Made by a program: the position numbers and the translations under genes
In this document: in pieces, positions 1-27,169 of the stretch
Position numbering within the stretch: the first letter of the stretch is position 1
Layout: each line of letters opens with the position of its first letter
Source of the DNA: Pseudomonadota bacterium
GTDB taxonomy: Bacteria; Pseudomonadota; Gammaproteobacteria; Burkholderiales; Burkholderiaceae_C
Direction of reading: 5' to 3'
NCBI GenBank assembly: GCA_041178825.1
Contig: JBEGUP010000001.1
Coordinates: forward strand, 1 to 27,169
Length of the DNA stretch: 27,169 bases
Notes under the pieces: generated by a model
The model's input: the letters and a program-made list of their open reading frames with translations, nothing else
What the model was told of the DNA's origin: nothing
Database searches by the model: none

Positions 1-327
1 ACCATAAATATGATCAGCATGGTAGTGCGTAACTATCACTGCTTTAATTTTTTTTTGGCTGACTTTGCCGATTGCAGTGATCAACGATTCAGCCAACGCA
101 GGCGATCCTAAAGCGTCAACCACCACAATACCATCTGGACCAACAATAAAGGCAGCATTAGAAATGAAATTTTTGTTCTCAACACTGCCAAGTGCTGTCA
201 CGCCTTCAACATACCAAACAGACGAACTGATTTGTTTAGGTATCAGCGTTATTTTTTTCGATTCTTGTGAATAAGCAGATATACAAAAAATACAACTTAT
301 TGTTAACAAAAAACGAAAGAAATTCAT
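1..327 (-). CDS. MBL-fold metallo-hydrolase, SoxH-like, exported (partial; 3' end runs off the window)
   Basis: Not in the ORF track; hand translation from ATG at 327 gives MNFFRFLLTISCIFCISAYSQ...NFISNAAFIVGPDGIVVVDALGSP...VIVTHYHADHIYG. It has a signal-peptide-like N-terminus and the HxHxDH metallo-beta-lactamase motif, and lies downstream of soxB/dsrE. Confidence 0.85.
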   Translation of the reverse strand, partial: MNFFRFLLTISCIFCISAYSQESKKITLIPKQISSSVWYVEGVTALGSVENKNFISNAAFIVGPDGIVVVDALGSPALAESLITAIGKVSQKKIKAVIVTHYHADHIYG

Positions 328-382
328 AGGGTTCGGCATTGACCATTAAGCATCAAAGCCATGTTTTAAACTAATGTAAAAA

Positions 383-811
383 TCAGGGTTTGATATATGC
401 AAACTTCTCGCGCGACTGCAGTTGTCCAATTCTAGCAACGCCAGAAGGCGTGAATTCAGCATCCAAAATAAACTGATTTTTTGTCAGATTTCTGTTTTTA
501 AGCGTGATCTCACAAACTTCGAATTTCACACCACGCGCTTTTAAAGCACTAACCAAAGAAGCGTAGTCTATATTTGGGTTGGCTTTGTCTTTAGCGCCCT
601 CCATCAAAAAATCAACGCCATTTGCATGCGTAACTACAGTGATTTTCGTTTCAGGAGCTACATCTAGATGGTTGCGAACATTCCGCAGCCCTTTTGTAGC
701 TTGAGACTCTGTGTTATCAATGTGATAGACCACTTTGTCTTGCGCATAAGCAAAATTTAGACTCAGCAGAAGTGTGACACCTATTGTCCAAGTTATGAGT
801 TTTAACTTCAT
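383..811 (-). CDS. DsrE/DsrF-family protein with Sec signal peptide
   Basis: KVVYHID, VVTHANGVDFL, GVKFEVCEITL (single Cys) and SGVARIGQLQ...YIKP are typical DsrE-like segments. Signal peptide ends AYA-Q; AGGAG SD precedes the start. Confidence 0.85.
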   Translation of the reverse strand: MKLKLITWTIGVTLLLSLNFAYAQDKVVYHIDNTESQATKGLRNVRNHLDVAPETKITVVTHANGVDFLMEGAKDKANPNIDYASLVSALKARGVKFEVCEITLKNRNLTKNQFILDAEFTPSGVARIGQLQSREKFAYIKP

Positions 812-830
812 TCTTAGCTCCTAATGCAAA

Positions 831-2549
831 TTACAAAACGACGCCCGGATTGCAGTCTAACCCAAGTAGTTTCGGGTTATACAGTTTGACAGGTGCAATA
901 GTCTTTTTATCTTTTAGATAAGTTTCAACAACTTCCCAAGCTGGTGGCCCTGCATTTTTACTAGCTTCTTGCACAGGCGCCCAACCTGCAACTTTGTATA
1001 TTTTGCCGGCATCCATCAACTGACCACCAAATCGCATGTCGCTGATGCGTGAGCCAGCTTTACCAGTTGGATTGCATGTGTAAGTCATACCCCCAGTACG
1101 CACCATATCACCGCCTTGTTGGTAATACGGATCGGGGTTAAATAGATTGTCGCAAACATCTTCCAAGATAGTTTTAATAGCTTCACCACTCAAATCAGAC
1201 ACTGTCGTCCATGGGTAGGTGATCGCTGTTTGATCCATTACATGCTCACGCGTGATGGCTTGACCTGATAATAATGATGTTCCCCAACGGAAGCCAGGCG
1301 AGAAAGCAATTTGAGCACCACGTACGTTGATCAAGGCGTCGGTAATCAACTGGTCAAACGTGCCATTGAAGTTGCCACGCCGGTACAACACGCCTTCAGT
1401 TACTGCTAGCTTTTCAGTCAATTTCGAAAGATACGGGGCTCTAACCTTCTCAATCAATGTCGACATCTCTTTGTCTGCTGGCAAAAAATTAGCAAAAATG
1501 GGGAGGAGCTTGTAATTGATGTTGACAACTTTTTTGTCACGAACATCTAAGTCAAGCACACCTAAAAATTTGCCGTTACTGCCAGCATTGGTCACTAACG
1601 TTTGACCACCAGCATTTTTGACCATGGTTGGTACAGGCACGCCATCATGCGTATGACCGCCTAAGATGACATCAATACCGGTTACACGTGACGCCATTTT
1701 CAAGTCAACATCCATACCGTTGTGCGATAACAAAACTACTGCTTGCGCACCTTTAGCACGGGCTTCGGTGACGTATTTTTGCATCTGCTCATCTTGAATG
1801 CCAAATGTCCAATTGGGAACTTGCCAACTGGGGTTTGCAATCGGGGTGTAAGGAAAAGCTTGACCAACGATAGCAACCGTTACACCATTCATTTCTTTGA
1901 GCACATACGGCTTAAAGACTGGGTCTTCAAAGTCGCGGGTTTTGACGTTTTGCGCAACAAAATCAATCTTGCCGGCAAAATCTTTTTCGATGATTTCCAT
2001 CATCCGCTTTTCGCCGTAGGTGAACTCCCAATGCGCTGTCATGACATTGACGCCCAACAACTTGCAAGCATCAACCATGTCTTGCGCATTCGTCCACAAG
2101 CTTGTTGCACTGCCCTGCCAAGTGTCGCCACCGTCAAGCAGCAAAGCACCCGGTCGGCTGCCACGCAACTGCTTAACTAAAGTAGATAAGTGGGCAAAGC
2201 CTCCCACTTTGCCGTAGTGTCTGGCAGCGCGCTCGAAATCCAGATAGGTGTGCGCATGCGCATTAGCACTCCCCGCCTTCAACCCCGCATATTTCAGCAA
2301 ATGCTCTCCAACCAAATGCGGCACATTGCCAGTCATCCCCGCAATCCCAATATTGACATTGGGTTCACGAAAATAAATAGGCAACAACTGTGCATGACAA
2401 TCTGTCATGTGCAATAAATGAACATTACCTGTTTTGGGAACGTTGTAAAGCTGATCTGCCTCTTTCGCGCTGGCCTCACGCCCTAGAGGAAAACCAGCGA
2501 CAACGGCTGCTGTTAAAACGGATGTAAATTCACGGCGCGATAGATTCAT
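831..2549 (-). CDS. soxB: Thiosulfohydrolase SoxB
   Basis: Tat motif SRREF; 5'-nucleotidase-family motifs HMTDCHAQL, LLDGGDTWQG, MTAHWEF, LSHNG, ILGGHTH and YRRGNFNGT; sox context. Confidence 0.97.
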   Translation of the reverse strand: MNLSRREFTSVLTAAVVAGFPLGREASAKEADQLYNVPKTGNVHLLHMTDCHAQLLPIYFREPNVNIGIAGMTGNVPHLVGEHLLKYAGLKAGSANAHAHTYLDFERAARHYGKVGGFAHLSTLVKQLRGSRPGALLLDGGDTWQGSATSLWTNAQDMVDACKLLGVNVMTAHWEFTYGEKRMMEIIEKDFAGKIDFVAQNVKTRDFEDPVFKPYVLKEMNGVTVAIVGQAFPYTPIANPSWQVPNWTFGIQDEQMQKYVTEARAKGAQAVVLLSHNGMDVDLKMASRVTGIDVILGGHTHDGVPVPTMVKNAGGQTLVTNAGSNGKFLGVLDLDVRDKKVVNINYKLLPIFANFLPADKEMSTLIEKVRAPYLSKLTEKLAVTEGVLYRRGNFNGTFDQLITDALINVRGAQIAFSPGFRWGTSLLSGQAITREHVMDQTAITYPWTTVSDLSGEAIKTILEDVCDNLFNPDPYYQQGGDMVRTGGMTYTCNPTGKAGSRISDMRFGGQLMDAGKIYKVAGWAPVQEASKNAGPPAWEVVETYLKDKKTIAPVKLYNPKLLGLDCNPGVVL

Positions 2550-2585
2550 GGTGCGATCAAAAATGAGACGTTGAGCAATTTAAAC

Positions 2586-3281
2586 TTACTTATTCACAGG
2601 AGACTGGGGATCCAACAAAAGCGCCATCACATGTTTAACTTGTTGTTCGGTCAAAATGCCAGCATCACCAAACCTAGGCATATTGCTACACAAGTTTACG
2701 GAATGTGTATTCCAAATCCGTGCCCATGTGTATTTGACGATAGCTTCTGAATCTTTAGAAGCAGCATCTTTAACGCCACGAATCGTGCCGTATTTCAACA
2801 GCGACGGTCCTTGATTTCCGAAACTAATTTCAGTGGGCGTCAACTGGTGACATGCATAGCAATTTGCACCATTGGGAGCACCTGCGACATCGCTGAATTG
2901 CAATCCACGTCCGTTTTGGGCAATTTTTTCACCTTCTTTCCAATCGCCGATATATTTCCCATCTTCAGGATACGGGATAGCAGCGTAAATGGCTTGCTCC
3001 ATCTTCTCACGTGTAGCTTTTGGCACTTCTACACCACTTGAAAGCGATTCAGAACAGACTTTTTGAATCTCTGTTTGATCAAGCCGATCAAGCTTAGCTA
3101 GACCCCGCTCAGCAAAGCTTGCTTTGATGGAGGCAAGCACTTCTGCGGCACTTGGCTTTTGCATTGTGGTTGATGCACAACTTGCAAGCAAAGCAATACC
3201 TGTCATTAAAGTAGATAATTTTGCTATTCTTTTAATAGCTGAATAGGCAACAAATACGCTCGTTACACGTTTATTTTTCAT
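2586..3281 (-). CDS. soxX: SoxX monoheme cytochrome c, probable lipoprotein
   Basis: CYACH heme motif, GNQGPSL, SNMPRFG, lipobox LLASC; lies between soxA and soxB. Confidence 0.95.
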   Translation of the reverse strand: MKNKRVTSVFVAYSAIKRIAKLSTLMTGIALLASCASTTMQKPSAAEVLASIKASFAERGLAKLDRLDQTEIQKVCSESLSSGVEVPKATREKMEQAIYAAIPYPEDGKYIGDWKEGEKIAQNGRGLQFSDVAGAPNGANCYACHQLTPTEISFGNQGPSLLKYGTIRGVKDAASKDSEAIVKYTWARIWNTHSVNLCSNMPRFGDAGILTEQQVKHVMALLLDPQSPVNK

Positions 3282-3284
3282 AAA
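3222..3284 (+). repeat. ~63-bp interspersed palindromic element, copy D (encodes the SoxX N-terminus)
   Basis: tgcTATTCTTTTAATAGCtgaatAGGCAACAAATACGCtcgtt; 32/40 ungapped identity (3225-3264) to the copy at 10011-10050. Confidence 0.85.
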
Positions 3285-3310
3285 TGTTCTCAGTATTACG
3301 GGGTTTGAAA

Positions 3311-4150
3311 TTATCTTTTTAGAGCAGGTGCTGCCATTTTTCCACCATTGGCGTTGACCCCCATGAAGGTAATCAAGTCAACCGAAGTTTGGCTCAAATA
3401 CTGGAGTTCAGGAAAACGCTGCTGCCTAAAACAATCGTATAAACGCCATTGCATAGTTCGCACTGCACCTTGGCTTACACGATACGCAGGCCATTGGCTA
3501 AAGGCTGCCTGTGCAGGACCGGGTTTGGTTAAGTTAGGCAAATCTTGTAATCGAATACGCTTACCATCTTCGCTGTGGCAACTAGCGCAGCTAAAGTCAA
3601 ACGGCCCGCCTTTAAAGTAAAACGCTTCCTTGCCTCGCGCGTAAGATGTTTTTTCTGCAATGTGGTTTTGCGGAACATTGATAACCATATCGCGTGATTC
3701 GTCATAGATATACGCGACCAAATCTTCAACAATAGAGGCTTTTTGACCCTCTCTACTGTAAACAGTGCCAGCGCTAAAATCTTTCTTATTTGCACCTTGC
3801 AATGTCACCATACAATGCACCAAGCGACTTTCTAAGTCCATAGTTTGATTAGTATCTGCAAAATACTTTGGCAAAGTGGTCACTGCTCCTTTGACTTTAC
3901 CTGCACCCAAACCTAAATCACATGCTTCCAAGCTTGCATTTTTCGGTCCTCGCTTGGTCTTCCAAAGAACTTCTCCTCTAGCAGCGTTCAGATCAGCCGG
4001 ATTGCCATCTTGCAAACTAGCGCGGTAATCATCAATCGCATCTTTAGCTGATTTTTGCTGTGCATTCGCGACATTACAAACAGCTGTTGCCATGATTAAG
4101 CTGACTACGGCAAGCGGTTTCAGATCTAAAAATCTTTTTTCAAAACTCAT
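3311..4150 (-). CDS. soxA: SoxA (monoheme type)
   Basis: Single CASCH motif, active-site RLYDCFRQ, SLEACD/RLVHCM cysteines, WPAYR. Start set at 4150 because GGAGA SD precedes it; the ORF track starts at 4162. Confidence 0.95.
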   Translation of the reverse strand: MSFEKRFLDLKPLAVVSLIMATAVCNVANAQQKSAKDAIDDYRASLQDGNPADLNAARGEVLWKTKRGPKNASLEACDLGLGAGKVKGAVTTLPKYFADTNQTMDLESRLVHCMVTLQGANKKDFSAGTVYSREGQKASIVEDLVAYIYDESRDMVINVPQNHIAEKTSYARGKEAFYFKGGPFDFSCASCHSEDGKRIRLQDLPNLTKPGPAQAAFSQWPAYRVSQGAVRTMQWRLYDCFRQQRFPELQYLSQTSVDLITFMGVNANGGKMAAPALKR

Positions 4151-4212
4151 TATTGTCTCCATTCGAATTGAATATTTTGTTTGTAGTTTTCCAACCTACG
4201 CACGAATACAAA

Positions 4213-4244
4213 AGCCAGTAATCTACACAAGTAGTTTACTGGCT
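4213..4244. other. Stem-loop in the soxZ-soxA intergenic region (no U-tract; probable mRNA-stabilising or attenuating hairpin)
   Basis: AGCCAGTAATCTAC-ACAA-GTAGTTTACTGGCT, 13/14 paired. Confidence 0.6.
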
Positions 4245-4270
4245 GCGTATTTAAATTTCACATTTCAAAC

Positions 4271-4582
4271 TCAGGAAATGGTCGCTTCGTCAGTTCGTTT
4301 GTCGCCAGTGTTATCAACCCAAGAAATCGCAATTTTTTCACCTGCTTTACCGCCTGTAAAAGTGAATTGAATAAACGGATTTTTAGAAACTGCAGGACCC
4401 CATTGGGCACTCATAACAGTTTTACCGTTATGCACAGCACTGATGGTTTGAATAAACAATGCTGGCACGACTTTACCAGCAGCATCTTTACGCAAACCTG
4501 TTTCCATTTCATGGCTAACTAAAACACGTACAGTCACTTTATCGCCAGTTGCAGCGGCACGAATGCGCATTGGATCACTCAT
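4271..4582 (-). CDS. soxZ: Sulfur carrier SoxZ
   Basis: HEMETGLRKD, ALFIQ, WGPAVSKNP, WVDNTG; directly downstream of soxY. Confidence 0.96.
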   Translation of the reverse strand: MSDPMRIRAAATGDKVTVRVLVSHEMETGLRKDAAGKVVPALFIQTISAVHNGKTVMSAQWGPAVSKNPFIQFTFTGGKAGEKIAISWVDNTGDKRTDEATIS

Positions 4583-4639
4583 CTTGAACTCCTAAATTTC
4601 TAATAGCCGAATACTTATTGACTTAATGCTTAATGCGAA

Positions 4640-5107
4640 TTATCCGCCACAGCCACCAAGAGTGACTTTGACTTCTTTAACTGCGTAGATAAATTTATCA
4701 CCCACTTTTGCAAGCGCATAAACGTTTGTTGACTGGCCCATCTTGACGTTGGTAGACATGTTTGCGTCTGTACCTGCAATGACATCAAAACCAGCAGTCA
4801 ATGCGGCGGGGTTCTTCTCAACGATCAAACCAAGCCAAGTTGTACCTGCAGCTGCACTTTGTGCGCCCAAGCGCACTACGTTACCGTTTTCCGCAATTTC
4901 TGGTGCGCTCAAAGTCACATCTTTACTCTCAGTAGCTGCGCTTGTGCCTCCCAACGCTTTCACCACATCAGCCAAATTTTTGGCTTCAAAAGCTGCTTTA
5001 TTCCAAGCTGTTTGCGCGGAGGCTATAGCAGGGAATAAACCTACACTTGCTGCTAATCCCAATGCAGCAGCACCAGATGTGCTTTGTACAAATTCACGAC
5101 GTTTCAT
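4640..5107 (-). CDS. soxY: Sulfur carrier SoxY
   Basis: Tat motif KRREF, APEIAENG, C-terminal VKVTLGGCGG swinging arm. Confidence 0.98.
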   Translation of the reverse strand: MKRREFVQSTSGAAALGLAASVGLFPAIASAQTAWNKAAFEAKNLADVVKALGGTSAATESKDVTLSAPEIAENGNVVRLGAQSAAAGTTWLGLIVEKNPAALTAGFDVIAGTDANMSTNVKMGQSTNVYALAKVGDKFIYAVKEVKVTLGGCGG

Positions 5108-5206
5108 AATTTACTCCTGATTTGAAATCTTCAAAAAACTTTTTACAACTCGCTAGACTTACCTGCATAAATTAACACATTTTTAGCTTCTACGTTGATA
5201 CCGATA

Positions 5207-6319
5207 TTACTTAACAGCACCTTGTGATATCCACAAAGCCACTTTTTTAGCATCCGCATCACTCAAACTTTGTGCGGGCATTGGCATTGAACCGTAAACA
5301 CCTGAACCACCGCTTTTAATTTTGCCCGTTAAATATGCTACAGCATCGGGCTTATTGCCTTGCTTAGCAACGATCTCCTTGAAGGAGGGGCCCACAATTT
5401 TGTTGTCAATGCCGTGGCAAGCAGAACATGCATTTTTACTCAAAATTCCAGAAACATCCGCGCTCTTAAGTGAGCCAGTTGCTTCTGAGGATTTTTCTGC
5501 GGTCTTAGTCACTGGTGCAGGTGTAGCCACCGCCTTTTTAACCTCCGCGCTCGAGTTTGCCGCTGGCTTGGTTGTATCAGCGCCCACTGAGGGTCCGAAA
5601 CCGCGCGTTTGCTCAGCCAAATTACCGTGCGCATTGCGTGCGTGCTCTGGTAACAAGCTAGCCACTTTGGCATCTGTTACACAATTAGCCATGCAACTAG
5701 AACCTTGTGTATCAGGTTTAGCGATGCCACCAAACTCTTTGCCTGGCCACATGGCATGCTTGGTCATCATGCCGTTGCGGTTAGGCAATTTGTTTTGTGT
5801 TTCTGCCATATTTTTATCACTCAAAGTGAAGTTATTTGGCACCACATTGGCGATGTTTAGCAAGTACGCGGTTACAGCATAAACCTCATCTGGCTTTAAC
5901 GATTTAGGCGCCGTCCATGGCATCGCACGGTTGATGTAGTCCCACAGCGTAGACAGTTGCGATACTTTCATCATCGTCGTACGCGTTGGCGTTGCTGCCT
6001 CTGGCATCAAACTAGCTACGCGGCCAGTTTCAACGTCTTTTTTGATGGTGTAACCAACCAAGGCGCTGAAAACTGTGTTGTTTTCACCAAAACTGCCATG
6101 ACAAGACGAGCATTGCGCCTCCCAAACTTTTTCTCCCATTGCCACACTACCTGCACCCTTAGGTAAACCTTTGAAGTCAGGGCGAACGTCAATATCCCAA
6201 GCGGCCACTTCATTAGCTGTAGCTGTACGACCAATGCCCTCAATTTTGCTACCTTGAGCAAAAACAGATAGTGAAGATAACGCTAGGACAGCGGCAGTAA
6301 ATTTACGATAACTGAACAT
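5207..6319 (-). CDS. soxD: SoxD cytochrome c subunit (two heme motifs)
   Basis: WDIDVRPD, CSSCH, WDYINRAMP, second domain CSACH..VGPSF; start overlaps the soxC end by 17 nt. Confidence 0.95.
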   Translation of the reverse strand: MFSYRKFTAAVLALSSLSVFAQGSKIEGIGRTATANEVAAWDIDVRPDFKGLPKGAGSVAMGEKVWEAQCSSCHGSFGENNTVFSALVGYTIKKDVETGRVASLMPEAATPTRTTMMKVSQLSTLWDYINRAMPWTAPKSLKPDEVYAVTAYLLNIANVVPNNFTLSDKNMAETQNKLPNRNGMMTKHAMWPGKEFGGIAKPDTQGSSCMANCVTDAKVASLLPEHARNAHGNLAEQTRGFGPSVGADTTKPAANSSAEVKKAVATPAPVTKTAEKSSEATGSLKSADVSGILSKNACSACHGIDNKIVGPSFKEIVAKQGNKPDAVAYLTGKIKSGGSGVYGSMPMPAQSLSDADAKKVALWISQGAVK

Positions 6320-7634
6320 TTTTCACCTCGCCAGATTCCTGCAACAACCAAGTTTGAATAGAGTTATTGTGATAAATGCTCCGCGTTCCTCGTACTTTTC
6401 TGTTTTCAGCGTATGTTGGCTGCACATGACCTGTTTCATCGGTAGCGCGGCTCATTAGCAATGCTGGCTTGCCGTCCCATGACCAATCCATGTTGAAGCG
6501 CGTCAGACACTTGGACATGACTTGACCCTCTAGTCGAGCTGCTTTCCAATTACGCCCACCATCGACCGATATGTCGACTTTTTTAATCTTTCCGCGACCG
6601 CTCCAAGCAAGTCCAGTTACATTCAAAAAGCCCTTATCGAGCAACACTTGACCTCCACTTGGCGTGGTAATCACAGATTTCACTTCTTGCGTGCTGCTGT
6701 ACTGGCGATGCATGCCACTAGGTAATAAGTCAATGTAGTGAATGGTTTCGTCTTTTGTGCCGTAGGCTTCGTCACCCAACTCGATGCGACGTAAGTACTT
6801 CACCCAGCTCACACCCTGGACACCGGGGACCACCAAGCGCAATGGATAGCCATTTTCTGGACGCAGCATTTCGCCATTCATACCGTAGGCGACCAGCACT
6901 TCATCATTCATGATGAGGCTCATGGGAATCGTACGCGTCATGCTAGACCCGTCGGCACCTTCTGCCAAAACAAACTTACCGCGTTTGAAATCTGCACCGC
7001 ACATTTCAAGCAACAGGCGCAGAGGCACACCCGTAAATTCACTGCAGCTGACCATGCCGTGCGTGTACTGCACCGTCGGTACAGCGGCGTTGCCCCACTC
7101 CATACCCGTATTCGCACCACATTCAATAAAGTGAAAACGACTAACAGATGGCAAACGCATCAAATCATCCATGGTGAAGACCATTGGCTTTTTGAGCATC
7201 TTTTCATCGCTACCATTCACCATCAAACGGTGTTTATCCGGCTCAATATCCCACCAGCCTTGGTGGTGGCGCTCAAAATGCAAACCACTGGGCGTCACAA
7301 TACCAAACAAACCTTGCAAAGGCGCAAAACTAACGCCAGAAGCGCTCACCGCCGTTAAGCCAGGGCTTTCACGGCGCTGTAAGTTTTTTTCGTAAATACT
7401 CGGCACACCATAACCACGAGCTGCAACGCCCTGCCCCAAACCCTTGGTGTGAGCAGGTAGGTTAACGATGTTTGGATCGTCTTTTGAAGACTGCGCACGC
7501 GCAGCAGTTGCACCGGCCATAGCTGCGGCAAACGCACCAGCCATGAAACCTCGTCTACCCGCATAAACCGATTTGATTTGCTCACTACCGAGAAAGCCCT
7601 CGGGAGCGGCTTGAATGAAGCGATTGTTTCTCAT
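6303..7634 (-). CDS. soxC: SoxC molybdopterin sulfane dehydrogenase
   Basis: Tat-like RRGF, TPSGLHFERHH, FIECGAN (Mo-ligating Cys), LRPENGYPLRLVVPG, GLAWSGRG. Confidence 0.97.
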   Translation of the reverse strand: MRNNRFIQAAPEGFLGSEQIKSVYAGRRGFMAGAFAAAMAGATAARAQSSKDDPNIVNLPAHTKGLGQGVAARGYGVPSIYEKNLQRRESPGLTAVSASGVSFAPLQGLFGIVTPSGLHFERHHQGWWDIEPDKHRLMVNGSDEKMLKKPMVFTMDDLMRLPSVSRFHFIECGANTGMEWGNAAVPTVQYTHGMVSCSEFTGVPLRLLLEMCGADFKRGKFVLAEGADGSSMTRTIPMSLIMNDEVLVAYGMNGEMLRPENGYPLRLVVPGVQGVSWVKYLRRIELGDEAYGTKDETIHYIDLLPSGMHRQYSSTQEVKSVITTPSGGQVLLDKGFLNVTGLAWSGRGKIKKVDISVDGGRNWKAARLEGQVMSKCLTRFNMDWSWDGKPALLMSRATDETGHVQPTYAENRKVRGTRSIYHNNSIQTWLLQESGEVKNVQLS

Positions 7635-7647
7635 GGCTTGCTACTTA

Positions 7648-7974
7648 TTATTTAGCGCCAGCCAAAATCCACTTAGCGAGTTTTGTGGCATCTGCATCAG
7701 GTAACGCCGCTTGTGCAGGCATCGGGATTGGCCCGTATTTGCCAGAACCGCCGGCTTTGATGCTAGCTGCCAACTTGGCAACGTAGTCTTTTTCTTTTGC
7801 GTACTTCTCAGCAACAGCTTGATAAGCGGGACCTACCAACTTTTTATCCACTGCATGGCAGGCCATACAAGCATTCTTTTGTGCCAATGCTAAATCAGCA
7901 TGTGCTGGCATCGTAGAAGCGAAAACCGCGATTGAACTGACTACTAATTTCAAAATGACTGATTTGTATTGCAT
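7648..7974 (-). CDS. Class I cytochrome c (c551/c552-like), first gene of the sox operon
   Basis: Signal peptide ending AHA-D, CMACH, VGPAY, GPIPMP (Met ligand). Confidence 0.92.
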   Translation of the reverse strand: MQYKSVILKLVVSSIAVFASTMPAHADLALAQKNACMACHAVDKKLVGPAYQAVAEKYAKEKDYVAKLAASIKAGGSGKYGPIPMPAQAALPDADATKLAKWILAGAK

Positions 7975-7997
7975 GATAAATTTATATACTTAAGTTT

Positions 7998-8032
7998 ATA
8001 TATTAATATATTCTAATTGATATATAGAATAT
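7998..8032. promoter_or_regulatory. AT-rich palindromes upstream of the sox operon; candidate ArsR/SoxR-type operator
   Basis: Perfect 14-bp palindrome ATATATTAATATAT (7998-8011) overlapping ATATTCTA-N9-TAGAATAT (8008-8032). The region is so AT-rich that chance is possible. Confidence 0.35.
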
Positions 8033-8099
8033 GCATATATTAAATCGCGTATTTGCATACTGACAATCAGTATTTACCCTATTCTTGCAGGCTTGCAAC

Positions 8100-8132
8100 A
8101 AAAAAAGAGGCGTAGCAAAATGCTAACGCCTC
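8100..8132 (-). terminator. Rho-independent terminator of fccB
   Basis: Minus strand GAGGCGTTAGCA-TTT-TGCTACGCCTC followed by T7, about 30 nt after the fccB stop. Confidence 0.85.
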
Positions 8133-8163
8133 CTCTGTCAATGTCAAAAAACCGAATGACGAT

Positions 8164-9471
8164 TTAGGCCAAAGTATCAGCCCAAATGTTTTGCGCCCAG
8201 CTCTCGGCGTAAGCACCTTCCAACATAGTCACTTCTGGCTTCAAATCTATTGAAGACACGCCGCCAGAGCCGGCAACTGTCTTAAACGTCTTCTCAGCTG
8301 CTACATACTCGTGCACGCTGGCGACGTGGATGCAGTTTTTCGCATCGACCATGCTGTAGCAGGTGTTGGTCAACATCGGGTTAGGGTTCACTTCCCAACC
8401 ATTGAGCTGCGCTACGATGGCCGCCGCAGCCACTTTGGCTTGCGCATTTGCCATGTGTCCGCTCTTAGGCATGCCTGGCGCAATTTGGATGGAGTCACCC
8501 AAAACATGCACGTCTTTGGCAGCTGTTGACTCGAATGTGAGGTAGTTCACACCACACCAGCGACCATTGGCCATGTTGTTCAAGCCAGAGTTAACTGCAA
8601 TCAAACCTGCACGCATGTTTGGCAAAGCGTTGATGACGTTTGCTTTCGCATCTTCTTGGATTTCAAACTTGATAGTGCCAGTTTTGGCATCAATAGCCGT
8701 CACCTTGTGGTCACCACGGTACTCGATCATGCCTTTGTACTCATTGGCCCACACTTTTTTGAACAATGGGCCTTTGGATGTAACGTCTGGGTTGCCGTCC
8801 AAAATCAAAATTTTGCTCTTTGGTTTTGCTACTTTAAAGTAAGACGCAATCTGGCTGGCACGTTCGTACGGGCCGGGTGGGCAGCGGTATGGCGCAACTG
8901 GGATGGTAATAGCGTAAGTGCCACCGTCAGGCATGGCTTCGAGCTGTTTACGCAAAGTGGCCGTTTCTGCGCCCGCTTTCCAAGCTTGCACGATTTGACC
9001 ACTCGCATTGGCTGCAGCCAAGCCTTCGATGCTGCTCATCATCAAATCGATACCTGGGGAGACAACCAACTTGTCATACGCGATACTGCCACCGCTTGCT
9101 AATGAGACAGTTTTCTTAGCCGAGTCAATCTTACTGACCATGTCTTTAACCATGGTCACACCGTGCTTTTTAGACAAATGCTCGTAAGAGCTGGTGATAT
9201 CAGCCATCGATTTATGACCGCCTAAGACCATGTTGGACACAGGGCAAGAGATGAACGAAGCGTTTGGCTCAATCAACACCACGTCAATTTTGTACTGTGA
9301 CAGCACGCGGATGTATTTGGCTGCTGTAGCGCCACCGAAGCCACCGCCCACGATGACGACTTTCGCCTTGGATGGCATAGAAGTTGTGGCGCAACCAGCC
9401 AAGCCGAGCAAACTAAGTGCTGCTGCTGATTGCAGGATTTGACGACGTTGAAGATTATTTGTAGTTGTCAT
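8164..9471 (-). CDS. fccB: Flavocytochrome c sulfide dehydrogenase flavoprotein (FccB/SoxF)
   Basis: Tat QRRQ, VIVGGGFGG FAD motif, SCPVSN, YRCPPGPYERAS, KSGHMAN, NTCYS. Start moved to 9471 (MTTTNNLQRR) because the track start at 9516 overlaps fccA. Confidence 0.9.
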   Translation of the reverse strand: MTTTNNLQRRQILQSAAALSLLGLAGCATTSMPSKAKVVIVGGGFGGATAAKYIRVLSQYKIDVVLIEPNASFISCPVSNMVLGGHKSMADITSSYEHLSKKHGVTMVKDMVSKIDSAKKTVSLASGGSIAYDKLVVSPGIDLMMSSIEGLAAANASGQIVQAWKAGAETATLRKQLEAMPDGGTYAITIPVAPYRCPPGPYERASQIASYFKVAKPKSKILILDGNPDVTSKGPLFKKVWANEYKGMIEYRGDHKVTAIDAKTGTIKFEIQEDAKANVINALPNMRAGLIAVNSGLNNMANGRWCGVNYLTFESTAAKDVHVLGDSIQIAPGMPKSGHMANAQAKVAAAAIVAQLNGWEVNPNPMLTNTCYSMVDAKNCIHVASVHEYVAAEKTFKTVAGSGGVSSIDLKPEVTMLEGAYAESWAQNIWADTLA

Positions 9472-9484
9472 GTCAAATCCGTCC

Positions 9485-9820
9485 TTATTTCTTTTGAGCC
9501 GCAAAATAGTTGGCAATCATGGCGACTTGCGCATCGCTGTAGCCCTTGCTGAGCTGGTGCATCACTGTGGCAGGGCGTGTACCGTCTTTGAAGGCTTTCA
9601 TTTGCAAAATAATATTGGCAGCGGGCATACCGGCTAAAGTAACTACTGCAGATCCATTCGTCGCTCTGCCCTGCGTACCATGACAAGTCGCGCAAGTAGC
9701 TGAAACACCCGCTACATACAATTCATCTTTGCTTTGCGCTGAGGCTGTAACCCCTGCAAATGCAGCCAAGTTAGCTACCAAAATCGTAGCCAACTGAATT
9801 TTTATTCGTTTATTCAACAT
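9485..9820 (-). CDS. Monoheme cytochrome c subunit of flavocytochrome c (FccA-like)
   Basis: CATCHG, LAG, KAFKDG..ATVMHQL..GYSD; GGAGG SD; immediately upstream of fccB. Confidence 0.9.
   Translation of the reverse strand: MLNKRIKIQLATILVANLAAFAGVTASAQSKDELYVAGVSATCATCHGTQGRATNGSAVVTLAGMPAANIILQMKAFKDGTRPATVMHQLSKGYSDAQVAMIANYFAAQKK
9729..9791 (-). repeat. Degenerate copy G of the ~63-bp element, inside the FccA signal-peptide coding region
   Basis: Perfect GCTAC-N7-GTAGC (9790-9774), then TGGCTGCATTTGCAGGGGTTACA; 23/40 ungapped identity to copy C in the same codon phase. Confidence 0.5.
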
Positions 9821-9856
9821 GCTGTGCCTCCAATAATGTTTATATGCAATTTAAAA

Positions 9857-9891
9857 TATATAGTTATTCAACAAAACGAATATGACTATAT
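9857..9891. promoter_or_regulatory. Inverted repeat upstream of fccA (TATTC-N8-GAATA core); candidate sulfide-responsive ArsR operator
   Basis: ATATAGTTATTC-AACAAAAC-GAATATGACTATAT; core ATTC (9866-9869) N8 GAAT (9878-9881). Confidence 0.45.
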
Positions 9892-10007
9892 CCTATAGAC
9901 CAGTTTAGTACGAGTGCATTTTGTACGTAAAAACCCTAGAACTGACGTGAATTTACTTACACAAAATTGACAATACAACTTCAACGTGTTGGTTGAAAAT
10001 ATCAATT

Positions 10008-10070
10008 TACTATTATTTTAATAGCTGTTCAGGCAATAAATACGCCGGCTAGAGCCATAAAATGCATAAA
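10008..10070 (+). repeat. ~63-bp element, copy A (intergenic)
   Basis: tacTATTATTTTAATAGCtgttcAGGCAATAAATACGCCGGCTAG; 21/22 identity to 12594-12615 in the core. Confidence 0.9.
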
Positions 10071-10103
10071 AAAATCGGGTGCTTTATACAAGCTACCCGA
10101 TTT
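10068..10103 (-). terminator. Rho-independent terminator of the Bug gene
   Basis: Minus strand AAATCGGGTAGCTT-GTAT-AAAGCACCCGAT followed by T7. Confidence 0.85.
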
Positions 10104-10142
10104 CTGTTTTGCTAACTTAGCAAAATTATTACTGCGCCGCTT

Positions 10143-11111
10143 TTACTGCGCTGTTATACCCGCCGTTTTAATCACTTTGGTCCAGCGGGGAATTTCATTT
10201 GCTACAAACGCTGTGTAGGCTTTTGAGCCCTGAGCTGGAACCACAAAACCTTGGGATTCCAAGCGCTGTCTGATCGCTGGAGAATTCATCACTTGAACCA
10301 TGGCTGCTTCTAATTTTTCAACCACAGCGGGCGGTGTGCCCTTTTGAATTGACAAGCCCGACCAAGACAGAGATTCAAAGCCTGGATAGCCTGACTCAGC
10401 AATAGACGGCACATCTGGATACAAAGGATTGCGCTTAACCGTAGTTACTGCCAGTGGACGAAGTTTGCCCGCTTTAACGTGCTGCAATGCAACGTCTTGG
10501 TTGATGAACATGATTTTGATTGTGCCGCCCAACATATCAGTCATCATTGGGCCGCCTCCGCGATAGGGAATGCCAGTCAAAAATACCCCAGCAGTTTGCT
10601 TAAACAACTCCATCGCCATATGTCCTGATGAAGCATGGGTGAATCCATAGTCTAATTTACCGGGATTCGCCTTTGCATAAACGACCAAGTCTTTCAAAGT
10701 TTTGAACGGCAAACTTGGGTGAACCAGCAGTACATTGGGGCCAGTATGAACTTGAGTCAGGTGAATAAAATCTGTATTCGAGTTGTACTTCAAATTCGGA
10801 TCTAAGCCATGCGCCACTGCGTTTTGACCTACCCCAGTTTGGATAATCGTGTAACCGTCGGCTGGAGCTTTGCTTGCCCGCTCAGTGCCCACCACGCCAC
10901 CAGCACCACCTACGTTTTCAACCAGCACAGGTTGCTTTAAAATTTTGGCTAACTCATCATTCACCATACGTCCCATCACATCACTGGTGCCGCCGGGTGG
11001 AAATGGCACGATCAACTTGATCGGCTTGCTTGGGTATTCTTGCGCCAAAGCGCTCAGTGCAATCAAGCCAACCGCTGCTGCACTTACCAGTTTTAACCAT
11101 GATTTTTTCAT
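10143..11111 (-). CDS. Bug/TctC-family tripartite tricarboxylate transporter substrate-binding protein
   Basis: YPSKPIKLIVPFPPGGTSD, VENVGGAGG, APADGYT, IPYRGGGP, LRPLAVT, DVPSIAESGYPG. Confidence 0.95.
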   Translation of the reverse strand: MKKSWLKLVSAAAVGLIALSALAQEYPSKPIKLIVPFPPGGTSDVMGRMVNDELAKILKQPVLVENVGGAGGVVGTERASKAPADGYTIIQTGVGQNAVAHGLDPNLKYNSNTDFIHLTQVHTGPNVLLVHPSLPFKTLKDLVVYAKANPGKLDYGFTHASSGHMAMELFKQTAGVFLTGIPYRGGGPMMTDMLGGTIKIMFINQDVALQHVKAGKLRPLAVTTVKRNPLYPDVPSIAESGYPGFESLSWSGLSIQKGTPPAVVEKLEAAMVQVMNSPAIRQRLESQGFVVPAQGSKAYTAFVANEIPRWTKVIKTAGITAQ

Positions 11112-11170
11112 CTTTTCATCTCCTATTTATAAAACTAACTCTTTAACTAATTATTCAACCAAATCTACAA

Positions 11171-12436
11171 CTAAAACCGTGGCTTGACGGTTGACCAATC
11201 GGGTCTGAACTTTTGCATCTGCGTCACATCGTTACGGGTGCGAATGCGGCAGTTCAAAAATGCTTGGTGCAGCTCCGCCAGCTTGGCTTGGTCTAACTCT
11301 ACACCTAAACCCGGCTTGTCCGTCAAATGCACACAACCGCCCACGATAGGCACTTTGCCACCGACCAAAACTTCGTCGCTCTGCCACGGGTAATGGGTGT
11401 CACACGCATAAGTCAAATGATGCACCGAAGCCGCCAAATGCGTCATCGCCATCAAACTGATGCCCAAGTGCGAGTTCGAATGCATGGACAAGCCCATACC
11501 AAACGCCTGACAAGTCCGCGCCAAAGCCTGCGTCGCCCGCAAACCGCCCCAATAGTGATGGTCAGACAGCACAATTTGCACGGAATTCAATTCAACACTG
11601 CGCTTCAAATGGTCCCAAGACGTGACCACCATGTTCGTCGCCTGCAGCAACCCGGTCGCTTTGTAAACTTCGGACATACCGTCTAAGCCCGGCGTTGGGT
11701 CTTCGTAATATTCCAAATCATTTGCCAGCCGCTTGGCGATGCGAATACTGGTTGGAATCGACCAATTGCCGTTTGGGTCAATCCGCAGCTGGTGATTCGG
11801 GAAAGCGACTTTGAGCGCTTTGATCGCATCTGCCTCCTCATCCGGCGGAAAAACACCAGCTTTCAGCTTGATGCTCTCAAAGCCGTATTGGTCAATCATC
11901 TTCTTGGCTTGCGCGACGATTTGCGCGGGGTTCACCGCTTCGCCATATGGGTCGGGTGCATATTCGGGGTCAACACTAGCGTCCCATTTGTAGAACAAAT
12001 AAGCCGAATACGCGACTTTGTTGCGCACTGCGCCGCCCAATAATTCCACCAGCGGGATATTCAAGCTACGGGCTTGCAGGTCCAAAAACGCAACTTCAAA
12101 GCCTGAAAACACGCTGCTCGTCAAGTTGTCACCCATAGAACCAGGCGCGAGCTCCATTTCAACATGCGCGGTTTTGGTTAATTTAGATTCCGCAATCACC
12201 TTGGCCAGCAAACCATTCAAGTCAAAAGCCGATAAACCTACCAAACTGTCTTTCACCCGCGTCAACAAGTCCAATACAGGTGCGTCGCCATAGGTTTTAC
12301 CTAAGCCAACCATGCCGTTTGCACCCACAACCTCGATGATAGAGCGCAGCCCAAACGGCTCATGCACCCCAGCAGCGTTCAATAAAGCAGGGTCTTTGAT
12401 AGCAATGGGCGTGACGCGAACGGCGGAAATCTTCAT
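11171..12436 (-). CDS. Glucarate dehydratase-family enolase-superfamily enzyme (substrate uncertain)
   Basis: KLK motif (SIKLKAG), DPNGNW, YYEDP, ATNM, MHSNSHLG, CDTHYPW. Confidence 0.85.
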   Translation of the reverse strand: MKISAVRVTPIAIKDPALLNAAGVHEPFGLRSIIEVVGANGMVGLGKTYGDAPVLDLLTRVKDSLVGLSAFDLNGLLAKVIAESKLTKTAHVEMELAPGSMGDNLTSSVFSGFEVAFLDLQARSLNIPLVELLGGAVRNKVAYSAYLFYKWDASVDPEYAPDPYGEAVNPAQIVAQAKKMIDQYGFESIKLKAGVFPPDEEADAIKALKVAFPNHQLRIDPNGNWSIPTSIRIAKRLANDLEYYEDPTPGLDGMSEVYKATGLLQATNMVVTSWDHLKRSVELNSVQIVLSDHHYWGGLRATQALARTCQAFGMGLSMHSNSHLGISLMAMTHLAASVHHLTYACDTHYPWQSDEVLVGGKVPIVGGCVHLTDKPGLGVELDQAKLAELHQAFLNCRIRTRNDVTQMQKFRPDWSTVKPRF

Positions 12437-12486
12437 GAGAGCAAATTCAATCTTTTTAGAAAATCTAGAAAATACCGCTGATTATA

Positions 12487-12506
12487 GTCATCGGTTGTCT
12501 GATGAC
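12487..12506. promoter_or_regulatory. Inverted repeat upstream of the dehydratase; candidate operator
   Basis: GTCATCGG-TTGT-CTGATGAC (7/8 paired), 50-70 nt upstream of the ATG. Confidence 0.35.
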
Positions 12507-12570
12507 CCGTATTTTGCTGATTTACAGAAAAATTGTCAAGCTAAAACGCCGTGTGTAGAGTGAGTTTTTT

Positions 12571-12633
12571 TGCTATATTTTTAACAGCAATTTAGGCAAT
12601 AAATACGCTGGCTAGGTGCATATTTATCATCTA
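12571..12633 (+). repeat. ~63-bp element, copy B (intergenic)
   Basis: tgcTATATTTTTAACAGCaatttAGGCAATAAATACGCTGGCTAG; 33/40 ungapped identity to copy A. Confidence 0.9.
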
Positions 12634-12653
12634 AATTTAGTGACTTTAAAACC

Positions 12654-13997
12654 TTAATTGATTTTAAACTTCAAAGCCAGCGCTTTAGAAGCCACGCACT
12701 TGCCCTGCACTTGCCCGCCCTCTACGCCAAAGCGGAAGTGGATGCCTGCGTACAAACGCGACAGCGCTGCCTCATTGGCAGCCGCGCTGAAGTTAGTGAA
12801 GGTACGCGGACCCCAGCCACGGTCGTTGTGGGTGTTGTCAGTGAATGCCGTGTTTGCACCAAAGATTTGATTTAATACACCTGCTGCTGCACTAGATTGA
12901 ATAGAGTGGCCAGAAGGATATTCTGGGAACGGTGGCGTTGGCATCAACGGAGGTACCCAATTGCTGTCAAATGAACCCTGGACATAGCTCACGGGGCGCA
13001 ACACGTTGAGCGCATATTTGGTGGCCCAACCTGCAATAAAAGCATCTGCCATCGCAATATTCAAGCGAGCCAGTGTTTGACCGGCATCAGCCAAGCTGGC
13101 TTTGCGGGTTTTCAGCAAATCGTTGGCTATAAACAGCCAGTGGCCAGCTGGCGTGGGTGTTTTACCTGGATCATCCGCCCAATACAAGGCAAATTGGCGT
13201 TGCTCTTGGGTGGCTGCCTTGCTGATGGTGTAAACCTCTTGCGCACTTTTGTAAAAAACAGAGCTGGCGTCCTCCGAATACTCAGGCGGCGGCGGCGCTG
13301 GGCAGTCTTTTACCGATTTCAAAGCAAAGGGGCGATTTTCACCCCAATACGGCAACAGCGGTTTGGCAAACGCCGGCGGTGTGGCCGTCCAAAGCCCTGC
13401 CCCACTGGGCGGCACGTAGTTGGCACGGCTGCGACGCAGCGGTCCCCAAGCTTCATGGCCGCCGTCGGTACGTGCCCAGGTCATGATCGCCATGGCCATG
13501 AGCTTGCCGAAGGAAGTAGAACGGTTGATGATTTCGGGGGTGTAGGTGTTGGGGTCAAAGTCTTGACCATATTTCAACGGCAACAAGCGCTCAAGCTGGT
13601 CAATACGGCCTTTGTTTTCCGCCGTAGCGTTGCTGAACATCATGCGCGTCATGGTCGCCATTGAGGCATTTGCCACCGTCGGCCAGTGCAAAGACTCATC
13701 GGGTTGCGCCGCAGGTAAGGAGTTGAGCTCATTCAACTGCCCAGCCATGCTGGTATAGCCAGGCATACCTGGCACGATGGACTCATACAACGCCAACCCC
13801 AAATACCCAAAAGCACGCGATGCTACAGGCGGGCTAAAACCAGGGGTTTGCTGGGTTAGCGACAGCGCTAGGGACATCCACTCGGTCGCGACAGCGTTGC
13901 TATAGGTGTCTGCTGGGCGAGTTAAATTTTGCGATTGCGCTATTGAAAATGAAGCAAATAACGTAATTAAAACGCCGGATAAAAAACGTTTTATCAT
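12654..13997 (-). CDS. Vanadium-dependent haloperoxidase / PAP2-superfamily enzyme with Sec signal peptide
   Basis: K-x6-RP (KYALNVLRP), PPFPEYPSGHS, SRLYAGIH, FSPPVASR, FWAD-like YWADD. Start set at 13997 (MIKRFLSG), 1 nt after the upstream stop; the track start at 14129 overlaps the upstream gene. Confidence 0.88.
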   Translation of the reverse strand: MIKRFLSGVLITLFASFSIAQSQNLTRPADTYSNAVATEWMSLALSLTQQTPGFSPPVASRAFGYLGLALYESIVPGMPGYTSMAGQLNELNSLPAAQPDESLHWPTVANASMATMTRMMFSNATAENKGRIDQLERLLPLKYGQDFDPNTYTPEIINRSTSFGKLMAMAIMTWARTDGGHEAWGPLRRSRANYVPPSGAGLWTATPPAFAKPLLPYWGENRPFALKSVKDCPAPPPPEYSEDASSVFYKSAQEVYTISKAATQEQRQFALYWADDPGKTPTPAGHWLFIANDLLKTRKASLADAGQTLARLNIAMADAFIAGWATKYALNVLRPVSYVQGSFDSNWVPPLMPTPPFPEYPSGHSIQSSAAAGVLNQIFGANTAFTDNTHNDRGWGPRTFTNFSAAANEAALSRLYAGIHFRFGVEGGQVQGKCVASKALALKFKIN

Positions 13998-14000
13998 ATT
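13938..14000 (+). repeat. Degenerate copy F of the ~63-bp element, coinciding with the haloperoxidase start and signal peptide
   Basis: 36/63 ungapped identity to copy B; ATG at the same offset as in copies A, B and D; peptide LSGVLIT versus LAGVFIA in copy A. Confidence 0.5.
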
Positions 14001-15690
14001 ATTGAGCTTTCCAAGGTGAAACACCAGACGTTTTATCAATGGTGAAAAATGCATCAGCTGCGACCGTTTGCCACGGGCCAGCTTCAGAAAACGGCCATTG
14101 CACGCGGACTTTGACCGTGGTTGCAGCACCTAAGCCGAAATGCATCCAACCTGCATGCCCGCTGGCGTGACCGCCACCGACGGTGAGTTCTTGGCGGATG
14201 ATGCTTTGCTTGCCCAAGTGCTTCATGGCATCGCCCAAGTCAACCTCAACCCACGCGCCGACAGCGTCTTTGTTGCTGCCGTTTTGCTTCAGTTTGAGTT
14301 GCAGCCAATGCCCTGCGGTACCCATTTGCATTGGCTTGTCCACCGTGCCAGCACCCAGATTGCGCCACAGCTGCGCTTTGTCCCAGCGGTTCACCACGAC
14401 CATGTCGAGCAAGCCATCACCGTTCAAATCTGCCAACATGCCACCACGGCCACGCCTAACGCTGGCAATATTTGAGAGCTGACCTGACTCAAAAAATCGA
14501 CCATCAACTTGCTGCAGCAAAAGATTATTCGGGTCTAAAGCGGCAAAGTCTGGCATCGTGGAGATATTGCCTTTGACGATAAAGATATCTGCCAAGCCGT
14601 CATGGTTCACATCTGCGAATTGGGAATGCCAAGCGGTAGAAGGATGAATATCACCCCCAACATAGGGACGATGTGCGGTGACGCCGCGTTTGTAAGCCAT
14701 ATCAACATACTCAGGCTTATCGGCCTTGCCAGTGGCACTGAGTTGCAGCTTTTGTAGTTTGTTGTCCGCCATGCTGGTCAAATACAGCTCTGGGTAGCCG
14801 TCGCCATCGATGTCTTGGCTAGCAATGCCCATACCCCAAATTTGCATAGGCTTCCAGCCCTGCGCTTCTGTGTACAAACTAGGTTGCTGGCCAGTGGCAA
14901 TTTTCCAAAGCTGCTCTTGCCCACCTTTGTAAAATTCGCGGTCATTGCTGACGCGTAAATCTGGCGTGCCTTTACGCCCCCAATCTGAAAACAACATCGA
15001 CAAAGCGCAATACGACGGCTCTAGTTTGATCGGTGCAGCAAAGCCGCTGCCGGCGCTGTTCGGGCGCAACAAAACGCCCGGTGTGCAGCTACCCCAAGGA
15101 AATTCTGGTTTGGTGCGGTCAATATAAGTGCCTATCGCAAACGTCGGCCATTTTTGACCCCGCTCCCAAGTCGCAGAAAACGCCGTGTGCCATTCGTTAC
15201 CTGTTTTGACGCCCCATTTGCTGGTGGCACGCTCAAATTTGCAAGCGCCTAAACCACGGAAGACTTCAACCTCACCCACACGCAGCACCACCAAATCGGT
15301 GTTGCCATCGCTGTCAACATCCAAAGGGTACGCGCCTATGGCGTTGGTCAATTCCAAACCAGTGCGATCTTCTTGCAGCTTGATCGCACCGCCACGGGTA
15401 CTTTTGTTGCGGTAAAACTTGGCTTTGTTCACGCCAGCAGTGACATAGATTTCGGGTAAACCATCAGCATCACAGTCAAACGTGGCAACACCGCCACCCA
15501 CCATGAATTCGTCATCCCCTTCAAAGCGGCTTTGCAAGCCCGCGCTGTCGGTTTCTTCAACAAACTTGGGAATATTTGGCGTAGCAGGAACTGGCAGAAT
15601 AGCTAGTACGGCATTCTGTGCTGAAACTGGTGTCATAGCCGTCTGCAGGGCTAGGGAACTTAGCAGAATAGTTTTTAATAAATTAGACAT
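13999..15690 (-). CDS. CRTAC1-family protein (FG-GAP/DxDxDG repeats + C-terminal ASPIC/UnbV domain), exported
   Basis: Six Ca-binding-type repeats (DCDADG, DVDSDG, DWGRKG, DIDGDG, DVNHDG, DLNGDG); C-terminal HWLQLKL..NKDAVGA..GGGHASG..MHFGLG..VQWP; signal peptide ending VSA-Q. Confidence 0.9.
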   Translation of the reverse strand: MSNLLKTILLSSLALQTAMTPVSAQNAVLAILPVPATPNIPKFVEETDSAGLQSRFEGDDEFMVGGGVATFDCDADGLPEIYVTAGVNKAKFYRNKSTRGGAIKLQEDRTGLELTNAIGAYPLDVDSDGNTDLVVLRVGEVEVFRGLGACKFERATSKWGVKTGNEWHTAFSATWERGQKWPTFAIGTYIDRTKPEFPWGSCTPGVLLRPNSAGSGFAAPIKLEPSYCALSMLFSDWGRKGTPDLRVSNDREFYKGGQEQLWKIATGQQPSLYTEAQGWKPMQIWGMGIASQDIDGDGYPELYLTSMADNKLQKLQLSATGKADKPEYVDMAYKRGVTAHRPYVGGDIHPSTAWHSQFADVNHDGLADIFIVKGNISTMPDFAALDPNNLLLQQVDGRFFESGQLSNIASVRRGRGGMLADLNGDGLLDMVVVNRWDKAQLWRNLGAGTVDKPMQMGTAGHWLQLKLKQNGSNKDAVGAWVEVDLGDAMKHLGKQSIIRQELTVGGGHASGHAGWMHFGLGAATTVKVRVQWPFSEAGPWQTVAADAFFTIDKTSGVSPWKAQ

Positions 15691-16681
15691 TCACCCAAGC
15701 TCCGGTTTTTTCTGAGGCAAACAAGGCATCAATGACCTTCATATTCAAAATCGCGTCTTCAACGCCATAGGGCAAACTAATTTCGCCGCGTACGACTTTT
15801 GAAAACGCATCACCCTGCAAGCCATACATATTGCAAGCTGGCATGTTGTGCTTTTGCATAGACGAGCCGTTCAAAGTACTGCCATCATCCACAAAATAAT
15901 CAGTTTCACCACCCAACGGTGCATTGAACGGAATTTGAACTTCAATACGCTTTTTAGTTCCCACAACTTGCACGCGCTGGTGTGGTACTGATTGCGTTGA
16001 AACGGTGAAATCTAAACGTTTGCCATCGCCAAAATCAAGCAAAGCGCTGACGGTGCGATCCACTTTGAAGTCTGGATCGCGGTCAACCAAGGCGATCACG
16101 CGTTTGGGTTCAGCATCAAACAAAAACCGCCCAATCACAATCGGGTAGCAGCCGATATCGTACAGCGCACCGCCGCCGATTTCATACTTGTTGCGGATGT
16201 TGTTGGTGTCGCGATTGAAATACGAAAAGAACGCTTGCACGGTTCGCACATCACCCAATTCACCACTGCGCACACGTTCGCGCACTTGTAGCCACTGCGG
16301 GTGAAAGCGCACCATGAAAGCTTCCATGATATGCACTTTGTCCGCCACTTCACGCAGCTGCGCTGCTTCGTTGGCATTGATGGCAAACGGCTTTTCGCAC
16401 AAAACGTGTTTACCAGCACGAGCTGCCTGCAGCGTTAACGGTACGTGCAGATCGTTCGGCAAAGGGTTGTAAATGGCTTCAATCTCACGGTCAGCCAACA
16501 AGGCCTCATACGAACCATAAGCCTTAGGAATGCCCAGCTTAGCTGCCCATTCATCTGCTTTGCCAGGCGCACGCGAGGCGATGGCTCGCACATCGCAAAA
16601 CTCGCTTTGCTGCATAGCAGGGATAACTTTTTCCCAACCAATTTTGGCGGTACTAAGAATACCCCATACTACTTTTTTCAT
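15683..16681 (-). CDS. Gfo/Idh/MocA-family oxidoreductase (possible sugar dehydrogenase)
   Basis: WGILSTAKI, YNPLPNDLH, KHVLCEKP, EAFMVRFHP, GGGALYDIGCY. Confidence 0.92.
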   Translation of the reverse strand: MKKVVWGILSTAKIGWEKVIPAMQQSEFCDVRAIASRAPGKADEWAAKLGIPKAYGSYEALLADREIEAIYNPLPNDLHVPLTLQAARAGKHVLCEKPFAINANEAAQLREVADKVHIMEAFMVRFHPQWLQVRERVRSGELGDVRTVQAFFSYFNRDTNNIRNKYEIGGGALYDIGCYPIVIGRFLFDAEPKRVIALVDRDPDFKVDRTVSALLDFGDGKRLDFTVSTQSVPHQRVQVVGTKKRIEVQIPFNAPLGGETDYFVDDGSTLNGSSMQKHNMPACNMYGLQGDAFSKVVRGEISLPYGVEDAILNMKVIDALFASEKTGAWVNV

Positions 16682-16729
16682 AGCTATAGACCCAATAAAT
16701 ACGAGAACTACGTACCAATTTAATCAATA
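16667..16729 (+). repeat. ~63-bp element, copy E (overlaps the Gfo start codon and RBS region)
   Basis: tacTACTTTTTTCATAGCtatagACCCAATAAATACGagaact; 28/40 ungapped identity to copy A. Confidence 0.7.
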
Positions 16730-16753
16730 AATTTAAATGTTTTAAAAATGCAT

Positions 16754-18070
16754 TTAAATGAACGAATTCAACAAGTTTTCTAGGTTTTCTTGACGACCAG
16801 AAACTGGGCGCGTATCAGTGTTGCTCTGCAACACACGTGCCGCCACCGCATCCAAGCTTAACTTGCCTGCCATGACGTCACCACCAAAGCTTGACTTCCA
16901 GCCCGCATAACGGTCTTGACGTGCTTTCTCAAAGCGACCATCTTGAATCATTTTTTCGGCAATCAACAAAGCACGCGCTGTCACGTCCATGCCACCAATG
17001 TGGCCATAAAACATGTCTTCAGGTTCAATCGATTGACGACGCACTTTGCTGTCAAAGTTCACACCACCGGTGGTAAAACCACCTGCTTGCAGGATTTGAT
17101 ACATCACCAAGGCGGTTTCTGGAATGCTATTTGGGAACTGGTCTGTGTCCCATTGGCACTGCATGTCGCCACGGTTCATATCAATAGAGCCAAAAAGTCC
17201 CATGTCAATGGAAGTTGCAATTTCATGCTCAAAGCTGTGTCCAGCCAATGTGGCGTGGTTGGCTTCGATGTTGACTTTGACTTCTTTCTCCAAACCATGT
17301 TTGAGCAAGAAGCCGTACACAGTAGCAACGTCAAAATCATACTGGTGCTTGGTCGGTTCACGTGGTTTTGGTTCAAGCAAAATCGCACCTTTGAAGCCGA
17401 TTTTGTGTTTGTAGTCCACAACCATATTCAAGAATCGACCCATTTGGTCAAGCTCTTGCCCCATTTGCGTGTTTAACAGAGTTTCATACCCTTCGCGGCC
17501 GCCCCACAACACATAGTTTTCACCACCAAGCTTGAGCGTTGCATCCATTGCTTCTTTGACTTGTAGCGCACCGAGTGCAAAGATCTCTGGATCAGGATTG
17601 GTTGAAGCGCCAGACATAAAGCGGCGGTGGCTGAACAAGTTAGCCGTGCCCCACAAAAGCTTCATGCCCGTTTCTTGCTGCTTAGCGGCCAACACATCAA
17701 CCATCGCGTGCAGATTGTTGACACTGTCACGCGGGGTTGCGCCTTCTGGTGCAACGTCGCGGTCATGGAAGCAATAGTAAGGTGCACCTAGTTTTTGAAA
17801 AAATTCAAACGCAGCGTCTGCTTTGGCTTTCGCCGCAGTCATGGGGTCTGCAATGTGCTGCCAAGGGCGCTCAAATGTGCCGTCGTAGCCAAACGGGTCA
17901 AAACCGTTCCAGCAATAGCTGTGCCAGTAGCAAACAGCAAAACGCAAATGGTCTTCCATGCGTTTACCCAAAACCATGCGGTCTTTGTCATACCATTTGA
18001 AGGCGAGAGGATTTTTAGATTCAGCGCCCTCAAATTTGATGGGGGCGACAGCGTTGAAATACGAGCTCAT
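16754..18070 (-). CDS. xylA: Xylose isomerase (class II)
   Basis: [62 protein letters not shown]. Confidence 0.98.
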
Positions 18071-18155
18071 GTCATGTCCTTGATAGGTAGTTGTTGTTGA
18101 GTAGAGTTTTTTGTAGTCTCAGAGAACAGTTTTCTGTTTCTTTTTATAAATTATT

Positions 18156-19619
18156 TTATTGTTGAATAGATTTCAAAGCGGGATAGATGGCACGAAAGCG
18201 TGCGTACCTTGGCGCTAAAATTTTCAATTCTTCGGCATCTGGTTTGTAGATTTTTGATATTTTTGGCGTCAAACATACATCAGCCATAGCAGCTCCGGTT
18301 GCTAACCAAGCCAATCGCGCAGCACCCAATGCACCGCCAGCGGCAGATTCTTCATGTGTGACGATGTTGATATTCAACAAAGTAGCCAATTGCTGCGCCC
18401 ACAAGGCACTGCGCGCACCACCGCCCACCAACGAAAGTTGTTTAACTTCACAGCCTGCAGCTTGCAAGGCACGCATGCCATCAGCAAGGCCGAAGCTGAC
18501 GCCTTCAATCACAGCATATGAAAGCGCCGCAGCATCCGTGTCATTACTAAGTTCATGAAAACTACCACGCGTCACCGCATCGTTGTGCGGCGTGCGTTCA
18601 CCGCTTAAATACGGCAAGAACAGTGGCGCGCTTGCTCGTTGTGCAGCGTTTAATCCACTGGCTTGTGCTTCTAATACTGCTTCAGAGCTTGCACCCAAAA
18701 GCTTAGTCACCCACTGCAAGCAACTTGCGGCCGACAGCATCACACTCATTTGATGCCAACGGTCTGGCACTGCATGGCAAAAAGCGTGGGTTGCGCTGGC
18801 AGCATTTGGTTGGTATGTCGGGGTGACGACAAACAACACACCACTTGTACCCAAGGACAAGAATCCTTGCCCTGCATTAACAGCACCCATACCCACTGCG
18901 CTGGAAGCATTGTCACCCGCACCGCCTGCAACAACGATACCTGATTGCAAACCCGATGTTAAAGCGGCTTGCGATGTTAAGTTACCACTTGGTGAGCTGC
19001 CCTCAACCAAACGCGGCATCTGCATTTCTGTCAAATCTGTGAGCTTGAGTAAATCCTGAGACCACGCACGTTTTTCAACGTCCAACCACATGCTGCCGCT
19101 GGCATCAGACATGTCGCACACATGCTCGCCTGTTAGCATGAAACGGATGTAATCTTTAGGCAGAATGATTTTGGCAATCTTTGAGAATACATCTGGCTCA
19201 TACTTCGCCAACCAGCGCAGCTTCGGCGCTGTAAAACCCGGCATAGCCAAACTGCCAGCAATTTGCGGCAGCAGGGGTAGTTCAGTCATCATGTCTTCAC
19301 ATTCTTTGGCAGAGCGAGTATCGTTCCACAAAATTGCCGGTCGTAAAACCTGGTTACTGGCATCCAGCAGCACAGCCCCATGCATCTGCCCAGATAAACC
19401 AATGGCTTGCACCTGCGAGTACTGTGCAGGAAACTTGCTCTTTAACTGCGCCAAGGCTGTTAGCGTAGCCGTCCACCATGCGGCAGGGTCTTGTTCGCTG
19501 TGACCTGCATGCGGCCTGGAAATCTCCAATGACGAACCAGTTACACCAACCACTTGATGCTTGCTATCTAGCAGCAAGACCTTAACTTCTGACGTACCAA
19601 CGTCAATGCCTAAATACAT
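18156..19619 (-). CDS. xylB: Xylulokinase
   Basis: YLGIDVGTS, GLSGQMHG, AILWND, GGAGDNA, SLGTSG, PYLSGERTP; adjacent to xylA. Confidence 0.96.
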   Translation of the reverse strand: MYLGIDVGTSEVKVLLLDSKHQVVGVTGSSLEISRPHAGHSEQDPAAWWTATLTALAQLKSKFPAQYSQVQAIGLSGQMHGAVLLDASNQVLRPAILWNDTRSAKECEDMMTELPLLPQIAGSLAMPGFTAPKLRWLAKYEPDVFSKIAKIILPKDYIRFMLTGEHVCDMSDASGSMWLDVEKRAWSQDLLKLTDLTEMQMPRLVEGSSPSGNLTSQAALTSGLQSGIVVAGGAGDNASSAVGMGAVNAGQGFLSLGTSGVLFVVTPTYQPNAASATHAFCHAVPDRWHQMSVMLSAASCLQWVTKLLGASSEAVLEAQASGLNAAQRASAPLFLPYLSGERTPHNDAVTRGSFHELSNDTDAAALSYAVIEGVSFGLADGMRALQAAGCEVKQLSLVGGGARSALWAQQLATLLNINIVTHEESAAGGALGAARLAWLATGAAMADVCLTPKISKIYKPDAEELKILAPRYARFRAIYPALKSIQQ

Positions 19620-20894
19620 TCAAAGCTCCTGAATTTGAGAGGGTGAGTTGTGCCGTTTATGGGGCTTTTGCGAGCTTGAAGGGGTCATAAAACGAGTAAC
19701 TACTGGTTTGACATACACTGCAGCACTGATATCTTCAACAGCAAGTTTGTCAGCTATAGCTTCAGCTGTTTGTTGTGTCGCTTTTCCAACCGGCATGGGC
19801 CGTAAAAACCGATGCCACACAAGAGCGGCAGAGCCGACAGCTGCTGCCAATAAACCATATTTTGCAGCACGCACTTTGGTGACCGGCATATCAGCTAATT
19901 TTGAGTAATTAGCCAAGGTTGCAACCGCTTTGGTTATCATTTCTGGATTATTGACGCATGATTGCCCGCCCAAAACAATGGTGCGCGGATTGAACATGAC
20001 ATCTAAATTTTGAATCAGTACGCCCAGATACTTTCCAGCTAAGTCTGTATTTTTAGCAGACTTCAGCGCACGCGAACCTATAAAAGTCTCAGCACAACCT
20101 TGCCGACCGCAAGAGCAAAGTGGGCCGTCAATTTGCAATGTGGTATGCCCAATTTCGCCTGCCATGCCGATAGCACCAACAAACAACCTATCATTCAAAA
20201 TAATGCCAGCACCAACACCCACATCGCAACTCACAAAAATCAAAGGATCCTCGCCCTCTTGGGTCGAAAATTCATACTCGCTTAGCGCAGCAGCGTCAGC
20301 ATCGTTTTGAAGATGTATGGGCACTTGAGGGACACCAATGCGAAAAAATGCATCAGATATCATGCTCAAGAAGGGAACTTCACGCCATGCCAAGTTAGGT
20401 GCAAATCTAACAATACCAGCATCTTCATTGATAGCGCCGGGCAAGCAAACACCGACACCTGAAAGCAGTAATTTTTTTGCCGCAAGTACTTGGCATTGCT
20501 CAAACACCAATTGAGCAGTTTGTTGGCACACACGTTCGGGCAAATTAGAAGCCAGAGGCACTTGCGCATGTGATACAACCGCGCCCGTAAGCGTGACGCT
20601 CACGACGCGCAGGCATTCGACTGCAATTTCAACCCCCATTAACACGCGTGTTTCAGCATCTAACTGCAACGGTGTTGAAGGTCGCCCCATGCCTTCAACA
20701 GCCACGGGAGCGCAGGCCTCTGTCATCCACTTTTCAGCCAATAACTCGCGCACTAAAGCGCTAACGGTTGATTTTGTCAACCCACTTTTACGAGATAAGT
20801 CAGCCCGGGACAGACCAGACTCTGAACGCATCAAGCGCAGCAGAACACTACGGTTGATACGTTTGAGAAGTTGCTGATCGCCCGTGGTTTTCAT
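19620..20894 (-). CDS. ROK-family transcriptional regulator (XylR-like)
   Basis: N-terminal HTH ([18 protein letters not shown]), [34 protein letters not shown]. Confidence 0.93.
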
Positions 20895-20906
20895 AAAACA
20901 ACTGAT

Positions 20907-21692
20907 TTACCGAGCTGGCCTGTCAGTTTGCGGTTTACCGACTGGTTGTTTACCAGAAATGATCATCCCCAACACTTCGTCCTCAGTCACATCAGCCGTT
21001 TTATACATACCGAGTGATTTACCATTCTTCATAACAACCAAGCGGTCGCTCAATGCAAACACATCGTGCATGTCATGGCTGATCAAGAAAATACCAACAC
21101 CTTCTGCTTTAAGCTGGCGCACCAAGTTGCCAACCATTGCGGTCTCCTCAGGGCCAAGTGCTGCTGTAGGCTCGTCCATGATCAAAATACGTGCGTTGAA
21201 ATAAATTGCGCGAGAAATCGCCACCACTTGACGCTGTCCACCTGACAAGCGACGAACCGGAATACGCACATTAGTGAAGTTTTTATTCAAACGATGAAAT
21301 ACTTTACGAGCATCCGCATCCATGCGATGGTCATCTAGTGTGCGCCATTTGGTCAACAACTCACGTCCTAAAAACAAATTAGCAACTGAATCCAAGTTGT
21401 CTGCCAAAGCCAAGGTTTGATAAATCGACTCAATACCCAAATTCTGTGCATCAGCGGGTGAACGCACATGAACTTTTTCACCAGAAATAACGACATCGCC
21501 GCTATCAATGGGGTAGGCACCCGCCAACATTTTCATGAGCGTTGATTTACCTGCTCCGTTGTGCCCCAAGACCGCAACGACTTCACCGGGATAGAGGGTC
21601 ATGCTGACATCGTCAACCGCATGAACGCCACCAAACGATTTTTTGATGTTGCGCAGCTCTACTAAACATTTTGAAGTATCTACGCCGCTCAT
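20907..21692 (-). CDS. xylG: Xylose ABC transporter ATPase (single ABC domain)
   Basis: [22 protein letters not shown]. Start set at 21692 (AGGAGA SD, ATGA overlap with the xylH stop). Confidence 0.9.
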
Positions 21693-22879
21693 ACTGTGTC
21701 TCCTGTCCACTTACGGTAAGCCACGTCAAAAACGACGGCAGCAATCAAAACCTGACCAATGATGATGTATCGCGTACCGATAGAAACATCTAACAACAGC
21801 ATGCCGCTATCGATACATTGCATGATTAATGCACCCAGGACTGAGCCGATGATCGTTCCACTACCCCCCGCTAAGGCTGTTCCACCAATCACAGTTGCAG
21901 CAATAACCAATAGCTCCAAGTTATTTCCCAATGAATTGGTACCGGCATTCAATCGTGATATAGATACGATGGCAGCAATAGTGATCAATATCGCTAATAA
22001 CAAGAACATCAGCATAGTTACGCGCTTGACAGGGATACCAACCAGCTCAGCGGCATCTGGGTTACCACCGATTGCAAAAACGTAGCGACCAAAACGTGTG
22101 CGGTGCACCAAAAATGACACAAACAATGCAACGGCTGCCCAAATCAACACCGGAATCGGAATACCTTGCGCTTCTGGTTTATTGGGAATGTGGTAAGCAT
22201 TCATCACTGCAACAAATGCCATGATGATGATGACAGGCACCAATACAATCAATGAATCCGTTAGAAGCGAATTTGTCGGAACGCCATATGCTTTTTTAGC
22301 ATTTCGCTTGCTCAACATGCTGTAAACTAAAGCCAAACACATCAAGCCACCTATCACCCAGCTTGCTTTGGTGCCAATACCGCCGTTGTAACCGCCACCA
22401 AGCTTGAGAAAAAACTCATCAGCTAGTGGCTGCGTTTTTCCATCAGCCACCAAATACGCGGCACCTCGGAACGACATCAATCCGCCCAAAGTAACCACAA
22501 ATGTGGGTACACCAATGTATGCGGTCAAAGCGCCTTGGTACATCGACACTGCTAGAGCAGCTGCGAGACCAGCCAAACACGCTGCTGGCCAAGTCCAGTT
22601 GGCCGTGTACATCAAAAACGCAATCAAAACACCCACAAAACCCATGACTGAGCCGACAGATAAATCTATATGCCGCGCAACGATAATGAGCACCATGATG
22701 GTGGCCAAAATACCAACCACAGCTGTTTGCTGGGCGATGTTGTACAAGTTTTCAGGCGACAAGAAAATGCCATCTGAGAAAAAATTAAAAACAAGTGCGA
22801 CCACTATCAACACTCCCGACATCAACACCATGCGCCAGTCAATCTGGGCACGTTTGATAGATTGAATTGCATCATTCAT
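21689..22879 (-). CDS. xylH: Xylose ABC transporter permease
   Basis: [46 protein letters not shown]. Confidence 0.93.
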
Positions 22880-22962
22880 ATCGCGCTCCTACCTACAAAA
22901 TACAAAAAACAAATAACTAAAACTAACTTTTTTTGCTTAATTTTCATAAGCCACAAACGACA

Positions 22963-22983
22963 CCGCGGGCGCTAGGCCCGCGG
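22963..22983. other. GC-rich hairpin between xylF and xylH
   Basis: CCGCGGGC-GCTAG-GCCCGCGG, perfect 8-bp stem with no long U-tract. Confidence 0.7.
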
Positions 22984-23012
22984 CGTGAACCTACTTCAGC
23001 TAACCGAATGGT

Positions 23013-24032
23013 TTATTTACAAACAGCAACTTTCGCGCCGTCGATACCTTTGCACAAAGCATCTTTCTTGATGTAACCGGCTTTCAAAACAACATCCAAG
23101 TTGTCTTTAGTCACTGGGATTGGCTTCAAAAAGATAGACTTCATAGTCATCTTCTTAGGGCCACCTGCCCAGTCAGCAGCACCAGTTACAGCCTTGCCAG
23201 CGCCCAACTCAACAGCAGCTTTCGCTGCAGCTGTGCCGAGGTCAGCAGAGTTTTTCCAGACTGACACAGTTTGTGTACCAGCTGCAACACGGTTCAAAGC
23301 AGCGTGGTCGCCGTCTTGACCAGACACTGGAATACCTTGCAAGCCCTTAGCTGTCAAAGCAGCCACTACACCGCCGGCCATGCCGTCGTTTTGTGCCACA
23401 ACAGCGTCAACCTTGTTGGCGTTCTTAGTCAGGATCTGCTCCATGTTTTTCTGAGCATTTTGTGGATTCCAGCCAGATGTGAACTCTTCGCCAACAATCT
23501 TCACGTCACCCTTTTTGATAGCGTCAGCCAACACTTCAGCTTGGCCTTCGCGCAAGAACGCAGCATTGTTATCACCTGGGTCGCCCTTGATGATGGCGTA
23601 GTTGCCTTTTGGCTTGGCCTTCAAGATTTCACGAGCAGTCATACGGCCCACTTCTTTGTTGTCAAAAGTGATGTAAGTTGTGCCTGCTGCTTCAAACAAA
23701 CGGTCATACGCGATGACTGGAATTTTTTGCTGTGCAGCTTTGTTGACCGCTGGCAAGATAGCGTCTTTGTCTTTTGCCAAGATGATCAAGACTTTTGCGC
23801 CTTTGGTGATCAAACCGTCGATGTCAGCCAATTGCTTTTCAGCAGAAGCGCCAGCGTCAGAATAGATGTATTTCGCGCCTGATTTTGCCAATTCAGCCTT
23901 GATAGCTGCTTCGTCAGTCTTCCAACGCTCTTCTTGGTAAGCGTCAAAGCTCACGCCGACAACCAATTGTGCGAAAGATGAACCAGCTGCCATGGCCAAA
24001 GCCAAAGCGGTCAGAGTACGTTTAAATTGCAT
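23013..24032 (-). CDS. xylF: Xylose ABC transporter periplasmic binding protein
   Basis: QEERWKTD, VIAYDRL, FDNKEVG, KGDPGDNNA, QNDGMA, SGQDGD, QTVSVWK. Confidence 0.95.
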   Translation of the reverse strand: MQFKRTLTALALAMAAGSSFAQLVVGVSFDAYQEERWKTDEAAIKAELAKSGAKYIYSDAGASAEKQLADIDGLITKGAKVLIILAKDKDAILPAVNKAAQQKIPVIAYDRLFEAAGTTYITFDNKEVGRMTAREILKAKPKGNYAIIKGDPGDNNAAFLREGQAEVLADAIKKGDVKIVGEEFTSGWNPQNAQKNMEQILTKNANKVDAVVAQNDGMAGGVVAALTAKGLQGIPVSGQDGDHAALNRVAAGTQTVSVWKNSADLGTAAAKAAVELGAGKAVTGAADWAGGPKKMTMKSIFLKPIPVTKDNLDVVLKAGYIKKDALCKGIDGAKVAVCK

Positions 24033-24069
24033 TCTTTATCTCCAGTTAATAAACCCCGAGGGGCGTTAA

Positions 24070-24177
24070 GTTTTAGCTAAAACCTGCCGCTTTCAACAAC
24101 TAAAGCTATTTAGTTCAGCAAGAAAACGAAGTATCCACTTATTTTCGCGAAAGTTTATTAGGGGAAACGCTAGTTTC
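24070..24177. promoter_or_regulatory. Cluster of palindromes in the xylF/Stealth divergent promoter region
   Basis: GTTTTAGCTAAAAC (24070-24083), AACTAAA-GCTA-TTTAGTT (24098-24115), TTTCGCGAAA (24143-24152), GAAAC-GCTA-GTTTC (24164-24177). Confidence 0.5.
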
Positions 24178-24211
24178 GATATGGTTACTTAAAAGAATTT
24201 ATAGTCGATGT

Positions 24212-25189
24212 ATGTTTATCCATGAAAAAATTGATATCGTTTACTTATGGGTAGATGGCAATGACCCTGTTTGGCGGAAAAAAAGGGCAAGTTCCTTGGG
24301 GCAATTGAATGCCTACAACCGAAACAGCATCGCTAAATACGGCAATGTGGAAGGCCGATTTCGGGACAACGACGAACTGCGCTACAGTTTGCGCGCGCTG
24401 GAACGCTACTTCCCCGATTGCGGCCATGTTTACATCGTCACCGATGCGCAAAGGCCTGCCTGGCTGCAAAATTCAACGCAAATTTCTATCATTGACCATA
24501 AAGAACTGATCCCGGCTAGCAAACTACCGACCTTTGACTCCGCCAACATTGAGTCCTACATTCACCGCATCCCCAACTTGTCAGAGCAGTATTTTTACCT
24601 CAACGACGATGTTTTCTTCGGCTCTCCCGTTGATTTAAGCCATTGGTTTAGCAAAGATGGCATTTGTGTGGGATGGTCAGACGATTTACCGGTAAGCAAT
24701 CAAGGTTTACAACCCGACGCCACCGCACTAGAAAATGCCTGCCGTTTGTCGATTCAGTGGTTGAGAACGCATGAAAATTCGAATTTCAGCCCTTTCAAAC
24801 ACACTTACCGCACCTTTGCCCATGCGCCTAGGCCCATGTTGAAATCAATGCTGATTGCGCTAGAAACTGAAGCTCCCGATTTGTTTGAATCCGTACGCTC
24901 AACCGTATTTCGCGCCTGGGACAAACCCACTATCGTCTCTGATTTTGTACTGCGCTGGGCGTTGGCTAACGGCAAGGCCACTTTGAGAGACTACGCACAT
25001 GTCTACTTGTCCACGGGTGATGTAGAAAATGCAGCGCAACTGAACAGCTTGATAGCAGCAGACGGCCTGCTTGATTTCTTTTGCATCAACGACACCACTG
25101 ACGATGCAGACGATCTAGACCCACGATTGGCGATGGTGCAGGGAACACTGCAAACCATGTTTCCAAAAGTCTCTCGTTTTGAGAGTTAA
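24212..25189 (+). CDS. Stealth-family hexose-1-phosphate transferase
   Basis: CR1 IDIVYLWVDGND; CR2 RFRDNDELRYSLR...PTFDSANIE...YLNDDVFF; CR3 HAPRPMLKS; CR4 FFCIND. Confidence 0.93.
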   Translation: MFIHEKIDIVYLWVDGNDPVWRKKRASSLGQLNAYNRNSIAKYGNVEGRFRDNDELRYSLRALERYFPDCGHVYIVTDAQRPAWLQNSTQISIIDHKELIPASKLPTFDSANIESYIHRIPNLSEQYFYLNDDVFFGSPVDLSHWFSKDGICVGWSDDLPVSNQGLQPDATALENACRLSIQWLRTHENSNFSPFKHTYRTFAHAPRPMLKSMLIALETEAPDLFESVRSTVFRAWDKPTIVSDFVLRWALANGKATLRDYAHVYLSTGDVENAAQLNSLIAADGLLDFFCINDTTDDADDLDPRLAMVQGTLQTMFPKVSRFES

Positions 25190-25205
25190 ATTTCTTAAAA
25201 AATGC

Positions 25206-25682
25206 TCAAATCACGCCTACGATGAGTGCCGCGCAAGCCACAAAAGTCAAGCGCAGCCGTAACGGCAAATACCATTTGGGCATACTCACCGATTTAACCA
25301 ATCGCTTGTCTTGCCAAAAGTGAATCAAAAATCCCGCTACCAACAACAAGCAAGCATGCTTAGGTGAAATAGCATATTTAACTAAAAGTGCGATCCAGGC
25401 CACCAATGCTGGCACTACGCTCCACACAAAACAATGGGTACGTTGCTGCTCAGACATATCGCTTTGGCTCATTGCAAAGCCCCAGTGCAGCGCGCCCACA
25501 AAGCTCAAAATTACCGCGCCATAAACCAAAAGTGCATCACCCCACAAGATGCTGCGGCTGCTGTCAACCCACACTGCAGCAGCCAAAGTCAAAAATGGCA
25601 ACAAGCCCCCATAGCCCAACCATTTCACGATTGGCGGGATAATTGTTTTGAAAGTATCAACAGGGTTGGATAATTTAGTCAT
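25206..25682 (-). CDS. DUF3429-family membrane protein
   Basis: WLGYGGLLPF, YGAVILSFVGALHWGFA, WSVVPALVAW, WYLPLRLRLT. Confidence 0.85.
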   Translation of the reverse strand: MTKLSNPVDTFKTIIPPIVKWLGYGGLLPFLTLAAAVWVDSSRSILWGDALLVYGAVILSFVGALHWGFAMSQSDMSEQQRTHCFVWSVVPALVAWIALLVKYAISPKHACLLLVAGFLIHFWQDKRLVKSVSMPKWYLPLRLRLTFVACAALIVGVI

Positions 25683-25714
25683 CTAATAATAGTTACCAAA
25701 AAAAGAGGTCTGCA

Positions 25715-25915
25715 ATGGGTGGAGAAGATGAGCGCTGCTGCGGCACGGGTCACTGCATGATAAATGCTGACGGACGCTGCTGGTGCGGCCAGCAATGGGA
25801 TGGCGAGAAAATGTGCCAGCCTAAACAAAAGGCGGAATCGAAGTCTGACTTGACTTCAAAGAGCGATGAATCCGTCACATCCGCTTATATTGTGTCGGAC
25901 AATAAGCCCTCTTGA
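25715..25915 (+). CDS. Small Cys-rich hypothetical protein (66 aa)
   Basis: AGAGG SD just upstream of the ATG; CCGTGHC-x7-CWC-x9-C (6 Cys + His) in the first 34 aa; overlaps the DUF2805 3' end by 41 nt. Confidence 0.55.
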   Translation: MGGEDERCCGTGHCMINADGRCWCGQQWDGEKMCQPKQKAESKSDLTSKSDESVTSAYIVSDNKPS

Positions 25916-26141
25916 CCCCTTCTGATCGCAGCGCTGCATGCTTGGTGGTGCGGCTACTCATCCGCTTACGCCACATTCTGAAGGAGCTGGCTTTCATGTT
26001 GGTGCGCATGAAATTGATCACCGCAGATTCGTTCAGCCCATAGGTGCGCTCTATCGCTTCAAACGGCGTGCGGTCTTCCCATGCCATTTCTATGATTCTG
26101 GAGGCATCGCCGGGGGTGAAGATGGGTTCGGGTTTTGACAT
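25875..26141 (-). CDS. TIGR03643/DUF2805-family protein
   Basis: RIIEMAWEDRTPFEAIE, SSFRMWRKRM, TKH, RAYCPTQYK. ATG at 26141 preferred over the TTG at 26147. Confidence 0.88.
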   Translation of the reverse strand: MSKPEPIFTPGDASRIIEMAWEDRTPFEAIERTYGLNESAVINFMRTNMKASSFRMWRKRMSSRTTKHAALRSEGVKRAYCPTQYKRM

Positions 26142-26219
26142 ACTCAAATTGTATAAAAAGCGGGTACATGGTGTCGCACAGGTTAAAAAGACCTTGCAAC
26201 TTTATGGCAACATATCACT

Positions 26220-27169
26220 ATGCAAAAAATTCAGTCTTCACATTCAACCGCCCCCTTCCTCCCGCAAATCACGCTTTACCGCAGTTGGCTAAGCGCGCAG
26301 CGTGGCTTGAAGTTTGACTCTTACGACGCGCTTTGGCAGTGGTCAACGACTGATTTAGACGCGTTTTGGCAGAGTATTTGGGATTATTTTGACCTGAAAT
26401 CGTCCACGCCCTACTCCGCCGTATGTGACCGTTCTGCCAAAGTTGATGGTATTTCGCGGATGATCGATGTGAAATGGTTCACTGGCGCGACGGGCAACTA
26501 CGCGCAGCAGGTGTTTCGGCATGTTGAAGCCGCAGATTCTGTAGGTTTCCCAGCCATCATTAGCCACAATGAGAAAAGCTTGGGCAAGCAGCCAGCAAAA
26601 GAAATGACTTGGCCGCAGCTCAAACAACAAGTCGCCTCCCTCGCCCTGCACCTGCAAGCACAGGGTGTGCAACCGGGGGACAGGGTTGCGGCGTATTTGC
26701 CGAACATTCCAGAGGCGATGGTGGCGTTTTTGGCGACGGTGAGCATTGGCGGCGTGTGGAGCATTTGTGCACCGGATATGGGGACGAACGCCGTTTTAGA
26801 CCGCTTCAAACAAATTGAACCCAAGGTGCTGATTGCCTGCGACGGTGTTACTTTTGGCGGCAAAGACTTTGACCGCCTAGCCGTGATCGCCGAGCTATGC
26901 GCCGCACTGCCCAGCGTAAAGCATGTGATTTTGCAAGACAATTTGGGGACTTTACAGCCTTACACTCAAGCAACTTCAAATGCTAAAAACGCTATAAATA
27001 TAATAGCTTCTCAGGCAGTATTTACAAAGGCTACATGTCAAAATGATGCTAAAACTGCAGCTTTTGAGCCACTTTGGTTGCCGTTTGACCACCCACTGTG
27101 GATTGTCTATTCCAGCGGCACGACAGGACTACCCAAACCGATTGTTCACAGCCACGGCGGCATCGTCAT
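26220..27169 (+). CDS. Acetoacetate-CoA ligase (partial; runs off the right edge)
   Basis: Not in the ORF track; hand translation is open from ATG at 26220 to the end: YDALWQWSTTDLDAFWQSIWDYF, GDRVAAYLPNIPE, PDMGTNAVLDRFKQIEPKVLI, PFDHPLWIVYSSGTTGLPKPIVHSHGG. Confidence 0.93.
   Translation, partial: MQKIQSSHSTAPFLPQITLYRSWLSAQRGLKFDSYDALWQWSTTDLDAFWQSIWDYFDLKSSTPYSAVCDRSAKVDGISRMIDVKWFTGATGNYAQQVFRHVEAADSVGFPAIISHNEKSLGKQPAKEMTWPQLKQQVASLALHLQAQGVQPGDRVAAYLPNIPEAMVAFLATVSIGGVWSICAPDMGTNAVLDRFKQIEPKVLIACDGVTFGGKDFDRLAVIAELCAALPSVKHVILQDNLGTLQPYTQATSNAKNAINIIASQAVFTKATCQNDAKTAAFEPLWLPFDHPLWIVYSSGTTGLPKPIVHSHGGIV
26990..27052 (+). repeat. ~63-bp element, copy C (in frame inside the acetoacetate-CoA ligase)
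   Basis: cgcTATAAATATAATAGCttctcAGGCAGTATTTACaaaGGCTA; 29/40 ungapped identity to copy A; translates AINIIASQAVFTKATCQND. Confidence 0.8.

Follow-up and report, generated by a model that had tools for sequence, protein, structure and literature searches.

The window analysed here, a stretch of 27,169 nucleotides from a freshwater member of the Comamonadaceae, raises the question of what kind of sequence can recur both between genes and within them, where it is read as part of the protein, and whether it is the DNA or the peptide that is kept. Our verdict is that the repeat is a REP/RPE-like element that is maintained as DNA. An earlier note had described it, from five clear and two degenerate copies, as a palindromic element of about 63 bp with a CAT at a fixed offset. 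The repeat is indeed a miniature interspersed element, but its core measures 57 nt rather than 63 (TTTGCTAT-N7-ATAGC TGCTNAGGCARYAAATACGCYGGCTANAGGCATATTT) and is flanked by A/T tracts, which form a weaker tail beyond the core with a phasing of about 10-11 bp. The CAT is present in four window copies, at model positions 60-62, but is not a genome-wide feature, because the information content of the genome-wide profile is close to zero past position 57-60. Across the assembly that contains the window (G000; 2.17 Mb, 72% complete), nhmmer detected 453 copies at E<=0.01, or about one copy per 4.8 kb, with the two orientations about equally frequent, against none in a second-order Markov shuffle, whose one match had E=1.1; this is the opposite of the outcome that the earlier note had named as refuting. 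The repeat was also found in 18/18 other species of the genus, where a reversed-pattern control gave 0 hits, and in 32 of the 80 other genera of the family, which bears out the earlier remark that similar repeats exist across Comamonadaceae. No published description of it was found. The beta-proteobacterial repeat element BRE occurs in Polaromonas and other Comamonadaceae, sometimes within coding sequence (Hot et al. 2011, PMC3110155), and was rejected as a match since it is an unrelated, GC-rich tandem repeat of about 90 bp (TTTTTTTTTGGCCGCGGGCCGCCC...).

At the level of RNA, the element forms no strong hairpin, its stem being AT-rich and limited to 5 bp. Fold z-scores were mostly non-significant, with three of four folds (-0.1 to -0.8) no better than shuffles, RNAalifold retained 3 pairs only, and no clear covariation was seen in the 5-bp stem. 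The window contained no Rfam match at the gathering score, the hits around copy B (E 0.27 to 6) being at chance level.

When the profile was rebuilt, mainly from copies outside the window, nhmmer matched it to all five clear copies (E 4e-16 to 1e-3), the matches spanning 3221-3275, 10007-10059, 12570-12624, 16667-16720, and 26990-27041 for copies A to E. Copy A (3220..3276, + strand; 39.7 bits, E 8e-10) lies antisense, in the preferred frame, within a gene for a SoxX-like lipoprotein of 231 aa (2586..3281, - strand), taken from the ORF list and matched by tblastn to orthologues in G010, G002, and G017; it encodes residues 2-20 (KNKRVTSVFVAYSAIKRIA), the n-region of the signal peptide. Copies B (10006..10062, +; 59.9 bits, E 4e-16), which is near consensus, and C (12569..12625, +; 49.7 bits, E 6e-13) are intergenic, and their orthologous sites are occupied in G015, G006, and G016 and in G015, G006, and G009, respectively. 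A separate terminator-like hairpin lies 3' of copy B. The reverse-strand mini-ORFs MHFMALAGVFIA and MINMHLASVFIA, each closed by a stop codon, read as described before. Copy D (16665..16721, +) is weak by nhmmer (20 bits, E 1e-3), scores 33.1 bits with the covariance model, and is mostly non-coding, spanning the 5' untranslated region and first five codons of an oxidoreductase gene (15683-16681, -). Copy E (26988..27044, +; 36 bits, E 1e-8) is read in the sense frame (NAINIIASQAVFTKATCQN) within the acetoacetyl-CoA synthetase gene (26220-27167, +), and the same site matches the profile in loci of Ramlibacter, Rhodoferax, Curvibacter, and Polaromonas. Within the window, the covariance model gives both degenerate copies marginal scores; they are counted as real but decayed because the corresponding sites of sister species reach higher values. 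The first (9737..9793, -; 14.9 bits, E 1e-3) scores 16.5-19.7 bits at the orthologous positions in G015, G006, G016, and G009; it is read in the sense frame as residues 10-28 (LATILVANLAAFAGVTASA), in the signal peptide of a 111-aa c-type cytochrome (ORF 9485-9820, -; translation and Pfam match). The second (13936..13992, +; 11.7 bits, E 0.02), for which the orthologous site reaches 33.6 bits in G016 and 19.8 bits in G015, is antisense and encodes most of the signal peptide MIKRFLSGVLITLFASFSIAQ of a PAP2/haloperoxidase-like protein (12654-13997, -; translation and Pfam PAP2 match).

Genome-wide, about 40-60% of the copies overlap coding sequence, about half lie in frame within ordinary genes, and some 180 sit well inside real housekeeping genes, about 200 genes holding copies in all, these coding counts being based on home-made gene calls. 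The hosts include DapF, GlmU, DapE, TrmB, and the CCA-adding enzyme. Relative to the host gene the two orientations are split 90:90, and the codon phase is non-random, as had been claimed: of the copies well inside genes, 65/90 sense ones use phase 0, and 73/90 antisense ones share a single phase. This preference exceeds stop-codon avoidance, since a second sense frame that is fully open in the consensus is used by just 13/90 copies. The peptides read from the preferred frames are harmless, with much Ala, Ile, and Thr, and it is in these frames that gene-internal copies survive. All five coding copies compared with solved structures coincide with extra residues, namely 17 aa in GlmU, 19-20 in DapE, about 22 in the CCA enzyme, about 33 in DapF, and, for copy E, about 21 in the window acetoacetyl-CoA synthetase relative to Streptomyces AacS (PDB 4wd1), a pattern that suggests insertion, not substitution. 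In GlmU, 16/16 genomes of the genus carry the insert, which is missing in 10 other families, and a predicted structure of the GlmU N-domain (AlphaFold2, pLDDT 83) partly shows its effect, with the insert appearing as an extension of helix 62-77. The proposed in-frame tolerance within proteins, as in Rickettsia palindromic elements, is supported.

Copies are also found at N-termini: the first 30 codons hold 32 of them, where 20.4 would be expected, and 24 of these 32 hosts look exported by a heuristic test, one that the hydrophobic peptide of the element can itself set off. Of the signal-peptide hosts, the TctC receptor, cyclophilin, PAP2, and cytochrome c were confirmed. The suggested contribution to signal peptides is supported in the window by the SoxX-like, cytochrome c, and PAP2/haloperoxidase proteins and elsewhere in the genome by TctC and cyclophilin. 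These cases partly show that N-terminal copies form the hydrophobic core of signal peptides. In G002 and G017, the orthologous SoxX-like signal peptides are shorter by about 14 residues, the element segment being missing from them. The donation of start codons, on the other hand, was not upheld as a general property: ATG is not conserved in the consensus, and the starts of the SoxX-like (3279-3281) and haloperoxidase genes lie 3 nt outside the element profile. Among the N-terminal copies, longest-ORF start calls were seen to be drawn upstream into the element.

Nearly all copies are older than the radiation of the genus and are fixed at orthologous sites. In comparisons with G015 and G017, 38/39, 42/46, and 18/20 copies were common to orthologous sites; of the coding copies, 17/17 were shared with G015, and in G017 16/23 were detectable, with no empty site among them. 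Current mobility of the repeat is not supported. Neither a clean empty site nor a target duplication nor an excision product was found, so that transposition itself is putative, and the few presence/absence sites are unclean, so that a target-site duplication is not readable in them. In glmU, the one gene in which synonymous-site conservation was measured, the element codons show 60% amino-acid and 84% synonymous-site identity across 15 species, against 87% and 52%, respectively, in the remainder of the gene; this copy is thus conserved as DNA, above the encoded protein. One consensus base has changed in parallel across orthologous loci, position 21 being T in G000 and A in G017 at 13/19 orthologous pairs, and such pairs keep their locus-specific loop bases (0.63 versus 0.51 shuffled). 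Within the acetoacetyl-CoA synthetase gene, the AT-rich boxes persist in high-GC genera.

On balance, we consider it probable that the repeat is a large REP/RPE-like interspersed family of the Comamonadaceae that spread early, landed in genes, and has been maintained as DNA, with a RAYT (HUH tyrosine transposase) as candidate partner. The repeat spread before the genus diversified and landed mainly directly downstream of genes, but also inside some 200 of them. A sequence-specific factor may still recognise it as double- or single-stranded DNA or, alternatively, short-tract conversion may keep the copies alike; the leading candidate for such a factor would be the RAYT, which could have spread the element via single-stranded intermediates. 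Its gene is present in single copy in G000 (contig C24:86-787), with one PF01797 match, and the protein scores 80.2 bits against a cut-off of 80 for NCBIfam REP_Tyr_transpos (NF047646) and carries an HFH (HUH-type) motif and a Tyr in YLDLNPV. A repeat copy lies 11-14 nt 3' of the RAYT stop codon in 8 genomes, 3 of which have a second copy upstream of the gene; in G002, too, a copy lies upstream. Since these 8 genomes belong to one subclade, they represent a single event. In G010, G012, and G017 the RAYT gene has no adjoining copy, and among 14 other element-bearing genera an adjoining copy was seen in G089 only, with none in 13. The link is therefore unproven, flanking being found in one subclade but not elsewhere, and it is weak because 6.3% of all genes have a copy near the stop codon by chance. 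RAYT orthologues occur in 74/80 other genera, against 32/80 for the element, and RAYT divergence is greatest (58-64% identity) in the clade with a shifted consensus (G017, G012, and G002). We would go further only tentatively: possibly the element is a functional genome-wide DNA signal read by a co-evolving protein, a domesticated RAYT or another, with each of about 450 sites, those within some 200 genes among them, kept by selection or directed conversion.

A rather doubtful alternative is that the repeat is a long genomic recognition signal (uptake-like, a 'self' mark, or the site of a nucleoid or replication protein) that drive or selection keeps in place, that was largely written in by substitution, and whose adjacency to RAYT is a coincidence. 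It would account for nucleotide conservation above protein conservation in glmU, for the parallel base change, for the density and near-equal orientations of the copies, for the phased A/T tracts beside the core, and for a RAYT flanking that is not general; yet extra residues (about 17-33) were found in five of five coding copies compared with distant solved homologues, SoxX has about 14 more residues than its orthologues in the genus, a specific signal of about 57 nt far exceeds known uptake sequences, and the 453 copies include six head-to-head doublets that share the palindrome and resemble REP dimers. An ordinary selfish MITE or RPE-like element, spread in one burst and now in neutral decay, with cross-species similarity due to recent spread or a slow clock, seems improbable. 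The ends of the repeat do resemble imperfect 8-nt terminal inverted repeats (AAATTTGC / GCATATTT), copy quality forms a continuum from near consensus to degenerate, and lineage-specific copies are few (1/39, 4/46, and 2/20), but the copies occupy orthologous sites and keep 84% synonymous-site identity between species in which such sites are otherwise close to saturation (52% identity), parallel T-to-A changes at 13/19 orthologous loci would not be expected of neutral decay, and high-GC genera have retained the AT-rich boxes. A structured RNA acting after transcription (small RNA, terminator, attenuator, or leader peptide) is highly improbable: intergenic copies are concentrated directly 3' of genes and between convergent genes (59/148), RNA-library contigs pile up on copies B and C, and the reverse strand of some copies reads as ATG followed by a stop codon, but the Rfam, folding, and covariation results, the 90:90 orientation relative to host genes, and the unconserved ATG all argue against it.

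If the repeat is indeed the REP/RPE-like family that we favour, repeats within proteins of the Rickettsia type would extend to abundant free-living freshwater bacteria, and a family-wide domesticated RAYT would offer a directly testable candidate partner. It would also be a rare case of essential genes in which evolution at the codon level visibly yields to a constraint on the DNA, and it would illustrate how selfish or signal DNA can turn into signal peptides and helix extensions. Should the genome-wide signal prove true, proteins including essential enzymes, as well as signal peptides, would have been built around a DNA-level code. In practical terms, the repeat misleads the mapping of reads to these metagenome-assembled genomes, giving contig pile-ups and chimeric joins.

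Among known systems, uptake sequences (the USS of Pasteurellaceae and the DUS of Neisseriaceae, 9-12 nt long) share with the repeat a high density, both orientations, placement in genes in tolerated frames, and lineage-specific consensus 'dialects' at orthologous sites, but the present element is 57 nt long and its coding copies, in all five comparisons, coincide with extra residues. REP elements accompanied by RAYT transposases were reportedly described by Nunvar in 2010. Like REP/REPIN, the repeat occurs in hundreds of short copies, mostly directly downstream of genes, forms some head-to-head dimers, persists for long at orthologous sites, and is accompanied by a single-copy, vertically inherited RAYT, with adjoining copies in part of the genus (for REP/REPIN and RAYT, see Bertels & Rainey 2011, PMC3116915; Di Nocera 2013, PMC3733652; Bertels & Rainey preprint 10.1101/2021.07.10.451892). 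Some REPs of other phyla are also intragenic (PMC3733652), but overlap with coding sequence in about 40-60% of copies sets the present element apart. It further differs in having a 5-bp stem with an unstable hairpin, a 57-nt core instead of 20-40 nt, no fixed GTAG or CGTC tag (the position of GTAG is variable, the base that completes it occurring at 33-48%), inverted doublets as a minor form (6 in 453), and no RAYT flanking in most genomes examined. The Rickettsia palindromic elements are said, from work by Ogata et al. in 2000, to be inserted in frame in many unrelated functional genes. The present repeat is like them in entering many unrelated functional housekeeping genes in frame, in having insertions common to related species, and in encoding a peptide that is apparently tolerated structurally, whereas no resemblance in sequence was apparent. 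Unlike them, it is shorter and resides in a free-living freshwater betaproteobacterium instead of an obligate intracellular host, its DNA is better conserved than its peptide, and its N-terminal copies act as signal peptides.

A profile search revealed the 57-nt element as a repeat of the whole genome. The nhmmer profile, seeded with the five copies that the earlier note had called clear and then remade from genome-wide matches, gave 453 matches at E<=0.01 in the genome of the window (G000; a 2.17-Mb assembly of 351 contigs, 72% complete and ~50% GC, in which contig C1 is the window), on average a copy every 4.8 kb. At this threshold a second-order Markov shuffle gave 0 matches, its sole match having E=1.1, in keeping with the excess over shuffled sequence that the earlier note had anticipated; chance composition or paralogous signal peptides as the cause of the similarity are ruled out by this control and by the copies found in cytoplasmic enzymes. 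The five clear copies are real in ungapped alignment and were all found again with the profile (E 4e-16 to 1e-3). Two others that had been described as degenerate, 9737-9793(-) in a cytochrome c gene and 13936-13992(+) in a PAP2/haloperoxidase gene, are marginal when taken alone, with 14.9 and 11.7 bits from a covariance model run without filters; their orthologous sites in sister species score higher with the covariance model (for the former, 16.5-19.7 bits in four species; for the latter, 33.6 and 19.8 bits in two), and all seven window copies are therefore accepted. The window itself carries a sulfur-oxidation (sox-like) cluster with cytochromes and an adjoining sugar and oxidoreductase operon (1-9820 and 12654-18070), the latter including the exported PAP2/haloperoxidase-like protein.

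The element is also widespread among relatives. A strict 31-nt pattern (<=3 mismatches) matched 10 to 440 times per species in 18/18 other species of the GTDB genus and 0 times in 22 genomes from other genera, and its reversed control gave 0 matches in every genome scanned; these counts are undercounts relative to profile searches, which recovered 97 copies in a 400-kb sample of G015 and 71 in one of G017, both of the same genus. With the covariance model, the family was found in 32/80 other genera of the bacterial family, the fullest genomes holding at least 69 copies; related repeats thus do occur elsewhere in Comamonadaceae, as the earlier note had stated. The impressions that the element is genus-specific and that G017 is a low-copy genome were artefacts of the strict pattern.

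The conserved core reads TTTGCTAT-N7-ATAGC followed by TGCTNAGGCARYAAATACGCYGGCTANAGGCATATTT, with a sharp edge after ATTT, beyond which there is a weaker A/T-tract tail. Across the genome-wide copies, A/T tracts recur at ~10-11 bp spacing on both flanks of the core (model positions -13 to +40), a pattern expected for intrinsically bent DNA. The palindrome arms are 5 bp only; in six head-to-head doublets the two copies share the palindrome, and there the arms reach 14 bp. No Rfam family was matched at gathering or E-value thresholds, 3/4 of the folds were no better than shuffles, and single-sequence folding, RNAalifold and pair counts over 453 copies revealed neither a stable structure nor covariation; in the 5-bp stem, G/A and T/C variants are uncompensated. 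Because the arms are short, folding is at shuffle level and neither an Rfam match nor covariation was found, the element looks as if it is read as DNA sequence and not as a stable hairpin. Intergenic copy B has a separate terminator-like hairpin (CGGGT...ACCCG, then a T run) immediately 3' of it, at window 10063-10105, and the element is therefore not the terminator there. A promoter-like motif on the reverse strand, TTTACT-N17-AATAAT, was seen by eye only, and reading it as a promoter was set aside, as the -10 would fall within the variable loop.

Copies in genes can be explained either by insertion of the element or by overprinting of existing coding sequence. Hosts include real housekeeping genes (dapF, glmU, dapE, trmB, the CCA-adding enzyme gene, a ubiH-like gene and others), and alignment to solved structures places extra residues exactly at the element in several of them: 17 in GlmU, 19-20 in DapE, about 22 in the CCA-adding enzyme and about 21 in the acetoacetyl-CoA synthetase of window copy E compared with Streptomyces AacS (4wd1). 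About 33 lie around the element in DapF (C233:65-1024, locus L101), which is more than one element would add, so that dapF may contain additional flanking DNA or another copy that has decayed. In the SoxX-like lipoprotein, the n-region is ~14 residues longer than in the G002 and G017 orthologues from the same genus. The GlmU insert occurs in 16/16 genus genomes and 0/10 other families, and it is predicted with good confidence to lengthen helix 62-77 (AlphaFold2 N-domain pLDDT 83.4). Copy E had seemed a non-insertion in an alignment restricted to Comamonadaceae, where the outgroups carry the same ancient copy; Streptomyces AacS reveals the extra residues. Judged by these alignments, all copies that could be compared are insertions, and overprinting may apply at copies outside those compared. 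Two genes hold two copies each: an AMP-binding ligase gene (C100:6169-7824, locus L109) has one per orientation, and in the CCA-adding enzyme gene (C147:1679-3055, locus L104) one follows the DLTINS motif and the other lies close to the C-terminus.

The copies are old. When flanks or host proteins were mapped to the 400-kb samples, 38/39 G000 copies had a same-site copy in G015, and 42/46 G015 copies and 18/20 G017 copies were shared with G000. For coding copies, the same site was occupied in G015 in 17/17 cases and detectably in G017 in 16/23, with empty sites in 0/23. At the copy E site there is also a profile match in Ramlibacter, Rhodoferax, Curvibacter and Polaromonas, whose high-GC genomes retain its AT-rich boxes (GCTATnnATTTnATAGC ... 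GGCTACAGCC); the acetoacetyl-CoA synthetase copy predates the other shared copies examined. The few lineage-specific differences (84, 74, 63 and 42 nt) are too unclean for a target duplication to be read, and public-run contigs (not raw reads) from freshwater and riverine metagenomes contained no excision joints. Contig depth on the intergenic copies (window 9915-10415 and 12420-12920) was 4 to 40x that of the flanks, ~40-fold on copy B, and chimeric joins connect copies B and C in public metagenome assemblies, which makes the repeat a likely reason for the fragmented state of these genomes.

By a home-made gene caller, which underlies all location counts, 178 of the 453 copies in G000 are intergenic, 180 lie well inside genes (90 sense and 90 antisense), 42 fall in the opening 30 codons of the longest ORF and 53 at gene 3' ends. 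Gaps between convergent genes make up 16% of intergenic gaps yet contain 59/148 of the intergenic copies with called genes on both sides. Coding copies are far from random in phase, as the earlier note had held: the reading TTT GCT ATN.. is used by 65/90 sense copies, and one phase accounts for 73/90 antisense copies. Both preferred frames need C or G at model position 25 in place of the polymorphic T, which otherwise gives a TAG or TAA codon, and this position is C in coding copies and mostly T in intergenic ones. An alternative sense frame, Cys-rich and fully open in the consensus, is taken by just 13/90 sense copies; avoidance of stops thus does not fully explain the phase bias, which also reflects how tolerable the encoded peptides are. 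Near gene starts, 32 copies lie fully within genes in the first 30 codons versus 20.4 expected, and 15 versus 6.6 in the first 10, although some near-consensus N-terminal copies may really be upstream of the true start. Hosts look exported for 24/32 N-terminal copies, against 27% in the background and 12% for hosts of deeper copies, by a simple heuristic that the element's own hydrophobic peptide can trigger. The proposed contribution to signal peptides is clear in a TctC receptor (N-terminus MDMFKLK-NTIKIVAALAMIMPAATVF-AQAYPNKP) and a periplasmic cyclophilin outside the window, and within it in the cytochrome c, PAP2/haloperoxidase and SoxX-like proteins. Donation of start codons, also proposed, is not general, since the ATG is unconserved in the consensus and the SoxX and haloperoxidase starts lie 3 nt beyond the profile.

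Maintenance at the DNA level is visible in glmU, where 19 element codons were compared with the remainder of the gene across 15 species. Amino-acid identity is 60% in the element codons versus 87% in the remainder, whereas third-position identity is 83% versus 56% and synonymous-site identity 84% versus 52%; conservation therefore tracks the element and not the codons. Lineages also differ in consensus at position 21: 83% of the copies in G000 carry T there and 91% of those in G017 carry A, and 13/19 orthologous pairs show this T/A difference between the two genomes. Variable-loop identity is 0.63 in orthologous G000-G017 pairs versus 0.51 in shuffled pairs (0.79 versus 0.50 for G000-G015). 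As pairs still have locus-specific loop bases in common, the copies were not replaced wholesale, and position 21 shifted in parallel at many loci. From the one gene and the 19 pairs compared, a recognition factor that co-evolves with the element, or else short-tract conversion, may be responsible.

A candidate partner is the REP-associated tyrosine (RAYT, HUH-type) transposase encoded by the single Y1-transposase gene of G000 (C24:86-787, 233 aa), which has an HFH motif and the Tyr in YLDLNPV and barely meets the NCBIfam cut-off for this class. An element copy lies 11-14 nt past the RAYT stop codon in eight genomes, and three also have an upstream copy. Several findings weigh against a link. 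The eight genomes form one subclade, and a copy at the stop codon occurs for 6.3% of all genes. The RAYT genes of G010, G012 and G017 have no flanking copy, nor do RAYT flanks in 14 other element-bearing genera except in G089, and RAYT is present in 74/80 genera versus 32/80 for the element. RAYT diverges most in the clade with the shifted consensus (G017/G012/G002; loci L159-L161): although these species belong to the same genus, its identity to that of G000 is 58-64%, below that of some RAYTs of other genera (up to 75%), through either fast evolution or replacement. We thus regard the RAYT as a possible partner of the element, with doubt slightly outweighing belief. In G019, a 99% complete genome of the same family and the sole high-quality sampled genome without RAYT, both the RAYT orthologue and the element are undetected. 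A palindrome, CCAATTAAAATTGG, just 5' of the RAYT start codon (C24:60-85, locus L154; L158:625-650) is conserved in both G000 and G008 and may be an operator or ribosome-binding structure of the gene.

The searchable literature yielded no description of the element itself, and none of RAYT/REPIN in Comamonadaceae within an incomplete coverage. The beta-proteobacterial repeat element (BRE; Hot et al. 2011) differs in sequence and is unrelated. Among known kinds of repeat, the nearest are REP/REPIN-RAYT systems, whose vertical inheritance and long persistence are known (preprint 10.1101/2021.07.10.451892) and whose elements are sometimes intragenic (PMC3733652), and the Rickettsia palindromic elements. 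The element lacks two structural features of REPs, having neither a strong stem-loop nor a fixed tag, and is unusual in its intragenic share, its conservation of DNA over protein, its parallel base change and its use in signal peptides.

Follow-up and report, generated by a model that had tools for sequence, protein, structure and literature searches.

The 5' end of soxX in the window, by which we mean the whole stretch of 27,169 nucleotides that was analysed, is confirmed to be a true copy of the repeat dispersed through its own genome. This arrangement is probably best explained as an old in-frame insertion of a REP-like element that now lies in the n-region of the SoxX signal peptide, with the ATG at 3281 most likely the original start codon. 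The SoxX product matches TIGR04485 (thiosulf_SoxX) with 80.5 bits against a cut-off of 61, its haem-binding CxxCH motif is CYACH, and its gene neighbors soxA, soxB, soxZ, soxY, and soxC each score above their own cut-offs. The protein opens with MKNKRVTSVFVAYSAIKRIAK, followed by LSTLMTGIALLAS and then Cys35. The features to which we refer are the following.

2586-3281, minus strand: soxX coding sequence, 231 aa, a c-type cytochrome SoxX with a predicted lipoprotein signal peptide of 35 aa.
3311-4162, minus strand: soxA (TIGR04484, 234 bits).
3287-3291, minus strand: Shine-Dalgarno-like GAGAA, read from the sequence, 6 nt before the soxX ATG.
3279-3281, minus strand: soxX ATG start codon, the first start codon past the upstream in-frame stop and outside the conserved core of the repeat.
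3217-3276, minus strand: in-frame copy of the dispersed REP-like element of ~60 nt, profile positions 15-74, covering soxX codons 3-21 and adjoining bases.
3243-3245, minus strand: soxX codon 13, TAT (Tyr), a stop in the family consensus.
3223-3239, minus strand: second hairpin of the element, GCTATT-AAAAG-AATAGC, encoding A15 I16 K17 R18 I19 A20, with a predicted 6-bp stem.
3177-3218, minus strand: h-region LSTLMTGIALLAS and lipobox Cys35 (LAS/C), not derived from the element.
3204-3206, minus strand: internal ATG (M26), rejected as a start and present only in the window and in orthologue L032.
10003-10062, minus strand: intergenic reference copy, 63.2 bits, E 2.6e-17, one of two candidates for the "copy B" with which the initial annotation had compared soxX.
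12566-12625, minus strand: intergenic copy with a well-formed first hairpin, 53.6 bits.

With a family profile made from copies of the window's own genome (G000), nhmmer aligns 3216-3279 (minus strand) to profile positions 12-75 with a score of 44.2 bits (E 2.1e-11), which is about the median score of the family (46.2 bits, 456 matches). In an ungapped alignment, soxX 3222-3284 is identical at 45 of 63 positions to each of the intergenic copies at 10008 and 12571; among 200 shuffled queries run over the whole window the best reached 36 and the mean was 32. The initial annotation had described codons 1-21 as a repeat copy at 47/63, and the similarity is real, with 45/63 as the figure against either copy. 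A companion claim of that annotation, on the haloperoxidase signal peptide (13938), fails, as that region agrees with the soxX copy at 32 of 63 positions (chance level) and scores 3 bits against the profile. Both the GCGTATTTRTTGCC block of the family and its second hairpin (GCTAY-N5-7-RTAGC), which stand at a fixed spacing, are found in the soxX copy as GCGTATTTGTTGCC and GCTATT-AAAAG-AATAGC, free of indels and at the family spacing.

The element is the commonest dispersed hairpin repeat of G000, a 2.17-Mb Polaromonas-like MAG in which the profile search finds 456 copies. The family pattern matches 85-608 times in each of the same-genus genomes searched (18/18) and 0-1 times in 22 genomes of other genera; reversed-pattern controls give 0-1 matches. 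Column counts given here refer to 362 anchored copies and context to 421 classifiable copies, of which hexamer coding-potential calls place 231 between genes, 110 in frame inside ORFs, 51 at N termini, and 27 at C termini; 44 copies were counted within N-terminal coding regions. These calls replace a greedy longest-ORF classification (224 copies "inside"), which was dropped for its over-extended starts and spurious ORFs. Intergenic copies often lie between co-directional genes; one ORF-internal copy was verified against PDB 4wd1, and an acetoacetate-CoA ligase carries an element insertion of ~21 aa. In several dozen G000 genes a copy lies within the N-terminal coding part, and roughly half of these genes encode exported proteins. 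Among 20 N-terminal cases picked as signal-like, ~15 belong to typical periplasmic or envelope families (LolA, MlaA, SCO1, PCuAC, two TctC, DsbD, SLT_2, cyclophilin, RseB, DUF1775, SIMPL, and a PBP).

The family looks REP-like. G000, G008, G015, G016, and G017 each have one match to PF01797 (RAYT), and the RAYT only just passes the NF047646 (REP_Tyr_transpos) cut-off of 80 with 80.2 bits. In G000 the RAYT gene is found on contig C24 (locus L170, 89-784). A repeat copy lies 2-11 nt past the RAYT stop codon in the first four of these genomes, and another lies 50 nt upstream in G008; no flanking copy was found at the RAYT gene of G017. Since the four loci are orthologous, they amount to effectively one observation, and copies are in any case frequent at the 3' ends of genes. 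The family has no terminal GTAG/CGTC tag beside the stem, and its copies are not essentially extragenic. Rfam gave no match at the gathering score over the whole window, and a search of the intergenic copy at 9950-10120 with an E-value threshold returned only noise (E 0.2-0.8).

At the position of soxX codon 13, 248 of the 362 anchored copies carry a stop (TAA 145, TGA 103) and five carry TAT, so that the change from stop to TAT proposed in the initial annotation is borne out. SoxX orthologues have TAT, TAC, CCT, TCT, TCA, AAA, AAT, CAA, CGA, or GGA at this codon and never a stop. The arms of the second hairpin, GCTAY and RTAGC, are the most conserved columns of the family and persist in most orthologues, including some in which the copy falls below nhmmer detection. 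Their pairing, judged by eye across orthologues, is mixed, with some C-G compensations and several C-A mismatches. As RNA, the soxX copy folds no better than its shuffles (-11.9 kcal/mol, z = -0.7), and we reject RNA structure as its function; the intergenic copy at 12566-12625 folds at -19.8 kcal/mol (z = -4.8).

The signal peptide was recognized by pattern match alone, as a charged n-region, a hydrophobic h-region, and a lipobox of the form [LVI][ASTVI][GAS]C. In SoxX these are K2, K4, R5, K17, R18, and K21; LSTLMTGIALLAS; and L-A-S-C35. Codons 3-21, encoded by the element, give NKRVTSVFVAYSAIKRIAK and include K17, R18, and K21 beside the h-region; as had been noted from the sequence, h-region and lipobox directly adjoin the element. 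By the same pattern the lipobox Cys is found in 69 of 80 fetched loci (element-bearing and sister clades) and in 70 of 70 tree rows. The 13 residues before the SoxX Cys equal the h-region length of outgroups such as MKTK-YLIALSVSVLIAG-C, whose signals start MKTK, MKKT, or MNKK and span 18-25 aa. Element-bearing signal peptides are mostly 28-40 aa long, with L106 and L118 at 24-25 aa. In these two orthologues the element-coded stretches VLIAGAAITLIA and VFIAGAAIAFIA are the sole hydrophobic core before the lipobox; with no other h-region available there, translation must run through the element. If codons 3-20 are taken out of the group B orthologues, what would be left is a canonical lipoprotein signal of 17 aa, MKKITTCVSAVAVLASC.

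We propose the following history for soxX, read from sequence comparison. The ATG at 3281 and the codon after it, behind GAGAA, would most likely be the original start of the gene, and codons 3-21 would be the element read in one of its frames, the reading frame having been kept because the element is 60 nt long. The Lys and Arg codons would derive from the A-rich loop and the tail of the second hairpin, placed directly before the original h-region LSTLMTGIALLAS, and the stop usual in most copies would have given way to a sense codon. To judge from the lipobox, SoxX would be exported and signal peptidase II would cut off the whole segment at Cys35, leaving mature SoxX unchanged; the insertion would be tolerated because the signal segment is discarded, and selection need only hold an open frame, positive charge, and a hydrophobic core. 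In the lineage of the window the element would serve to extend the n-region. Some other lineages appear to have shortened the original h-region and now to use the element-coded hydrophobic stretch in its place. The initial annotation had held that the repeat was recruited to supply the start and the n-region. K17, R18, and K21 are indeed element-coded, but the family has no consensus at the ATG, and "recruited" overstates the case for the window, as the h-region has been taken over only in other lineages (L106 and L118). It is simpler to suppose that the element inserted in frame, long ago, into a cleavable signal peptide that was already there.

Translation almost certainly starts at ATG 3281, to judge from its conservation. 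None of the 33 element-bearing orthologues examined lacks the homologous ATG, and six of them (L074, L080, L082, L092, L094, and L124) have no other possible start. In most orthologues a purine-rich motif (GAGA, GAGGA, AAGG, or GGGAG) stands 5-9 nt before it; in some the motif is weaker, for example GGACA in L073. NCBI/JGI records of the window's sequence or its orthologues (WP_213443454.1, MEQ1534509.1) use the same start, which is algorithmic support only; WP_213443454.1 is the 30-aa version carried by the cultured isolate labelled Variovorax sp. PCZ-1. The stop codon of soxA (TAA, 3311-3313) lies 29 nt upstream of the ATG, and the soxA-soxX spacer measures 15-30 nt where the element is present; without it, most spacers are 11-35 nt long and the longest ~44 nt. 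Translation from ATG 3206 had also been considered. This codon is, as stated then, the only internal in-frame ATG, the one other start-type codon before Cys35 being TTG at codon 31. It would give MTGIALLASC, with neither a charged n-region nor a Shine-Dalgarno motif, and its presence only in the window and the closest relative excludes it as a conserved start.

The start codon itself had been assigned to the repeat copy, and this part of the claim is not upheld. At the corresponding triplet the family has ATG in only 17 of 362 copies, column information is close to zero, and both the ATG at 3281-3279 and codon 2 fall outside the conserved part of the family. Because the family conserves no ATG there and SoxX proteins without the element also start MK.., it is more likely that the soxX ATG is ancestral than that the repeat brought it. 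The other view has the element inserting between soxA and soxX, or at the very start of soxX, and bringing its own ATG, so that start and n-region would be repeat-derived and the original start would have been lost. We consider this rather unlikely, but it has real points in its favor. Both intact intergenic copies in the window, those at 10008 and 12571, are among the 17 with an ATG at the same offset, and the latter agrees with soxX at 11 of the first 15 bases. Across the family, offsets -11 to -9 before the consensus ATG carry an ATG roughly three times as often as others do (23, 13, and 17 copies against ~5), and C202 (MRNWPLAG...) is one clear further gene whose start lies at the soxX offset from its element; C139 is a weaker case, as it overlaps a conserved domain. 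The enrichment and C202 thus count against an ancestral ATG. On the other side, 12 of the 17 ATG copies are ordinary intergenic copies that meet a stop after 12 codons, and element-less SoxX genes likewise open with ATG-AAA after a similar purine-rich, Shine-Dalgarno-bearing spacer of similar length. Before ATG AA, the spacers of L040, which has the element, and of L041, which lacks it, look alike. Furthermore, no relic of a second start and n-region lies downstream of the element, and a canonical signal peptide is what remains when codons 3-20 are taken out.

The distribution of the insertion among SoxX orthologues indicates that it is ancient, older than the diversification of a large SoxX clade in Comamonadaceae. 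Eleven same-genus orthologues carry the element at the same site and in the same frame and orientation (E 6e-15 to 7e-8), and it is detected in 40 of 56 members of this clade versus 0 of 14 in the sister clade. All SoxX orthologues are open from the ATG to the lipobox Cys, whereas only 96 of 362 family copies are open in the same frame; indels in the element region come in multiples of three, such as the 12-nt insertion in L035. The possibility that distant orthologues in genomes without the repeat share the same 21 residues had been raised as well; all five genomes tested that have an element-type SoxX N terminus also carry the repeat family.

We are cautious about the number of events, as element-bearing orthologues do not form one clade on the SoxX tree, where well-supported branches force at least six label changes (the tree needs at least 6-9), and decay, loss, repeated insertion, or gene conversion must therefore be invoked. 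The shared site might thus reflect independent insertions at a hot spot, or gene conversion that refreshed the soxX copy, and we think this unlikely. With 36-51 bits, the group A and group B copies score as well as intergenic copies do, while mature SoxX has diverged to 65% identity; their closeness to the family consensus is not what a purely neutral single old insertion predicts. The soxX copies also track the subfamily of their own genome, with GCG CGA GCA where the genome consensus is TTGCGCGAGCAGC, although parallel AT-to-GC drift could yield such shared changes without conversion. Site, orientation, and frame are nevertheless identical in 40 of 40 cases, and progressively decayed intermediates (2-13 bits) fill the tree, as vertical decay predicts. 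Nearly all element sites are orthologous between the species compared, at ~80% DNA identity, which marks the family as largely sedentary. Empty-site and filled-site pairs were sought in 258 kb from three relatives, with the flanks of 61 copies mapped on G000, and none was clean; where site lengths did differ, as in a few cases (window 24188-24222 and, in G007, the soxC/soxD junction), the rearrangement is complex. These sites consequently yielded neither a clean element boundary nor a target duplication. A single old insertion remains the account that we favor.

A much less probable alternative, to which we give little credence, takes the element as 5' UTR, with translation starting downstream at ATG 3206 or at a non-canonical ATT or ATA in the hairpin and any role being that of an RNA hairpin between soxA and soxX. 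Most family copies are intergenic, many of them between co-directional genes, a start at ATA (codon 19) would give a compact M-AK-LSTLMTGIALLAS-C, and the published survey of REPs allows that N-terminal copies may often be extragenic (PMC3733652). However, ATG 3206 is unconserved and leaves no n-region, no Shine-Dalgarno motif precedes any internal candidate start, and the hairpin is weak. The frame stays open in every orthologue despite the consensus stop of the family, its indels preserve the frame, the element is the only h-region in L106 and L118, and the upstream ATG is the only start in six orthologues. Finally, that the resemblance is due to chance or to the composition of an A/T-rich signal-peptide coding region is next to impossible and is refuted for the window's copy by the whole-genome profile search (E 2e-11), the shuffles (45/63 against a maximum of 36; 0 of 345 shuffled 5' regions with any profile match), and the sister clade (0 of 14 signal peptides matching), even though signal peptides are rich in the Ala, Ile, Val, and Lys that the translated frames of the element encode and orthologue scores as low as 2-6 bits would carry no weight by themselves.

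In-frame insertion into soxX could also be seen as one instance of a wider process, in which the family would have built export signals again and again in this lineage and is not merely tolerated in signal peptides; we regard this as doubtful. A hydrophobic helix flanked by Lys results from either of the commonly translated frames (forward ..PLAGVFIAxAAIKxIAK, reverse K.FAIxxIAAQAVNTPA...). Copies at gene starts might repeatedly have extended, replaced, or taken over the n- and h-regions of periplasmic proteins, and the SoxX proteins would then cover every stage, from the window, where the n-region is long, to L106 and L118, where the element alone forms the h-region. Concerted evolution with copies elsewhere in the genome, or selection for coding competence, could help to keep in-gene copies near the consensus.

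The soxX locus provides an unusually well-documented natural series for the absorption of a REP-type repeat into a gene. It suggests that a charged, hydrophobic insert of 20 residues comes at little cost within a signal peptide that is cleaved off, and that the role of such an insert can shift over time from spare n-region to working hydrophobic core. Gene-start callers and signal predictors will meet lipoprotein signals of 30-40 residues in the cryosphere and freshwater Comamonadaceae concerned, and it would be wrong to shorten these to an ATG further along; likewise, repeat masking in such genomes would delete real coding sequence. The insert marks one lineage of sox clusters. It demonstrates neither a new mechanism nor a new regulatory device in sulfur oxidation.

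In-frame absorption of repeats of this kind is already published, for intragenic REPs, for RPEs, and for Yersinia YPO1552. The survey of GTAG/CGTC REPs by Di Nocera, De Gregorio, and Rocco (2013) found many copies at the N termini of ORFs and cautions that many of these may be extragenic (PMC3733652). Like the intragenic REPs described there, the present element is a short, high-copy palindrome that is mostly intergenic and also occurs wholly within ORFs, where it encodes ~20-30 residues, and a RAYT-type transposase gene is present as in the surveyed genomes. It differs from the surveyed REPs in that NTAG lies in the loop of the first hairpin and not at the terminus (GTAG in 80 of 362 copies, CTAG in 87 of 362), in that ~45% of copies overlap coding sequence according to crude calls, and in that dozens of orthologues support translation of the N-terminal copy in soxX. 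For REPINs, an extragenic location is described (Bertels and Rainey; PMC8049555). The present system resembles REPIN-RAYT systems (PMC8049555) in having one RAYT per genome (5/5), hundreds of copies, confinement to one lineage, largely sedentary copies with vertical inheritance, and a copy that abuts the RAYT. Unlike REPINs, it has two different small hairpins and no obvious inverted REP doublet, and in contrast to REPIN-RAYT systems, most genomes have a flanking copy only 3' of the RAYT, with none found in G017. The betaproteobacterial repeat element BRE, reported in Polaromonas sp. JS666, is a tandem repeat of ~90 bp with 69% G+C (PMC3110155); we reject identity with it by description, as the present unit is A/T-rich, 60 nt long, and dispersed.

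Further parallels lie among repeats that enter proteins. The Rickettsia palindromic elements (RPEs) of Ogata et al. (2000) are ~100-150 bp long and are reported mainly from surface loops of cytoplasmic enzymes (PMC10969869, PMC2229807). The two share palindromes whose length is a multiple of three, in-frame presence in many unrelated genes, old insertions at orthologous sites, and a preference for permissive parts of proteins; the present element differs in being 60 nt long, in belonging to a free-living Comamonadaceae lineage, in its apparent association with a RAYT, and in being conspicuous in signal peptides. In Yersinia, Delihas (2007) presents the MITE YPAL/RU-2 as part of the predicted signal peptide of YPO1552 (PMC2229807); it is another small mobile palindrome with a hydrophobic ORF that, joined in frame to a gene, encodes part of a predicted signal peptide. 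YPAL/RU-2 is 168 bp long and contributes to a hypothetical new exported protein present only in Y. pestis and Y. pseudotuberculosis. Here, in contrast, an element of 60 nt lies in a well-defined enzyme subunit, SoxX, whose signal peptide existed beforehand, and many species have kept the insert.

The window carries a cluster of minus-strand sox genes, listed here in order of transcription:

6303–7634 (−): soxC, first in transcription order; passes its NCBIfam cut-off
5207–6319 (−): soxD-like dihaem cytochrome gene, second in order
4640–5107 (−): soxY; passes its NCBIfam cut-off
4271–4582 (−): soxZ; passes its NCBIfam cut-off
3311–4162 (−): soxA; passes its NCBIfam cut-off
2586–3281 (−): soxX; passes its NCBIfam cut-off
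831–2549 (−): soxB, last in order; passes its NCBIfam cut-off

SoxX begins MKNKRVTSVFVAYSAIKRIAK-LSTLMTGIALLAS-C35, a signal whose sequence pattern is of the lipoprotein type. The initial annotation regarded the 5′ end of soxX as a copy of a dispersed repeat, and our analyses bear this out. A repeat search recovered five copies of the element in the window, and a search of the 2.17-Mb, 72% complete assembly with a profile of its own copies (E ≤ 0.01) gives 456. The soxX copy (3216–3279, −) scores 44.2 bits (E 2e-11) against a family median of 46.2 bits; it shares 45/63 ungapped positions with the intergenic copies at 10008 and 12571, slightly fewer than the 47/63 first reported, and the best of 200 shuffled queries against the window reached 36. 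Given a score near the family median and an identity above the shuffle maximum, the observation stands.

The conserved core of the element is about 60 nt long and contains two small hairpins, the first composed of AAATATGC, a 9-nt loop containing an NTAG motif, and GCGTATTT, and the second of GCTAT, a 7-nt loop, and ATAGC. Translation of the consensus in the soxX frame gives ..N-M-P-L-A-G-V-F-I-A-stop-A-A-I-K-x-I-A-N; the stop position is TAA or TGA in 248 of 362 anchored copies and TAT in soxX, and the frame is open in only 96 of the 362. Hydrophobic stretches flanked by Lys occur in the translation of the soxX forward frame and in that of one reverse frame. In many intergenic copies (e.g., window 10003–10062 and 12566–12635) the consensus ATG, present in 91/362, opens a nine-codon mini-ORF, MPLAGVFIA-stop; AAGGG, weakly conserved, stands 8 nt ahead of the ATG. 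Four genomes (G041–G043 and G045, found via loci L094, L081, L087, and L108) carry a variant subfamily in which TTGCGCGAGCAGCTAT replaces TTGCCTAAGCAGCTAT; this variant is stop-free in the soxX frame and is shared by the soxX copies there (..ARAAI..), reflecting either parallel drift towards G+C or concerted evolution.

Several features of the orthologues indicate how the element is read. All 33 orthologues scoring at least 9 bits against the profile have an ATG at the position homologous to the soxX start, preceded at 5–9 nt by a purine-rich motif that is weaker in some, and in six of them the interval from the upstream stop to the h-region offers no other start-type codon. The frame is open from the ATG to the lipobox cysteine in every orthologue, the consensus stop position is occupied by at least 10 different sense codons, and length changes preserve the frame: a single one of 12 nt among the close orthologues (group A, locus L035), and additional indels, all of whole codons, among more distant ones. 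In two orthologues (L106 and L118) no hydrophobic core precedes the lipobox other than the stretch coded by the element; judged from these sequences, the element must therefore be translated there. Public annotation includes proteins whose starts are exactly these, evidence of agreement among gene callers and nothing more. The internal ATG at 3206, considered as a rival start, is limited to the window and its nearest relative and was rejected.

The start codon itself was also attributed to the repeat. The alignment partner used for that proposal does have an ATG at this position; the family as a whole does not. Conservation of the family starts about 4 bases before the consensus ATG, whose counterpart in soxX is codon 4 (AAA in the window; most orthologues have AAG). 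Nine bases upstream of that position stands the soxX ATG, at a site where column information is about zero and 17 of 362 copies have ATG; locally, at offsets −11 to −9, ATG is mildly enriched (23, 13, and 17 copies versus about 5 elsewhere). Twelve of the 17, including both intact window copies, are intergenic copies of the ordinary kind, in which a 12-codon mini-ORF starts 9 nt before the consensus ATG. Element-free SoxX genes also open with ATG AAA/AAT after a short purine-rich spacer, and the spacer of L040, in which the element is present, resembles that of L041, in which it is absent. Removal of codons 3–20 from the group-B orthologues would leave MKKITTCVSAVAVLASC, a predicted canonical lipoprotein signal equal in length to outgroup signals such as MKTKYLIALSVSVLIAGC. 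Because the family lacks a consensus there, element-free starts are alike, and deletion leaves a canonical signal, we consider it somewhat probable that the soxX ATG is ancestral and that the element was inserted just after it.

The genomes compared are labelled Polaromonas, with some Variovorax or Comamonadaceae metagenome-assembled genomes (MAGs) and one isolate. Eleven same-genus orthologues carry the element at the identical site, orientation, and frame. One SoxX clade has it in 40 of its 56 members and the sister clade in 0 of 14; in a subclade of 39 members (support 99/95), 34 copies are detectable. Scores of the soxX copies grade from 51 to 2 bits, and clade members without a detected copy keep long n-regions, often with GCTAY...RTAGC arms; shuffled 5′ regions gave 0/345 matches to the family profile. 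Four same-genus genomes with a SoxX of the other clade (G002, G004, G012, and G017) contain hundreds of copies, yet have short element-free SoxX signals. An element-type N-terminus in a genome lacking the repeat, which had been named as evidence against a repeat origin, was not found: five of five tested genomes with such a SoxX carry the family. Element presence on the SoxX tree needs at least six changes, a history most simply read as a single old gain with subsequent decay. Recurrent insertion at the soxX site, or gene conversion there, is a less likely alternative. The group A and B soxX copies are as near the consensus as intergenic copies, though identity of mature SoxX is down to 65%. 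In addition, soxX copies have lineage-specific variants in common with the family in their own genome (GCG CGA GCA at the position of TTGCGCGAGCAGC in the genomic consensus). Either finding could result from parallel AT-to-GC drift or from concerted evolution. One MAG, G018, has two full soxX genes (L034 and L053, 85% and 65% identical to that of the window), both with the element, and additionally two soxX fragments (L055 and L056); the pair represents either two sox clusters or a mixed bin (listed contamination 3%).

The family is confined to this lineage in our sample, with 85–608 pattern matches in each of 18/18 same-genus genomes and 0–1 in 22 genomes of other genera. Between species sharing about 80% DNA identity, almost every element site is orthologous, and the family is therefore largely sedentary. 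Five genomes each have one Y1-transposase gene that barely meets the NCBIfam cut-off for REP-associated tyrosine transposases (RAYTs; NF047646, 80.2 vs 80), in the window's genome as follows:

Contig C24, locus L170, 89–784: transposase ORF, element copy at 795–854; counterparts at L171, L172, and L173

An element copy begins 2–11 nt past the transposase stop in 4/5 genomes, effectively a single observation, and G008 has a second copy 50 nt upstream of the gene; no flanking copy was found at the more divergent transposase gene of G017. The gene and adjoining copy point to a REP/RAYT-type system. Given that the GTAG tag is neither terminal nor dominant and that the RAYT flanking is effectively one observation, we call the family REP-like, not a proven REP member.

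Crude hexamer coding-potential calls on 421 classifiable copies in the window's genome place 110 within ORFs, in frame, and 44 in the N-terminal part of coding regions (examples L150–L169). About 15 of 20 N-terminal cases, selected for a signal-like look, belong to typically periplasmic or envelope families (DsbD, SLT_2 [MltB-like], PCuAC, LolA, SCO1, SIMPL, MlaA, DUF1775, two TctC, cyclophilin, RseB, and a periplasmic binding protein), and their Pfam domain begins past the element-coded stretch, which forms part of the signal peptide, mostly in reverse orientation (K.FAIxxIAAQAVNTPA). Thus, soxX is one case of a general pattern in which in-frame copies survive where the product is a disposable signal peptide. 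An in-frame copy also lies in the acetoacetate-CoA ligase gene (26985–27044; element −, gene +), where comparison with PDB 4wd1 confirms an insertion of about 21 residues immediately ahead of the AMP-binding YSSGTTG motif; the insert occurs at the same site in G015, G008, and G007. The haloperoxidase signal peptide at 13938–14000, also proposed as a copy, could not be confirmed as one: its match to the soxX copy, 32/63, is at chance level, and the family profile gives it only about 3 bits. A degenerate copy at 16667–16728 (−; 14 bits) is better kept in G015 and G008 (about 30 bits); its hairpin-2 arm reads GCT ATG AAA, and that ATG starts a Gfo/Idh/MocA-like ORF (15683–16681). Four other genes of the window's genome likewise begin at this offset within the element: one rlmH-like, one recX-like, one for a hydrolase, and one for a permease. 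At the soxC/soxD junction of G007 (contig C7, about 23100–23250; L068/L069), an extra 54 nt relative to window 6235–6303, with a weak match to the element (19 bits), extends the soxD signal-peptide region; the window and G015 lack it.

Overall, the initial observation is confirmed, and its interpretation, that the repeat was recruited to supply the start and n-region, is supported in part only. The soxX element adds depth to a known phenomenon and is no new kind of thing. Intragenic REPs, many at ORF N-termini, have been catalogued (Di Nocera et al., PMC3733652), the classic in-frame palindromic inserts are the RPEs (PMC10969869), and a Yersinia MITE forms part of a predicted signal peptide (Delihas, PMC2229807). 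The depth that the soxX case adds lies in its dozens of orthologues and in a change of role from n-region to h-region.

Follow-up and report, generated by a model that had tools for sequence, protein, structure and literature searches.

The xylose operon analyzed here raises the question of why two genes for exported proteins, neither of which has a role in the textbook xylose pathway, are appended to it. It lies on the minus strand of a window (the whole stretch of DNA that was analyzed) of 27,169 nucleotides. The gene order is xylFHG, ROK-xylR, xylB, xylA, gfo, a gene for a CRTAC1-like propeller and a gene for a vanadium haloperoxidase (VHPO)-like protein. The xylose-type ABC importer (20907..24032) was recognized from the translations of xylF (23013-24032), xylH (21689-22879) and xylG (20907-21710). 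It is followed by a ROK-family regulator of the XylR type with an N-terminal wHTH (19620..20894; Pfam ROK, MarR_2 and HTH_24), the FGGY xylulokinase gene xylB (18156..19619; Pfam FGGY_N and FGGY_C) and the xylose isomerase gene xylA (16754..18070; NCBIfam TIGR02630, 678 bits with the cut-off at 533). Classical ROK-XylR xylose operons (xylFGH, xylAB) have the same set of genes, and the synteny of xylFHG with xylA and xylB is kept throughout the genus as well as in other classes, but here three genes are added: gfo (15683..16681), the propeller gene (13999..15690; 563 aa) and the VHPO-like gene (12654..13997; 447 aa). The product of gfo was assigned by Pfam as a Gfo/Idh/MocA NAD(P) oxidoreductase without signal peptide; its NCBIfam matches were all below cut-off, the best being XylDh_Gfo6. 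The gene is syntenic within the genus and terminal in the xyl operon of other Comamonadaceae (L028, L031).

An earlier note on this DNA had read the last two genes as an uncharacterized exported two-protein system attached to the xylose operon, and the gene anatomy that it described was confirmed. The gfo and propeller genes overlap by 8 nt (15683-15690), and the ATG start codon of the VHPO-like gene (13997) is separated by a single base from the TAA stop of the propeller gene (14001-13999). For the VHPO-like gene the longest open reading frame begins at GTG 14129; the start was set at 13997 since this position agrees both with the signal peptide and with the 447-449 aa of full-length homologues. 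The AT-rich spacer between xylA and gfo measures 72 nt (16682..16753), harbors the 11-nt core of a small dispersed repeat (16693-16703) and has no terminator-like hairpin with a T-run on the minus strand. Both N-termini have the appearance of Sec signals on inspection (MIKRFLSGVLITLFASFSIA followed by QS and MSNLLKTILLSSLALQTAMTPVSA followed by QN), comprising approximately residues 1-20 of the VHPO-like protein and 1-24 of the propeller; both regions were of low confidence in the AF2 models. The proposed higher GC content is real but small (VHPO 0.539 and CRTAC1 0.522, window 0.478), and the neighboring GlucD-like gene (0.524) has the same rise. At its 3' side the unit probably ends in a 217-nt spacer that follows the VHPO gene (12437..12653), which contains a copy of a 22-nt repeat (12594-12615) and a promoter-like site (12539-12511) facing the GlucD-like and TctC genes. 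Genus relatives carry GlucD/TctC without xyl genes, which fits this boundary.

Transcription in situ was detected in freshwater metatranscriptomes, whose contigs cover the gfo, propeller and VHPO genes and bridge the xylA-gfo, gfo-CRTAC1 and CRTAC1-VHPO junctions. Two of these RNA-library contigs, X15 (16541-16847) and X16 (16659-16910), span the xylA-gfo spacer without mismatch. The expected co-transcription with the xyl genes is thus supported, although assembled contigs cannot prove a single transcript and the runs were chosen for holding this stretch. The depth over xylF reached 2454, approximately 1000-fold above gfo, propeller and VHPO, and was close to 0 over 11422-12369, leaving the GlucD-like gene silent while the VHPO gene was covered; both observations argue against DNA carry-over. 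An operator-like inverted repeat, TTCGT-N11-AACTAA, occurs at one site only in the window, upstream of xylF (24110..24130, minus strand). The same motif was present in 7 of the 11 regions inspected from Comamonadaceae (shuffled sequences averaged 0.2) and, written as TT(A/C)GT-N11-AACTAA, resembles the Bacillus xyl operator. Since no such site was found near gfo or the propeller gene in the window, and several Comamonadaceae carry the pair on the upstream side of the XylR-operator-like site, induction by xylose is inferred and unproven.

The VHPO-like protein matches Pfam PAP2 (36.9 bits, cut-off 27.2), and PF22778 (VCPO_2nd) was found on its homologues. Its architecture is that of a two-bundle vanadium haloperoxidase: phmmer matched it to the Zobellia V-iodoperoxidase 4CIT with an E-value of 6.7e-63, and the AF2 model (pLDDT 92.5) gave TM values of 0.81/0.88 to that structure. 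Like Zg-VIPO1 of Zobellia galactanivorans (4CIT/4USZ) it is an exported protein of approximately 450 aa, monomer-sized and with two helical bundles. At about 31% identity over the structural alignment all vanadate ligands are kept (K327, R334, S362-G363-H364, R414 and H420 here; K324, R331, S358, G359, H360, R410 and H416 in Zg-VIPO1), as are the second-shell Trp and Phe (W324 and F357 here). The active-site positions show little or no variation across 45 relatives. The two proteins differ in their setting, as the VHPO-like protein belongs to a freshwater betaproteobacterium and is encoded in a xylose operon together with an obligatory propeller partner; to our knowledge Zg-VIPO1 has no such partner. 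The family fold does not guarantee halogenation, since some VHPO-fold proteins do not halogenate, such as NapH3 (8CXL), a VHPO homologue that catalyzes an alpha-hydroxyketone rearrangement. Freshwater is poor in iodide and bromide, which counts against the explanation favored below.

The CRTAC1-like protein combines a seven-bladed FG-GAP propeller with Ca2+ loops and a C-terminal UnbV/ASPIC domain (Pfam FG-GAP_3, 1.4e-21; FG-GAP; UnbV_ASPIC, 4.8e-10). With its AF2 model (pLDDT 89.5), murine CRTAC1 (9ETN) was the top match in VIA-align (Z 37.6 over 451 aligned residues; next match 28.5). Animal CRTAC1 and the bacterial ASPIC/UnbV family ("enediyne biosynthesis protein E4") are likewise secreted, and the molecular function is as undefined for this family as for the propeller studied here. 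The propeller is, however, only 19% identical to animal CRTAC1 and lacks its EGF-like tail, and unlike in the bacterial E4 setting no enediyne polyketide genes are found near it. The Curvularia and enediyne analogies drawn in the earlier note add nothing testable here.

The pairing of both genes was surveyed with a tree of 86 VHPO-type sequences. In the Comamonadaceae clade they are adjacent in 12 of 12 rows with the propeller first, and in the alphaproteobacterial clade in 29 of 29 rows (a figure reached after tblastn correction) with the VHPO first, often with a 4-nt overlap. One Cyclobacteriaceae locus is likewise paired, and four CRTAC1::VHPO fusions (P0244, P0266, P0284 and P0310) occupy separate positions in the tree and come from unrelated lineages. 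The conserved pairing that the proposed partnership implied was thus found in both gene orders and as fusions, and judged by these sequence comparisons the adjacency is far above chance. A physical complex is inferred only. Its prediction yielded a median ipSAE of 0.50 (best control 0.01), which counts as weak support: among solved complexes 58 of 80 attained this mark, among mismatched pairs 2 of 110. The first two runs had 92% of contacts in common, but run 3 disagreed (0.05). The suggested interaction consequently passed, but weakly.

The association with xylose genes is found repeatedly, in two classes and in varying arrangements. In all nine Comamonadaceae loci with enough flank the pair is flanked by xylF/H/G/R/B/A, in three arrangements: at the 3' end of the operon, divergently or upstream of xylF. 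L120 shows a fourth arrangement, and Rhodobacterales have the order xylR<-xylFHG(B)A-VHPO-propeller. Xyl genes flank about half of the alphaproteobacterial pairs, and about half have none within 8 kb. The whole block is accessory within the genus (10 of 18 genomes), and five same-genus genomes without VHPO also lack xylA. Two fusions extend the association to other sugar loci: P0244 is part of an arabinose/arabinan operon, with an ABC sugar importer on one side and GH43/GH51/araA on the other, and P0266 lies directly 3' of an ABC sugar importer.

In 400 genomes of the phylum, sampled evenly and without selection, a close propeller was found in 15 besides that of the window, with xyl genes within 10 kb of 11 of the 15. 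Its partner was a VHPO in three cases, a di-haem cytochrome c peroxidase (CCP_MauG) in seven, directly 3' of xylA in L125 and L130, and a DHOR di-haem peroxidase in two. Three propeller loci (L124, L126 and L128) had no peroxidase neighbor, and no CCP or DHOR gene was present in 83 VHPO loci. The replacement of VHPO by di-haem peroxidases points to the propeller as the constant part and to its partner as a peroxide-using enzyme, not a phosphatase, so that the constant core of the module is the propeller and not the VHPO, a correction to the earlier note. In agreement, propellers are 50-75% identical between classes and VHPOs approximately 40%, an alignment of 41 xyl-type propellers contains 95 invariant positions, and the subclades of the propeller tree follow partner type. 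The xyl-type subfamily forms its own tight clade and shares approximately 22-26% identity with the fusion propellers. Periplasmic H2O2-using enzymes that are encoded beside and act with a specific partner are known from MauG/pre-methylamine dehydrogenase and MbnH/MbnP. In contrast to these pairs, the enzyme here is a vanadate and not a haem protein and the partner a CRTAC1-type propeller, and the resemblance concerns gene logic only, as no modified residue is known here.

Several other explanations have to be weighed. The partner could act purely in peroxide defence, scavenging environmental H2O2 in the periplasm during pentose use, with the propeller as an accessory, for instance a docking or halide/electron-relay protein. 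H2O2 reactivity is the sole trait common to the partners, xylose and arabinose, at whose loci the module occurs, both feed xylulose-5-P, and the carriers derive from the plankton of rivers and lakes; H2O2 is known to target Rpe and is present in sunlit waters (PMC8115020). This leaves unexplained why the propeller stays constant and is conserved best, and the HOX that a VHPO produces exceeds H2O2 in toxicity. Moreover, E. coli Ccp, which according to PMC8115020 is only moderately active and provides the respiratory chain with H2O2 as terminal oxidant, is not an obvious scavenger. We regard pure defence as possible but doubtful. It would be unlikely, though conceivable, that the peroxide enzyme instead matures or re-activates the propeller as the working periplasmic enzyme, either by making a protein-derived cofactor or metal site or by re-oxidizing a radical cofactor. 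There is precedent: MauG, acting on methylamine dehydrogenase, and MbnH, acting on MbnP, create such a cofactor or metal site, and the radical cofactor of copper-radical oxidases (galactose oxidase) is re-oxidized by peroxidases. The CCP-type partners resemble MauG and MbnH (6E1C, E 6e-27) as closely as they do true CCPs, the propeller has invariant residues outside the Ca2+ loops (C73, C150, C202, C228, H508, H517, W167, W354 and Y254), and fusions and predicted contact imply that both proteins touch. The VHPO oxidant is, however, diffusible, no protein-maturase role is known for a VHPO, and no cofactor site has been demonstrated in the propeller.

The lignocellulose or humic attack suggested earlier would have the propeller bind pentose-bearing polymers (hemicellulose, lignin-carbohydrate or humic material, or xylose- or arabinose-bearing algal exopolymers) while the peroxidase oxidizes these polymers and so makes pentoses available to the ABC importer. 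Lectins are known among FG-GAP propellers, and the link to pentose importers and the place of P0244 among GH43, GH51 and araA genes would fit. This is quite unlikely, since the window and nearly all proteobacterial loci lack a glycoside hydrolase or an outer-membrane export route, and with a Sec signal only, both proteins stay in the periplasm, which only small solutes reach. A periplasmic PAP2 acid phosphatase, freeing pentoses for example from phospho-sugars or nucleotides bound by the propeller, draws on the Pfam match, on catalytic residues common to both families and on the title of entry 3BB0, according to which apo-VCPO can dephosphorylate. It is very improbable, as sister loci have di-haem peroxidases in place of the VHPO and never phosphatases, and the full-length architecture matches VHPOs (TM 0.81-0.88), whereas acid phosphatases align with only about one third of the model (TMq 0.35). 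That both genes merely hitch-hike beside xyl genes in a variable island can hardly be upheld: the block is accessory, its GC slightly raised and half of the alphaproteobacterial pairs lie elsewhere in the genome, but this reading is already contradicted by the comparative data, namely pairing in both gene orders, four fusions, at least four xyl arrangements in two classes and, in the unselected sample, 11 of 15 propeller genes near xyl genes.

Taken together these results support the core of the earlier inference, an uncharacterized exported two-protein system attached to the xylose operon and possibly expressed with it. Propeller and VHPO would be the subunits of a single exported module, located by default in the periplasm, that forms the 3' end of the operon here (xylFHG-xylR-xylB-xylA-gfo-propeller-VHPO). 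The VHPO would be the H2O2-using partner of the propeller, one of at least three interchangeable types beside the bCCP/MauG-type and DHOR-type di-haem peroxidases. It is predicted to act with vanadate and H2O2 as a peroxidase, most simply converting halide to hypohalous acid, and not as a PAP2 phosphatase, and the module may carry out a peroxide-linked step coupled to pentose acquisition. We consider this reading as a whole probable, with complex and chemistry inferred. Neither polymer attack nor halogenation nor H2O2 defence was demonstrated; the data favor peroxide chemistry in general. As a specific model we prefer, only tentatively, an oxidase/peroxidase couple, in which the propeller, whose role is likewise inferred, would bind or turn over a xylose-derived substrate and make or meet H2O2, which a dedicated partner docked on it would consume. 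The absence of a recognizable redox cofactor site from the propeller counts against an oxidase role, as does an FAD/BBE oxidase of H2O2-producing type nearby in L126, since the model does not predict such a gene. The three propeller loci that have no peroxidase neighbor likewise speak against the reading as a whole. A parallel is offered by iodine uptake in Arenibacter sp. C-21, which carries Zg-VIPO homologues and for which a sugar-, O2- and Ca2+-dependent, H2O2-mediated haloperoxidase physiology was proposed, with a chain from sugar and O2 via H2O2 to the haloperoxidase (PMC5064120). It differs in using glucose and not xylose and in being a marine flavobacterium, the responsible genes are unidentified and no propeller is implicated. 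No published description of a propeller-VHPO module was found, and both proteins suggest a so far undescribed step that links peroxide to the use of pentoses.

In the window, the xylose genes and the genes appended to them all lie on the minus strand, in the order xylF (23013-24032), xylH (21689-22879), xylG (20907-21710), a ROK-type xylR (19620-20894), xylB (18156-19619) and xylA (16754-18070; 678 bits against an equivalog-model cut-off of 533), followed by gfo for a Gfo/Idh/MocA oxidoreductase (15683-16681), the CRTAC1-like propeller gene (13999-15690) and the gene of a vanadium-haloperoxidase-type (VHPO-like) protein (12654-13997). The tight spacing described in the earlier note was confirmed: the gfo stop codon lies over the CRTAC1 start with an overlap of 8 nt, a single base separates the CRTAC1 stop from the VHPO ATG at 13997, and the 72 nt spacer between xylA and gfo lacks a terminator-like hairpin. 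Thus xylFGH, xylR, xylB and xylA are co-linear and the appended genes follow without a preceding terminator, as in an operon; a single transcript and induction by xylose have not been shown. Both exported proteins carry the Sec-type signal peptides ascribed to them, as judged by inspection only, with support from the low confidence of the N-termini in the models. The suspected higher GC content was also found but is slight (0.52-0.54 in the CRTAC1 and VHPO genes, 0.478 in the window); as a rise of only about 5 points that is shared by a neighbour gene, it is uninformative on horizontal transfer and was discarded as a signal of it. The window derives from a freshwater metagenome-assembled genome of 351 contigs, which is only 72% complete and whose genus relatives are labelled Polaromonas sp., Comamonadaceae.

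After the VHPO gene, 10143-12436 holds a glucarate-dehydratase-like gene of the enolase superfamily, scoring under every NCBIfam cut-off, and a gene for a TctC-type binding protein. Neither is counted as part of the module: the two genes have a promoter-like site of their own, show no signal in the RNA contigs and stand free of xyl genes in relatives from the genus. A role in an acid-sugar pathway, its specificity unknown, is possible. A small intergenic repeat, related to repeats remarked on earlier in this DNA, is dispersed in the window: the copies at 10031-10052 and 12594-12615 (22 nt) are 95% identical, a copy of 36 nt at the SoxX start (3224-3259) shows 86% identity, and an 11 nt core lies in the xylA-gfo spacer (16693-16703). 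Chimeric joints in the RNA contigs of one metatranscriptome run (X18), 10053 to 16754 and 16688 to 10035, are probably due to this repeat.

Expression was assessed in four freshwater metatranscriptome runs that hold the DNA of the window and had been selected with that stretch. The gfo, propeller and VHPO genes were covered by RNA contigs at low depth and without mismatch, and contigs bridged the xylA-gfo (16541-16847 and 16659-16910), gfo-propeller (15569-15887) and propeller-VHPO (13877-14239) junctions, although assembled contigs cannot prove a single transcript. Word depth reached 2454 on xylF, two to three orders of magnitude over the rest of the operon, and was zero on the downstream glucarate-dehydratase-like gene, a range more consistent with RNA than with contaminating DNA. 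From the depth of xylF, xylose uptake appears to be a major in situ activity of the population, to which xylF of close relatives may contribute. Upstream of xylF, a 21 bp operator-like inverted repeat, TT(A/C)GT-N11-AACTAA (24110-24130, minus strand), was identified, which resembles the classical ROK-XylR operator. It occurs in seven of 11 Comamonadaceae regions, where 0.2 were expected from shuffles; the six others also lie upstream of xylF (L023, L025, L027, L028, L030 and L031; L-numbers denote surveyed genome loci). No second such site was found in the window, including near the propeller gene. In divergent Rhodoferax regions, candidate second operator sites were seen by eye only.

The propeller shows the Pfam domains FG-GAP_3 (1.4e-21) and, following it, UnbV_ASPIC (4.8e-10), as expected for the family. 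Murine CRTAC1 is its only outstanding structural relative (VIA Z 37.6, next match 28.5; Foldseek E 3e-21). However, no match to the C-terminal EGF-like domain of animal CRTAC1 was detected, the protein ending about 17 residues past the ASPIC domain, and it is therefore regarded as a bacterial member of the ASPIC/UnbV type and not as an orthologue of animal CRTAC1. Binding of Ca2+ is inferred from the pattern Dx[DN]xDG in the blades and from the invariant or nearly invariant triads D126/D128/D132, D360/D364/D368 and D421/D425/D429. Across 41 xyl-type propellers, 95 of the 563 positions are invariant, among them four Cys, a polar R246...W262 motif outside the calcium loops and, within the ASPIC domain, two His, and between classes the propeller retains 50-75% identity compared with about 40% for VHPO. 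A conserved patch of the propeller is made up of R246-W262, D309, R341, H508 and H517. Structural neighbours gave no indication of function, being generic seven-bladed propellers beyond CRTAC1; aldos-2-ulose dehydratase (4A7K, Z 26.5) was indistinct from WD40 proteins. One member of the family is a human osteoarthritis marker whose activity is unknown, and to our knowledge the family has a known molecular function in neither bacteria nor animals.

The VHPO-like protein has the full-length architecture of a vanadium haloperoxidase, with two helical bundles formed by a VCPO_2nd and a PAP2-like domain; PF22778 (VCPO_2nd) is also present on its homologues. It matches the vanadium iodoperoxidase Zg-VIPO1 of Zobellia with an E-value of 6.7e-63 (phmmer), and its AF2 model (pLDDT 92.5) superimposes on the Zg-VIPO1 structures 4CIT/4USZ with TMq 0.81, TMt 0.88 and an rmsd of 2.9 Å, followed by NapH1, NapH3, XhnO11 and Curvularia VCPO. 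The vanadate set K327, R334, S362-G363-H364, R414 and H420 aligns to that of Zg-VIPO1, and across 45 relatives sharing 34-71% identity with the protein, each of these seven ligands is either invariant or conserved in at least 90%. We know of few physiological roles assigned to bacterial vanadium haloperoxidases.

To follow the pair beyond the window, 594 genome loci encoding VHPO-like relatives were ranked and the best 80 surveyed, with pairs and xyl genes mapped by tblastn. A propeller-peroxidase module was defined as a close xyl-type propeller adjoining, or fused to, an H2O2-using enzyme, a definition met in the window by the two genes 1 nt apart. When contig ends and one N-run were allowed for, 41 of the 80 best loci had an adjacent propeller gene in the same orientation. 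In the VHPO tree, all 12 members of the Comamonadaceae clade, including the window, are paired with the propeller first, and all 29 of the Alphaproteobacteria clade are paired with VHPO first, often with a 4 nt overlap; one locus in Cyclobacteriaceae is also paired, and relatives from Bacteroidota, Chloroflexota and Actinomycetota in the survey are mostly unpaired. Among representatives of 50%-identity clusters, four propeller-then-VHPO fusions of 951-1388 aa were found at four separate tree positions, three of which were verified as uninterrupted genes on their own contigs. The neighbourhood and fusion survey proposed in the earlier note thus supports CRTAC1 and VHPO as a conserved unit. In complex prediction for the two proteins, the median ipSAE was 0.50 and that of the best control 0.01; this counts as weak support only, with two of three runs in agreement (92% of contacts in common) and the third at 0.05. 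Of 80 solved complexes, 58 attain the mark used, as do two of 110 mismatched pairs. Clustering of all ORFs in the 80 loci yielded no other conserved neighbour as a candidate part: beyond xyl-type genes, only shadow ORFs or lineage-specific genes recurred, the latter including flagellar genes, AsmA and an aldo-keto reductase.

The association with xylose genes extends over several lineages. The VHPO gene is present in 10 of 18 genomes of the genus, and the order of xyl genes, gfo, propeller and VHPO is kept in the eight genus loci with enough upstream flank; a ninth (L014) is cut off after gfo. Five genus genomes without the VHPO gene are also without xylA. Elsewhere in Comamonadaceae, the pair is transcribed away from xylFHGRB (L023, L025, L030) or stands directly upstream of xylFHG and following genes (L024, L026-L028, L031), and in one further member of the family it follows xylBAFHG (L120). 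The divergent type is represented among cultured species by Rhodoferax saidenbachensis and R. bucti. The Rhodobacterales loci L052, L056, L067, L068, L070 and L079 show a divergent xylR next to xylFHG(B)A-VHPO-propeller, and xylFHG also stands alongside several Rhizobiales/Hyphomicrobiales loci. Pseudotabrizicola alkalilacus and Tabrizicola oligotrophica are cultured carriers of the xylA-VHPO-propeller type, whereas Tabrizicola aquatica has a pair away from xyl genes. Unrelated genes surround about half of the alphaproteobacterial pairs. Two of the fusions lie at sugar importers, P0244 between an ABC sugar importer and genes for GH43, GH51 and AraA, and P0266 immediately after another ABC sugar importer. 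In L101 (1885-18220), the CRTAC1::VHPO fusion stands in the middle of a full arabinose/arabinan locus on one strand, which comprises genes for an FGGY kinase, an AraD-type aldolase, an ABC importer, GH43, GH51, a further GH43 and AraA; the VHPO domain of this fusion groups as sister to the one from a Fodinibius.

The setting of the propeller itself was analyzed in 400 genomes sampled evenly, and without selection for the module, across the phylum; close homologues (E ≤ 1e-60) were found in 15 of them besides the genome of the window. Eleven of these 15 genes lie within about 10 kb of xyl genes, many overlapping the stop codon of a ROK-type xylR. VHPO is the neighbour in only three loci; a di-haem cytochrome c peroxidase of the CCP_MauG family takes its place in seven and a DHOR-type di-haem peroxidase, directly upstream, in two, so that one of these enzymes stands beside the propeller in 12 of 15 loci and three are without a peroxidase neighbour. 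At two of these seven CCP loci, CCP comes immediately after xylA, the position held by VHPO in Rhodobacterales, and neither a CCP nor a DHOR gene occurs in any of 83 VHPO loci. Four subclades of the propeller tree track the partner type. The propeller is therefore the constant part of the module. Whether the CCP-type partner is MauG-like or a true CCP could not be decided, as scores were similar for both, and no relative of the DHOR-type partner with a solved structure was found.

Two loci of one genus (L126, 1-5500, and L124) carry a xyl-type propeller gene and no peroxidase neighbour. The propeller gene of L126 lies beside genes for a SLAC1/TehA-type anion channel, a DUF6065 protein and an oxidase of the FAD_binding_4 plus BBE family, whose members typically make H2O2 from sugars or alcohols; this setting may represent a fourth, peroxide-producing context. 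In Alphaproteobacteria of the same sample (L125, L129-L134), ROK-type xylR shares a few bases with the propeller gene, both running divergently from xylFHG, indicating that the exported propeller is co-translated with a cytoplasmic xylose regulator.

VHPO, bCCP/MauG-like and DHOR enzymes have the use of H2O2 in common, and their replacement of one another at the same position leads us to regard a peroxide-linked step coupled to pentose uptake as the probable, if far from certain, role of the module. A phosphatase activity of the VHPO-like protein has to be considered, since the vanadate-ligand set is common to PAP2 phosphatases and does not separate the two. The protein is, however, replaced by non-orthologous H2O2-using enzymes, which argues that it acts as a peroxidase, an activity that is inferred and has only this indirect support. 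The acid phosphatases 7F17, 7F18, PhoN and PhoC moreover cover only about one third of the model (TMq 0.26-0.35; phmmer E 5e-4), and at 447 aa the protein is not a class A non-specific acid phosphatase, which consists of a single PAP2 domain of about 230 aa. Chance association is a further alternative, held to be very unlikely.

How a peroxide-linked step would serve pentose use is less clear. The specific model we prefer, and hold only tentatively, is an oxidase/peroxidase couple in which the propeller would act on a xylose-derived substrate. A more novel reading, likewise tentative, is that the propeller itself is a new kind of periplasmic redox enzyme on pentoses or a pentose-derived compound, needing a dedicated peroxide-using partner either for H2O2 removal or for making or re-activating a protein-derived cofactor, with VHPO, bCCP/MauG-like and DHOR enzymes as interchangeable solutions. 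There are rival readings: the partner might do no more than protect pentose enzymes that are sensitive to H2O2, for example Rpe (PMC8115020), might mature or re-activate the propeller by analogy with MauG/MbnH, or might belong to a system in which pentoses are released oxidatively from polymers. The nearest physiological precedent is iodine uptake by Arenibacter C-21, which needs glucose, O2 and Ca2+ and for which a haloperoxidase working together with a membrane-bound glucose oxidase was proposed (PMC5064120).

A full-text literature search revealed no paper joining CRTAC1 or ASPIC to a haloperoxidase, or a haloperoxidase to xylose or FG-GAP, and, among the papers listed, none tying cytochrome c peroxidase to a xylR or periplasmic xylose operon setting. 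The two proteins are new members of known families, whereas the module, the propeller as its core and the tie to pentose loci are undescribed. The module resembles known peroxidase-plus-partner or oxidase-plus-peroxidase gene pairs, and there is a real chance of a categorically new enzyme function for the CRTAC1 family.

Taken together, gene order, fusion and partner substitution tie two orphan families to each other and to a well-understood sugar pathway. This turns them into a concrete problem for genetics, which can be approached with standard assays and with xylose as the obvious inducer, induction itself not having been shown, in cultured carriers such as Rhodoferax saidenbachensis, R. 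bucti, Pseudotabrizicola, Tabrizicola, Gemmobacter and Rhizobium rhizophilum. Should the propeller prove to be such a redox enzyme, the CRTAC1/ASPIC-UnbV family would acquire its first molecular function, and bacterial VHPOs would have a physiological role beyond the making of halogenated natural products. Were the module to produce or use up H2O2 or hypohalous acid while abundant freshwater Comamonadaceae and Rhodobacterales feed on pentoses, it would also be relevant to the cycling of peroxide and organohalogens in rivers and lakes.
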